The position numbers and the translations under genes were made by a program. From contig CM060733.1 in assembly GCA_030704615.1 (NCBI GenBank), positions 11,036,001-11,100,000 of the forward strand: 64,000 bases of DNA. The letters run 5' to 3'. Shown piece by piece: positions 1 through 64,000 of this stretch; positions within the stretch are counted from its first letter, which is position 1; every line of letters starts with the position of its first letter. This stretch comes from Takakia lepidozioides. Taxonomy: Eukaryota > Plantae > Bryophyta. Under the pieces are notes generated by a model that was not told the DNA's origin, did no database searches, and saw only the letters and a list, made by a program, of their open reading frames with translations.

Positions 1-1130
1 CTTGTGGGCAGCAACAACACTGTCCATATCATCACTTCTAAGATGATGTTGAGCTCCCTGCGCAATACAGCGTGAGGGGTTACACCAGAGAAAAGGGTTA
101 CAACACGAGGGGTTACACATGAAAAATGGGTTACAAGGAAGGTGGGCTACACGGGGTTACACAGAGGTGGGTTACAAACCATAGGGATTTTTAAAAGGGG
201 TCCTCTGTAGGTGGGTTACACTCTGGGTTACACGCCACAGGAGAAACAGGGGGGGTAAAACAAAGGGTTACACGGATAGACAACAGCCCGAAATTTGAAA
301 AACAGAGAAATGGCAGGGAATCTAACTTGATTGTCCGTCGATAGAACCCAACTTGATTTTGCAGCTGTCGCATGGACTGCGCCCTCGCCTCGTGCAACAA
401 ATTCTTGGAATGTCGGCCAAAACCCCTTCTCATTGACATTCGGAAATGGGAACTGAGGAATAAGGCCATGCGGTAGCAGAAGGATTGAGCCTGGAGTTTG
501 CTTTCGCAAGATGAACCTTGAGCTCCGGTTTCCCCGGTTTCCAATGTTGATTTTCTTTGCAATAGGGACAGGTAGAGGCGGGCTCAATCGCCGCTTGTCT
601 CTCTCGTTAGGAACCTGCCGAACAGAAGGACCAGGGACAGAAACAGCAGGAGCACCAGAAGATGGAACCTCTGTAGCAGAAGTAGCCGAAGAAGGTACAA
701 CACCAGGCACTTCAACATGATCTGCTAATTCACCCAAAACCACCCTATTTTGCAGAATCCATGCATGATATGCATCAACAGAAGAAGCTGGAACAGAATT
801 CACCACATTTTCAATGGCATGGCATGCTAGAGCTCCGCATCAGGAAACGGTTTTGTTCCTTTCGGTCTGGCCATACATGCGGCCATTCCATCGACAATAT
901 GCCGATTCAATCTGCTCTTATCTACCTTTACTTCCCCACAGTAAGGACATTTGAACTTAGGCCGGCCCTTTGCTCCCTCCACCTTGGCCTCTCTACACCT
1001 GGTGTGGCAGTACACGATCATTGTAGCATGCTCATGCTCAGTGTACCAGAAGCGAACTCGTTCGCCATCCCTCTTCAAGTGATCAAATGGAATAGTAGCC
1101 TCTCCAGGGAACAGATAACAATCAGCCATT
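1..1130 (-). pseudogene. Spliced TE-associated gene with a C2H2-like Zn finger, disrupted; continues beyond the left edge of the window
   Basis: ORF 827-1276 contains CPYCGEVKVDKSRLNRH. After a stop and a 1-nt frameshift the reading continues into ORF 228-806. A GT donor at ~326 and an AG acceptor at ~58 flank an intron filled with GGGTTACA repeats. Confidence 0.5.
70..280 (+). repeat. GGGTTACA minisatellite patch (intronic)
   Basis: About 10 dispersed GGGTTACA/GGGCTACA units. Confidence 0.85.
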
Positions 1131-1419
1131 GCAAAAGAAAAAGCTGACAAAAGAGAAGAGAAGAGCAAGAGCAAGACAAGACCAAGAGAATTCCGAAGAA
1201 CGCACAGCAGGGAGCACGCACAACAAGGAGTGCAGGAAGAATAGGAAATGGTTACGAGAAGGGAAAAACTGAACAATGATCAAAGAACGAAGAACGAAGC
1301 TAGCTAGATGTCACCCGTAAGGCACGTCGGTTAAGCGAAAGACGGCGGTTCATTAAAATCTGGTGGCTTGCAATCAACTATATCCGCATTGACTTACACG
1401 TGTATGAGTTGCAATCCTG

Positions 1420-1870
1420 GTGTCACCCGGAATAGCGGAGTGTAACCCGTAACCCTACACTTGTGAGTGCGACAAACCAGCCGTTACCCGCATGCGAGAC
1501 ACGTCGAGTGTAACCCTCCGTCATGTATCCACATATAATGTAACCCTTCGTCACAACCTCATGTACCCCTAGTCTATGTGACTCCCGAACACAACATCGA
1601 TGTAACCCTGTCATATCAAACCATTAGTATGTAACCTCCAGGTAAACATGGTCAACGTAACACCCCACCTATGTAACCCTAGCCTATGTGGCTCCGTGAG
1701 CGCAACATCCACGTAACCCATCAAACATGTCAACCCCATCTAAACCTCCATTACTAAACCGTCTACCAAGCCACCATGTATTGAGAAAGAAAACACCCCT
1801 GTGTATAACCGTAGCACACGTGACGCAGTCATATAAACCATCAGACATGTAACCGGTTGACAATGCTTGT
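1420..1870 (-). repeat. Degenerate GGGTTACA patch in the opposite orientation (TGTAACCC on +)
   Basis: Repeated tgtaaccc/gtaacc motifs on the + strand. Confidence 0.75.
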
Positions 1871-1919
1871 AGAACACGCAGGATTCGATACGTATTGCAT
1901 CCAGAATAGCGATGAGTAG

Positions 1920-2250
1920 GCTGCCCCGGCTGGTGTGTGAACAAAAGATACACGAGAGGAGAGTGAATGGGCACCCCGTCAAATGAGCGGCTGCTTGCAT
2001 GGCTAGACCGAAAGAAACAAAACCCTTTCCTAATGCGGATCTCAGGAATACCATAGCCATCGGGGACGGTGACAAAACAACAAGAATGACATTGAGAAAG
2101 AAAAAGGATAGAGACAACCGTATCAATCGTAGAGAAAACCGTAGTAATAGATTTACCGGATCGCTGCGCGGAAAGCGTTGTCTTGCATGTTGCTGGGAGG
2201 ACGATACTGAACTGAATGAACTACAAATCTTTTGCATTGATGTGTGAAGC
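1920..2250 (+). pseudogene. Diverged inverted paralog of the Zn-finger gene at 228-1130
   Basis: AACMARPKETKPFPNADL matches AACMARPKGTKPFPDAEL; RINRRENRSNRF matches KINIGNRGNRSSRF. Confidence 0.7.
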
Positions 2251-2414
2251 CGATTGGGCGCCACGGGAATTGCAGAAAGCTGATGCCCCAAAGCAAAAAA
2301 ACGAGCGAGCTAGGAATCTGAAAAACGGATGGAGAGAGCAAATTAGGGTTTCGGCCTCCATTTCAACCTCCATTCGGCCGTCGGATAGTTTACACGTGTA
2401 TGATGTACACGAGG

Positions 2415-3625
2415 CGGAGTTACAGAGGGTTACATGGGTTACAAAGGGTTACAGAGGGTTACATGGAGTGAGGGTTACATAGGGGTGAGGGTGACACTCT
2501 GCGGTGTTACAGAGGGATACACGGGTTACAGAGGGTTACATGGTGGTGAAGGTTACACCTGGTGAGGGTTACAGAGGGTCACAAAGGGTTACATGGAGTA
2601 AGGATTACATGGGGGTGAGGGAGACACTCTGCGGTGTTACAGAGGATTACATGGATTACAGAGGGTTACATGGTGGTGAGGGTTACAGAGGATTACATGG
2701 AGTGAGGGTTACATAGGGGTGAGGGTGACACTCTGCGGTGTTACAGAGGGTTACATGGGTTACAGAGGGTTACATGGTGGTGAGGGTTACAGAGGGTCAC
2801 AGAGGGTTACATGGAGTGAGGGTTACATGGGGGTGAGAGTGACACTCTGCGGTGTTACAGAGGGTTACATGGTGGTGAGGGTTACAAAGGGTTACATGGA
2901 GTGAGGGTTATATAGGGGTGAGGGTGACACTCTGCGGTGTTACAGAGGGTTACATGGGGTACAGAGGGTTTGGTGGTGAGGGTTACACCTGGTGAGGGTT
3001 AGAGAGGGTCACAGAGGGTTACATGGAGTGAGGGTGACACTCTGCGGTGTTACAGAGGGATACACGGGTTACAAAGGGTTACATGGTGGTGAGGGTTACA
3101 GAGGTCACAGAGGGTTACATGGAGTGAGGATTACATGGGGGTGAGGGTGACACTCTGCGGTGTCACAGAGGGATACACGGGTTACAGAGGGTTACATGGG
3201 TTACAGAGGGTCACAGAGGGTTACATGGAGTGAGGGTGACACTCTGCGGTGTTACAGAGGGTTACATGGTGGTGAGGGTTACACCTGGTGAGGGTCACAA
3301 AGGGTTACATGGAGTGAGGGTTACATGGGGTGAGGGTGACACTCTGCGGTGTTACAGAGGGATACACGGGTTACAGAGGGTTACATGGTGGTGAGGGTTA
3401 CAGAGGGTCACAGAGGGTTATATGGAGTGAGGGTTACATGGGGGTGAGGGTGACACTCTGCAGTGTTACAGAGGGTTACATGGTGGTGAGGATTACATGG
3501 AGTGAGGGTGACACTCTGCGGTGTTACAGAGGGTTACATGGTGGTGAGGGTTACAGGGGGTTACATGGGTTGCAGAGGGTTGCAGAGGGTTACATGGGTT
3601 ACAGAGGGTTACATGGTGGTTAGTA
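2415..3625 (+). repeat. 1.2-kb G-rich minisatellite with a GGGTTACA core and higher-order units (GAGGGTGACACTCTGCGGTGTTACA)
   Basis: Tandem GAGGGTTACA/TGGGTTACA/GGTGAGGGTTACA units, with CACTCTGCGGTG recurring about 11 times. Confidence 0.95.
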
Positions 3626-3880
3626 GTTACTGGTGGACTGGTGTCGCAGAACGACGACGTAGGCGGCGACGACGCCGATGGGATGAGAGCGGGGGTGGGG
3701 AGGGATTGTCCGAGCCCAGCTGGCTGCCTTTTGATGGCTGCTAGAGGCAGAGAACCGGCGGTACGGGGTGTCAGGGCTGGACCGTCCTGACGCGCTCGCA
3801 TTAAGTTCTGACATTATTCCTATTATCTTCCGATAAATATGTGTACTTTACTTATGGCATAAATTTATTGATTAATTACA

Positions 3881-4070
3881 GTTTTTCTCAATGATATTTA
3901 AGAACTCCAAGAAGATAACAACAATATATAAATTGATGGATCTAAAGGGACCTAAAGGGATCTAAGATCTGAAAGAAACTAAGGATTTTGAAAAGCTGAA
4001 AAAATGTGGATATTACCAGACATTGTTTTTTCAATGATATTTAACAACTTCAAGAAGATAACAGCAATTC
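3881..4070 (+). repeat. ~45-bp direct repeat pair in AT-rich DNA
   Basis: TCAATGATATTTAA(G/C)AACT(C/T)CAAGAAGATAACA at ~3888 and ~4031. Confidence 0.7.
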
Positions 4071-4524
4071 AACAACAAAATTAATATATAATATTTATTA
4101 ATGGTTCTTCATTTGCAACTGGCATTGAAACCAACAGTACAACAACTGAAATATTTTGAAATGGAATGGTGAACCACCAACATTGTCAAAGTTAGTTTTG
4201 TGGTCAATGTTTTGCATTCAATGATGGCGACTAAAATACACGCAAACGAACTTGAATCAAACTATCTAAGCTGCATCGTAACCTACAATTTCAGAGACAG
4301 GGCTAAGTGCAAATGTGTCTTTCATTCGAATTTTGGACAGCCGACCAACGACACTCACATGATTCTCTCGATGTGTTGTCAAGAGATTAGCTTCATCGAG
4401 CCCTATGATTGTGTGCAACCACTCTCCCTTAACTTGACAATCAACCTTAGAAGCTGTAGTGGATATGCGCCCAGTAATACAACGTGGGTATTTGCAGGAT
4501 TGGGTGTTTCAGTTTTTGCGTAAC

Positions 4525-4625
4525 ATGGTCCCTTGTCCTGGAAATCTACTTCCATGAATGTAGTCATATCCACATCGTCGCTTCACCTCCAGAATGGAGT
4601 GCATATCTGAGCCATTATCCCCAAT
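4525..4625 (-). mobile_element. Short fragment resembling a bryophyte MULE-type transposase, inserted in the RPA-like gene
   Basis: Peptide GDNGSDMHSILEVKRRCGYDYIHGSRFPGQG, recognised from memory of bryophyte MULE-like ORFs. Confidence 0.35.
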
Positions 4626-5904
4626 CGCATATGTTGCCACCAACACTGAGAATATGACATACGATAATAATATATGATGCCTCCCAAAGCAAGAGTAAAT
4701 AATGGTGTTTCTTGACCCTGAAGGGCAACGCCTTCCAGTATGAAGGTGGACACATTTGTGACATTAATCAGTGATTGGACCCACAACCACTTCCGACATG
4801 GTATGTGCCCATTACCAGGAGGCTACAACTTGGTTGTCACCACAAGACCGGGTCTAGCTAGTCTCATCCATGCTGAATATATATGACTCTTCAGTGCCAA
4901 ACAGTTTGTATGTTGAATTTTATATAGTGACTGCAGCTAAAAACAAGTTGATTTGCTCTAGTCCATAGCATTTTATGTTTTGGGTTTTTGAGGTGTCTTC
5001 TTTTGCTAAAAAAACATACAAACCTATAATCTAGAGGTGTTAGGTGGTATATGGACAAGTGGTTGTAAATTCTAGATTTTGATGTCTAAATATTTTTTCA
5101 AATTATAGATTAAAATATCATATTTTTAATCTTTGAGGAGGGGCTCTTTACTAAAAATGTTATACATACTACTATCTATTTTTAAAAAAATAAACTGAAA
5201 GCAATAGATTCAAATTTTTTTTTTTTTTCCATGGACTTCCAATGGACTCAACATGTGCCGCTTTTGATTCACCCAATCCTGCAACTGCCCACCTTCTAAA
5301 GCACATGGATGTATGGCCTGACATGTATTGCAAAAATATTGCCCTCATTGTTGCAAAACAATGTCAATGAAATGGCAGTTCGAGCATATACGAAGGAGGC
5401 TGCGCTGGATACGAGACAACAAAAACCCAGATCACTTGTATTTCCAAAATTGAAGTCCAAATGAGATAATATCCTTACAATGTTGAAATAGTTCGAATTA
5501 AAAAAGTATGATATCACAAAAAATGTTCAAAGCTTACTTGTCGTGCCACATCGGCTTGTGCTCCTTCTTGTGATGTAAGAGTGTTGAAAATTGCTTGAAG
5601 GCGATGTTGTGCAATCGAATCAAGAACATGTGTGACAATAGTTGATAAAGATGTCAGTAGTCGAACATCACCACTGTGAGTAATTGTGATGTGCTTCAGA
5701 ACAACACATGGTACTCCTCCAGACCGGAAAGTTTTTGCCAAGCTTTCATACTCAGAATGAAAGGAAAGAAGAAAATTCACCTACATGACATCAAACACAC
5801 AATGTGTATCAGTTTCGAATGTTTCAAGAAAAAAACCAGATTCACAATAGATATCTGATTGGTACCATGCAGTAAAATGAAAAGAAATAGATGAAAAACT
5901 GTTG

Positions 5905-6480
5905 CCTACACTATGTACAAAGCAGCATTCTATGAACTAAAGCATTATGAAACATGAGCATGCTCTATAATTGTCATGAGTGAAAACCAACAAGTCTGGA
6001 ACACATCTAACTGAAAAATCAAACTTTATGTTCGTGAAATCAAACTTGTGTCATTGTGAATCAGAACAAAGCTGATAACAACATAGTAGATTTCAGGCTG
6101 TAAAATTGCAGAAAATGGATTAAATATAACTAACAAACAAGTCCCGAACTCTCGATTGTGTAGACTTCTAAAACTAAGCATGTATGAATGTCCTAATCAA
6201 TCATTGTGTAAGAGATACTGCCACTACATAATAGATATCAGATTTCTTATCATGCTGTAAGTAGGCATTCCTTTCATTTTACAGATACCGCCACTTATCT
6301 GTAAGTAGGCATTCCTTTCATTGTCATGCCTACACTATGTACAAAACACCGTACTATTAACTGTTGTATGCATGTTGTACAACCATCATGAGTGAAAACC
6401 AACAGGTCTGAAATGCATCTGAATGAAATTCAAACTCTATCATGTTTATGAAACTGAACTTGTATTATTGGGAATTGGAA
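5905..6480 (+). repeat. Diverged ~160-bp direct duplication and a 24-bp direct repeat in an intron of the RPA-like gene
   Basis: GCCTACACTATGTACAAA...CATGAGTGAAAACCAACA at ~5904 and ~6328; CTGTAAGTAGGCATTCCTTTCATT at 6255 and 6299. Confidence 0.75.
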
Positions 6481-8498
6481 GAAATCTGAGAACTAAAAAT
6501 GAAACCTTATGTAACATATGTCATTCCAAATTTGCCATTTTGTAAAGTCAAAAACATAGGTTTTGCACTTACGATCTGGATATCGTCAAGACTGATGCCG
6601 TCGGCAACTTTCAGCTCATATTTGCTGTCAATCTGCCCCAGGACAGATATCTCAACTACCGCAAGAGTGGATGTGACAAACTTCTCTCCCGTGCACGATA
6701 CAAACTCAGAGACTGATTCTGTTGGAAAGAAATAGAGGTCCACAACATGAATGAATGGAGGAAGCACCTCAAATGTTGTGGCAGAGCTAATCCTTATTGC
6801 CACGTCACTATCTCCTTTCTCCCACTTCTGTTTAGGGCGCAAACCAAAGTTCTCACTCAATGCTGCCTCTTTGACAAAACAACTCTCATGGTTCTTCACA
6901 AGGTTGTCATTGATGGTGATTGTGACAGTCTAGATGCGAAATTTGTCCGTCACATTAGCATGAAGGTAAGAAAATGAAGAAGATTCTATGTTAGTCTTCT
7001 CAAAATTTCCATACCTGCTCAAAACAATACACTCAAAGGCTACATCTCTCACACTGTAATCAAGATCATCTACAGTCAAAAGAGGACGGTTACGTCTCAC
7101 AACCATCACACTACCTGAAAAGACAATATTACCTGAAACCAAGGAAGACAAGGGAAAGAAATAATAGCTAGACAATATGTGCTTCAGATCTTCTATACTC
7201 ACACAATCAGCAATGTGACTTAAACACAATCAGCTTTTATGAAGGGTGGAAGCAATAGAAGGTGGAAGCTGAAAAGACAAAGCTATTACTAAATTTCAAT
7301 AACATGTTCAAGAAATATAGAAACTTACCTGTTAATTGCTGACATTCTTCAAACTCCTTTATTACCTGTGCCAAAATCGAAAAAACACAACCACATATCA
7401 TCACCATGGCTATAAACTTGCCCCAAACTATGTAGAATCATGCAGAATCCACTTCTGTTGTATGTGTTGTAGACAACTACATACAAACCATTTCTACATA
7501 CAAACTAGGAACACAAATTATCAGGGCATACCATTGGGGAGTCATGGAAGATGAATCCTGAAATGCTGAAGCTGTAGTGGCATTGTGACTATTATTCTCC
7601 TCCTGCACCATCTGAATGCAACTACAGGCATGGTCCAGATATCTGAGACAGAATGAAGAAAGTAGAGGCAATGTACATACCAATGGTAGACATGCACAAG
7701 CTTGAATGGACAAGACTGACGGTGGAGCAGCTTGCACCACTCGTGGAATCTCAGCACTTACCAACGCATTCCCCACCACTGGCAGCCCTGGACAACCATA
7801 CCCCTGCCATGGTGCCCGTACAATTCTTATCAAATACTTTTAGGGGCCAGGAGTTAGCACTTATTCCACAACTAGACCTCCCTGTCAGCCTCACCTCCAA
7901 AACCTGTCAAAATTCCATGCATCATACCCTTACAAAGGAGAACACAAAGTCCTGCGTATTAGATGTGCAACATGACCAATAAGAGTGGATGCCTCGCCTG
8001 AGTGTGCTGTAGTCCAGTGGTGAATCAGAATTGCAATGTCAGTGTAGACTTCCTCACTGCATAGCAGCAATCCATCTGAGGTCGGAAGATATAGCATAAT
8101 TGGCTAGAGTTAGGTTGACTATTTGCAGCAAGAGAGCTTACCTTGCAAAGCTGGCTTGGCCAGAGGTCATTTTGCCAGCATCATACAGTTTACAAAGATG
8201 TCAACCAAGCAGTGACATGGCCTGGATATTTGCCAACATGCGCACCAGTGATTAGGTTAACTAAACTTGATTGCAAGAAGCCTTCAACGTGTGGACGTAT
8301 GGCCTTTTCAATAATTGACCTGACATAGATTCCATCCTATAAAGACAACATAAGCAAGAGAAACAAACTCTGCACGAGGCTAGATTCTAAGACACACATA
8401 GAGTTGTATGTTTGTTTTGCAAACACAATGATTCTCCTATCAGTACTGGGAACAACAAATACCTAGACAGCATTGATGAGAGAGAGGCAACTGCAAAC

Positions 8499-8901
8499 CT
8501 TAAGAATGCCCCACACATTGAGGATGATCTGAGCGGTGAATTATTTGGGCTTGTAGGCCTGAACTGTGAGCAGAAAATGGTAGTAATTGTCCTTGGGATG
8601 CACCCTTGACACATATCCAAGCTTCATCTGCAAGTAAGAGAGAAACCTGAAAATAAGCAAAAGCTATAACTTGTCACTCTTTCGACCGGTCATGTGATGT
8701 TGTGGAAAAGATTCACAGTATCTGTCTTAGATCATCATGTGTACTGTTAACTCAGACCCTTAATCCATACCTGTCTCTCCACCTATCGATACAAAGAAAA
8801 TGTACAAAGAGGGTAGTTACCTGTTCTGCCCCAGAAAGAAGAGCTTGGGCAGTCCACTTAGCTAGCTTGTTGGCATTGTTCTTAAGCTCTATGGTGAGAA
8901 C
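8499..8901 (-). pseudogene. eIF3d: Captured two-exon fragment of translation initiation factor eIF3d
   Basis: Exon 8821-8901 VLTIELKNNANKLAKWTAQALLSGAEQ and exon 8499-8627 MKLGYVSRVHPKDNYYHFLLTVQAYKPK*FTAQIILNVWGILK, with AG/GT borders and one in-frame stop. Confidence 0.88.
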
Positions 8902-9055
8902 CTGCATACATAAAGAAAGACAAATAGATCATATAAAATGCAAATCAAAGACACAGACAGCGTCTGATGGTAGAGGAGTCTCGCTGGATGACAGACAAAC
9001 TGAGGTGTGCTCATGTCAACCAAAACTGCTCGCCTACTGTGATAAGCAACTCTAC

Positions 9056-9859
9056 CTTTGGCTGGCCTTGCTGGTGTTGATGGAAGTGTGAGCTCATTCT
9101 TCCCACCTGGCTGTGAACTAGACGCTGACAGCTCATGTGAATAACTTTGTCCCACTTCTTCCTGATCCATCACATGCCTATCGGAGACTGGAAGTCTAAA
9201 GGCAACTGTTCCGATGCAGAGAGTACATCTTCCTTAGGTGTGGCCCTCTTGTGATTTAATGTCGAAGAAGTCAAATCCATCATCAAAAAGGCTTTCACCA
9301 ACCCAGCCTGCAGCGACAGTAGGTTTTGCACTGGAGATGGTCGGATGGGTCCCCCCCAATTGTCTCATCCATGAAGTCTTGAACTGCTGAAAATCCTGCC
9401 ATTCAATTTGCAAACTGAATGTTATATACTAGGCGAGTAGCCAAACAGAGAAACAAAAAGGTGGACATGCACGTATGTTCATGTGAGAGAGAGAATCGAA
9501 CTTGTTCTTTTGTGTTTCAACTTTCCCTCATTTTTAAGAACACGGAGAAAAAAAAATGAGCCCTGGTTGAGACAAGAGGGGAGGAGTGTGTTTGCTCAAG
9601 CTTCAGGTACACATGCACATCAAGTTCGATCACATCAAACCTTTACCATACCCAACATATCCAAATTCATTTTTAGAAAGACCACCAGAAAATTGTCTAC
9701 TCATACACGAAGTAAACTGGTCATAGAAAACGGACTAGCCACTTAAGTGAGGTACAATCAAGCCTCAACAGGTGGGGAAGGAAGGCAAACCTTCGTCATC
9801 AAACTTATCCCAGTCCTCATCCCAATCGGTAGCATTCTCCTGAACGCTGCTTTGCCAAC
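9056..9859 (-). pseudogene. Captured two-exon fragment of an EH-domain endocytic protein (AtEH/Pan1-like)
   Basis: Exon 9791-9859 GWQSSVQENATDWDEDWDKFDDE spliced to exon 9056-9395 GFSAVQDFMDE...; matches the plant EH1/EH2 motif GWQPGIQE..WDEDWDK.EDEGF; in-frame stop. Confidence 0.75.
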
Positions 9860-11299
9860 CTGTAGCACCGAATTCAACCCCTTCGAGTACCCTGGAAAAA
9901 CCGATATCGAAGAGAAAACTTTCAGATAATAATTGAAGGTCACTTCAATACATAACTTGTTTCAGCATTGAACAGGTTCCCGACCCTCTGCTTTTTGAAG
10001 TTTCAGCCGAAATGGTCTGTCACAACAGGTGATAATGCACTCTACAAGCTTCGGTGCTGACATCTTGTCAAACAAATAATGTCCACCAAAGGTTCCACCA
10101 ATACGGTCTTCAAAGAGTGCATCTGCTTTAGAAATCAGTTGAACTCCAAAAGTAACGTCTCACTTGAACTGCATATAGGCCAGCAAAGTGGGGCCAATTC
10201 TTTGTCGCCACCACCTGTACATACCCAACAATGCTTGCCCAAATTCTTCAATTGCTCATTGTTTGCAAGCACGGACACAAGGTTGTAGATCTGAGATCAT
10301 GCATAATGTTTACCAATTGATGGCACTTGATCCAGCCTAAAGTGAGAGCGTTTTATCCACAGTGTGATGTAGACCACATCATGCATGGCTGCAGTCAATA
10401 AAGAGGCATTGATTGTACAACTATACGACTGTTCCTGAAGCTGATCAGTCATGAAGTTGTGTGCATTTCAAACACTTGCCATTACATTTTGAGTTTAGAG
10501 CATGTGTAGCATATAGCTTGCAAGCACTAAGTCTATGAGTGTGCGTACAAGCATTTGCAAGGATACCTTCTGTCATTAATGTTCACATTATACCAGATAC
10601 ATACATTTGCAAGACAATATATTGTGTTTACTCATCCATAGCTTACGGTTTAGAGTATTCCTTACAGCTGCAACGGAAGTCTGGATTCGACGGACTGGGC
10701 TCCAAGACTTTCATGCCAAAGACGATGGTGGGGCCCCGGTCCCCCAAAAAGCAGCTAGTGAAAGCTCAGTAACGAGTTGTACACGCCCAACTGTCATTCC
10801 AATTTAAAAAGTTATCACGTCATGCAGTCCGAGGGAAGGCCTGAAAATTGTGACATATAAGTGCTTACAACACCGCACTAGAAATATGAACACTGAACTT
10901 GCCCTACCACCCGACATTGTTTCTCTAAATGTGCTTCCGTGAGGAGGATTAATAAAGAGTCCGAGCGCACCTGCAGGTCCGCATGTTTTTATGACGTCTC
11001 CATTTGGAGCTGAAAACAATCTCCCTTTGCCAGTGTTATATTTGATTGTGTAGGAATTCTGGCATTGAAGATCACTACCTCGGTTAAGAGAATCCCCATA
11101 ACCTGTTGTACAATCAAACTGGGTGCCGAGTTTCTGACTTTCTAGGAAGGGCTTGGGAAACAAAACGGCGTAAACCCTATAAATGACTATCGGAAAGTGT
11201 CCCCCTTTGCTTTCCCTCCCTTCCACTGTCTGCTCACTGGAGGCTCCTGAACCCAAAAATAAGTTTAGGCATCCTGGAGATTGCCGACAAGAACATTCA

Positions 11300-12540
11300 G
11301 ATGCTACTGTGGGACCATTCGAGTTCCACCACTATCCTCAGTGGTCTGGTTGGTGCACTGCACCATTGGTCTTAGACTTTGGAAACACCCACTTACTCTA
11401 ACGCAATCACTTGCCCTCCTAGTTTATAGTCACAAGAATCATTTGCACAATGCATACCCAAATCGTGTCTTCCCAAGAGCCACTCAGGAAGTAATCCTTC
11501 CTTACAGTGTTCCAATCCACTGAATATTTGCAACACTCACCCAATAAACCATTGATTAATGAAATGATTCATACTAAAAAACGTACATGGACATCACATC
11601 TTAATATGTACCACACGATCAGACGCGCCCTCACTATTATACCTACCACCACCCCCATACACCCGGGGAATAATTGGACATCGGACCTCACTATTATACC
11701 TACCACTACCCCCATACACCCAGGGAATAATTGGACATCGGATCCACGTATCACTTGCCTAAATACCCTAACAACATGTCAAGCACTTATACCTCCACCT
11801 GCCAATTCCCAAGATATTCCTAACTGGATAGCTGCTCTCTCCAAAGTTGGAAGAGATGCAAAAAAAGCCGCTTACAGTATTACCAAACAAAAAGCCGCCG
11901 CCAATCACAAAAAATTTGTCTCCTCTTTTAACCAATTGCTACGCGACCACCCCAAAAAAGCTCACAGAGCCATCTTTAACCTGCCCTCAACCCACCCATC
12001 GATTGTCTCAAACACAAGCATGGCCACCTACTAACCAATCCAACGGACATCAACCAAGAAATATGGTCACAAGCATCCTCAACCTACACACCCACAGTTA
12101 CAAACTGTTTACATCCCAGCCTCCACACTGCCAATTGTATGTGTAAAGCAAAACACTACCCATGGCATGATATAGATGGCTTATCGATTGACAACAGAGG
12201 ATCCCCAACGGACTGCATTCTAGACTTATTCACAATAGATCTCTACGAATCATGTCTCAAAAACCTATCTAAATCTAAAGCCCCAGGTCCCGATCTTATA
12301 CCAAATGCGATACTTCAAGCATTGGACCCCCAACTTCATCACCTCATTTTTAAATTTTTTCAACTATGTTACAAACTGAAACAAATTCCATACTCTTACT
12401 CCTGGAAGCATAGCTGCACCATTTTACTCTTTAAAAAAGGTGACCCTACAGATCGAGCAGTAATTACAAACCCATAACACTGGCCAACACCATATACAAG
12501 CTATTCACCAGCACATTCACCACAATGCTCTCAAACACAT
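11300..12540 (+). mobile_element. Degenerate non-LTR retrotransposon fragment (start of RT; possibly RandI/Dualen-like)
   Basis: KSKAPGPDLIPNAILQAL...WKHSCTILLFKKGDPTD..(frameshift)PITLANTIYKLFTS; A/C-rich coding strand; internal 57-bp tandem duplication at 11630-11742. Confidence 0.8.
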
Positions 12541-14365
12541 GGAACTCCAATACAACATGATCAATACAACACAATATTGCGGAAGGTAGGTTCATAAAGA
12601 CCTGTATCCTGCGATTTCATGAGTTTTCAAGGAATCGGAAAATGGATAGTATCACAATAAAAGCAGTGACCTACATAGTAAATTGTTTTTCACAGTCAAC
12701 CTAATACGGAAATTGGGAAAATGCTTCTGGATTTGCGGTTCCGGGATACATTTGTCACTTCACATCTCTTGTTTCAGAGCTGGGGGCGTAGCATGGTTCA
12801 GGCTCTCACAATTTCCTGTGCTTCATGTTTTCCTGTGACAAACAAGCCTGATGCTCAGTTATGCGCAACCAAGCCCAAAATACTCTGATGTCCTTCTTCA
12901 ACACTTGTCAAATCAAATATACAGTGCCCTTATGAGGGAGAATTCCACTTTGAATGTTGAGTACTCTTGATTACCCTAAGTTGGCCAATGTACCATGTAG
13001 TAGTGAGGAGGACAGGCTTGCACTGGGTTCATTTTCTTACCCAAATGTGGAGCCCTATCTGGATTGATCACCCTCAGAAGCATTCCTAGTGGTTGTAAAC
13101 CTTGTGGGAAGGTGTATTGCTGCAGAAGCTTTGCAGATGCTTACAATATTGCAGCTCCAAACCTGGGGATGGAATTCAAAGCTGCTTGGGTTGTGTAAGC
13201 ATCTGCTGCAAAGCTGGGCAATGCTGCTGGCCAAGTTGCTTGGTTTTATGGAAGTAACTCAAGTCTAGTGGCCGATGGGGTGATGCCTTTGCTGGAGGGG
13301 TGAGGCAAGTGCGGAAGTGCATTGATCGAAGCATTGGCGGTAAAAATGGTACAAAAGTTTTGTCCATTGGGATTTGAGGAGATCCCAGCGCAAGATGGCA
13401 GGGTCATTCTACTGGGATTTTGATTGGTGAGGGAGAGCAGCAGAGTTCTGCTCCGTCTCTCTGCAGAAACCAAGAGATTGGGCGGACATCTCCGAAGCAA
13501 TCGACTGCAGTTGTGGATCAGCTGTACAGTGGATAAGAATGACAAGTAAAGAAGAGCGGGGCCCCCACTCACATCGACGCAGTAAGATGCTGCCAAGTGC
13601 CAGAAAACAGATGGCCACGTGGAGAAGTGCTGGCGCCAATGCATGCAGTGATAGCACGTGTACTAATGATTGAAAGCCACATGGATAGGCATGGAATGAT
13701 CCAGATAGACATGCCATAATCGACCAGACGACGATCAAGGGTGGCGATGGCGGCTGCGAGGCCCTTCTGCGTTCTTCAAATTCAAGGCCCTGCGGAGTTT
13801 CTAAGCAATACGCGTTGTTGTCTCAAGTTTCTTGTACGATTTCTGGACTTGGGTTGAAGCCTTCCTGCTGCATCCGACCATCTCTCTCTAGAGTTGCAAT
13901 TCAGGTCTCCGGGAGTCTCCGCATCAGAAACTATCAGGTGGGTGCCCTATGCGTGCATATTCCTCTTTAGATTCGAAGAACAGTGCAATCGGTGAGTGAA
14001 GTGTGTTGATTTGTTGTGTGGGTCTTTTTAGAGATGGTAAGAAGAGCTGTGCAGGAAGAGCTGGATGGGTAGCGGAAGGTTGTGATTGTAGCAGGCCGAA
14101 TGGAATGCTGCCGTTTCAATTCTGTGGATGCTTCCTCCTCCATAGTCGATATTGCACATCGTCTAAGTTAGTACATGCGTAGTTGGTCTAATGCCGCGCA
14201 TGCATCGACCTGTGAGCTGTGATACTGCTTCCTGTAGAAAGGCGCGTGGTAGTGAATGTACCCCTGTACGATTCTGTTTTCAAAAACGAGGTTGGCTGCT
14301 GAAGTCCATTGTATTTCTGCTCGGTATAAAGGGTTGTGGTGTTTGTGGGTCTCGCAGCCAGCAAC

Positions 14366-15621
14366 ATGCCGAACGCTCGCATCAATGCCTCGATTGACAC
14401 TCCCCAAGTGGATGTTCTCGTGGACGTGGGCCATCCTCTTCTTAACCGGGTGGTAGATGGCTTCATCAAAGTTGGTGGGGTGAGCTCCTGTACTTTTGTG
14501 ATGTTTTGAGGTGCAATGCGTAGTACGAACCTCGTTGCTGTCTGTCCAGGTAGGTTTGAGAGCGTGAAATGCTTCTGTAGGGCGTTTTTTGGCTGTCTTT
14601 TCGAACGATATGGAGGGATCGGAGGACTGACCGAGGTTGGGTCTTATCGCTTGTCTAGGTTGGAGCAGTGCATGCTGCCGCACAGGATGCTTACCGCTTC
14701 CTACTTCAAGGTTTTGTTCGCTCTTATATCCATTCCTTTGTTGTGGAATCTTTCGGTGTTGGAAAGGACAGTCCGTGGCCTAATGCTAACTATAACTTGC
14801 ATACCAGTTGTCTGCCCGTTGCCTTTGCAGATCTTTCCTTCCCTAGCTTTCCAAGCCATTCTTGGATATTCCTTGGATTTTGGTCTTGTACAGGTAGTGA
14901 TGATTTGAATCTATGGTTTTATGAAACAGAGGAAACGAACAAGAAGTCTTTGGAGAAGATGGTACAACGTATGGGCAAAGAAACCGTACAGTGGGGTAAG
15001 ATTCCTGCACCGGGGTGGGGTCCTTGGTAAACGCATGATCATAATATATATTTAGTCTACATATGTTTAGAGTGTAATCTCAAGCTGGTATCAAAGATGT
15101 CGATGGTAATGCACTTGGTTGGTATACTGGAAACGGAAATGCTTGTAATTGTCATTGCTAGCAAATGATATTGATGGTACCTGAGAATTTCGATGTCTTT
15201 GCACAGTAAATCTACATTAGAGAACGGTAGATTAGTAGAACTTGCGATTCTGAACTCATGCTGCGAGTTGCAATGCGTGCAGGGCTTGTGGCCGGAGTTT
15301 ATTCGGGCATGACCTATGGCATGCAAGAGGTTCGCGGTGTACATGATTGGGTGGGTATTTTATCTGGACTTTTGCTATGGATTTTGCAAGAACAAACGTT
15401 GTCTGTAATCTAAGTGGAAGAAATTCGATCGTGCAAGAGAAAATGTCTCACGAGTGTAATGGGATATGATCGGACAGAAAAATGCGCTTTTGGGGGGAGC
15501 ATTGACGGGAGCTGCTCTGTCATTGACGGAACCAAACCCACGACACGATCGAGTGGTGCGTGGAGCAATCACAGGAGGGGCCATTGCCACAGCTGCAGAG
15601 TTTATCCGCAATTTGACTTGA
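14366..15621 (+). CDS. OEP16: Plastid outer envelope pore protein OEP16 (Tim17/22/23 family), 5 exons: 14366-14479, 14659-14710, 14930-14995, 15283-15350, 15478-15621
   Basis: MPNARINASIDTPQVDVLVDVGHPLLNRVVDGFIKVGG|VGAVHAAAQDAY..|KKSLEKMVQRMGKETVQW|GLVAGVYSGMTYGMQEVRGVHDW|KNALLGGALTGAALSL...IATAAEFIRNLT*; GT-AG introns keep the frame. Confidence 0.92.
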
Positions 15622-16520
15622 ATTACTTGCTGTACATCATGTATGTATGTGTGTGATATTGAAGAACGCCTCGCGTGCGTAACTTCTGTGTAGCAGACAA
15701 AAACTCTCTTGTTGTCTATTGAAATGCCACCTATGTGGAAATTTTTTAATGGCAACTGATGTGTCAAGTGCACTGCCTATGTTGCATTCTGCGTCCTTGA
15801 AACTGCAAGCAGACTTGAAGAGTAGTGGAGGGGACGAAGGATTGAACATATCTTTGGAAGTGGGTGTGATGTAAAGCAACATTAAACTACCACAACAAAA
15901 TACTACGTCTGTACATAAAAATGGTCTTTATTTCACTGCATGCATACATGAGATCTTTGAGCATTTGAAATTCTAAATCTTTCGAGTATCGAAGTTTTAA
16001 CCCGTAAAAGCTTCTGTAATCCAACTATATCTTCAATGCATTCTCTACATACCTCTCTTTGTTATTCTTTCAATGACATTGCCAATCATCACAGATTCTC
16101 TGATTCATTCTTAAACTGAACATTGACAGAGTAGTATATATCTGAATTGAGCATGCATGACGTTTCCTCAACAGTAAACTACAATATTGCAAGTCGGTGT
16201 GATGTAAGCAACATAAACTAGCGTTGCGTACCAAAATGATATCTGTTACACTACACACATAGACCATTGCTTTAAAAATGTAAAATTAAGGGAAGTCCCT
16301 AAAAGCTATCTTCAATGCATTCTACAAACATACCCTCTTGTCATTCTTCAGTTCATGGCATTGCCAATCATCGCTTCTGTGACGGTGGCCATGAATAATG
16401 GCAAACTTCCTTCAGAGGAAATGTTTTTCCTGGATTCAGATTTTGTAATGGTGCAACTAATTTTTGTGTGTACGTTACATCATTCAGCCATTGGGCTCCT
16501 GGGTCGTGTGTGGTTTGCAG

Positions 16521-16697
16521 ATACGGATGGCAATGAATCTATTGATTTAGAGGAATTGAAGCTTGTTTCAAAGAGCTACAAGTAGATTGGACAGATGAGG
16601 AAGTGCACGCATTTCATGCAGAGAGTGACATGGACTGTAGCCATGATGTTGAGTTCAAAGAGTTCATCGTGGTACTGGCCCTTGTATACCTTCTTGG
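16521..16697 (+). pseudogene. Isolated EF-hand exon of a CML21/22-like calcium-binding protein, frameshifted
   Basis: DTDGNESIDLEELK/CFKELQVDWTDEEVHAFHAESDMDCSHDVEFKEFIVVLALVYLL after a CAG acceptor; no other exons found. Confidence 0.75.
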
Positions 16698-17132
16698 CAA
16701 ACCTGCAAACAATAGTCAAGCTGTATCCTCCTCCACAGATTTTTTGATTCATTCTTAAGCTTATCATTCACAGACTAGTCTCCATCTTACTGCAGCAGAC
16801 GTAACTTCTGAAAGCAGCTAAGAGAATTGAACATTCTCACCGAAAATACCTGTGACAATGCAGCGTTTCATCTAATCCGAAAGAGATTGTACACGAAGGT
16901 AAAATGGAAGAAGCATGCAGGACAATGACAAATACATTTTGAAAATGGATAAGTACATACGTTGACATTGTATGCTGTTGAGGAGCCTGAAAATATTCCG
17001 TTCCATCTGCACGAGCGATTCCTCCAACACACTACTACTCTTACAAGCCCTTTCTGTTGAACATTCTTTGCCGAAACTGCAGAGTGTAAATGGATTATCT
17101 GAACAATCCTCCACAAAACTGACCAAGGGAAG

Positions 17133-18204
17133 TCAAAGAAGCCGTCGCTTGAAAGCATGCCAAATCTCGTAGTGGTTGAACAGCAGGCTGTTGTGCGTTC
17201 TCTTCCCTACATACACCAACCCTGCTTGAAACAGCCGTGCTTGGCAGTCCCCCGCTGGCAGCCGTGTGCAGAATTTGAGATTATGCGACACATAGAGTCG
17301 TCCCTGCGGACCTGCCAAAGTTGGGCCCAGCACGGCCAGTGTCTGCCACACTTCCGAATCAGGCATATGCAGAAATACAGCACTGGCGTAGATGAGATGG
17401 TAGGGTCCCTCGTAGAAAGAAGTGTCGGTAAGGTTTCTGCTCCGCACAAGCTTTGGTCGCTTGTACAACAAACCCCCAGCAGGCAGCTCGTAAAGCAACG
17501 CTGCCAGCAGCGACAGAACGTCACGCTCCAGGCAATGGAAATGGGCAGGCTGCAAGTAGCGAATGAAATGCAGGCCTACACGCAGCGTACCGCACCCAAC
17601 CTCCAAAACGCGCTGCTGTGGCTGTAGAGAGACTGCGGCAGCCAGAAACTCAAACACATCACGCCCACCGGCCCATGGCTCTCCGTAGTTGCTATGGTGC
17701 TGCTCCACCAGCAATTCCCCTGGACACTCCAATCTGGCCATGCTCCCATTTTCATAATGTGAGATTCCATGGTACCTGCACCCCATCCTCACCTTCATCA
17801 CAAACCATTTCCCTGCAACCCACCGTGTCTATGGCACAATTCACTAACGCTCCGCAACCGAGCCTTCACCTGCTCATGCAAGTGTTAGCACTGGTCACAA
17901 CAACAAGAACGATGGGTTCCGAAGTGCACCTTCGAAGGTCAGAGAGCTGCTGCTGACGAGTCCGTGGATTGATTCCTTTGCGAGCTCGTTGCCACTCCGC
18001 CTCCTCCTCCGCTCCTCTTACCTGCTGTTCCTCCAGCTGCTGCCGCAGCCACTGAACATCCTCCTCCCTCGCTGGACCCGCACCCACTTCTTGCTGCCCT
18101 TCACACCTACACTGCTCCCACGAAATGCATGGCTTTCTCTCGAGAAAGACGAGCAGCAATAAGACAAGGGGCAGCAACAGCAGCGGCAGCCAGGAAGCAG
18201 ACAT
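17133..18204 (-). CDS. Membrane-anchored SAM-dependent methyltransferase-family protein, 2 exons (17930-18204, 17133-17775)
   Basis: N-terminal hydrophobic anchor; HHSNYGEPWAGGRDVFEFL; motif I VLEVGCGTLRVG; LIYASAVFLH; phase-consistent GT-AG intron. Confidence 0.87.
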
Positions 18205-18905
18205 GGTGGGGCCCAACTAGCCCTCCCTTCTCTTAGGAACTCTTTCTTGTGTGCAGGTCTGACTCTCTGCAGGGAAAGCATCTGCCAATCTGGTTGGCAG
18301 AATGTTACATTGTTGTTGCGTAGCCCCTTGGGTCCCAACCTTCGATCTTGAGGTTGGAGCAAGCAAGAGGGCTGGAGAAGAGAGGGAGATAGGTTTACAA
18401 TTGCCTGTTGTCATGGATGTGATTGCCAAGGGGTGTATTAAGTCTGAACACTAGAAGTCCAATCTGGAAAGAATGGTAGTCAAATTACTACTTAGTGATG
18501 TAGCTTGGAATAGACTCTTGAAGAGCCAATACAAGCTGTGTGCACAAAGCAACGATGTCAACTCATTGGCAGAACTAATCATCAGAATGGGCGCACCTTC
18601 TACAGCCTTGCCACAATCTGAGTGGGAGTAAGGTAGATAGATACTTAACTTTCCCCTAAGCTGCACTGGAGGCTATTGGGTACAGTACAGTAATGCTGCA
18701 CTTTCCTAATTTCCTACTCTATTCCCCATGATTTTGGTACTTAAATTATCATTTGTCGGTAGTGTGCAGCATCGTCAAGGGAGCAACACTGATATTCCCA
18801 ACCAAATCGATTTTTCCTCCTTTATATGTGTGCTTGTTCTATTGTGATCATCTGTCTCTACAATATTTCATTATTGTATTCTGGAAGGGGATATATGTGC
18901 AATTA

Positions 18906-21900
18906 TCAATCTTCCTTCTTGGCTCGCCGAACAGTCCTGCGCTTCGACGAATCCAGAAACTTTTTCCGCAGTCGTATTACTTTCGGTGTCACCTGTCATG
19001 GGGGAAACACATATTCAATCAGTCAATGCTAGCAATGACAGCATATCCACACAAACACTTGCATTCGCGAGTTCTTTTCATTGCACCTTTGAACGACCTT
19101 GTAGCCCTTCTCAACCTTCTTTGGAAATGTCAGTAAAAACCCTATCTCATACTGCATATGACTATTATGGTCGACCTACTGTTGAAAGACAACAGGGGTA
19201 GACCAAATACCTCAATAAGCTCATCTGAAGCCACATACCCTATCGCTTCCTCCAATGATATCTGCCGGACAGCGCACAGATGATTAGACAGGAGTCTTAG
19301 CCACAAATCAATCAAACAAGTGTAGGGGACTCTGGCACTACCAGACGAGGAGGCGTCAATCGAACATTTTCATCTTTGCCGGCTGCCCGAATATTGTTAA
19401 GCTCCTTGGTGCGCACAGGATTGATCTATAACAACCCCACTTCCATGTCAGACTATTTTCCCCCATAAACACAACTAGTAGCATTGTCAGATCTGCCTTG
19501 CTGCTTGCATTCTATTGCAAAAGCCACTATTAACAGATCTATCCTGGGTCAGCAGCACCGTTGATTATAGCCAGCCTGATTGATTCATATTGACGGGTCT
19601 GAATATTTGCTTGGAACTTCTTATTGGTGTGCTTAACAGGCCTCTTCCTTCCCTGGGTGCCATCTAGCATATTGGAGAACCATAACAACCGAGACAAACC
19701 TGGTCATTTGAGTTAAATTCCACAAACATGTACAAGCTTATGATATGGGCAACTAACTAAAAGTCTAACCTCAAGGTCGGTCTCCCGGGAGTGTTCACCA
19801 ATAACCATACCGTCATATGTCTGCACATCATGGACATCACTCTGTGCTTTAGTTTCCTCACTCCAAGCACCTTTCTGACAGTATAAAACAGAAGCAGCAG
19901 AGGCATGTACAGTACGATACCTGTCCTCATAGACAGCTTCTTCTGACTTGATAGATGCCCTACCAAGTAATCTCCAGTCAGTTGTAGCCTACCTAGCAAG
20001 AGGTGCCTACTCAGAGAGAGAGAGAGCTTGCAACAAAGGACTACAACAGTAAGAGAGATATGGAGGTAGGGACAGAGACCTCCATGCCAGGTTGCACAAA
20101 AAGAATGCCCCGGGCTTCAAGGGCCATCAGTGAATGAGCTGTGATGGTGCCAGTAGCCATTGAGACCTGTACAAAACAAAGAGAAAAACTTCAGCACTCT
20201 CCAGTCTGACTAACAAACATGTCAGCATGACCATGTCCTATGAGATTGTAAATCGGAGTGCTTCACACCTAGTGTGCGACAAATTGCTGTCTGTACTACA
20301 TGACTTTAAAGTATATTGAACACCTATTGGTCTAGTATGCAAACTGAACAGATAGAATGCATTGCTTGCAGTAATATGACCAGAGAACGTTGTTAAGACG
20401 CCATAAGCGGGAGACATGTCCTTCAGAGTAGGGGAGGGCAGAGCAGGGGCCAGAGCGGCGTGGGATTCAAGAGACCGGGCTCGACCAGGGCGTGCTTACC
20501 TGGCCGAATCGGCCCTCTGCTGCCTGTTCTCTAGCACAGAAAGAGCAGACACAGACAAGAGACTGACACAGAGAGATATAAGGTTTGGGAACTGGGAATT
20601 TACCAGAACACCTTTTCTGACATTCCCTAGTGGGCCACGATATTTGCCATATGCTGCCATTTCACGACATGAGCACATGTTCAGCGACATTGCCATTCAC
20701 AACAAATTCTTTCCTATTCCAGCTGCCGGGATGTGAAACCCAATCTGACATGTGTAGTTCACATTCTACAAACCTAACCCTACAGTGAAGTGAAAGAGCA
20801 AGAAGTGGAGCAAGCATACTGAGAAAGGCACGGTGCATGAAGCCAGTGCCATGTGAGTCAGTGCTGAAGACACTACGATATCCGACAAGCCCTCTGCAAC
20901 CAACCATTCAATTGCATCACTCACTCTCTCACTGTCAACTGCAAAGCCAGAACCCCAAACAAACTTCAAAAACTATCTGTCTTTCTCCATGCTGCACATA
21001 GCCACAAGGCTAAACCAAGGCAGGTCTAATAAGTACATCATCTTTTAGAATATATAATAGATCACCCTAAAGATGCCAATTCTTGGCCTCTGTTCTATTC
21101 TTTCCACCCCTTAAGCCAAACCCCTATTCCGGCTCTGTTCAAGCAGGCCATAAGTTTAATGAGCACAAGGCTATGCAGAACATGTTTAAACTCCCCCTCT
21201 CTCTAACTGCATTCTATCCTTATTTTCTCTGTCTCCCTCTCATAATGTAAGGCTGCAATAACATGCAGTGCAAGATAATCGAACCTGGAGGGGCATGTGA
21301 AGGAAAGGCGGGTGCGACCCACACTCTCAGGACAGGGACCCATGTCTAGCAATTCTGCACGGCGGTGAGAGAGAGCCTCGATTACCAGCCCAGAATGCTC
21401 ATCGTTGACCTAAACCCCATCCCACACAGATCAGTCCCAGCTACATTTTCTATCCCAACTAAATAGACCTTGTACTTCTGATGCATTTGAAGTTAGCCTG
21501 GAGATATGAAGAAGATATCTGTGTGTTGCTAGAACTCCTTTGTCACATAAGGATTGGCTGTTTGATACTTGTTCCTTGTTTTAAGAACAACTCGCGACTG
21601 CCCCTCTCAGCAGAACAATCCACTTGGCAGCTACCTCTCACCTATTAGATATGATTAGCTACAAGTACTGAGAGTAACTCATGCTGGTCTCCTTTACAGA
21701 CCTGGTCATGGAAAGCATGCGCACATAAATACCCCACATGCATACCTCAATGACAACCTCCTCAATCGGCTCAAGTTTCTTCCCATTCTCCATTTTGTAC
21801 CTGTTAAAACAAGGAGACTCCTAAGTGAGAGAAACCCGGCAAAAGAGAAACTTTAGTGACAGGTCAGAGAGGACATGCAAACCGTCCAATTGAAGCTGGC

Positions 21901-24900
21901 AAAAGAACCCCTACAATCTCTCAGAAGTAAATCACAGTTTGTGAGAAATGTGAAACCCAAGGTTGGAAGGTCATAGCATTGGCTAGTAAATATGCCCAAG
22001 AATGGAGTGACAAAGTAGTTACCAGGATTACCAGGGTTCATAAAGTTCATTACCACCCACACCACATGTAGGTTTGTTCAGTGCACCCAACAGGAGATGA
22101 AATTCAACTTGTGTCACTATGCATTCTGAGAAAGTCAGTTATGCTAGTGAAAATGTTTTCCTCCTTGCCCCAACATTAGTTGAATAGAGTTTCTATTGGA
22201 AATTATTCAACACTTTAAAATTTTACATCCAAACAGTTTGTCCAGCACTTACATATTGCATTCAAGCACATTTGCCCGTAGTTTTGCAGACACTTGTGCC
22301 AGGGAATGAAAAGGTTGAAGTCGTCTTTCAACAATGGCGTGCCCTCAGAACATTCAACTGGTCAACGGCAAAGAGAAAAGGTCTAAAGCTAACAACAGAG
22401 GATGACAAATACATATCCTTGGAAAAATGAAGAATCTAACAGGACTTGTGGGTGAAAAGACAACTTCAAACTTACATAACAGCAGGAGGAGAGACTGAAA
22501 GCTCGAAGCCCTCGCGCCGCATATTTTCAATAAGAATACCTGCCAAATTCAACAAAACCACCATCCAGTCTCATCCAGTTTCCTTGCTAACCTAACTGCA
22601 GTCTGCACTGCTGCTACTCCCAACCAAGCGATAGCTACAACCCCTGCTTTTTTTTTGGAGCTGCTGTAATGAGCTACATTAGTGACCTCTCCCTCAACCA
22701 CAAAGTGGAGACAAAATTTCTTTTTCTTGTGACCTCAATACCATGAGGACAGAGGAATATAGTATGGTATTTTCAGAGATTGCTTGTCCTTTAAGCTGTA
22801 AGGGCATAAGGTACCTAGCAGCAACATGCATCGGGCACTCAGTTTTTGAGCGAAGTAAAACATATTTCCAGGTTTACTTGTTGGTCTACTGGTTTTTAAG
22901 TACTATGTTACTTCTCTTCCTCTCTCTCTCCCTACAATTGTGTCTCGCAACACAACAAGCAACACTTGAATATCACTTATCACATAGAGGCCTAGAACTG
23001 CAGCGCAGCAATTACACTCATCCTTGCTAGTATGATATCAATGCCATGCGTACAAACAAGGACTCATTCCTCATAGCCAGGCCTCAGCTTTGTGTGAACA
23101 CTGAAAATTTCCAATTTAGCCTCATATTCCATGGCCGAAACCCCATGCCAAGGCTGGAATCCCCCAGCCAACATTTGCAGGGGATGTGGATGAGGTTTCT
23201 CTCTCCCTCTCTGCCCTTTGCACCTCTCATGTATCTATTCAAGTTCTTCACCATCTTTTTTCTTCTTTCTTTTCCCATATCATCTATCAGACAACAATGG
23301 GGTGAAATCAAAGAGTGGCAATCAGAGTACGATGTGCATACCGAGCTGAAGCTCGCCGCGACCTTGCACCTCATAGGCATCCTGACCAGCGGTTGGAACC
23401 AACCCTATTGATAAATTGCTCTCTGCCTCTGCCATCAGCCTTTCCCCTATTTTGGGCCCTGTCAGCTGCCATCACTAATAATCAGTACCTCCATTTACAA
23501 TACATCCACTTTAAAAAGCCAGACCACACTTAACACCCAACACGAGTACACTCACACATTTGCGTCCAGATCCTGCCTACATATAGCCTCCTTGCATTAA
23601 TGCCAAGGAAGCACATAATGAAAAAGCAGCTAGTGTGAGGATCCAACACTGATAATCCAAACAAGACGCAGCGTACGCAAGCGGCCAGAGGGTGCGGAGA
23701 AGGGGTTACCTGGTTACCATCACGGCCTCCCAGTGGAGAATCATTGACACTGAAGGTCATTGATATGGTAGGAGGGTCCATTGCAGCTGCTGGCAGTGCC
23801 TCTGTAACCTGCACACCACAATAGTTTGTAACTCCTCCGTATAGAAGCACACACTAATGAGATTGCCCAATGAAGAGGAGGCTTGCGATCACCCATTACT
23901 CACCTCTACAGCGGCCACTGTATGGCCAATCGACGGCTGTGAGAGGCCTGCCATCGACACAATGTCACCTGCGCCTGCACGATCTACCAGTGCAGTGCTA
24001 GTGCCCTTCTTCTTCATCAGCTTCACAACCTGCTCCAAGCAATCGTCCCCTTAGGCTGACTGGTACTGGACACGTAAAGTTAGGTAAGGTGTGTCCAGAG
24101 AGGCACCCACCTTGCCTTCATCAAAGGGCTCAGAGCCACTTTCACTGCTGCGAAGTCCATGCACCCTGTCCCCGACACGCACTATGCCTGATACAATTCG
24201 CCCTGTCAAGATGCGCCCTAAATATGCATCACGCTCCATCATAGACACCTGTCACATCCAGCCAGCCCAAATTGCAAAGGAATAAAAGTGCAGTCGCAGT
24301 CAGTTCCTTTGTCCCAATTGAGCTTATGCTACACAAAGATGAAGATCCTGCTTAAACTTCACCCAACCACCCAACACGTGCGAGGTACCTTCCTCAGTCC
24401 CCTCTGATAATCAATGGCTGATGAGTAGATTTGTGAAACCCCAGAGATTCATTGACCACTCCCTGCAAGTGTTGGATATGACCTACCCTTAAGGGCCAAG
24501 TCCCCACAGGACACTAACATCAAGAGCTGGTTGTGGGACTCTAGCCGACCAGGGTAAAATTTGTGGCAAAATTTCAATGGCATACAGCTAAAAACAATCC
24601 AATTACAGGGGATGGAGTGTTTGACAAGCTGGTACGAACATTGATTGATTGACATGTTGATTCCAGCACTGCTACTGTAGACCCAATTCGGCCACAGATG
24701 TGACACAACTTACACATTGTGTAGAAAAGAGAGAGAGAATAGTACTCATAAGACGTTGTTTGCCGTAGCCTTGTGGCCATAGACCCCGCACCCAGTTTGG
24801 GCGGAACACAGAGAGAAGAATTGAGAGAGGGAATGTACTCATAAGACGTTCTTTGCCATAGCCTTGTTGCCATTGACCCCGTGCCCAGTTGGAGCGCAAC

Positions 24901-27900
24901 ACAAACGGACAGAAACTACCTTTGTCAGGGGCTGACGCTGGTAGTATGACTTAACTTGGAGCAGACAATTGCTCCCTGTTTACCAAATATCCTCTGGAGA
25001 GATTGTACTCATAAGACGTTGTTTGCCGTAGCCTTGTGGCCATTGACCCCGCGCCCAGTTTGAGCGAGAACAAAAGGGACAGAACCTACCTCTGTCAGGG
25101 GCTGACGTTGGTAGTGTGACTTACCATCATATATAGAATTAATCCGGGTTTTCCAGATATCCTCTAGAAATCCCTTCACACAAGCATCAATCTGCTGTGT
25201 GTGATTTGCCCAAAAACTAGGCCTCAGGAGGGCCTGGGCTTTTGGCTCAGCCTCGAGACTTTCAAAATTGTTAAACAGGGGAACAGGCACAATTCCCTTG
25301 ATAGAGTTGAAGAGAGCGTCTCTCTGGTGAGAGAACCCCGGACAGTGTATCAGAAAGTGAATACTGTCTTCAGATTGCCCACACAGCGGGCAATTGCACT
25401 CTCCCTTTCCTCTCTGCTTCTGTTTGCTGTTCAAAGGTAGGCTTCCTGCCCTGAGTTTAAATTTCAGTCTAGTGCCGAGAGTGGGTAGACCCTTGAGGTC
25501 ATCCAAGATGTCCTCCCCCATGTCACTGACTGGAAACAAGTTCAGGGAAGTTTTCTGCCTAACTTCATTTTCATCAGACAATCTCATGGCAACAGACATG
25601 GCTGAGGACACTACAGCCTCTAAGTCAGATTTATCCAGCAGGGTCAAGGCTTGCGGATCCAGGTCCAGGTCCTTGAGAATCTCTTCTACTCTCTTCTGCC
25701 AGGACTTAGCCTGTTTGACAGGGCGGTCCTGTTTCCAAGATATAGAGTCGATTAACTTAGGATATCTGGTGTTGGGCATATGTTGCAGCTGACCCCACCA
25801 TCTGACCTTGAATTCATCTCGTCGGGAGCTTAAGGACGGAATGCCAAACTCACCCCGAACAGCCACATTGGCTGTTTTGGAGCATGCTGACATACACTCC
25901 TTAAGCACCCCCACTTGAATGGATTCTAGAGACTTAGCCTGGTTGGAGTTATCAACCCATATAGCAGATCCGTACTCCAAGGCAGGTCTAATAACGCGAC
26001 AAAGCATGGTTTTCTTAACCTCAGATTTGACCCCTCTGCAGTGGAAAAATTTAGTGAGCCCCAGAGCTTTGCCCTTGCCAGTTTGAACAACTTTCCGGAT
26101 ATGTGCATCCCAATTACAATTGGAGGAAAACTCAACGCCCAGGTAAGTGTAGGAAGGGAGGACCGGGATCTCTTGGCTACCCCACTGCCACTTAAGATCA
26201 CTTCCTCCCTCTCCTCTGTCGTTGAATGCCACCACTGCACATTTGCTGACATTAGCCTCTAGCCCCCAAAGATCAAAGTATCTATTCGCACAATCAATCA
26301 ACTCCTGGAGATTGGTTGGAGTCTCCACTATGCCTGCGAAGTCATCCGCAAACATAAGGGCTGGTATGGTGGTATCACCCACCCTTAACCCAAATCCCTC
26401 ACTTTCCACATCCTCGAGGAGTTGATTGATGAAAACATTGAAGAGCAGAGGGGAGAGAGTACATCCTTGAGCTACACCTTGGTCTATGTCAAAGAAGTTG
26501 GACTTCTGTCCGTTAACAGTGTCACAGCTTTTGGTGTGAGCATACAAGTTGTGGACAACTCTCCACATCTTTCCCTTGATCCCACAAGACCAGAGGCGGA
26601 ACCATAGGCCATCTCTCCACACTGTGTCATAAGCCTTTTTGACATCCAGGAAAAAAACATAAGTGGGTTTCCCTTCTTTTTTCCTTCCCTGGATAATCTG
26701 GCTTAGAGTGAAGATATGATCCACACAGCCCCTGTTTTGCCGAAAGCCAGCTTGGCCTTCGTGGAAACAACCTCTAGACTCCAGATCAACCTCGAGACGA
26801 GTACTTATAACTCTGCAGAATGTCTTGCCAACAGCATTGAGGAGCGTGATGCCACGGTAGTTCCCCGGTTCTTCTCTGTCACCCTTCTTGTATAGATTGA
26901 CAATGACCCCCTGTCGCCAGCGAAAGGGGATCATTTCAGTCGTCCAGATAAGGCCTCTATCATGGGATCGCCACCGTGCTTGATAAGCTCGTTGACAATA
27001 CCATCAGGTCCACCAGCTTTATATCCATTTAAATGTTCAATTGCTTCCACAATCTCAGAAGAACTAATGGGAGCATTATAAGCCATTGAAATATTCTCCA
27101 GTTCATCAGGGCTGTTTTGAATCATAGGAACAGTTTTTCCAACTGTGTCCCTCCATTCAGCAGAAGACCCCTCACTGTTAGACCTAGAAGTTCTGCTAAG
27201 GATACTGTAGTGAGTTTCAAAGGTTTTGACAATGTCAACCGATGAAGTCACCACTGCACCTTTAGTAGTCTTCAGCGCTTGTACTTGCTGACCGTTTTTC
27301 GGCTTGTACAAACGTTGAAGGGCCAACCAGAATTTCTTGTCATTACCACCATGGTGGTTTGAGTTTATTTCACTGTATAACTTGTCCCAGTATAATTTCT
27401 TCTGAGACCTAACAAGCTGATTGATATCTTTACGGAGCTGGTAGTACCTCGCCCACAATTCTCTGTTGGTTTCCAAATTGCAGCACTCTTTATAGAGGGC
27501 TCGTCTCTCAGCTATCTTGAGTTTAATCTCATTGGTCCACCAATTAACTGCTCTACCGCAGACAATTAGTTTCCTCCCAATGATCTTGTCAGCCACGGAG
27601 GAAACGAAACTCTCCCAAGAGTCTACTGCTCTTTCGACTTCATTTCTTGTGTTAACAGAGCGTGACTGAAGTTCTTGGAGCGATTGGACAAAATGAGGGA
27701 GAGCCTCTTGCAAGGCCTGGACGTACTCAGCCTTGACCTCCTCATTGTGGAATTTTTCTATGCACCACTTCCGAATCGAACGTTTCACAGATCTCTTGGT
27801 GGTGGGAAAACACCTTTTGATCTCAGTCCAAACCAGGAAGTGGTCAGAGGTACCAATATCAGTTCTGTCGATCAACACATTGGCACACTGGGGGAACAAA

Positions 27901-30900
27901 ATTTTGTCCATTATGATATAGTCCACAATGGAACGTTCCCCAGTTTGGGATTTCTCACGAGTCCACTGCACTTGGTCACCTCTTGTCCTGTTATTCAAGG
28001 TCAAAAGCTGAAGCTCTTCTAGACAGTTAATTAACCGTCTGCCATTAGAATTCAGCTCATCCTCACCAAAAGGTCCAATGATATCGTCCTGATGGATCCC
28101 TTTGCCCACCCGGGCATTGAAGTCCCCCAATAGTATCACCTGACCTTTGGCAAGGAACGAAGCACAGTCCAGCTTTACATCTTCGAAGGCTTTGTCTGCG
28201 TCAGCACTAAGGGTCCCCTCTGTGGGCATGTAAACACAACCCACAAAGAGGTCCTTTGTACTCATGCTGCCCTTCAGATTCAGTTTTAGCCAGATACTAT
28301 GCTCGTACCTCAAACCCTTGTTGATAATTTCACAATTGTCAAACAAGAAATCACGGACAAAGAATCCAACCCCTTTTTGACCGCGTTTGGCAGAGGCTGC
28401 CTTAAGAGTACACATCTTACCTGCCCATTTATAACCATTGACATCTCCAACCAGTTTATCCGACGTTTCCCATGTTTCTTGCCCAGCACAGATATGAATA
28501 TCATTAGTCCGAAGAACTTGTCCCACTTCGAGTTGTTTCCTTTGGTTGGTCAACCCTGAGAAGTTGAAGTGGCCAGCCGCAAGCCAGCCCTTTGCATGTG
28601 AATTGTTTGTCGTCTAGGTAGCTTGTGATTGCTCCTGGACGGCCAACCGTTCTGCAAAGGGGGGACAGTTACCCCATGTGTAGATTTTGCTCGTCTTGTG
28701 TAAACTTTGAGAATTGGTAAACCATTCAGGGTACCAAATCTTTCAGTTACACGACGCACAGGCTCCGCACACATAGGGGCAGATTGTCCGTCAGACTGCT
28801 TGGGGACAATTACCCCGTGTATAGATTTTGCTCGTCTTGTGTAGACTTTGAGGATTGGTAAACCATTTAGAGTACCAAATCCTTCAGTTACACGACGTTC
28901 AGGCTCTGCACACTTCGGGACAGATTATCCATCTGACGGCTTGGGGACAATTACCCCGTGTATAGAATTTGTTCGTCTTGTGTAAACCTTGAGGATTGGT
29001 AAACCATTCAGAGTATCCTCTAGAGAGAGAGAGAGAAAGAGAGAGAGAGAGCAGTTACCAGCATGCTAAAGGGGGAGTGAAGATCGCCAACAGGAGGGGG
29101 CACATGCTGCACAATGGCATCCATGAGTGGTGCCATACTGCAGTCCTCACCCCCACCTTTGGTGAAGGTGCGTGAGACCCACCCCTCCTTGGCTGATGCA
29201 TACAACACTGGGAATTCCAGTTGCTCATCTGCAGAAATTGCCTCCTTGTCACACACCATTGTACACCTGCTTGTCCACTTCAAACTCAAGGCGAAACCGG
29301 CCAAGGAAATGAAAAATGGGGAGGAGACAAGGATGCACAGTTATCCCACATAAAAAGAGACAATTTGGGTTTTAGGTTAACTACAGACAAAAGAGGGATG
29401 GCTACAAGAAAAATGAGCAAGGACAACAGCTATTCCCCAATGTTAGGATCATGTTAGCCACACAAAAGAATTTGAAGGGAAGAATACCTGTTGCTCCCAG
29501 ATTTGCAAAAAGATCAAAAACTAGACTTTCCACCTCCCCACACCTTTGTTCTGTGACTGCAAGAGAAGTCAATTGTTGTTAGCAAGAGCACAGTCCCCTC
29601 TCTCCACATTAGGACAATCAGAGATGCCTTGCGGCATTTACATGTAGCTATTCCAATTATGGAATCATTCGAGGCAGAATCGTCGTTTTACAGTTGTGGA
29701 GGCTGATTATTGGGGGGCCCAATCTTCTGTTCTCTGTCCTCTCTCTTTGTCCTCTAAGCTCTTTTTGAGCTTTCTGTGGATGTTAGAAGGTTCCTTTCTT
29801 TCTCTCTGCTTCAAACCGAGGCCATCGTCCAGTTTGCAATCTTTCTTACAAGCTTACATGCCCTTCCACCCAAAGGGTTCCCAGGCCCTCACAACATCTA
29901 TCAGGCTCAAAGCTCCTGGCATGCCAGCTTTTTTTAGCACAGTAGACTCTGTTGCCTCCCTACTGCCACAAAATATGGAGGGGGTGGAAATTGAGTCCAA
30001 GTAGGACTGCAATGGATGCATCAGACGAGAATTTATGTAACTTCCTGTCAGCTCGACATGGAACTGACCAATCTTTACAACAAAACTGCACTTTGGAGAT
30101 TCAATTCTCTATTCCGTGATACCTAATCTCTCACCTGCACGAGGCATTGACTCTCAGACAATCCCTTGAGCAATAGTTGCTATTGGGCTGCTTGTGGAAG
30201 GCCCTTCTTTCTTGTTCCTTGCTCTCTCTCTCTCTCTCTCTTTTGGATATTTTCATATAGCTACACCTCATATAGCTTTGAAATTAAAAAAGGAGAACCC
30301 ATGCGTTACCATAGCGGCCGTAACTTGAACAACAGAATGACAAGTTTATGTACCAGCAGGGCGGTCAACCTTGTTGAGAAGCAGGATGGGCCGGAGGCCA
30401 AGATTCAGAGCCTTGGCCACAACAAACTTGGTCTGCGCTAGTGGCCCTTCCCCAGCATCCACCACCAATACTGTCCCCTCCACCATGCCAACCACTCTCT
30501 CCACCTGCCCTCAAATATCCAGCACATGTCCGTGTTGATTTCTCTCATGAAAAAGACGGTCCATGTCTGTCTCTCTATCTCTCCTTATACATGCAACTTG
30601 AACCACATCATAGGTTGGAATGAGAACAGAGGACACAACTTTAAATTGGTGATTTCAAACTAGGTGGGATTTGCTTATTGACCTCTCTCTCTCTCTCTTT
30701 TATCTTCCCGCTCAAACTGGGCGCAGGGTCAATGGCCACAAGGCTACGGCAAACAACGTCTTATGAGTACGATCTCTCTCCTTTATCTTGGGTAGAATGT
30801 TTCAGGTGGAATAAAGTAAGTTTTTCCTTTAAATGTCCTAAAGATGACAAATAGACACTTGCTGCAAACTCATTCCTTGGCCAGGGCCTTCTTGGATTAT

Positions 30901-32920
30901 TGAATGTGCTGGTTTGAATTTAGGGTTTCAGAACCCTTACCCTGCAATTTAGTACTCATTTACAAGAGTTGTCTGAGTACAAATGGCAGCTACCTGAAAC
31001 TACAGGCAAAGTGTCGGGCACACCGCTCACCGAGCTTTGCCTTCAAGAGATTTTCAATAGGGCTGCGACCAGCAAGGTTTAAGCGCAACCTTGCCTTGTA
31101 TTGGTCGAGCTCCCTATGCAGTTATAGGAAGCCATGGCTCATTTGTGGACACAAACAGGAAGTTACACTCAGCCCTTACACTCAGCCCTTCTTTGCAATT
31201 ACTTCCTGTTGCGTGAACGTATATGCGCAACATCATAGACTGGTCTGCCTCAAACTTTCAAGGTTCTGTGCAATGTCACGCCTTTACTACTTCTCTTGCA
31301 ATCTTTCACTAGCTTAGATCTGCATGTTGGACAGTGATAGCAACCGTGAAGACCTGCTACTCATCTCGCGCATCCTCACTAACACGCATGCTGTTGGATG
31401 TGGTGGTTTATGCGAGGGGCGCAGGTGAGGGTCCTTCACCCTTCATGGGTCTCTAAGCTATATGTGTAAGTTTTGCTACAGAGCACATTGAATAGATGAT
31501 GCAAATCACCTATTGCTTGAGGCAGCCACTGCCTAGGATAAATAGTACAACGCTTGACGACAGCCTCATGTGTCTGTGAGGGAATATTTTACGGAAGTAA
31601 TTTACCCTTGGATCTGATACAAGAGGGTTCGGAAGACACGCTTGACTTGGGTCAATCTCAGTTTACAGCCCAGCTGAGTGGTTTCATTCTGAATACTGTG
31701 TTTGTTTTGTTTTAAGACATGGTGGTACATCCCATTCGGGCTATGGTGGAAGACTTGGATTTGTCTCAGTTTTGAGACAAATCAGAGAATGATTTTCAGA
31801 GAAGTATTTGTGTTGACACTACTTTGATGAAAATGAATTATCCTCATAGAGAAGTACTATGCTCAGACATTTACTGTGGGCATAGATCTCTAAGGTTTTA
31901 AGCAAGGACAAAACAAGCCCTATCTCTCTCCACATATATGCGCCTTGCACGAGATCACACTAGTTAGCAGGTAGGATTTGCAAGATTTTGATTGGGTAGG
32001 GCCCAGGGAAAACATAAAGGAAAGGTGCTTGTACCTCTCCACCAAAGTCAGCATGACCAGGTGTATCCACTACATTTAGCTCCACTCCCTTCCAAGAAAC
32101 GGATGTATACTGCATGCATGAATTTGTGTCAAAACTCACTCTCCCACCCTACCTTCTATCACTTGTGCAAGTCTCTCTTCCTCTGCATACATGCACAAAT
32201 TTGAACCAAGGCTGTGAAAGCGAAGATTCCAATTTTGCATCTGCTTATCAAAGTACTACAAACACAAACAACAAAGCATTTGTCTCGGAGTTTAGAGCCT
32301 TTATAAGCTCAGAGAACACCGACATTTAAAGAATTGCATAGTCCACTCAGGAAAAGATAAGAAATGGAGACAGAACATACAGCTATCACCATGAATATTG
32401 ACAAGACTAACAGGCACAATGTATGCTGGCACACGTTTTTTCAGCTGAAATTTTCTGTGAATTTCACATACACCTATTTAATCTCATCTACTCTAAACCC
32501 TCCACAGCTGAATTTGAATCCTGAATACAATAAAACCCATCGTAATCCTCCATTCTCGGTACACCTCAAAAGCTGAATTTGTGGAAATGACAAGTATGTG
32601 ACCTTAGAAGCAATAGTGATGCCACGCTCGCGCTCCAAAGTGATGGAGTCCATAGCACGATCGCGAGACACTGCGGCACCACATTGCTTCAGAATCCGGT
32701 CTAGCAGCGTTGTTTTTCCATGATCAACGTGCGCTATAATGGCCACATTCCGAATAGCGGACGGAGCCACTACACTGTCGACCAGGGAAGAGTCCACCTC
32801 CGGTGCCACCACCGACAACCCTCTCTCTGCCCCCCACCAGGATCTGCTCCGCAACTGAGAGCTTCCATGGACAAGCCGGCGGGCGGCCATCCAGGCATGC
32901 CTCCCAGGAGGCCCAGGCAT
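18906..32920 (-). CDS. TypA: TypA/BipA translational GTPase, mitochondrial-type, ~19 exons
   Basis: Presequence-like N-terminus; [29 protein letters not shown] (exon 32603-32920); [13 protein letters not shown]; LLNKVDRP; [12 protein letters not shown]; [12 protein letters not shown]; LEPIEEV; GLVGYRSVF; [15 protein letters not shown]; [14 protein letters not shown]...KKED*; exons GT-AG bounded. Confidence 0.95.
24735..24810 (-). mobile_element. ~70-nt 3'-terminal copy of the TC-targeting LINE (third element in the stack)
   Basis: CCGCCCAAACTGGGTGCGGGGTCTATGGCCACAAGGCTACGGCAAACAACGTCTTATGAGTAC followed by a (TC)n tail. Confidence 0.9.
24830..24982 (-). mobile_element. Older 5'-truncated (~150-nt) copy of the same LINE (second element in the stack)
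   Basis: Diverged match to the LINE C-terminus EDIW...YQRQPLT...KNVL*. Confidence 0.88.
25001..29014 (-). mobile_element. Near-full-length LINE (APE-RT-Cys/His ORF; RTEX/L2-like) in a TypA intron, 5'-truncated
   Basis: APE: [23 protein letters not shown]: [35 protein letters not shown]-terminal [16 protein letters not shown]. Frameshifts at ~28565 and ~26950 (19-nt deletion). TSD TATCCTCT(G/A)GAGAGA; (GA)n tract at 29022-29051. Confidence 0.95.
28660..29014 (-). repeat. 141-bp (47-codon) tandem repeat, ~2.5 copies, upstream of the LINE APE domain
   Basis: ACCCC(A/G)TG at 28671, 28812 and 28953; translates as repeated [14 protein letters not shown]. Confidence 0.9.
30707..30773 (+). mobile_element. 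~67-nt 3'-terminal LINE copy inserted at a (CT)n tract with a 16-bp TSD
   Basis: CTCTCTC(T/C)TTTATCTT at 30691-30706 and 30774-30789 flanks CCCGCTCAAACTGGGCG...GTCTTATGAGTACGAT. Confidence 0.92.
30920..31690 (+). ncRNA. Candidate large structured RNA, antisense within TypA intron 2; family not identified
   Basis: More than 10 nested complementary stems; G-U pairs favour the + strand; GNRA loops (TGAT-GCAA-ATCA, TTAC-GGAA-GTAA). Confidence 0.45.
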
Positions 32921-33362
32921 TGTGTGCAACTGCACACATCTACCAGCGCCTCGGAAGCAAGGCCATGGATCAGATCCGACCCTTGTTGCTTCGTTGCTTC
33001 CCCTGTGCAGACAGGAAGAAGAGAGAGGTCGTCTCTCTCGTCTTCCGCACATTTTAGGGTTCAGGGTTTTAGTAGAAGTGATAAAACTCCTCACGAGGCC
33101 GTTTGCACGTTTGCACCCATCGATGTAACGTGAGTTAATTAATTAGTCGATGGTCTGCATGCCAAGTGGGGTCCCTTTGGTTGCATTTGTGGAGTAGTTT
33201 GGATAAACTTGCGGGTACTTTATGTTTTGGATTTATCCCATATCGTTTGCGCTGCACGTTCACACAAATTTCCCGCGTATTTCTTCCCTTCCTCTTCGTC
33301 TTCGTCTTCCTCTCTTTGTTGTGTGTGATTTGCAATGTCTCCGAGGAAACGGAAGGCCGGCG
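32921..33362. promoter_or_regulatory. Compact bidirectional promoter/5'UTR region shared by TypA and SNI1
   Basis: Divergent ATGs ~440 bp apart; telobox-like TTTTAGGGTTCAGGGTTTT at 33052; CT-rich leader toward SNI1. Confidence 0.6.
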
Positions 33363-34368
33363 ATGGAGCCTCTTCCCATAAGCGGCCGCCCCTGCCACCG
33401 GCCGCTACTAGAGTATGCTGCATCCCTTCTCGCTGTTATTAATTACTGATCTTTGTAGAGGAATTTCAAAAGCAGAGTGATCTTATCGCTTACTGGTTAC
33501 GGTTTGATTCTTAAGGGGGAGATTTTGAAGTCGCAGCTTAGGAATTGAGAGTGGAATTGGATGTGCATCTGCGAGTGTTGAACGTTTGAACGTTTGGAAT
33601 TGACGAAGGTTTAGGTGTTTATCTCGTGTAGTGTATTGCTTGTATGCTTTACAATTGTGCTGGGGGCGTGGTGGGTGGGTTGATTTGTTTGGTGAATGCA
33701 GCGCAACACTCGAAACGCAGGCCGCCAGCTCGAGGCTACGGTACTTACCCTGTCTTGTCGATAGTTCCCGCATATAGAAGCATGAATTGTGCTGCGTGTT
33801 TGATTGCTGCTGGTGTTGATGACGATGGCGCTTGTTGTAGACTGTCGTGGAGAGGAAGGACGAGATCCTCGTGTCACAACAGGAAATTTCGGGCAGCGCA
33901 CGATTGAGACGGAAGGAAGGGGAGGCGGGCACCCAGCGCAAGCGGATAGATCTATCGTTAGTTCATAATTTGCTAGCCATTGCTGATACTCACGGTGTCC
34001 AGGAGGCTGCTCATGTTGATGCCGACCGTATCCCTCCTGCTATTGAATATTGCATTCTACGAGGTCGGCTGTTTAGAGGCGACCTCGCGATAATTTTAAG
34101 AGGCCCGCCAAGTGTTCCTTCATTGTCAATTTGTCTGCCCATCATTTGCTTTTCTCTTTCTCCTTCACTTTCCATGCGAAATTAGAACCTCCAACTGTGT
34201 GTACATGTGCGAGAGAGAATGTACTCATGGGACGTAGGCCCCAATCCCAGTTGTGTGGAAACTTGGGGAGTAGACACTACCTTTGTGAGAGGCTCACTCC
34301 AATAGTGTGACTTACCTTTGTATAAACAGTTAGTTTGGGCTTTCCAGATAGTTTTCAAGAAATTTGGT

Positions 34369-34401
<33 letters not shown>

Positions 34402-37400
34402 GGGCCTTTTAAGGCCAAGAGGTGGTGGACACAACACTGGGAAAAGTTGGACTTGACTCTTCCACGACAGAACTGATGTTTTTGGAGACAGTGCGGGCTG
34501 TCTCTGTTGTGCCAGCTGTTGCAAGTGTTCCCTCAAAGTGAGTGTTTCTCTCCCATTTAGCTTTTGATCTTACATGTGCTTGCTCTCAATTAGACTTTTG
34601 AACATGTATGTGCAACTATGTCCTACTATTATTCTTGAAAGCAATTTATGATCTCAAAAGAAAGGGGGAAGCTCGTTTGGGGGCAGGGACATGTATGAGG
34701 CCATCCTTAAAGGCATACAGGTTTCACAGTCGCTGGAATTGACAGTGGCCAGTTTCCAGCTGCTCCATGACCTTGACCTGGTCTGTTATTATTTGCAAAA
34801 CCCTTGTTCACATTATGTTGGAATTTCCGTCTTATTTCACTCAGATTAGCTTTATGATTCCCTTGTTGTTTCTAATTACAATTTTTGTATTGAGTGGCAC
34901 AGAAGCATAGGCTGCACAAGGATGAGTAAGATGACGTATCAGCCTGTACTTATCAGTATATCATGGAACTGTAGGGTCGCATTCAATGTAACTATTCAAG
35001 CTGGTGGGGTTGTGCTGCAGCGTCATCCACATGTGACAGTTCGGGCCATTGAAGGGGCATCAGATAAAGGTGTACATTGGGAGCTTGTCAAGAACAAGGT
35101 AGCACCGGCCTTCAGCTTTGAAGGTTTGGAGAGTTTGCTTAAATTGCAAAGGATTAGCTGAAGTTGAGTAGAATCAGGCTTCTTATCTACGGCTATTGAA
35201 GGGTGGCAGGAAGAGGTGTGGTCACCATTTGACCAAACATTTCAGGAGTTTGAGGATATGGGGGGAGAAATGGCTGCGCGGGAAGGAAAGTTTGCGCTCA
35301 AAGTTCCAATGGTGATAACTGACTGCTCTCACATCTTATTGATTCAGGGGTGCTGTGTATGGTGAATTTTGGTGGCCAAAATATAATCGCAAAACTTTGA
35401 CTGTACGCTTTTCCACCAGTTTTGAGTAGCTAGCCATCCTCTGTTTGAATGTAAGTGGTGCCAGGGTTTGGACATTAAAGCGATATTTGTAGCGAAACAA
35501 TGTGACTGAGGGAGATGGATGGAGGGGTGTAGGATCTCTTCAGGCTGCTGGAGTGCATTGCTGATGATATGCATGGAAGTCAAGCCAAGGTTGTCAAGAA
35601 GAAGAAGGTTGCTCAGAAGAAGAAGGTTGCTCATGACGTCGACACCTCTGCTCAAGATGCAAGTGTAGTAAGTCACTCAAACTTATGTGGGCGGGACCTT
35701 GTTATCGGGGCAAATAATTCAGATAGGTTAAGGCAACAACAATGCTGAAACCCACATAGGAATCACAGTTGAAATTTGAAAAATGTGTGAAAATTGTGTT
35801 GAAGTATGTGTCTTCTTTCCTCCTTTCTGCATCTTGTCTTTTGTATGACAATTCTCTACACTTGCACCTGGGCATGTTGATTATTTTCTAACAATGTGAA
35901 GTTGTTCAATCACCTCATGAATTGTGAAGCAGCATGTTAATTTGGGCTGTGAGGGTCACGTTATCAAAGGCTGGCTTGTTGGTGTGGGGCAGAAGCCAGT
36001 GAGAGTCTTGATGCTGCGCTGGTTGGTTGGCCTTCTCCAGTTTGACTTGCAGTCACGATTGCGTGTTGTCCAAGGTCAGCACTTTGGAGATTTGTTTTCT
36101 AACTGCTAACTAACCAAGGGGTTTTTGCCTGCTCCACGGGACAACAATGACATTCTATGCAGTTCACTTCCATAAAATTAGAGGCCACTAGTATGTGCTT
36201 TACATGTCAGTAGATGGTTGGAAAAAGTAGGAATAAAACTCATTTGTCATTAGGGTGTTTTCTTCACTGTTATGTTCAGCATTTCGATACTTGATTAATA
36301 AACTGAAGAAGATATTAGACAGCTAGCTGGTTTGACTTTTATCACTCTTTCCACCATTATACCATTACAAAGCTTGCTCAAAGTTTGTGTGCAGTGACTT
36401 GCATTCACTTTCTCCCCATCTTCATTTTACTGGCCGTTTCTCCTGTAGAGTTTCATCAGAGGTTAACAGTTCATTTCTGAAGCCCAAATGTGGTTGGGCT
36501 AACTTCTTGATATTTCCACTATAAGTTTGGTGTTGTCCAGGAGACCTTAGCCAACTCTCTGTAGTGAAGGCATCCCTACTCCGACGACTTCTGGCGGTCA
36601 GTGTCACTTGTTCTCTTTGGAAATAAGCTTTCCTTATTTATCTGTTTTCCATGGGTGGAGAGAGTAGATGTGGGATAGGAAGATTGCTTTCCAAGGATGC
36701 AGTTGAGGTGATGATATGTGTAATGGTTTGTAGGCATAAACGATTAGGATGGACCCCTACGTGACTTCCTTGGCACTATTATTTCAGAGTCATGCATATG
36801 ACCTGAAAGCTAAAGTATGACCTCTTCTGGTCAAATGCCATTAAGGCGACGTGGGATGTTGTCATGTCAGGGGCCGTATTGTACAACCATCAAGCCATTT
36901 CTGGATAATTTGCTGCGCATCATAGCAGGGACAAGTGAGCTGTTAGAGGAGGAAGACACGGAGATGGATCTCATGGAACAGGATGGGCATGCTCAAGGAG
37001 TCAGCACCAGCTTAGGAACAGATTTTTGTACTTCAAAGCGTGATTGCAACTATCTCGCTCAGACTCTTCTTGGCATGGTATGATCCACTTAAGTTGCTGA
37101 GTATTTAGTTGCAAAGATGATTGCAGAATCACGTCTTTTGTTGAACTGAACTTAGTGTGTGGAAGGAAGGTGATGGAGCTGGACACTTACAAGGCATGGA
37201 GTGATGGCCGGCATGGGACAGAGCGGCAGGATAGTTCAGGGCAAGTATCTTTGTCTTGCCTCTAAAGCTGTGTTTATACATACAGATATGATGGATCCAT
37301 GGACATGTATGCAATAGATTTTGGACAGAGCAACTTGGTGTGCGGATGCCAATGTGATCGCAGAGGTGGATACCTGATACACACTGATTGTTGTCAGCAG

Positions 37401-39077
37401 AAGACACTTCTTGGACAAAGTAACAAACATACTGCATTACAACCAGTTGCTGTTGTATCCTTTACTGCAGGTACCTTTCATGTTGCAGTGCTATGAACAA
37501 TGGAATACATCTGATGTAGCAGATTGTGAATTTTTCTTTTACTTATAGATAGAGGAGAAGTGCCCGAGGTTACTGTGCTTGTCATAAGGTTGTGACCACT
37601 GGTGAACACTTAGTTGGGTGGAGTAGGAGGCCATGCCACGGCTGGTTGATACGCTTGACAAACAATAAAGGGTGACAGGATGAGAGAGGACGTATGTACT
37701 TGAATGTTTGCTTTGCCATCGCTTAGATGCTGTACTCTTATTTTCCTGTGGTATGAGTAACTTCATTGGCAGGAGAGGGAGAGAGATGAACTGTGGGTTC
37801 TTCATTAGATTGAGAGGTAAGGAAATGGAAAGAGAGAAGGGGGGTGGTGAGGCTATCCCGTGTTCAAAAATTGGGGATTGAAGGGAAGCAGTGGTGGATG
37901 TAGGCTCTGGAAAGTCCACATCTCAAGTTGAGAGTCATCCTCAGCTACTTCATGACTCACACTCCAAAGGTGTGTACTGGGCCTAACACCTCATCTGCGA
38001 CTTTCTCTTATTTCTCTTTTCAAAGTTTAACTAAGAATGTCTTGGTTTTATACCAGGAAAAACAAGTGGCCACAAAAGTAGTTCACTGTTATGGTTGTGT
38101 GGGTCGGATGGGATTCTGGGGCCAGGCTATCCAGGAGGATTTGAAGGGGATTGGCACTGTGCAAGAGTTGCTAGTGTGCGTGGCAGGTGCCAAGGAGAAC
38201 AGAAATGTTTGTAAACCTTTCACACCACACGAACTGCAGCTGTTGCTGACATATGCCTTTCAGGTTTACTGCTCTGTTACCAATTCTCAACTGATACCCA
38301 CCTTGATTGTTGGGCACGTAGCTTGTCACCTTTGCCATGTGTTAGTTTTTCGTTTGAGAATTGATTTAGTCACAAAAGAGGCCAGCACTTCTAGCAAAGA
38401 AGAGGCTTTCATTTTCCATTTAAAGGGCCAAGACCCCAAATCAAACTATATTATACTATTTTACCTACACTTAGGCGAATAACAGGCCCAAGTGCACATG
38501 GCTCTTGCTTCTGTAGCCTCTTGTGCAGTTCTATTGGATTTCTTTCTGAAAATGCAGTTTGTGGTCTGTATTCGAGAGCAAAGGCATTTTTGGAGCTCCA
38601 TTACCAACAGAAGGTGGAGGTGGGCGAGGTTGCATCAACCTCCAGAGCAGACTTGGCCCACGTTTGTGAGTCACTGCGTGCAGCTTTTGCAAACCTCCAA
38701 CGCTTGATGAGGTCAGTAATTAGACTAAACGAGGAATTTCTTGTGTATACTCATGTGACTTGATGCGCTTAGTGTTGCTGTGAGAAAGCAGAATGTGGAA
38801 GGGATAAAGGTGATGGTGCAACTCTTGCAGAGACTCTGGTGAGCTCCATCCAGCAGCAGACCATGCATTATTCATATCAGAAGCTCTCTCCAACAACTTG
38901 TCGTCCTAGCATGCAAGCTTTTGCATAAGGTTTGCCCACTCACCCAGATAATCTTGGAGCATTCAAAGCGATGCGCTGTGTCAGTGGACTCACAAACACA
39001 GTTTTGTTTCAATCTCATTCTCCCAATTGTAAAGAAAAATGTGTTTGACACAGGTTACTGAACATCTTGCGATCTAA
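33363..39077 (+). CDS. SNI1: SNI1 (NSE6-like subunit of SMC5/6), multi-exon; first and last exons uncertain
   Basis: Colinear exons resembling SNI1: LVHNLLAIADTHGVQEAAHVDADR | LMFLETVRAVS | MYEAIL..SLELTVASFQLL | EEVWSPF | VLMLRWLVGLLQFDLQSR | VMELDT | KLRVILSYF | LQLLLTYAFQ | VCESLRAAFANL. Confidence 0.78.
34211..34366 (-). mobile_element. Diverged 3' fragment of the TC-targeting LINE in an SNI1 intron
   Basis: NFLKTIWKAQTNCLYKGKSHYWSEPLTKV matches [29 protein letters not shown]; (TC)n tract on its 5' side and a TC tail. Confidence 0.82.
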
Positions 39078-39277
39078 TTTAGAGATTAGCTTGTGGGAAT
39101 TTGTGAAGACAGTTTTTGAGAGAGTTTCTGAGAGTCTCTGTAGAACGTCATGACTACCACTGTACTTCAAAGACTCGAATCTTCATGTACATTCATACAA
39201 CAAAGCAGAATGAGCATGCCGGGATTGGTGGTGTTGTCTGCAGACTTGGCAGCCTGTACAAAAAGTACCCTCCAGCT

Positions 39278-41830
39278 CTAATCAACCATTTTGGCTACAG
39301 TGGGTGGATTTGATTCCACTACGGAAGAGAAGGCCGAAACAGCCCATGCTTTTGAGGGGCTGTTCCTGACCACAAAGTACATTGGTGAATGACCTCGTGT
39401 CAGGGAAGCAGCTAGCTTTTCTTTCACCCAAGGAGGATTCCACCAATCCCCAAAGGACCTCTTGTGCACTCTGCTTATGTCTGTAGTCTGGTGATCTCTG
39501 ATTGGTCTGTGAAAACATGCAGCCGAGCGGCCATGGTTGGCTCCCAAGTACCTGGTAAACACCAGGAGAAACCCTTGGGCAATTCATCTTTACTGCCTGC
39601 TTAGTAAGAACACGTAAGTTATGATACTGACAGGAAGAGCCACTTTTGCAGAACAGGCAAACTCCTTAAAATCATACCTGAAGAAAGGGCACCTTGCCAA
39701 GACAGTTGTCCCGGCATTGTGAAGAATCTCAAGTGAATCTTTGCAGTGCTGTTCCATGCTCCATGATTGACCTTTGCGCAGAAACTCAACAGCATCAGAA
39801 CTGTGAGAGGTCCTGAAAAGGTGGATTGCAAGTGGAGCTTTCAACAACATGCATGCAAGTCACTCTGTTCACCTTTCGGTCTCCATTGTCCCACCATAGA
39901 CTCGGGTTTGAAAAATATTCTTTCCAAAGCTTTCCATCATTTCTGTTTTTGATTTTCGGATATTTACCTTAAACCCAACTGTGTCACATGCATCTTGGTA
40001 CATGTTCACCAACGACTCACAAATGAGCAAGAAAATGAGCAAGACCCTCACGAGTCCTGCGTCTCACACATCCATGTAGTTGAGTGGGGCAGTGGCTTCA
40101 GTACTCTGCATTTCAAAATACAGATCAAAGGCGAATTCGTCGACAACCTGCCACCTCTCCTAAAACTCATCAAATCCACCAGCTAGGTCATCTACATCTA
40201 TTGGCCCTGTAACCAAGCTCCTCAACCTGAGCTGCCTTCACATCAATTTTGCCATTGGCACCTTCCCCCCATGTGATCAAAGAGCCTGCAAACAGGGCAG
40301 CTGCATCACCAATCTTTCTTACAAGTCAAAACAGTCAGCCCGCTTTGTCACCACTGCGTCACACCCCAACCCAACCAAGCCCATGTCTTTCGAGTCTTTG
40401 TGCCCTGGATTTTGGCACAGCTCCTTGTCTTTCACATATTGTTCATCAAAAGAGCTACCTGGCACCTGCAGACCATAGCGGCCAGTGGCATTTACAAATT
40501 TCAAGCCACATTCCATATTTGTCACATTCTGCAGATCATGGCCCTCAATTCCACCACTCTCTTTTGCAAATGTACAACATCCCAGAAAATTTTGTCTGAA
40601 GCCTTTACTATGTCCATTCACTGTACTGTAAGAGAGACAGTTCTCTATGGCACTGCCTGCTGCTTCAGACAGAAGCCTGCTTGCAGCACAATTGGGAAAA
40701 GGAAAATCTTTGTCACTGGGAAGGTTCCAGCTCCTTGTTGTGACTGGTGCTGAGAGCTCTGCCCCAACGGGAGGCACATGAACACCAAGAGCTTGAAAAC
40801 ATAGAGAATGAAACAAACTTAATGTGGACGGACCAACCAAGTTGGATGGTCCCGTCCATCCAACATCCAGTATAAAGAGCGAGCACGTCCTTAGTATCGT
40901 CATAACTCTTATGCTCTTCCAAAATGGACTTGAGCATTGCTCACAAGGACGTGCTTGTTGTTGCATTGAGAAGGGCGGGGAGTTGGTTGCACAGTTTGAT
41001 GTCGTGCTAAAGAGGTTTCGGATGTGCTTGCATCTATGGATCATTGAAGAATGCCTCCGAGGTATTGGCATCTTACCAAGTTGCATCAAAGGGTTTGGAG
41101 GTGGAGGCATCTTCGCACGTTCTAGAGAGCCTCATCAGGTCCCTGGTTCCGCTGTGAAGAATGATCTTGGCCACAAGGGACGGGTGGGGTGCTTGAACAC
41201 CAACCGCGACCCCTAGAAGGGCTTCGCGAAAAAACAAAAACAAAATAACGGTCCTTTTGGACCCACCCACGCCGGTTGGGGAAAAGTTTAGGGCTTGAAA
41301 AATGGTCTCTATCAAGCCCTATCAGTGGCAAATTTGATCAAAATGGCGATGATTAATACTATAGCTACAGAGTCCAAAAAAAGTGGACTGGCTACCGTAT
41401 TCCAAGCCAAGCCACCAGACTGAGCACCAAGAGAATAGGACTTCAAAGTTCCTAGGTCTTTGTGGGATGCTCCCATCGTGCTTGCCATAGCTTTACAGGG
41501 TATCAAGTATAGCCAGGCCACACATGACGGATGCAAAGCCTGAACACAGTTCCCATAACGCAGGACCTTGGTGCGTAGCGGTGTCAGGCCGTCCCTAAAC
41601 GCCTGGCGGGGCGTCCCCTCGACAAGTAGTTTTCTAACGCAAGAAAACCTTGTGGAGATGGAAGTGCGTTCCTCGAATGCTGCAACCTGTAGTAGGGCGC
41701 CACCAATGTGGGAAGGCGCCACGTGAGCAGGAAAAGGAGGAAATAAGGTTGCACTAACCTCACCGTCTGCCTTGTTGGATCTTAGCAACCAATCCCTGCT
41801 GTTGAAAATGGGTCCCACCAAGGAAGGATG
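39278..41830 (-). pseudogene. Long decayed coding region of unknown product
   Basis: ORFs 40319-41110, 39869-40051, 39590-39850 and 39278-39562 share one frame, separated mostly by stops. Confidence 0.4.
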
Positions 41831-42762
41831 GGGCTTGTGTGGCCGCTCCCTTGCAACGTTGGGAAGACGCCGTTCTTCGACGTGCGTCCTGCCAACGGAG
41901 GAAAATGGTATGTGTGCCTGGCCATCAACCCCTCATCGTTGGCAGTCGGTGAATAAAACCAAACTCTGGTGTCCGCTTCAAAAAAAAGTGAGATGACAGA
42001 TGTAGATGAGCAGGTAGACATGTACTTAGCAGAATAGAAGCTACAATCCAACATTCCTGGTTCCAAGCTATGCATGCATCCAATCAGCCTCTGGTATTGT
42101 GTGGTATCTGTGATCTGAAACTTTATCATCAAGATGTAAATGAAGGTGTCAAGGACTAGATTAGACACTCTCGGCTATCCCTGTGGGTTAGACTAATGAT
42201 AAACCAGTCAGCGGAATACTTGACCAATCAGGATCATTTTTCATGAATGGACCTCTACGTTGTAGATGTGCACTGTACAATACAATACAATGGCCACCCT
42301 ATTGATTCTTTGATATTCTAGTTGGTATGCTTGCTGTTCAGTGTTCATATCACTTTTAATTATAGAAGGGTGTTTTGGGAGAGAAGACTACATAAGAGCC
42401 ACTGTACCCAACTGCCACCCTTATGGGGGGGGAGGAAGGATTCATCTGTTTTGGGGACATATTGGACATGTTTCATAAGTACTTATGATAAAACATTGGG
42501 TCTGCAACCACACATTGACACAGAAGGAAGGAATTTGTGACTGTGGGTGCAGCACGGAATGTGTTAAGTTAGAACGTTAGAAGTTAGAACCAACACAGCT
42601 TTGAAATTCAGTTACTGGAGAGCATGAAAACTCTGCTTCAGTTTGTAGGCTGCCCAGAGCAGGGGAAGAAGGTTGAAGACTGTAAAGGGGGCGAGCGTGC
42701 CACCTACGTTCGCTTCTGTGTTAAGTTGTTGAAGTAGGGGTGGAGGGCGGAAGGAAGAGAAG

Positions 42763-43578
42763 ATGGGCTCCAGTCAAGATCAACACAGTGTTAGCTTCTT
42801 GAGAAGCTCCAAGTCGAAGCGCAAGGAGAAAGAGCAGAAGAAGCTGCAGTTCGGTACAGGTGTAGGCTGGGGGAAGGGGAAAGTCGAGCCGGTTCCCACA
42901 GTGATGCCGATCGTATCTGTATCTCACGATCGCACCAAGGATATTTTTTCTCGGAAGGAGAACCGAGAGAGTCCGGATGGTGAACATGGGCACAGAGGGT
43001 GCTGTCGTGGGCAATGGGTTTCAATACTCGATGTGGCTGAACAGCTGAGTAAGCCTCAAGGGCTGCCTGGGGGACGGCTGTTTCCTATTCCCAAGAGGAC
43101 CCCCAATCTGACACTCACAGTGGACTCTGCTATGGGAATTGTGGAGAAGCTGAGTAAGCCTGAAGGGCTGCCTGGGGGAGGGTTATTTCCTCTTCCCAAG
43201 AGCACTCCCAACCTGAAGAACCTGCCACCCTCACTGGGGTCTGCTATGGGAATTGTGGAGAAGCTGCAGGCAAGTGGCCTCATTACTGACATTCAATCCA
43301 ACCAGGTAGCATTTGCACGAAACTCTGAAAGTAGTTGGCGGAGAAAGATAGAGGCAGAGGATGTGGTCATTGCCCGCGTTGGACGAACGTGTTATTTGTG
43401 TCGTACTCTTGAGCACCGCTCCCACGTAATAGGAAATTCCCCGGAGCATGCAAACTTAGCCCGACATTGCAACAAACTTTCGCAGAATTTAACTAGAATG
43501 GAATCGGGTGTATATGTCAAGGCTGTCACTGTTGATTTCAGTACTCCAGTCCCTACTCTGCCATCAAGAGAGAGATAG
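42763..43578 (+). CDS. 271-aa ORF of unknown function with internal peptide repeats; possibly exon 1 of a decayed spliced gene extending to ~45210
   Basis: Open frame containing (SAMGIVEK)LSKPxGLPGGxLFPxPKxTPNL about 2.5 times; downstream exon-like pieces at 44170-45210, one with an in-frame stop. Confidence 0.4.
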   Translation: MGSSQDQHSVSFLRSSKSKRKEKEQKKLQFGTGVGWGKGKVEPVPTVMPIVSVSHDRTKDIFSRKENRESPDGEHGHRGCCRGQWVSILDVAEQLSKPQGLPGGRLFPIPKRTPNLTLTVDSAMGIVEKLSKPEGLPGGGLFPLPKSTPNLKNLPPSLGSAMGIVEKLQASGLITDIQSNQVAFARNSESSWRRKIEAEDVVIARVGRTCYLCRTLEHRSHVIGNSPEHANLARHCNKLSQNLTRMESGVYVKAVTVDFSTPVPTLPSRER

Positions 43579-44079
43579 AATGAGTAAATCAAAGCCAAAA
43601 TAGCTGATGGGGCAAGAATGCCATAACAAAGAAAAAACTAGCAATCCAGGGTTAAATCCCTGCACGTGACGGAACCCCAAGTTTAGCTGCCAAGGAACTC
43701 TAATGCCTCTCCCACGTATGAGCAGTCTCTCATCATACAGAGAGAGAAGGAAAGAACGGATCATAATCCACAAGAAGGATGAAAGAAACATAATACACAG
43801 GAAGAAGGGAAGCAAACTTGCTCACTTGAGAACAGTCTGCTAGGTAAATCAGCATGGATCCCCCTGCAACCAACCCCTCAAATACAGTGCTACTCTTTGG
43901 GTCAAGATAACGTAGGAAGGTAACGAAGCTGTGTTCCTCCCTCTTTCACGACTCTCCCTTAACCCTCTCCCAACATTGTTAGGCATCACTATCTCTGTCA
44001 GATCTTGGTATTTGGGTTTTGGAAATCTTTTGGAAGATTCCTGGTCACATAGAAAGTTCAGGCCTATTTTGGATGTAGG

Positions 44080-44083
<4 letters not shown>

Positions 44084-44132
<49 letters not shown>
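44084..44132 (+). repeat. (CT)n microsatellite, preceded by a possible diverged LINE 3' end
   Basis: ~24 CT units; the upstream peptide LLEDSWSHRK resembles FLEDIWKTR. Confidence 0.8.
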
Positions 44133-44136
<4 letters not shown>

Positions 44137-45282
44137 GCATGGATGGGCACTAAGACATTCTATGGTTGCAGGCTATTCGCGCAGAGAGTTTTGACCCTGA
44201 GGTAGCACTGAAGCTATTACAGACACAGCACAGAGAAACTCTAAGTGAGGCCTCGCTAAATCACCAAAGCTCAGCTTTGGAAATAACCAGGCAAGCTGGT
44301 GGTGATCATGTTCATTCTCATAGAGGGATGGCTCCTGCATGCAGATTAAAAACTCCTGAGTTCTATTCGACAGCACAGCTGTTGGCAAAAGTGCAGGAGG
44401 TGCACAAAGAACCATTTGATGTGCCAAGAGCTTTGCAGGCACACTAATCTTTGAGCCATTCTTTTCTCCCTTTCTATGCTGAAGTGCAGAAACCTCTAAG
44501 GATTATAATCTTTTCTGTTCTAGATGGTGTTACTTTTTGACTTGCCACTGAACTTGGTACAACTATACCCACTAAACAAGGACTGAGTTTTTACTAATCT
44601 GTGCGAGGAGGGATTAATGACTCCATATCTAGATGCCTGTAAGTTGGTAGATGCACTGCTATTTGAGATACAACAAGAAGATACCAAAGGGTCTAAGGCA
44701 ACAGCACCCTACATTTTAGACAGAAAACATCTCACTGTATTAGGATTATCCAGTGCACTTAAGAGGACTACAAGATTCTTCTCCTTACTGGCACTTTACA
44801 TACAGGTGGCAAATGAGACAGGAATGGCACTCGATAAAGAAAAGGAGTCTGAACTTGAAAAGGTTCTGGCAGGTAACAGTAGTCATATTGTTGGCCCCTT
44901 TCTGAGGAGTGAAGGATACAGGAGAAGACGTGTCCGTCATGAGTATTCAAACCTCAGCAAAATCATTGAGCCTCCAGACTCTGTTATGGCACAATTTGCT
45001 CCCAGGTTGGACTCTTATGGCATACTATTATTGCTCAGTAACTCAGTAATATTACTCAATAACTCAGTGTCATGGAGCCTTACCATGTAAGTTGACCTTT
45101 GGTTTGTTTCAGGAGAGTGGGAAACCAGGTAGATGCACACTGTGTGGCGGTGCTCCCCAAGCAGCCCTCAGTGTCAGACCTTTGGGTGTCATCCAATCAT
45201 TGCCCACAGGTGTGTCTCTTTCTCTCTCGGTTCTACTGTGTTGTTCTCCTATATCACTTCAATCCTTTGAGCCTCCCATGGA

Positions 45283-45327
<45 letters not shown>

Positions 45328-45329
<2 letters not shown>

Positions 45330-48300
45330 AGGACAAGAGGTGACCAAGTGCAGTGGACTCGTGAGAAACCCCAAACTGGGGAACGTTCCATTGTGGACTA
45401 CATCATAATGGACAAAATTTTGTTCCCCCAGTGTGCCAATGTGTTGATCGACAGAACTGATATTGGTACCTCTGACCACTTCCTGGTTTGGACTGAGATC
45501 AAAAGGTGTTTTCCCACCACCAAGAGATCTGTGAAACGTTCGATTCGGAAGTGGCGCATAGAAAAACTCCACAATGAGGAGGTCAAGGCTGAGTACGTCC
45601 AGGCCTTGCAAGGGGCTCTCCCTCATTTTGTCCAATCGCTCCAAGAACTTCAGTCACGCTCTGTTAACGCAAGAAATGAAGTCGAAAGAGCAGTGGACTC
45701 TTGGGAGAGTTTCGTTTCCTCCGTGGCTGACAAGATCATTGGGAGGAAACTAATTGTCTGCGGTAGAGCAGTTAATTGGTGGACCAATGAGATTAAACTC
45801 AAGATAGCTGAGAGACGAGCCCTCTATAAAGAGTGCTGCAATTTGGAAACCAACAGAGAATTGTGGGCGAGGTACTACCAGCTCCGTAAAGATATCAATC
45901 AGCTTGTTAGGTCTCAGAAGAAATTATACTGGGACAAGTTATACAGTGAAATAAACTCAAACCACCATGGTGGTAATGACAAGAAATTCTGGTTGGCCCT
46001 TCAACGTTTGTACAAGCCGAAAAACGGTCAGCAAGTACAAGCGCTGAAGACTACTAAAGGTGCAGTGGTGACTTCATCGGTTGACATTGTCAAAACCTTT
46101 GAAACTCACTACAGTATCCTTGGCAGAACTTCTAGGTCTAACAGTGAGGGGTCTTCTGCTGAATGGAGGGACACAGTTGGAAAAACTGTTCCTATGGTTC
46201 AAAACAGCCCTGATGAACTGGAGTATATTTCAATGGCTTATAATGCTCCCATTAGTTCTTCTGAGATTGTGGAAGCAATTGAACATTTAAATGGATATAA
46301 AGCTGGTGGACCTGATGGTATTGTCAACGAGCTTATCAAGCACGGTGACGATCCCATGATAGAGGCCCTAGTTCTCCTCTTTAACCTTATCTGGAAGACT
46401 GAAATGATCCCCTTTCGCTGGCGACAGGGGGTCATTATCAATCTATACAAGAAGGGTGACAGAGAAGAACCGGGGAACTACCGTGGCATCACGCTCCTCA
46501 ATGCTGTTGGCAAGACATTCTGCAGAGTTATAAGTACTCGTCTCGAGGTTGATCTGGAGTCTAGAGGTTGTTTCCACGAAGGCCAAGCTGGCTTTCGGCG
46601 AAACAGGGGCTGTGTGGATCATATCTTCACTCTAAGCCAGATTATCCAGGGAAGGAAAAAAGAAGGGAAACCCACTTATGTCTTTTCCTGGATGTCAAAA
46701 AGGCTTATGACACTGTGGAGAGATGGCCTATGGTTCCGCCTCTGGTCTTGTGGGATCAAGGGAAAGATGTGGAGAGTTGTCCACAACTTGTATGCTCACA
46801 CCAAAAGCTGTGTCACTGTTAACGGACAGAAGTCCAACTTCTTTGACATAGACCAAGGTGTAGCTCAAGGATGTACTCTCTCCCCTCTGCTCTTCAATGT
46901 TTTCATCAATCAACTCCTCGAGGATGTGGAAAGTGAGGGATTTGGGTTAAGGGTGGGTGATACCACCATACCAGCCCTTATGTTTGCGGATGACTTCGCA
47001 GGCATAGGGGAGACTCCAACCAATCTCCAGGAGTTGATTGATTGCGCGAAGAGATACTTTGATCTTTGGGGGCTAGAGGCTAATGTCAGCAAATGTGCAG
47101 TGGTAGCATTCAACGACAGAGGAGAGGGAGGAAGTGATCTTAAGTGGCAGTGGGGTAGCCAAGAGATCCCGGTCCTCCCTTCCTACACTTACCTGGGCGT
47201 TGAGTTCTCCTCCAATTGTAATTGGGATGCACATATCCGGAAAGTTGTTCAAACTGGCAAGGGCAAAGCTCTGGGGCTCACTAAATTTTTCCACTGCAGA
47301 GGGGTCAACTCTGAGGTTAAGAAAACCATGCTTTGTCGCGTTATTAGACCTGCCTTGGAGTACGGATCTGCTATATGGGTTGATAACTCCAACCAGGCTA
47401 AGTCTCTAGAATCCATTCAAGTGGGGTGCTTAAGGAGTGTATGTCAGCATGCTCCAAAACAGCCAATGTGGCTGTTCGGGGTGAGTTTGGCATTCCGTCC
47501 TCAAGCTCCCGACGAGATGAATTCAAGGTCAGATGGTGGGGTCAGCTGCAACATATGCCCAACACCAGATATCCTAAGTTAATCGACTCTATATCTTGGA
47601 AACAGGACCGCCCTGTCAAACAGGCTAAGTCCTGGCAGAAGAGAGTAGAAGAGATCCTCAAGGACCTGGACCTGGATCCGCAAGTCTTGACCCTGCTGGA
47701 TAAATCTGACTTAGAGGCTGTAGTGTCCTCAGCCATGTCTGTTGCCATGAGATTGTCTGATGAAAATGAAGTTAGGCAGAAAACTTCCCTGAACTTGTTT
47801 CCAGTCTGTGACGTGGGGGAGGACATCTTGGATGACCTCAAGGGTCTACCCACTCTCGGCACTAGACTGAAATTTAAACTCAGGGCAGGAAGCCTACCTT
47901 TGAACAGCAAACAGAAGCAGAGAGGAAAGGGAGAGTGCAATTGCCCGTTGTGTGGGCAATCTGAAGACAGTATTCATTTTCTGATACACTGTCCGGGGTT
48001 CTCTCACCAAAGAGACGCTCTCTTCAAATCTATTAAGGGAATTGTGCCTGTACCCCTGTTTACCAACTTTGAAAGTCTCGAGGCTGAGCCAAAAGCCCAG
48101 GCCCTCCTGAGGCCTAGTTTTTGGGCAAATCACACACAGCAGATTGATGCTTGTGTGAAGGGATTTCTAGAGGATATCTGGAAAACCCGGATTAATTCTT
48201 TATATGGAGGTAAGTCTTACTACCAACGTCAGCCCCTGACAGAGGTAGGTTCTGTCCCTTTTGTTCCCGCTCAAACTGGGCGCGGGGTCAATGGCCACAA

Positions 48301-48332
48301 GGCTACGGCAAACAACGTCTTATGAGTGCAAT
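45328..48332 (+). mobile_element. Second long, 5'-truncated copy of the TC-targeting LINE, nearly identical to 25001-29014
   Basis: Same APE-C/RT/Cys-His protein with different small frameshifts (~46685, ~46712, ~47424); 13-bp TSD CTCTCTCAGCATG; preceded by (CT)n at 45285-45321. Confidence 0.95.
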
Positions 48333-48349
48333 CTCTCTCAGCATGTAGG

Positions 48350-48415
48350 CTCCGTCCAAACTGGGCGGGGTGTCTATGGCTACAAGGCTATGGCAAGCAA
48401 AGTCGTGTGAGTACT
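48350..48415 (+). mobile_element. Older ~65-nt 3'-terminal LINE copy stacked behind the long copy
   Basis: TCCGTCCAAACTGGGCGGGG...GTGTGAGTAC flanked by TCTCT(C/G)AGCATGTAGGCT. Confidence 0.82.
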
Positions 48416-48710
48416 TTCTCTGAGCATGTAGGCTACAGCATACAAAGCCGAATACAGTCTCTCTGAGCATTTATCAAAGTGCTCAGTGGCAGAGTCAGTT
48501 ATGAAAATCATGAGTGCAACTTTTAGTCAAATTTTGTGTGTCAAAAAATGCGGCCTCTCATAGTCTTGGCAGCGGTGATGTACCGTGCATCCAAACTCAG
48601 CGTTAATATCATCGTAATCACCAGAGGGCCCAAAATAATAGTGTTAAGAGGCAGCAAGGGTAGAAGCTTCAAGAACAAACACTTGGGCCCTGCCCTTTTA
48701 GGAGGAGAGC

Positions 48711-49650
48711 TGTAAACATTTTCTACCATTTTCTTGTCCCGTAGGAATGGAAAATGTGTCATCCATCAACTATGCATCTTGATTGGATCCTTGAAAAGTT
48801 GGTCCAAGGTCAGCATATATGGGGAGGGCGGGAACCTTCTATAAGTAGATTCTCACAAGAAGTTAGGAAGATTCTAGAGCAAGGGTAAGGAGGTTAGGAA
48901 TGTTCCTATAGATGCTTGTCTCCTTGATCTAAGATCCTTGTCAAGTCTCAACACTACGACGAGGAAGTTTTGGAATCATGGAATTAAAGTTTAAATCCTA
49001 CTTTCAAGTAAGCGTGAAGGGGGAGGAACCCAAGATTGTCAACACTTTACCCCACAAGCCTTGCAAATATATGGTGGCAATGGATGGGTAGATTAAGCCA
49101 GGAGAGTGGGAGCGATCCAAGAAATTGTTGTTGGCAACTTCCATGCCAATCCGACAATTTCTTGAAATGCTCCCACGTCGTCAGAGGAGCACACTCTCCT
49201 TCCTTAATGGCTTTTTCTATCCGCCGCCACATTAGCAGAGCTCAATCCGTTTCTAGATTAGATTGGATTCATACATGACTATGTTCAGTTGATTGATTGA
49301 GGACAATCAATAATTTTAGGAAGGAAGGTATGCTAGGGTTATCAGTTGGAGGCAGCAGGAGTAGGAGATTCTAGGATAAATATGAGGAGGTCAGGAACCT
49401 TCTATTGTAGCTTCTACAGGGAGATTAGGAAGCTTCCTCTAGGAGGTGCTTGGAAGCAATGTTCAAGCAGGGATCCTCCAGAAAACTATAGACTTTTCTC
49501 TCTTGTCATTCTCTCTTCTATGCAATAAAACACTCTTGCTTGCAAAGCATGGTATATAGTCCGTAAGCGGCCAGTTTGTGAGTCATACAAGGTCAAATAA
49601 TCACTGTTACGAGGCACCTTCTGAGCGGTTGCAGAAGATGGCTGGTTACA
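48711..49650 (+). mobile_element. Putative solo LTR
   Basis: TGTAA...TTACA termini, purine-rich U3-like part, TATA-like GATAAATA ~49375, AATAAA ~49523; TSD imperfect. Confidence 0.5.
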
Positions 49651-49689
49651 GATGCTAACTTTGTCAAGCCTTTCTTACCTTCTCAATTG

Positions 49690-51150
49690 GTAACAAGAGT
49701 ATGTCTCCTATCCACAGCAGTTCTCAGTCAGATACATGTAGTTGGAAACTCCACTGTCCAATTAAAGGTTGGAGGTTTTTACAGTTGTAAAGTTGCAATA
49801 GGCTTGTCATCACCTAGAGAAATGCTAACACTCCTGGAACCATACAATGACCATTCATACCCTGGAAGATGGACAGAAAGGCACATCCTAGATTTCTGTA
49901 CTTATTTCTGTACTAGCCTATTTCTCTATGGGACTCTCATTTATCCAACTACGACTGGAATGTCCCCACTATGCTGAATGGAGTCATATGACATGGCAAT
50001 AGGTGTTGTCTAAGATACCCTTATGCATGGGCCGATTGGCCTCGGAGCAGGAGTCAGTGGAGGCACAGATATGGGCCCAGAGGGAATCAGCCTGCAGGGA
50101 AGCACTATGCTGTATGGACATATATGACAGTTGCTGTATGTGAGCAAGGCGCCTGCATCACATCTGTCCAGTGAAGATTCTTGCCTTTCGCACCTATAGC
50201 TACTCATCCTGCTGTTTAATTCTCACAGAAAACAGCAGGCCTACAACCTCGTGGCATATATTTCAAAAAGAGATTGCGATTGTTGGTAGTAGGAGTGGGA
50301 TTGAAGATTTGCGAGACGGAAAAGGCAATATTTAGGTACACACATGCATGTGCTTTGTATATATATGATCATGGTCTGTGTCTGTAGTCTAGATTACTAA
50401 GATTGCAACCCAGGTACTTGCAGGAGTTACATTTGACCTCTGTCCCTTGGAGGCTGTCTACTGATCAAAGAGTATAAGTGAGGGGGTTTCTATTCAACTG
50501 GAACTCACATTTTCATGAATTCAATTTGCGGAAAGTGGGCTCAATGAGATTACAAGCAGGCACATATCAGATTAAGGGACAATGGGAAGGACTGTAATGC
50601 CATGCCCCTGACCTCATAGCCAGATACTGCAAGCTTACCGGCCCTCTTTGAAGAACTGAGTGACCCCTACTGACAAGGTGATATTGGTTCGCCATCGCTT
50701 CGATGTATGCCTCCCGATGATGCAATGCACCATTGAAGTCCTTGCAGGCAGTTCATGGAGCAGAGCTATAACCAGGGTATCTTCTCTCTAGAATGGACTG
50801 CTGATATCCACAATGGATGAATAATCATGTGATGCCCTTGAGACAACAGCCAGCATGAGATGTTTATCTGTTTTAGATTGCCATGTCCGATGTAGGCTAT
50901 GAAAAGCAATACAGAAAGATTAGCATTTGCAATGAGTACTGCCACATTGGAGCTTCTCTATGTTGGTTCCGAGAATGTTTCTTGACAAGGCAGCAACTGA
51001 AGCATTTGTGAGGGTGGCATGAGCAGGCCCTGATGCACAGAGCCAACCGGTATTCTGTGCTCAAGACTGCTTTTCTCATATAGAGGTGGAGCACCTTGAG
51101 CTACAAGGCAGGACTTCATTGAAGGTGCCAGCAAATGTGGAATAGGCAGT
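49690..51150 (+). pseudogene. Decayed coding-like sequence, copy 1 of a local duplication
   Basis: Colinear similarity with 53560-54920 (VQLKV/IQLKV; TDKVILVRHRFDVC/TDNVMLVRHLLDVC). Confidence 0.45.
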
Positions 51151-53559
51151 GATCACATCATTTGCTACCTGTGAAGTACACTCTGGTGAATATCTTCATC
51201 AATCACCTAAGTACTAACCAAAGAGTTCTGAAGCCTCAATTGCAACTTCACACTCATGATCAAACCGTGTTCTATCTGATTTCAAGCATAGCTGTGGGTG
51301 TTGTCAAGCCACTATCCATCTTCTCTACTTCCTTTGCTAAACAACGTGGAAATCCTCTCCTAGTGCAGATTGCGATTTAAATCTACCTCTAGGATGGGCT
51401 TTAGGACTCTTGACGTCATCTTCATGCAATGAGTCTCTGGCATCTCTGCTCCTCGAAACTGCATTCATGTATACCTACATCGATTCAAACGACTGCGGAA
51501 GAAGAGATGCACAAATCAATCTCAGCTTTATTTATACTGGAGCTCGAAGTAGAGCTCAGTAGCACTCATATGAGCATGCGGATCTTGGTCATAGCAATGA
51601 TCTTGGACGCTAGTGTAAAGCCGCCCTTAGTGCGCATAGTATAGGCAAGAATCTGTATTCATCATACACGGTGGAGTTGAAGGGATAGCCATCTTCACAT
51701 CGTAAAAAGCTTGAACCTCTGTAGCACGTCAGGAAGCAAACACTCGTTTCTGAAGAAAGTACCAATTCAAAAGCTTTGCGCTTGAGAACCACTTGGGTAG
51801 AGAAGTAGCTCTCGATCATCACGGAGAACCATAGCTTCTAGTGCTTCTTCTGTTTCTTCTACTGCTGCAGCGAATGTGCGATGCGGCTGGTTCTCAGGCT
51901 GGTCAAAAGGAGCCACAGGCTGGCGGCCGGATGCACTACTGATGAGGCGGATACTGGGTGGGGCTGAGTGATGTCGACGGTCCTCACACTCAGCTGCAGA
52001 ACGAGAGGAGCGCCTGCCATGGCGCTTCATCTGTTGCTTGTGCACACGCCGGAGCTCATGGAAGAAATTGGCATGGGGTGAGAAAGCCTGAACAATAGGT
52101 GCCCTCGCAGTAGAAGGTCCACCATCTTCAGGACCAACGAGAATGGTGACAGAGCGGGTCATGGCACCATGCACGGTGGCATGTTCAGGGCTGTGAACGC
52201 GGCGATGGTGGTGATTTCTTTGGTGAGGACCATTCTTCGCACGGCACAGGTGGTGAAGGGGCTGGTGCTGGAAACCAGTATGGCCAGGGGCCCCATCAAA
52301 GCACAACACAGGAACAGTTACCCCGTCAACAGAAACCATGGCGAGTATATCTAGGGCCACAGCTCCCAGCAGCGAGAAGAAGCCATCTCTCTAACCGACC
52401 CACCCCTTCATTCTAATCAGCCAGGAAGGCACAGGATACAACACGGCTGATGCAATCTCAAGGCCTGTCGCCGCAGATCCGAGGAGACACACTTCACAAG
52501 AAGCTCGGAGGATTATCGCCATTTCTTGTCTGAACAAAAGCTTGAAGAGCAAAGCAATCCTCTTCAGTGGTCGGTGCTGGTTCTACATCCAAGAACCATA
52601 ACTGGTCACCCGCCTGTCAGGTTTGATTCCTTCTGTCCGTTTGAAGTCAAGTGTGGATCTCCTTCTGCAGTTAGGGTTTTTGTTTGTTCTAAAGTCTGGC
52701 AAAGTAATACAATTGCTGTAGCGCAGACAGAGTGCCTCTTGCAGAGAGGAAAGGATATTTGTAGTGCAAAGCTAGTGTAATCTGCACTTACAAAACACTT
52801 TTGGAAGGAATCTAGGGTTCAGGGTTTAAGAGGAAGCCACTCAATCCTGCAATTCTTGGAAAGAACTGGGTGTTGGTACAAGGAACTAGGAAAGTGTCTG
52901 CCATAGACATCCACCAGGCAAGGAAGGGGGTGGGGGTGATAAGTGAAAAGATTTCTGACTCTCCAGGTCTCTCGTGGGTGTTTCATAATTAGTGTGAGCA
53001 AAAGCTCCCTCGGCATTATGCTCCTCTCCTCATGTCTTCTTTTTCCATTGCAACTACATTGCTGAATACAAACCTCATTCATAACCAAGAGTACAAATTC
53101 ATCACACAGATACATTCTCTAACTTGTCTTGGCTTACCGAAAAGAATCATAAACATGCTCAAACATCACAGTATGCTTCAATTTAGCTGATGATTTTGAG
53201 TTATCCAGCAATTGAGCTTTGACGCCTTGATAAGCATGGATGCTATTCTGGTTTGTTTGTTGTTCTACATGTTCCATAGACCCTCTGGTCAAAACATGGA
53301 AGATTTGTTCTTACTCTGTCGAACTCTTTGGGCTTCTCTTTGGCTTGTGGATGTCAAAGTGTCTTTGTTTCAAGAAAAAAGCCCTGTAGAGACTTACATC
53401 TGCAATCTAGTAGCTCTTCCATTCTTTGCGTGGGGGCTATGTTAGATATTCTACTTGAAACATGTATAGTCATACTAAGAGATAGATATATTATCATTAA
53501 GTTACATTTGCAAGGAGCAGTTCATTTATGGGCATAGGGAGGATAATGCTGTCATATTT

Positions 53560-54920
53560 CTCCTGTCTACGGATTATCTAGAGCAATTATCACATTCACT
53601 TGGAAGTTCCAGCATTCAATTAAAGGTTGAAAGCTTTATGGTTATCAAACCTGCAACAGGTTTGTTATCATCTAAAGAAATGCAAGCATCGAGCTCCAAG
53701 ATCTGCTATTGGATCAAGCATGTTGCCATGGGAATTATGCAATGCTCATTCATATCCTTTTGGGTGGAAAAAGAGGTGCACGAGTACCTTTCCGTACTCC
53801 TTAATGCCCATTGTCTTCTGTTACTAAGATCTTTCTATTTGGGACTATTGTTATAAACAAGAACAAACTCAGTTCCAACTGAATGTCCTCAGTATGTTGA
53901 ATGGAATGATATGACGATGATAACAGGCATAGCAAGTCACCTGTCACATGCCCAAGTTGGGCCTGGAGCAGCATGAGTCAGTAGAGAGAATTAGCCTACA
54001 GGGAAGAGTGAGCTGCATGGATTGTGTGTTGCAGTTGAAAATAATCAGCAGGACCAGTAGCTATAGATGCCAAAGGCAAGAATCATCACTGAGTGGATGC
54101 GATGCAGACACCTTGCTGGACCTACAAACCAGCATCTCTGTTTCTTCTCAGATCACAATGCACTATCCTGCAAGGTCTAGTTTACTAAAACCTCAATCTC
54201 GGAGGCTAAGGCTCTAACTGAGGGGATGGTCACCTTGACGGAGCTCATCATCCTGGTGAACCAACTTTTAGTATGCTGGATTGCATTGTTACAATCAGAC
54301 AAAATGACAATCAGAGTACCACAAGGACAATGAAAAGGATATTAAGGTGCTCCTGTCCTTGATGGCTAGATATTGTGGCTAGATATTGTGGCAAACTATG
54401 AATTATTGGGAGAGGTATTACTGTGCTCAACCTTAGAATGGGTGAAGGTGAAGTTTCTCAACCATCACCAAGGCCTTTGTGTGGAAAGCACAGATTGCAG
54501 CTATCCCCTGGAGTTTTATTGGCCCTTTAAGAGCAGAGTGGCCGCCACTGACAACGTCATGTTGGTCAGGCATCTCCTTGATGTATGCCGGGGCACTTCA
54601 GACAATGGAATGCACCATTGAATTTTGGTCCAGTTTACACACCAGAGCAGAGACTGGGGCATTTTTGGCGAGGAGTGAAATCATCTGAAAGATAGATTTG
54701 CTGGCTAAACACCTGCTAAAAATATGCATTGTTGCAAAAACAAAGCAAGGGCGATTTTGCAGAATTTGGAGTATCCTGCCAGATAGTCAAGGAAGCAATC
54801 CCTTTGAACTGGCTCGCTTGTGCAGATGCCCAGATCTCAGGGACTTGTCCCTTTGAAGGTGGTGCACACGCGAAATATGAGGGGCCAATGACTGAGATAT
54901 GTCATTGCTGATCAGATCTG
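53560..54920 (+). pseudogene. Decayed coding-like sequence, copy 2, with an internal ~85-bp inversion relative to copy 1
   Basis: See copy 1; 54040-54125 is the approximate reverse complement of 50140-50225. Confidence 0.45.
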
Positions 54921-56112
54921 CAGCACAATTCCACTTTACATGATGTGGTTATGTACAACTCTCCTGATGGAAAAACAACTTTACACTTCTTCAACAACAG
55001 ATACTCATATCAGCATCATATTGTACCTCCATTCTTCTGTAAACTCTTCTGCATCAAAAAAAGCAGTTTCACCAGTTGAACATCCGATCACACTCCATGC
55101 ACTACGTTTGAAAACGTTGGCATTCCTTTTTTTTTGGTATCTTTACTGTATTTTACAGCACCTACACACTACTTTCCTGAGTAGGATTGACGGCCGAACT
55201 GTGTCAAAGTCAAGCAAATAAGTAATATACTAGTAGTATCATACTCATGCAGTCTGCCTTGGGCATCAGGATGACATCGTTGAACCGTTGACACTTTCAA
55301 ACGACCTCCAACTACAATTCAGACAACTCACGCCAAACGGAAGGTACACAGCATTGCAAGAATCATTGAATTTCATGATATGGAACACGACCCCCATGCA
55401 TGCGTTGAGTGGCACTCAAAGTGCCTCCAGGCTCCTCCTGCAGCGAATCACTAAGAGCAGCGTTGATTGCTCACCACGTTTCCAATTAGTTCTCTTGACG
55501 CTTCTTTAGCCTAATATTACTCCCCCTCCGGCCTTCAGATACTTTGGTGGGAGAAAAAAAACAACACGTCCGGTTGCTTGGGACAGAAGGCAGACTTTGG
55601 GAGCCTGCCCGGAAGGGATCCTGTCCAGGCAACGCGACAACTACATTACAAAGAAAGTACAGAGAAACAAACACAGAATGAACATGGCGGGCCATACGTA
55701 GCTCTTTCCCTGGCTGCTTGTTTCTCTTCGTCCGTTTGAGAGAAAAAGTAATGCTGCTTTGACTGGCATCTTGTCCTCTTCCTGCCTCCTTGCTCCACCA
55801 TTGCGCAGTGTGTGGATAATTGCTGGCGTCTGCCTGGGCCTTGTTAGTCCTCTTTGTCTCATAAGCCCAAATATGAAAGAGTTAACTTTCCCCCTCCTGA
55901 CCAAGGTTTCCTTTTTATAAATTATAAAATAAGAACAAATAAATATAAAATTGGCATCAAGTAAGTTTCGTCCCTCAGTTTTTTTTTTGAAAGAGAAAAC
56001 TGTTCTAAATTTTTTATAAAAAAAAACTGTTCTGTAAAACAAAAAAGAAAAAAGAAAAAAGAAACTGAGTAAGGGCCCTGATTTCAACTGAAAGCCCCGA
56101 AGCAGTAGTTTC

Positions 56113-56941
56113 CAGTGTTGTACGGGTTGTGCCTTTTTAAGGAACCTGTATTTTTTTGGAGCCTAGTCCGGGTTCCAATCCGGGTTTATGAAATTTGGAA
56201 ACCGGGTTCGGGTCCGGGTTTTTGAACATGGAGCCTAGTCGGGTCCGGGTAGTTGCTGGAAAAAATTGACGGGTTCACGAGTTTGGATGTTCGGACCCGG
56301 GTCCAAATTAATTGATTAAGTAAATTAGAAAAATGAGATTAATTAGAAAGGTGGTATGATTTCTAGTTCACCATGCGCTCTAAGTATCCCCAGCTTTGAA
56401 ACAGAAGCTCCGAACTGGAAGAAATTGAGGCGGGTCATTGTAGATTCCATGTGGCGTCGTGGTATAGTGGTATATGTTTGTGATTCAGTGCTGAATGTAT
56501 AGCGCCAAGACTAGTGATCCTTCTTCCGCCTTGGCTTTGTACGCTCACTATTTTCTACTATCTAGACCTTTCCGCCGAATATCAGATGCATCTCTATATT
56601 ATCATTCGCGTGACTTTCCACCGAGATTTTTCCTCCTGCATGTGGATTTTAAGATTCCCAGCTGTCCTCACCATGTGTAAAAAATGGAGAATCTCCTATT
56701 TTTTTGGTCATATTTAAATAAATAAGTGAAAGATAAATGTCAGATAAATTTAATATTTTATTTTTTCAAAACTATTTCTACATGTATAAAATTATTTGTT
56801 TATAAAGAATTAAAACCCGGACCTGACCCCCTATACTGGCCCACGGGTAGGGGGTTTAATGGGTTCTTGACCTAGCAAGCGGGTCCGGGTCCGGGTTCAT
56901 TTCAGAAATGAACTGGGGTTTGGGTTCTTTGTGATTACAAG
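56113..56941. mobile_element. Non-autonomous hAT-like element
   Basis: 8-bp TSD GTAGTTTC (56105-12, 56942-49); CAGTGTTG left end; clusters of CCGGGT/ACCCGG near both ends; right TIR damaged. Confidence 0.55.
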
Positions 56942-57714
56942 GTAGTTTCCCTTTCAAAATTATAACATAAAATAAAAGTGATCACTTTGAGTTTCACTAA
57001 GTATTCAATGAAAAAAGTTCAACTTTACATAGGCTCGGTGACCCTACATTGCGGAACAGGGCTTTATAAATACACCATAGCTGGCTTTGCATTCATATAC
57101 TAAACTTGAGTGTTTACCAGGCCCCTCTGATTTTTGAGTACCATCCGAATTTGAACGAATAAAATTGTGTTTTATTTTTCAAAAAACATTGGGTACTGGT
57201 TCTCTAAGTTAAGACTCCTTTCAAGTTTACTACAATAAAGCTTTAGCTTTAGAAAAACTCCTTTAATACTATCATTGGATTTATCAATGATGGTGACGCT
57301 TAACGCATTCGGTAACTCTAGTAAGTCTAATCAATCACCAAAATAAGCTCAATGCTCTCCACCTTCCAAACAGAAGAGACACAATGCTATAAAAGGGAGA
57401 TGCAAAAACAAGGAAATGTATATTGCCGTATTGCAAAGCATAAATAGAATATGCTCTTTCAACTGTCAACTTACACCTTGCCATATACCTTTTCAAACCA
57501 AAAAAACAAAAAAAACCCTAGTTTAAGCCCTGGGCTTTGAAAAAGAAGAGAGGACACACCTGCCAAGGAGGACCTGTGGTGCCGGATAATGCGTGTATGC
57601 GACAATTACTGAAATAGATGGTCGTCGAAGATCACCACAGTTGTTAAATCCTCCCTAGTATGTGGGCACTTTAGGATTTTGCTACATGATTTTGTTTCGA
57701 GTCCAAAATATTAA

Positions 57715-57862
57715 TCTACATAAAGGGTAAGAGTAGAGGTAAATCATTTACCCTTATCCTTATTAATCTGCCAAGTAAATCCGGGTAAATGATTTACCTA
57801 CACACCACTGTCGACCTTAACCTTAGACTAGGGTAGCCTATGCCGTTGCCCCAAGTGTCTAG
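57715..57862 (+). mobile_element. 148-bp mini-Helitron
   Basis: A|TCTACATA 5' end; subterminal hairpin GGGTAGC..GTTGCCC; CTAG|T 3' end; no TSD. Confidence 0.65.
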
Positions 57863-60800
57863 TAGCAGCTAAGTCCAAGTGCAATCCCCTATCTATCCAC
57901 AGACCTTGGACTGTGGGAGATCTCTACCAGTCATTGTTCTAGGACAGCCCACTTTGCTATTTTCCATGAATGTCCAACACCGAAAAGTACTTGAAATTCA
58001 GTATCTCCCACACTGCAGGTCCCAAAATTACCTGGTGCACCCCTCCTCATCAAGGGCTGTCCAACGTTACCAAGCACCAGGGGCTCGGGCGGTGGTTTGG
58101 GAGATCTCAACGCTACAAAACAAAACAAACAAACTACCTTGCTTCATATATTGATCATGGGTTGCTCCCATAAAACTTGTTGGGAAGAGGTAGTTTCAAA
58201 ATTAACAACACAAAATATTGTACGAATATTATTATTGTTATTAAATTGCTTTGGATCAACTAGCCAAGTGGTCCCTTTGAAAAATAGAAAAAGAAAATCA
58301 TCATTTATCTTATATCATGGGTTGTTTCAATTACCCAATTCTTGCTGAAATTTATTGTCCATAAATTTCTTCATTAATTTTTATTATTATTAATATTATT
58401 ATTTTGAAAGGGGATGAAGCCCATCAAATTTATATGTTATTATTACTACTTCAGATCAACTTGGTCAAGTGGTCCTTAGTAAAAACCTTATATCATGGGC
58501 TCAAATTCCCATAAAACTTGCTAATAACATGTAGTTGTTTAAGAAGAAATTACTTCATTAGTTATATAGATTATTATGCAATTATAATAATTAACAGTAA
58601 AATCACTTCATAATTACTACATTCATAAAATATGTAATGTATTTTGTGCCTTGTTTCCCAATATTTCTTTCCTGTGGGAATTTAGTAGCCAGATTAATTC
58701 TCGAAACTTCATTCTCAGAATTTTGATTCCCCAACATATAGCCTGTGTCAGCCAAAAAAACTCAACGAGTTCCTTACAAAATTCTTTTTATCATATCAAC
58801 AGTCAAGCTTTTGACCCACTGTTCTTTTGTTGGTCAGATTTTCCTTCTACATAACAAAGAAGAAGCATGAAACAAAAGAAAAAACATCCATAAATTTTGG
58901 TGTGTCCAAGTTCTCGCACCTTCCAATTAAATGGAAGGCAGAAGTCCAGTGACACCATGTGTTATGTCTGCTTCGAGAAAAGTAGTTCATGGCGGCAGTG
59001 GTTGATGTAACATACTCAACTAATTGTTAGGTGTTGAGCGTAAATTCAGCATATCTTTCCCCCCTCCTCTTTCTACTACTAGGTAGGGGGCATGGTTGCT
59101 AGGGGCTCCAACATATTCATTGGCATTTGGTCAGGCTGGGGATCCTAAAACATGTCATTGAAATGGCCTTGTCGGAAAAATAAACCCCTTTCTAAGTTGA
59201 GTATCCTTCCTCTTAAGGTTATAAATAGTGTTGTATGGATAACTTTCTAAATTTCTTACTTATCCCCCAGGTCAGGATAAGTAATTTAGAAGATTGTTTT
59301 TCCTCCAGATAAGGATAAATGATTTTTCTCCTCTGATCACTAATAGCATAATAATATATGAGAAGGAAGCGTAAATTATGGTGTAAATTATGGTATATAT
59401 ACATATTTGCTGGGTCCTGACCTCGTCCCAGACACCATCTCAAATTCTAATCACATAGATTTTTTAGTTTTGTTTTTATTTTCTTGGGAAAGGGGATAGA
59501 AACCCTGAAATTTTATAGCAAGGGACTAAAAGCCCAAGGAGTACAATGAGGAAAAATAACCTCTGAGTTGGGTGCCATAGAGGCTGATCCAGGAAGACAC
59601 CGCCTCGTGACCAAAGCTATGCAGGGATGAGGATGAGGATGAAATTGAAAAGAAGTTAGAATGCCCGAGGATCCAGCAACATGAAACCAAGAAGGGCACT
59701 AAGAGCCAGTAAGTTAGCTTCCGCGCTTCTTTTCGTAAGGCTCAAAAGACAAATGAGTTCTAGATCTAGTTTTCCTAGGAGAGCGCCAATTCACTTCGGA
59801 CTCCTCAGCCGGGGAAAGATGGGCACTAAAGGAGCTCCCAGCCTGATGAGATGGTGTTATTAACGTTGTTACTCACCCGGCTACAAGTCGTTAAGAAAAT
59901 TGTCCATGTAATAAACAACAAACTGTACTGTCTTATAGGGCCTACTATTCCTTGTACCTTTTTTAAAAAAGGTGAACAGGGGACAGAGGCCCTGGATTAA
60001 TTTTATGAAGTTTATTTCCGGGAAAAAAATTAAAACCCCTGAAACTTACAAAGGGGAACCTATTGTCAGGTGACTGGTCATTTTAATTGCTATTTTTTAA
60101 TGAAAGGGAGATGGGGCTCAGCCTCAAGTAAATTGCAAAATAAAGGAAAAAATAACCCTTGAAGGCTTACATAAGATGGGACAACAACCTATAACTGCCC
60201 AACTTACCTGGCAAAAAACGTTTGGATGTGGGATCAAGAGTGAATGTGTAGTCATTCAATACAAATTGGGCTCAATTTTTTTGATTAAATGACCGCAAAG
60301 ATTTGGTGGCTCAGCCATTACATCCTATGTGGCCAAATCCCAGGGGTACCATTGGTACCTCTATAGCCCGGCAACGACACCTGTTTTTCTTATAGGGCCC
60401 ACCCCCCAAAGGGAGCAGTAGCCGCAAAGTGAAGTGGCTCTTAGTTACGTCGGCTTCGGCCGGAGTCTTCTCTCTATGTGGCCAAATCTTTGGGTTGCCT
60501 ACATGTTACACGACGAGCATTCCTAAGGTCTATTATCCTCTCATCCACAGTCAAATTTTTAATTCGGAGGTCGAGCGGACACATTGCTAACCCGCCGGCT
60601 TCCCGAGAATCGGTGCGCTGTGACAGGGTGGAAACAGATTGTTGATTCGGCTAGCCACACTCTAGTGAGCTTTTGTCCGCTTTGACCATTAATAGGACAC
60701 TAACCTACTAACCATGTACATTGGGAGGCTGATCGAACAACTACTTGTATGGAACAAAACAATTACATCTATGGACGAACAGCTCACCGGCTCACCATGT

Positions 60801-60964
60801 CCGCTAGTAATCCCAGTAATGTATGAATTAGTTGTCGTCTTCCGGGAGCTCAGGTTAGAGAATGCTTTCTATCAACTGCCCCTGATCACCATCTACAAGA
60901 TAGATGGATGAACATTCTCATCCACTATCAGTTTCGGAAGGAGTCGATTATTATTGAGCGCCAT

Positions 60965-61095
60965 TAAGTAGCGCGCGGCGGGCTCCTTAGACCGCGCGGG
61001 CCAGCGTGGCTGCATCGTGGCCGTTGGAGACAGAGATGGGCTGAGTATCAGCAGCGAGTGAAATTAGCTGAAAATGGCGCTACCACGTGGCGTTC
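60965..61095 (+). promoter_or_regulatory. GC-rich cis-element cluster upstream of RBOH (CGCG boxes, G-box/ABRE)
   Basis: GCGCGCGG ~60971, CCGCGCGG ~60992, CCACGTGGC 61083. Confidence 0.45.
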
Positions 61096-61651
61096 CTTGG
61101 TTGCTTGAGACCCGACCACCCTGGGGTGATACAGTCAACGGGCCTCTGTGACCCCTGCGAAGGGGTGAAACGGAACCCGGCGCTGCCCCCGGTGCGCGTA
61201 CTTGCTGTCTCACAGTCAGTCATCCTCCTCTCGTCGAGCCGTCTCTTTCTCTCTCTCGCGCGCTTCCTCGGACCTTGCTCCAAACACGGCGCGCATTTCA
61301 CCTCCTACATATATTGGAATCTGCAGAAGCATTAACGGCAATGCCTGTAGCCTACTCAAGACCAGAGGCGAGTCTGCGATGTGCTATGGCTGCTGCATTC
61401 TGAATGCTGAGCCTGTTTCACTTATGCTTTCACCTTGCGTGGGGCGGGGGATGGCTTGCAAGCTCTAACCAGCCCCCGTCACTTGCATGCCCTTGCTCTG
61501 CCGGACTGATTCTGGAGTCTAGTCTACTGCTGTCGTTGCAGTTTGGTGGTGACTCTGGGGGAGCGCAGGCAGCAGAGACACGGTAGTGAGGAGTGATCTG
61601 CTGACAAGAAAGCTCCCCCAGAGGTGGACTTGTGGAAGCTGCCGCGGGCTG

Positions 61652-64000
61652 ATGAAGGGGTCAGGGATGGCTGAAGTGGGAATAGAGCTTGGTATAGAGT
61701 TTAGCATGCCCGGGAGCAGTAGTGCGTCCATTCCTATACAATGGCAGCTTAAGGATGTAGTAGGGGCAGCTAATCAAGCAGATGCCATGGGGCACACTAT
61801 GCTCGAAGTGATGGTGGATGTGAACAAGGATTCAGTCACCTTGCGTAGTGTCACGCCTGCTGGCCCTGGTATCCATGACCCGGCTATCGGGGCGCTGAGT
61901 GAGACATGGGATAGGAGTTACGATGCAAGTATAATGTCGGATGGATGGAAAAAATCTAGCTCTTTTCGCGATTCTTTGAGGCGCTCTGCATCACGCGTCA
62001 AGCAATTCTCACAGGAGTTAGCTCGATTGCCTCGCAATGCTTCCCGGGTTCAGTCTGTGAGCCTACTCTCCCCGGACAACGATAGTGTATTATCTGTTCC
62101 TTCTGATACTCAACCTACACCTAGTACCAGTGGTGGGCCAGCACCTCGTCAAAATGTGTCCATTAGTAGATCTGTGTCAGGAGCTGAGCATGCATTGGAA
62201 GGACTGCGCTTCATAAGCAAAGCAACCTCAACTGCCGATCGAAAGAGCCTTTGGGAAGCTGCTGAAGCACGGTTTCATAAGCTGGCATCAGCTGACCACT
62301 TACTTCCACGGTCTCATTTTGCTGAATGCATAGGTCAGCTATCTGCACGTTGTCCGCAGGTTCCATAATGTTCCAGCTCTTCCTGATATGCTGCAATCGC
62401 GTCCTGCTGTGTTAAGGCTCTTAAGCTGCCATGCCAACGGAAGTTCACCTCATAGTCCATTGATGCTAGCAGTTGGCATGATTACTGGCTGGGGTCGAAG
62501 GGTCGTTAATCGACAGCTATTGTGTGATGCCTCCTGTGCAGGAATGAAGGATTCGAAAGAGTTTGCAAATGAGCTTTTTGATGCACTTGTACGAAGGAAA
62601 GGTCAAAAAGTGCAAAGTATTTCGAAGGAGGAGCTCTACGAATACTGGTTGCAGATTACTGACAAGAATTTCGATTCACGCATGCAAATCTTCTTTGACC
62701 TGTAAGCGTCTGATGATCGGTTTCACTGAGGAACCTCTTGTTTCCTGGCTTCCATTCAGCGGTTGGCACTCGATCAACCTATTAACTGAGGTGCTTGTCT
62801 ACGCAGGTGTGACAAGGATGCAGATGGTCGGATATCCGGGGAAGAAGTGAAAGAGGTCAGCTCAAAAGTTTGGACTCCCTTCCTCCCTGGGAAAAATTGA
62901 AATGGAAAATACTGCAGTCACACGTCAAGACTGTGACAACCTGCTGAACTTGATGGGCTGAAATGCTAGTTTCCGAGATGTCGTAGGGATCCTTGACGTA
63001 ATCAAGGTGCTGAAATCTGCGACATCGACTCAAGTTTGCTGCCTAACACCAAAGTGGACTTCCTTGGCATTTTCAGGTGATCATGTTGAGTGCATCGGCG
63101 AACAAGCTTTCAAAACTGAAAGAGCAGGCCCAGGAGTACGCAGCATTGATTATGGAAGAACTCGATGTAGATCGCATGGGCTACATTGAGGTGACTACGT
63201 GTCCTCACAGTAGGACGCTTTTTTTTGCATCCGATCTTGCGTCCACCATATGTCCTGTTAATATTAGTTGCAGAAAACAGCATTCTGCGTCACTACAACT
63301 GATGCGCTGCCGTGTCTTTGCAGCTATCGCAATTAGAGAGTTTAATGCGAGGATCAGTCACTGTAGTTGGAAGGGAGTCCATTTTGCAATACAGTCAGGG
63401 CCTGATTCCCCAATCACAGAGCAGTCGCTCGCCGAAATACCTGGAGAGGAGTAAATACTTCTTCCTCGACAATTGGAAACGGCTCTGGATCATTGGCCTG
63501 TGGTTAGCAGTCATGGCAGGTCTCTTTATCTGGAAATTTATCCAATACAGGCACAGGAATGGATTCGCTATCATGGGATACTGTGTGTGTACGGCAAAAG
63601 GCGCAGCAGAGACCTTGAAACTCAACATGGCCCTGATCCTGCTGCCTGTTTGTCGCAATACAATAACTTGGCTTCGCTCAACCAGGATAGGATCATTCGT
63701 CCCATTTGATGACAACCTCAATTTCCATAAGGCAAGTTTGTGCGACGATCCATCCTTACAGCTGGTTGTGAAGCGCTAGAAATTGTCAATGGTTTCTCCT
63801 CAATCCATATTGTTAGTAAGTCTCTAGACTCTGGAGGAAATTGAATCAGTCTCTGATGAGTGAGGATGTGTGGATGGCAATGTTTTGATTGTGCAGGTCA
63901 TTGCAGGGGCTATTGCAGTGGGAATTGTTCTGCATGCGCTTTTACATATTTCATGTGACTTCCCTAGGATATCCAGTGCCCCTTATGATAAATTTGACAG
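61652..64000 (+). CDS. RBOH: Respiratory burst oxidase homolog (NADPH oxidase), 5' part. Exons 61652-62333, 62542-62701, 62807-62855, 63077-63190, 63324-63731, 63897-end.
   Basis: [25 protein letters not shown]|[27 protein letters not shown]-hand [81 protein letters not shown]. Confidence 0.97.

Follow-up and report, generated by a model that had tools for sequence, protein, structure and literature searches.

LINEs that are specific for microsatellites have until now come from animals, and how such elements select their targets, whether through the endonuclease or through the RNA tail pairing with the nicked DNA, is described as poorly understood (PMC3812793). The LINEs known to insert into (TC)n are the Kibi elements of teleosts (KibiDr1/2, KibiFr1, and KibiTn1), which are assigned within the L1 clade to the Tx1 group by the accounts in PMC3812793 and PMC4494074, where Kojima and Fujiwara 2004 is cited; both accounts describe Tx1 as an animal clade. 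Elements of a different clade, RTE-X, end in a variety of simple sequences. The tails of green-algal RTEX elements are (CA)n, (CAA)n, and similar (PMC3747384, Table 3), LINE/RTE-X sequences are found near the centromeres of Marchantia (bioRxiv 10.1101/827881), and the Ectocarpus elements RTEX-1_Ec32 and RTEX-2_Ec32 carry the curation note "(C)n termini/TSD, C-rich", which for one non-autonomous Ectocarpus family reads "can be present in tandem" (PMC12477816, supplements 2-3).

The DNA analyzed here (the window) is a 64-kb stretch of Takakia lepidozioides CM060733.1, the sole stretch for which copies were tabulated one by one (Table 1). It contains a family that is a real, convergent microsatellite-targeting LINE, the occurrence of which in a land plant is unreported in the searchable literature. 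No paper found there reports that RTE-X elements, or LINEs of any land plant, target (TC)n, and a preliminary description of this DNA likewise named no land-plant case.

Copies and target tracts in the window

Searches of the whole window, by blastn starting from the full-length copy and by tblastn starting from the two pieces of its ORF, recover the seven copies of the preliminary description, at four loci and on both strands, all of them following (TC)n and ending in TC, and detect no further copies. Directly upstream of every copy, on its sense strand, lies (TC)n of at least 8 units, and the alternating TC run listed for each of the four loci in Table 1 leads directly into the start of that locus. 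All seven 3' ends read ...GAGTAC(A/T)(A/T)TCTC, with TC tails of only 2.5-5 units, and on both genomic strands the copies keep a single orientation with respect to the TC strand (7/7). Some copies are located in or near introns (e.g., the TypA intron, 29052 onward, with the array A tract given as 7 nt inside it).

Counted outside LINE bodies, and with the interrupted tract at 29022-29051 taken as one, the window contains 258 short TC runs (5-9 nt) and only about six tracts of at least 16 nt. None of the short runs is occupied by a LINE, while four of the long tracts are (those at 30222-30241 and 44084-44133 are vacant), a distribution that bears out the (TC)n preference proposed earlier for this family of LINEs with an APE and RT. 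For a site drawn at random, in random orientation, the chance of lying no more than 10 bp past a long tract is about 5e-4 per locus, and the sharing of target sequence and orientation at independent junctions (four loci, seven events) is far above chance.

Table 1. Features of the LINE copies, their target tracts, and their duplications (window positions)
Feature	Position	Strand	Remarks
(TC)n target tract, array A	29022..29051	-	15+14 nt, one interruption (minus-strand reading)
Full-length copy, array A	24996..29013	-	about 4.0 kb; blastn/tblastn
5' region	28661..29015	-	2.5 copies of 141-bp (47-codon) tandem repeat; open in endonuclease-joining frame
AP-endonuclease domain	27831..28535	-	catalytic motifs QETW, GDFN, SDH
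Reverse transcriptase domain	26131..26886	-	RVT_1, E=4e-34; FADD box
CCHC zinc knuckle	25342..25398	-	CX2CX7HX4C
Conserved 3' hairpin	25025..25047	-	GUC.AUGGC-loop-GCUA.GGC; within last ORF codons
3' terminus	24996..25014	-	AUGAGUAC box with TGA stop (25009-25011), then AATCTCTCC
Duplication, full-length copy	29014-29021 (5' copy), 24988-24995 (3' copy)	-	AGAGGATA
Older 5'-truncated copy A2	24831..24998	-	82% identical to full-length copy
Short copy A1	24739..24825	-	abuts A2 tail
(CT)8 target tract, copy B	30683..30698	+	
Copy B	30707..30781	+	75 nt
Duplication, copy B	30699-30706, 30782-30789	+	TTTATCTT
(TC)11.5 target tract, copy C	34378..34400	-	
Old copy C	34211..34365	-	74% identical; 24-nt gap over hairpin
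(TC)18 target tract, array D	45286..45321	+	
Young 5'-truncated copy, array D	45328..48339	+	97.8% identical to full-length copy, starts at its position 1022
Duplication, young copy	45322-45327, 48340-48345	+	AGCATG
Older short copy, array D	48354..48422	+	84% identical
Duplication, short copy	48340-48351, 48423-48434	+	AGCATGTAGGCT

Target-site duplications and order of insertion

Clear target-site duplications can be read in four copies and, as described earlier, combine a few TC units with unique flank, here 6-12 bases. The TC units precede each duplication on both sides; copies A1, A2, and C lack a readable duplication. In all four cases the duplication leaves out the long tract, which therefore appears to represent target DNA that predates the insertion and not a product of integration, and the geometry of the duplications implies a TC tract at the presumed pre-insertion site. 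At two tracts the duplications are nested: AGCATG lies within AGCATGTAGGCT, and AGAGGATA comes from the 5' end of A2, the 3' duplication of the full-length copy being also the first 8 nt of that older copy. This nesting demonstrates repeated insertion at the same boundary. At both nested loci (arrays A and D) the newest copy adjoins the tract, and A2 has been displaced downstream by the insertion of the full-length copy.

Structure and relatives of the element

With two indels taken into account, the element has a single ORF comprising endonuclease, reverse transcriptase, and a CCHC knuckle, and the catalytic motifs of both enzymes are intact. No separate ORF1 was found upstream, where only 460 nt precede the endonuclease and are open in frame with it. 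About 8 nt separate the stop codon from the 3' end, which has a TCTC tail and no poly(A). Relative to most genomic copies, the ORF of the full-length copy is broken by one missing base behind 28566 and 19 missing bases behind 26951, and the young copy in array D has one frame break near 47402-47579. The expectation that the two young copies would together repair every frameshift is not fully borne out because the indel at 28566 falls in a part of the full-length copy that the 45328 copy lacks.

The LINE protein matches P0014 with 42% identity over 93% of its length (E=2e-144), and the C-terminal ~190 residues of P0014 match the printed consensus of RTEX-1_Ec32, the Ectocarpus RTE-X reference (PMC12477816 supplements), almost residue for residue. 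On protein similarity, the family is assigned to the RTE-X clade with RTEX-1_Ec32 as its closest curated relative, an assignment that runs via one curated reference (the P0014 link). Amongst PDB sequences, human L1 ORF2p (E=2e-20) is no better a match than R2 proteins (E=9e-22), and the endonuclease domain has no match at E<=1; an ESM Atlas look-up returned generic RT clusters only, giving no indication of clade. Although all seven copies share with Kibi the insertion in (TC)n, membership in Kibi/Tx1 was rejected, as the best curated relative is RTE-X, the RT is no closer to L1 than to R2, and no separate ORF1 was found. Because the lineage is RTE-X and not Kibi/Tx1, the choice of (TC)n as a target is convergent.

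The 3' ends of nine relatives (eight loci) have a common hairpin with compensatory changes (covariation score 0.269 versus 0.153 in shuffles, with none of 500 shuffles reaching 0.269), in which 94% of the hairpin cells pair, compared with at most 55% after sliding of the partners. These relatives also have the UGAGUA box and a simple-repeat tail in common. Two relatives at a greater distance, L082 (35% identical) and Chlorella L083, lack the shared 3' motif. A metagenome scan with a 16-mer from the 3' end produced 73 matches, all attributable to chance, and blastn extended none of them; a protein search with the last 130 residues, in a collection that does not include the contigs of this species, gave no scoring match. 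The duplication (11-15 bp) begins with one tail unit in three (TTA)n-tailed relatives, and no upstream microsatellite is present at the (TTA)n-tailed relatives examined, for which one TTA at the target suffices. These duplications support the view that tail-primer pairing may be a habit of the clade.

Read data beyond the window

Four runs were mapped on positions 24900-30850 (5,951 letters), and only run X1, the probable source run, covers the unique flanks. This run contributes 48,875 contig pieces on the 5.9-kb stretch; the genome contains tens of thousands of pieces of the family, and read depth climbs toward the 3' end of the element. Many joints run from a 3' end through GAGA-type letters into a truncated copy, forming head-to-tail chains, and (GA)8 is the sequence of 144 loose ends past the tail. 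Long TC (at least 8 further units) continues beyond the tail in about a third of the 3' loose ends listed, and other junction classes have merely T/C-rich flanks with no clear TC repeat. A large genome-wide class of read ends is consistent with a shared TC target, and no element-skipping joint (empty site) is present among the joints listed for run X1 on the stretch 24900-30850. The restriction to the 3' edge of tracts claimed in the preliminary description describes all seven window copies but not the genome as a whole, where many read ends continue into at least 8 TC units. Either the nick is not always near the tract edge or tails can be long, and an "edge only" rule is not absolute.

Model of insertion and alternative explanations

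The family probably represents a recently active, very high-copy RTE-X LINE that integrates by target-primed reverse transcription, with a preference for microsatellites of long (TC)n.(GA)n. As deduced from sequence, the RNP would nick the GA strand 1-3 repeat units inside the 3' boundary of the tract (TC-strand reading), and the freed ...GAGA-3' end would pair with the ...AAUCUC-3' end of the RNA and prime cDNA synthesis, with the RT gripping the element RNA via the hairpin adjoining its 3' end. The TC strand would then be cut about 11-15 bp downstream, mostly in unique DNA, and the resulting duplication would join a few units of TC to 6-12 bases of unique sequence. The long tract would be left intact upstream of the new copy and could be hit again, each new copy landing between the tract and the older copies and giving a head-to-tail stack with the youngest next to the tract.

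Preference for TC tracts might arise from microhomology to the tail alone, if nicks of low specificity were extended only where they can pair with the UC tail, for which TC tracts offer many registers. The single TTA that starts the duplications of the (TTA)n-tailed relatives, at sites with no upstream microsatellite, indicates that one- or two-unit pairing suffices in the clade, and some of the genome-wide junction classes have only T/C-rich flanks. However, the 258 short TC runs in the window offer equal pairing of 4-6 nt and are entirely unused, whereas four of about six long tracts are used; by a rough register count, insertion at a mid- or long-tract edge would be expected at ~0.12 per event, or ~2e-4 for four loci. 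Microhomology alone also predicts insertions throughout tracts, yet all seven window copies have at most 5 TC units on their 3' side, making it an unlikely sole determinant. The evidence favors joint action of a specific endonuclease and tail pairing, in which the statistics on four loci would point to the endonuclease or RNP as having a preference for long GA/TC DNA. About as likely as not is a fuller version of the joint-action model, in which a land-plant RTE-X RNP would recognize tract boundaries in long (TC)n.(GA)n DNA, would have evolved independently of Kibi, and would reuse that boundary, with endonuclease or RNP specificity atop an ancestral tail-primer pairing.

The reverse order of events, in which the LINE makes the microsatellites through expansion of its TC tail by slippage and later copies come to lie near such tails, has a precedent in RTE-type LINEs, which seed microsatellite families and for which a tail-slippage origin has been proposed in Lepidoptera (PMC2887409). 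The tail-to-head chains and the many read ends with long TC past the tail are compatible with it. Within the window, however, the four tracts are 5' of the copies, outside the duplications, and preceded by unique DNA with no LINE 3' end, the tails of the copies are short, and two long tracts are vacant, so that this origin is very improbable. A derivation of the upstream TC from template jumping onto another RNA's tail was rejected, as tract and element are separated by the unique half of the duplication. Passive co-location, in which LINEs and TC tracts would gather in the same tolerant parts of the genome (e.g., introns) and no targeting takes place, would fit the intronic setting of some copies (TypA), but is scarcely credible for copies that adjoin tracts to the base pair, keep a constant orientation to the TC strand on both genomic strands (7/7), include the tract edge in their duplications, and have inserted repeatedly at the same edge.

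Implications

In the Takakia family, (TC)n targeting has arisen a second time and independently, in another LINE clade and another kingdom. The family combines very young copies in huge numbers with close relatives that have (TTA)n or C-rich tails and no microsatellite targeting, a natural comparison by which the two mechanisms could be told apart. If boundary recognition holds true, each tract would be a polarized, time-ordered stack of 3' ends, and thus a natural record of insertion. For genome annotation, the family is relevant because it occurs in introns and splits TC microsatellites, and because its head-to-tail arrays could be mistaken for satellites or CRISPR-like arrays.

Comparison with known systems

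The Takakia element resembles Kibi as an APE-type LINE with copies in (TC)n in one orientation, and thus in its target choice. It differs in having a single EN-RT ORF, RTE-X kinship, and a land-plant host, whereas Kibi belongs to the Tx1/L1 group; in addition, the window copies are found at the 3' boundary of the tract with part-unique duplications, in which they may differ from Kibi as well. Other animal LINEs likewise insert in simple repeats (e.g., Koshi, TTC; crocodilian Tx1, TTCC/TTTC; Waldo, ACAY; Mino, AC; Dong, TAA; Togen, TG), but these belong to the clades Tx1, R1, R4, and NeSL and use other repeat units, and Togen uses a restriction-like endonuclease. The preliminary description had rightly named Kibi as an animal LINE that targets TC; the AC target that it ascribed to Waldo is that of Mino (PMC3812793).

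Eel UnaL2 and zebrafish ZfL2 (L2 clade, stringent type) also have a 3' hairpin followed by a short tandem-repeat tail, and pairing or slippage of this tail on the primer has been proposed, as outlined in PMC3747384. The Takakia hairpin, in contrast, is within coding sequence with a 3' UTR of only about 8 nt, and the clade is a different one. With RTE-X elements, the family shares a single EN-RT ORF, a conserved C-terminal peptide, a 3' hairpin, a UGAGUA box, a simple-repeat tail without poly(A), and duplications rich in the tail's own letters. It differs from other RTE-X elements in its (TC)n tail and in the long, apparently pre-existing dinucleotide microsatellite upstream of the duplication.

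Copies in the window and their (TC)n tracts

Searches of the 64-kb window with the 4-kb minus-strand copy (blastn) and its two ORF pieces (tblastn) recovered a single LINE family with seven copies and no others, at the same seven positions listed in the preliminary description. A 23-mer from the 3' end occurs five times in the window at up to 3 mismatches, versus zero times in shuffled sequences. All four loci (array A, comprising A1, A2 and the full-length copy; array D, comprising D-young and D-old; and the single copies B and C) begin right after an alternating TC run on the sense strand of the LINE, and the earlier claim that the copies lie directly downstream of (TC)n holds at four of four loci. 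Outside the LINE bodies, the window contains 258 short TC runs (5-9 nt), none of them occupied by the LINE, seven runs of 10-15 nt (two forming the array A tract and one being the tail of A1 itself), and five runs of at least 16 nt. With long tracts taken as runs of at least 16 nt and the interrupted array A tract counted as one, four of approximately six are occupied. A position and orientation chosen at random would lie no more than 10 bp past such a tract with p ~5e-4, so that four independent loci at long tracts are far beyond chance. The two long (CT)n tracts without a LINE are possible natural empty targets for population surveys.

Positions of LINE copies, (TC)n tracts and associated features (window coordinates, except for the duplications in relatives)
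Feature	Position	Strand	Search	Details
Copy A1	24739-24825	-	blastn/tblastn	
Copy A2	24831-24998	-	blastn/tblastn	
Full-length copy	24996-29013	-	blastn/tblastn	duplication ..CTCT+AGAGGATA 29014-29021; ..CTCC+AGAGGATA 24988-24995
Copy B	30707-30781	+	blastn/tblastn	duplication CTCTCTC(T/C)+TTTATCTT
Copy C	34211-34365	-	blastn/tblastn	
D-young	45328-48339	+	blastn/tblastn	97.8% identical to full-length copy; 5'-truncated at its position 1022; duplication CTCTCTC+AGCATG
D-old	48354-48422	+	blastn/tblastn	duplication AGCATGTAGGCT
Tract of array A	29022-29051			15+14 nt
Tract of copy B	30683-30698			16 nt
Tract of copy C	34378-34400			23 nt
Tract of array D	45286-45321			36 nt
(CT)n tract without LINE	30222-30241	+		10 units
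(CT)n tract without LINE	44084-44133	+		25 units
141-bp tandem repeats	28553-29015	-		2.5 copies
TypA/BipA-like exon	29052-29260	-		
Duplications in (TTA)n relatives	L002 2829-2843/5299-5313; L078 2970-2980; L079 2010-2024			TTA+ACCAACTAGAAT; TATTA+AGCTTT; TTA+CTAGTCTCCTCT

The 5' truncation points are recurrent: measured from the 3' end, A1, B and D-old start at ~72-90 nt, and A2 and C at ~165 nt. Pyrimidine-rich internal stretches adjoin both, and the recurrence may result from microhomology joining at the 5' end. The TypA/BipA-like exon terminates in a GT splice donor only 7 nt ahead of the array A tract, placing the full-length LINE in sense at the extreme 5' end of a TypA intron; relative to this gene, copy B is antisense.

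Target-site duplications and order of insertion

Target-site duplications are clear in four copies (full-length, B, D-young and D-old), where they could be read as TC units plus unique flank, as originally described. In all four, the 5' duplication has its unique half between tract and element, indicating that the tract is target DNA that predates the insertion; its position outside this unique half argues against an origin of the tract through integration or tail slippage. The same boundary was used again at two loci (arrays A and D). The AGCATG of D-young represents the first six bases of the 5' duplication of D-old, showing that D-young inserted later, between the tract and D-old. Similarly, A2 begins with the eight bases AGAGGATA that the full-length copy duplicated, and aligns there with the element interior (25158-25165); this derivation from the start of A2 implies that the full-length copy is the later insertion. 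The copy adjoining the tract is the youngest in arrays A and D alike.

Structure and classification of the element

In the full-length copy, the endonuclease is of the AP type (Pfam Exo_endo_phos and Exo_endo_phos_2) and contains QETW, GDFN and SDH, the reverse transcriptase (RVT_1, E=4e-34) contains FADD, and a CX2CX7HX4C knuckle gives a weak zf-RVT match. It lacks a separate ORF1, having just 460 nt upstream of the endonuclease, and this region contains 2.5 tandem copies of a 141-bp (47-codon) repeat and is open in a frame joining that of the endonuclease, allowing for a 1-nt indel at 28566. Judging from this reading frame, what was taken for a 5' UTR may code for a repetitive peptide at the N-terminus. 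At the other end, the TGA stop falls within ...TTATGAGTACAATCTC, just ~8 nt short of the 3' end, and no poly(A) is present. Compared with most genomic copies represented in the reads, the full-length copy is shorter by one base (behind 28566) and by 19 bases (behind 26951), and because of these indels its ORF is listed in pieces. In D-young, the frame is broken once, near 47402-47579. The suggestion that the two young copies together mend every frameshift is not quite correct, since the 28566 indel falls in a part absent from D-young.

The best database proteins are just 42-57% identical and come from ENA eukaryote assemblies and Ectocarpus. The Ectocarpus protein (P0014; 42% identity over 93% of the query, E=2e-144) matches at its C-terminus the curated RTEX-1_Ec32 consensus (PMC12477816 supplement 2). 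In a PDB search, the reverse transcriptase is equally far from human L1 ORF2p (E=2e-20) and R2 (E=9e-22). Together, the Ectocarpus match and these distances place the Takakia LINE, on sequence similarity, in the RTE-X clade and not in Tx1/Kibi; membership in the latter is ruled out by the RTE-X similarity and by a reverse transcriptase no nearer to human L1 ORF2p than to R2. The autonomous Ectocarpus families RTEX-1 and RTEX-2 are described as LINE/RTE-X with a single EN-RT ORF, a (C)n 3' end and a "C-rich" TSD, and the non-autonomous RTEX-N1 "can be present in tandem" (PMC12477816). Elsewhere, RTE-X has been annotated near centromeres in Marchantia (bioRxiv 10.1101/827881), and the RTEX families of green algae have tails such as (CA)n and (CAA)n (PMC3747384, Table 3).

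3' ends of related elements

Among the contigs of ten relatives compared at the 3' end, eight have the same conserved terminus as the Takakia LINE, consisting of GGUC(A/G)AUGG, a 3-4 nt loop, GCUA(C/U)GG, 6-15 nt, (A/U)UGAGUA with the stop, and a short simple repeat. The repeat is (TTA)3-6 in six loci from ENA assemblies and ATTATT in one contig (L001); the Ectocarpus tails are C-rich, and that of the Takakia LINE is (TC)n. Pairing of the hairpin is kept through compensatory changes in variable codons (e.g., CG:3, GC:2, AU:2, UG:1 at one pair), with a covariation score of 0.269 versus 0.153 in shuffles (0/500 reach it) and 94% of hairpin cells paired versus at most 55% with partners slid. In the old copy C (34211-34290, minus strand), a 24-nt gap coincides precisely with this hairpin; the copy either lost it in a later deletion or belongs to a subfamily without a hairpin.

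In three (TTA)n relatives, the duplications measure 11-15 bp and start with a single TTA, and the upstream microsatellite is absent in all three. These examples suggest an ancestral habit of the clade, with a stagger of ~11-15 bp and a primer end pairing with one tail unit. The Ectocarpus contig (L077) contains two RTEX 3' ends with C-rich tails (2978-3072 and 6010-6152), each followed by the same ~70-nt sequence (GATGTTTGCCAT...), which has three occurrences; this recurrence may reflect tandem arrangement or reuse of a target, as in the Takakia LINE.

Genome-wide read evidence

Logan contigs of four runs were placed on window positions 24900-30850 (5,951 letters), and unique flanks were covered by one run alone, the probable source run (X1). 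This run yielded 48,875 pieces, 16,721 of them at least 99% alike, and its depth is ~tenfold greater at the 3' end of the LINE than at the 5' end, indicating a young family of very high abundance whose copies are mostly 5'-truncated. Many joints return from inside the element to 24997/24998 across GAGA, GAG or GGAGAGAT; these are chains of copies joined head to tail through TC. Past the tail, loose ends at 24997 show a junction consensus of (GA)8 in X1 (144 contigs) and (GA)5 in a second run (X5; 12 contigs), revealing a large class of copies with long TC also on the 3' side; those at 25000 and 25004 (163 and 122 contigs) are only A/G-rich on the plus strand, i.e., T/C-rich on the sense strand. 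The proposed rule of insertion at the 3' edge of the tract thus describes all seven window copies, which have 2.5-5 TC units on their 3' side, but is not absolute genome-wide. A run labelled as a different organism (X6) contains seven small LINE contigs on window positions 25073-27537 (five at least 99% identical, two 95-99%) and lacks the unique flanks; these could derive from a close relative, contamination or transfer.

Proposed integration mechanism

Integration of the Takakia LINE is best read as target-primed reverse transcription, in which the GA strand would be nicked one to three units inside the 3' boundary of the tract, the GAGA-3' primer end would pair with the AAUCUC-3' end of the RNA, the reverse transcriptase would hold the RNA through the hairpin, and a second nick would follow 11-15 bp downstream. 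The observed lengths are consistent with an 11-15 bp stagger: the duplications have unique portions of 6, 8, 8 and 12 nt, to which the 3' junctions add 5-9 nt of TC. Pairing between tail and primer, taken alone as the source of TC targeting, does not account for the observations: the short TC runs, which would offer equally good pairing, are unused, and by a rough register count, sites at the edge of long tracts make up ~12% of usable sites, giving ~2e-4 for four loci. From the unused short runs and this value, we infer that the endonuclease or RNP has an added preference for long GA/TC duplex DNA.

Comparison with known microsatellite-targeting LINEs

In teleosts, (TC)n is the target of Kibi; Koshi inserts into (TTC)n, and the crocodilian Tx1 elements into (TTCC)n or (TTTC)n, with Tx1 described as an animal clade (PMC3812793, PMC4494074); the microsatellite targeters Waldo, Mino, Dong and Togen are also animal (PMC3812793, PMC4640811). 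A full-text literature search, with Repbase Reports outside its scope, found neither a (TC)n-targeting LINE in a land plant nor a report of microsatellite targeting for RTE-X, and prior curation of the Takakia LINE in Repbase Reports is possible. The Takakia LINE shares with Kibi the strategy of targeting (TC)n, but differs from it in clade, kingdom and architecture.
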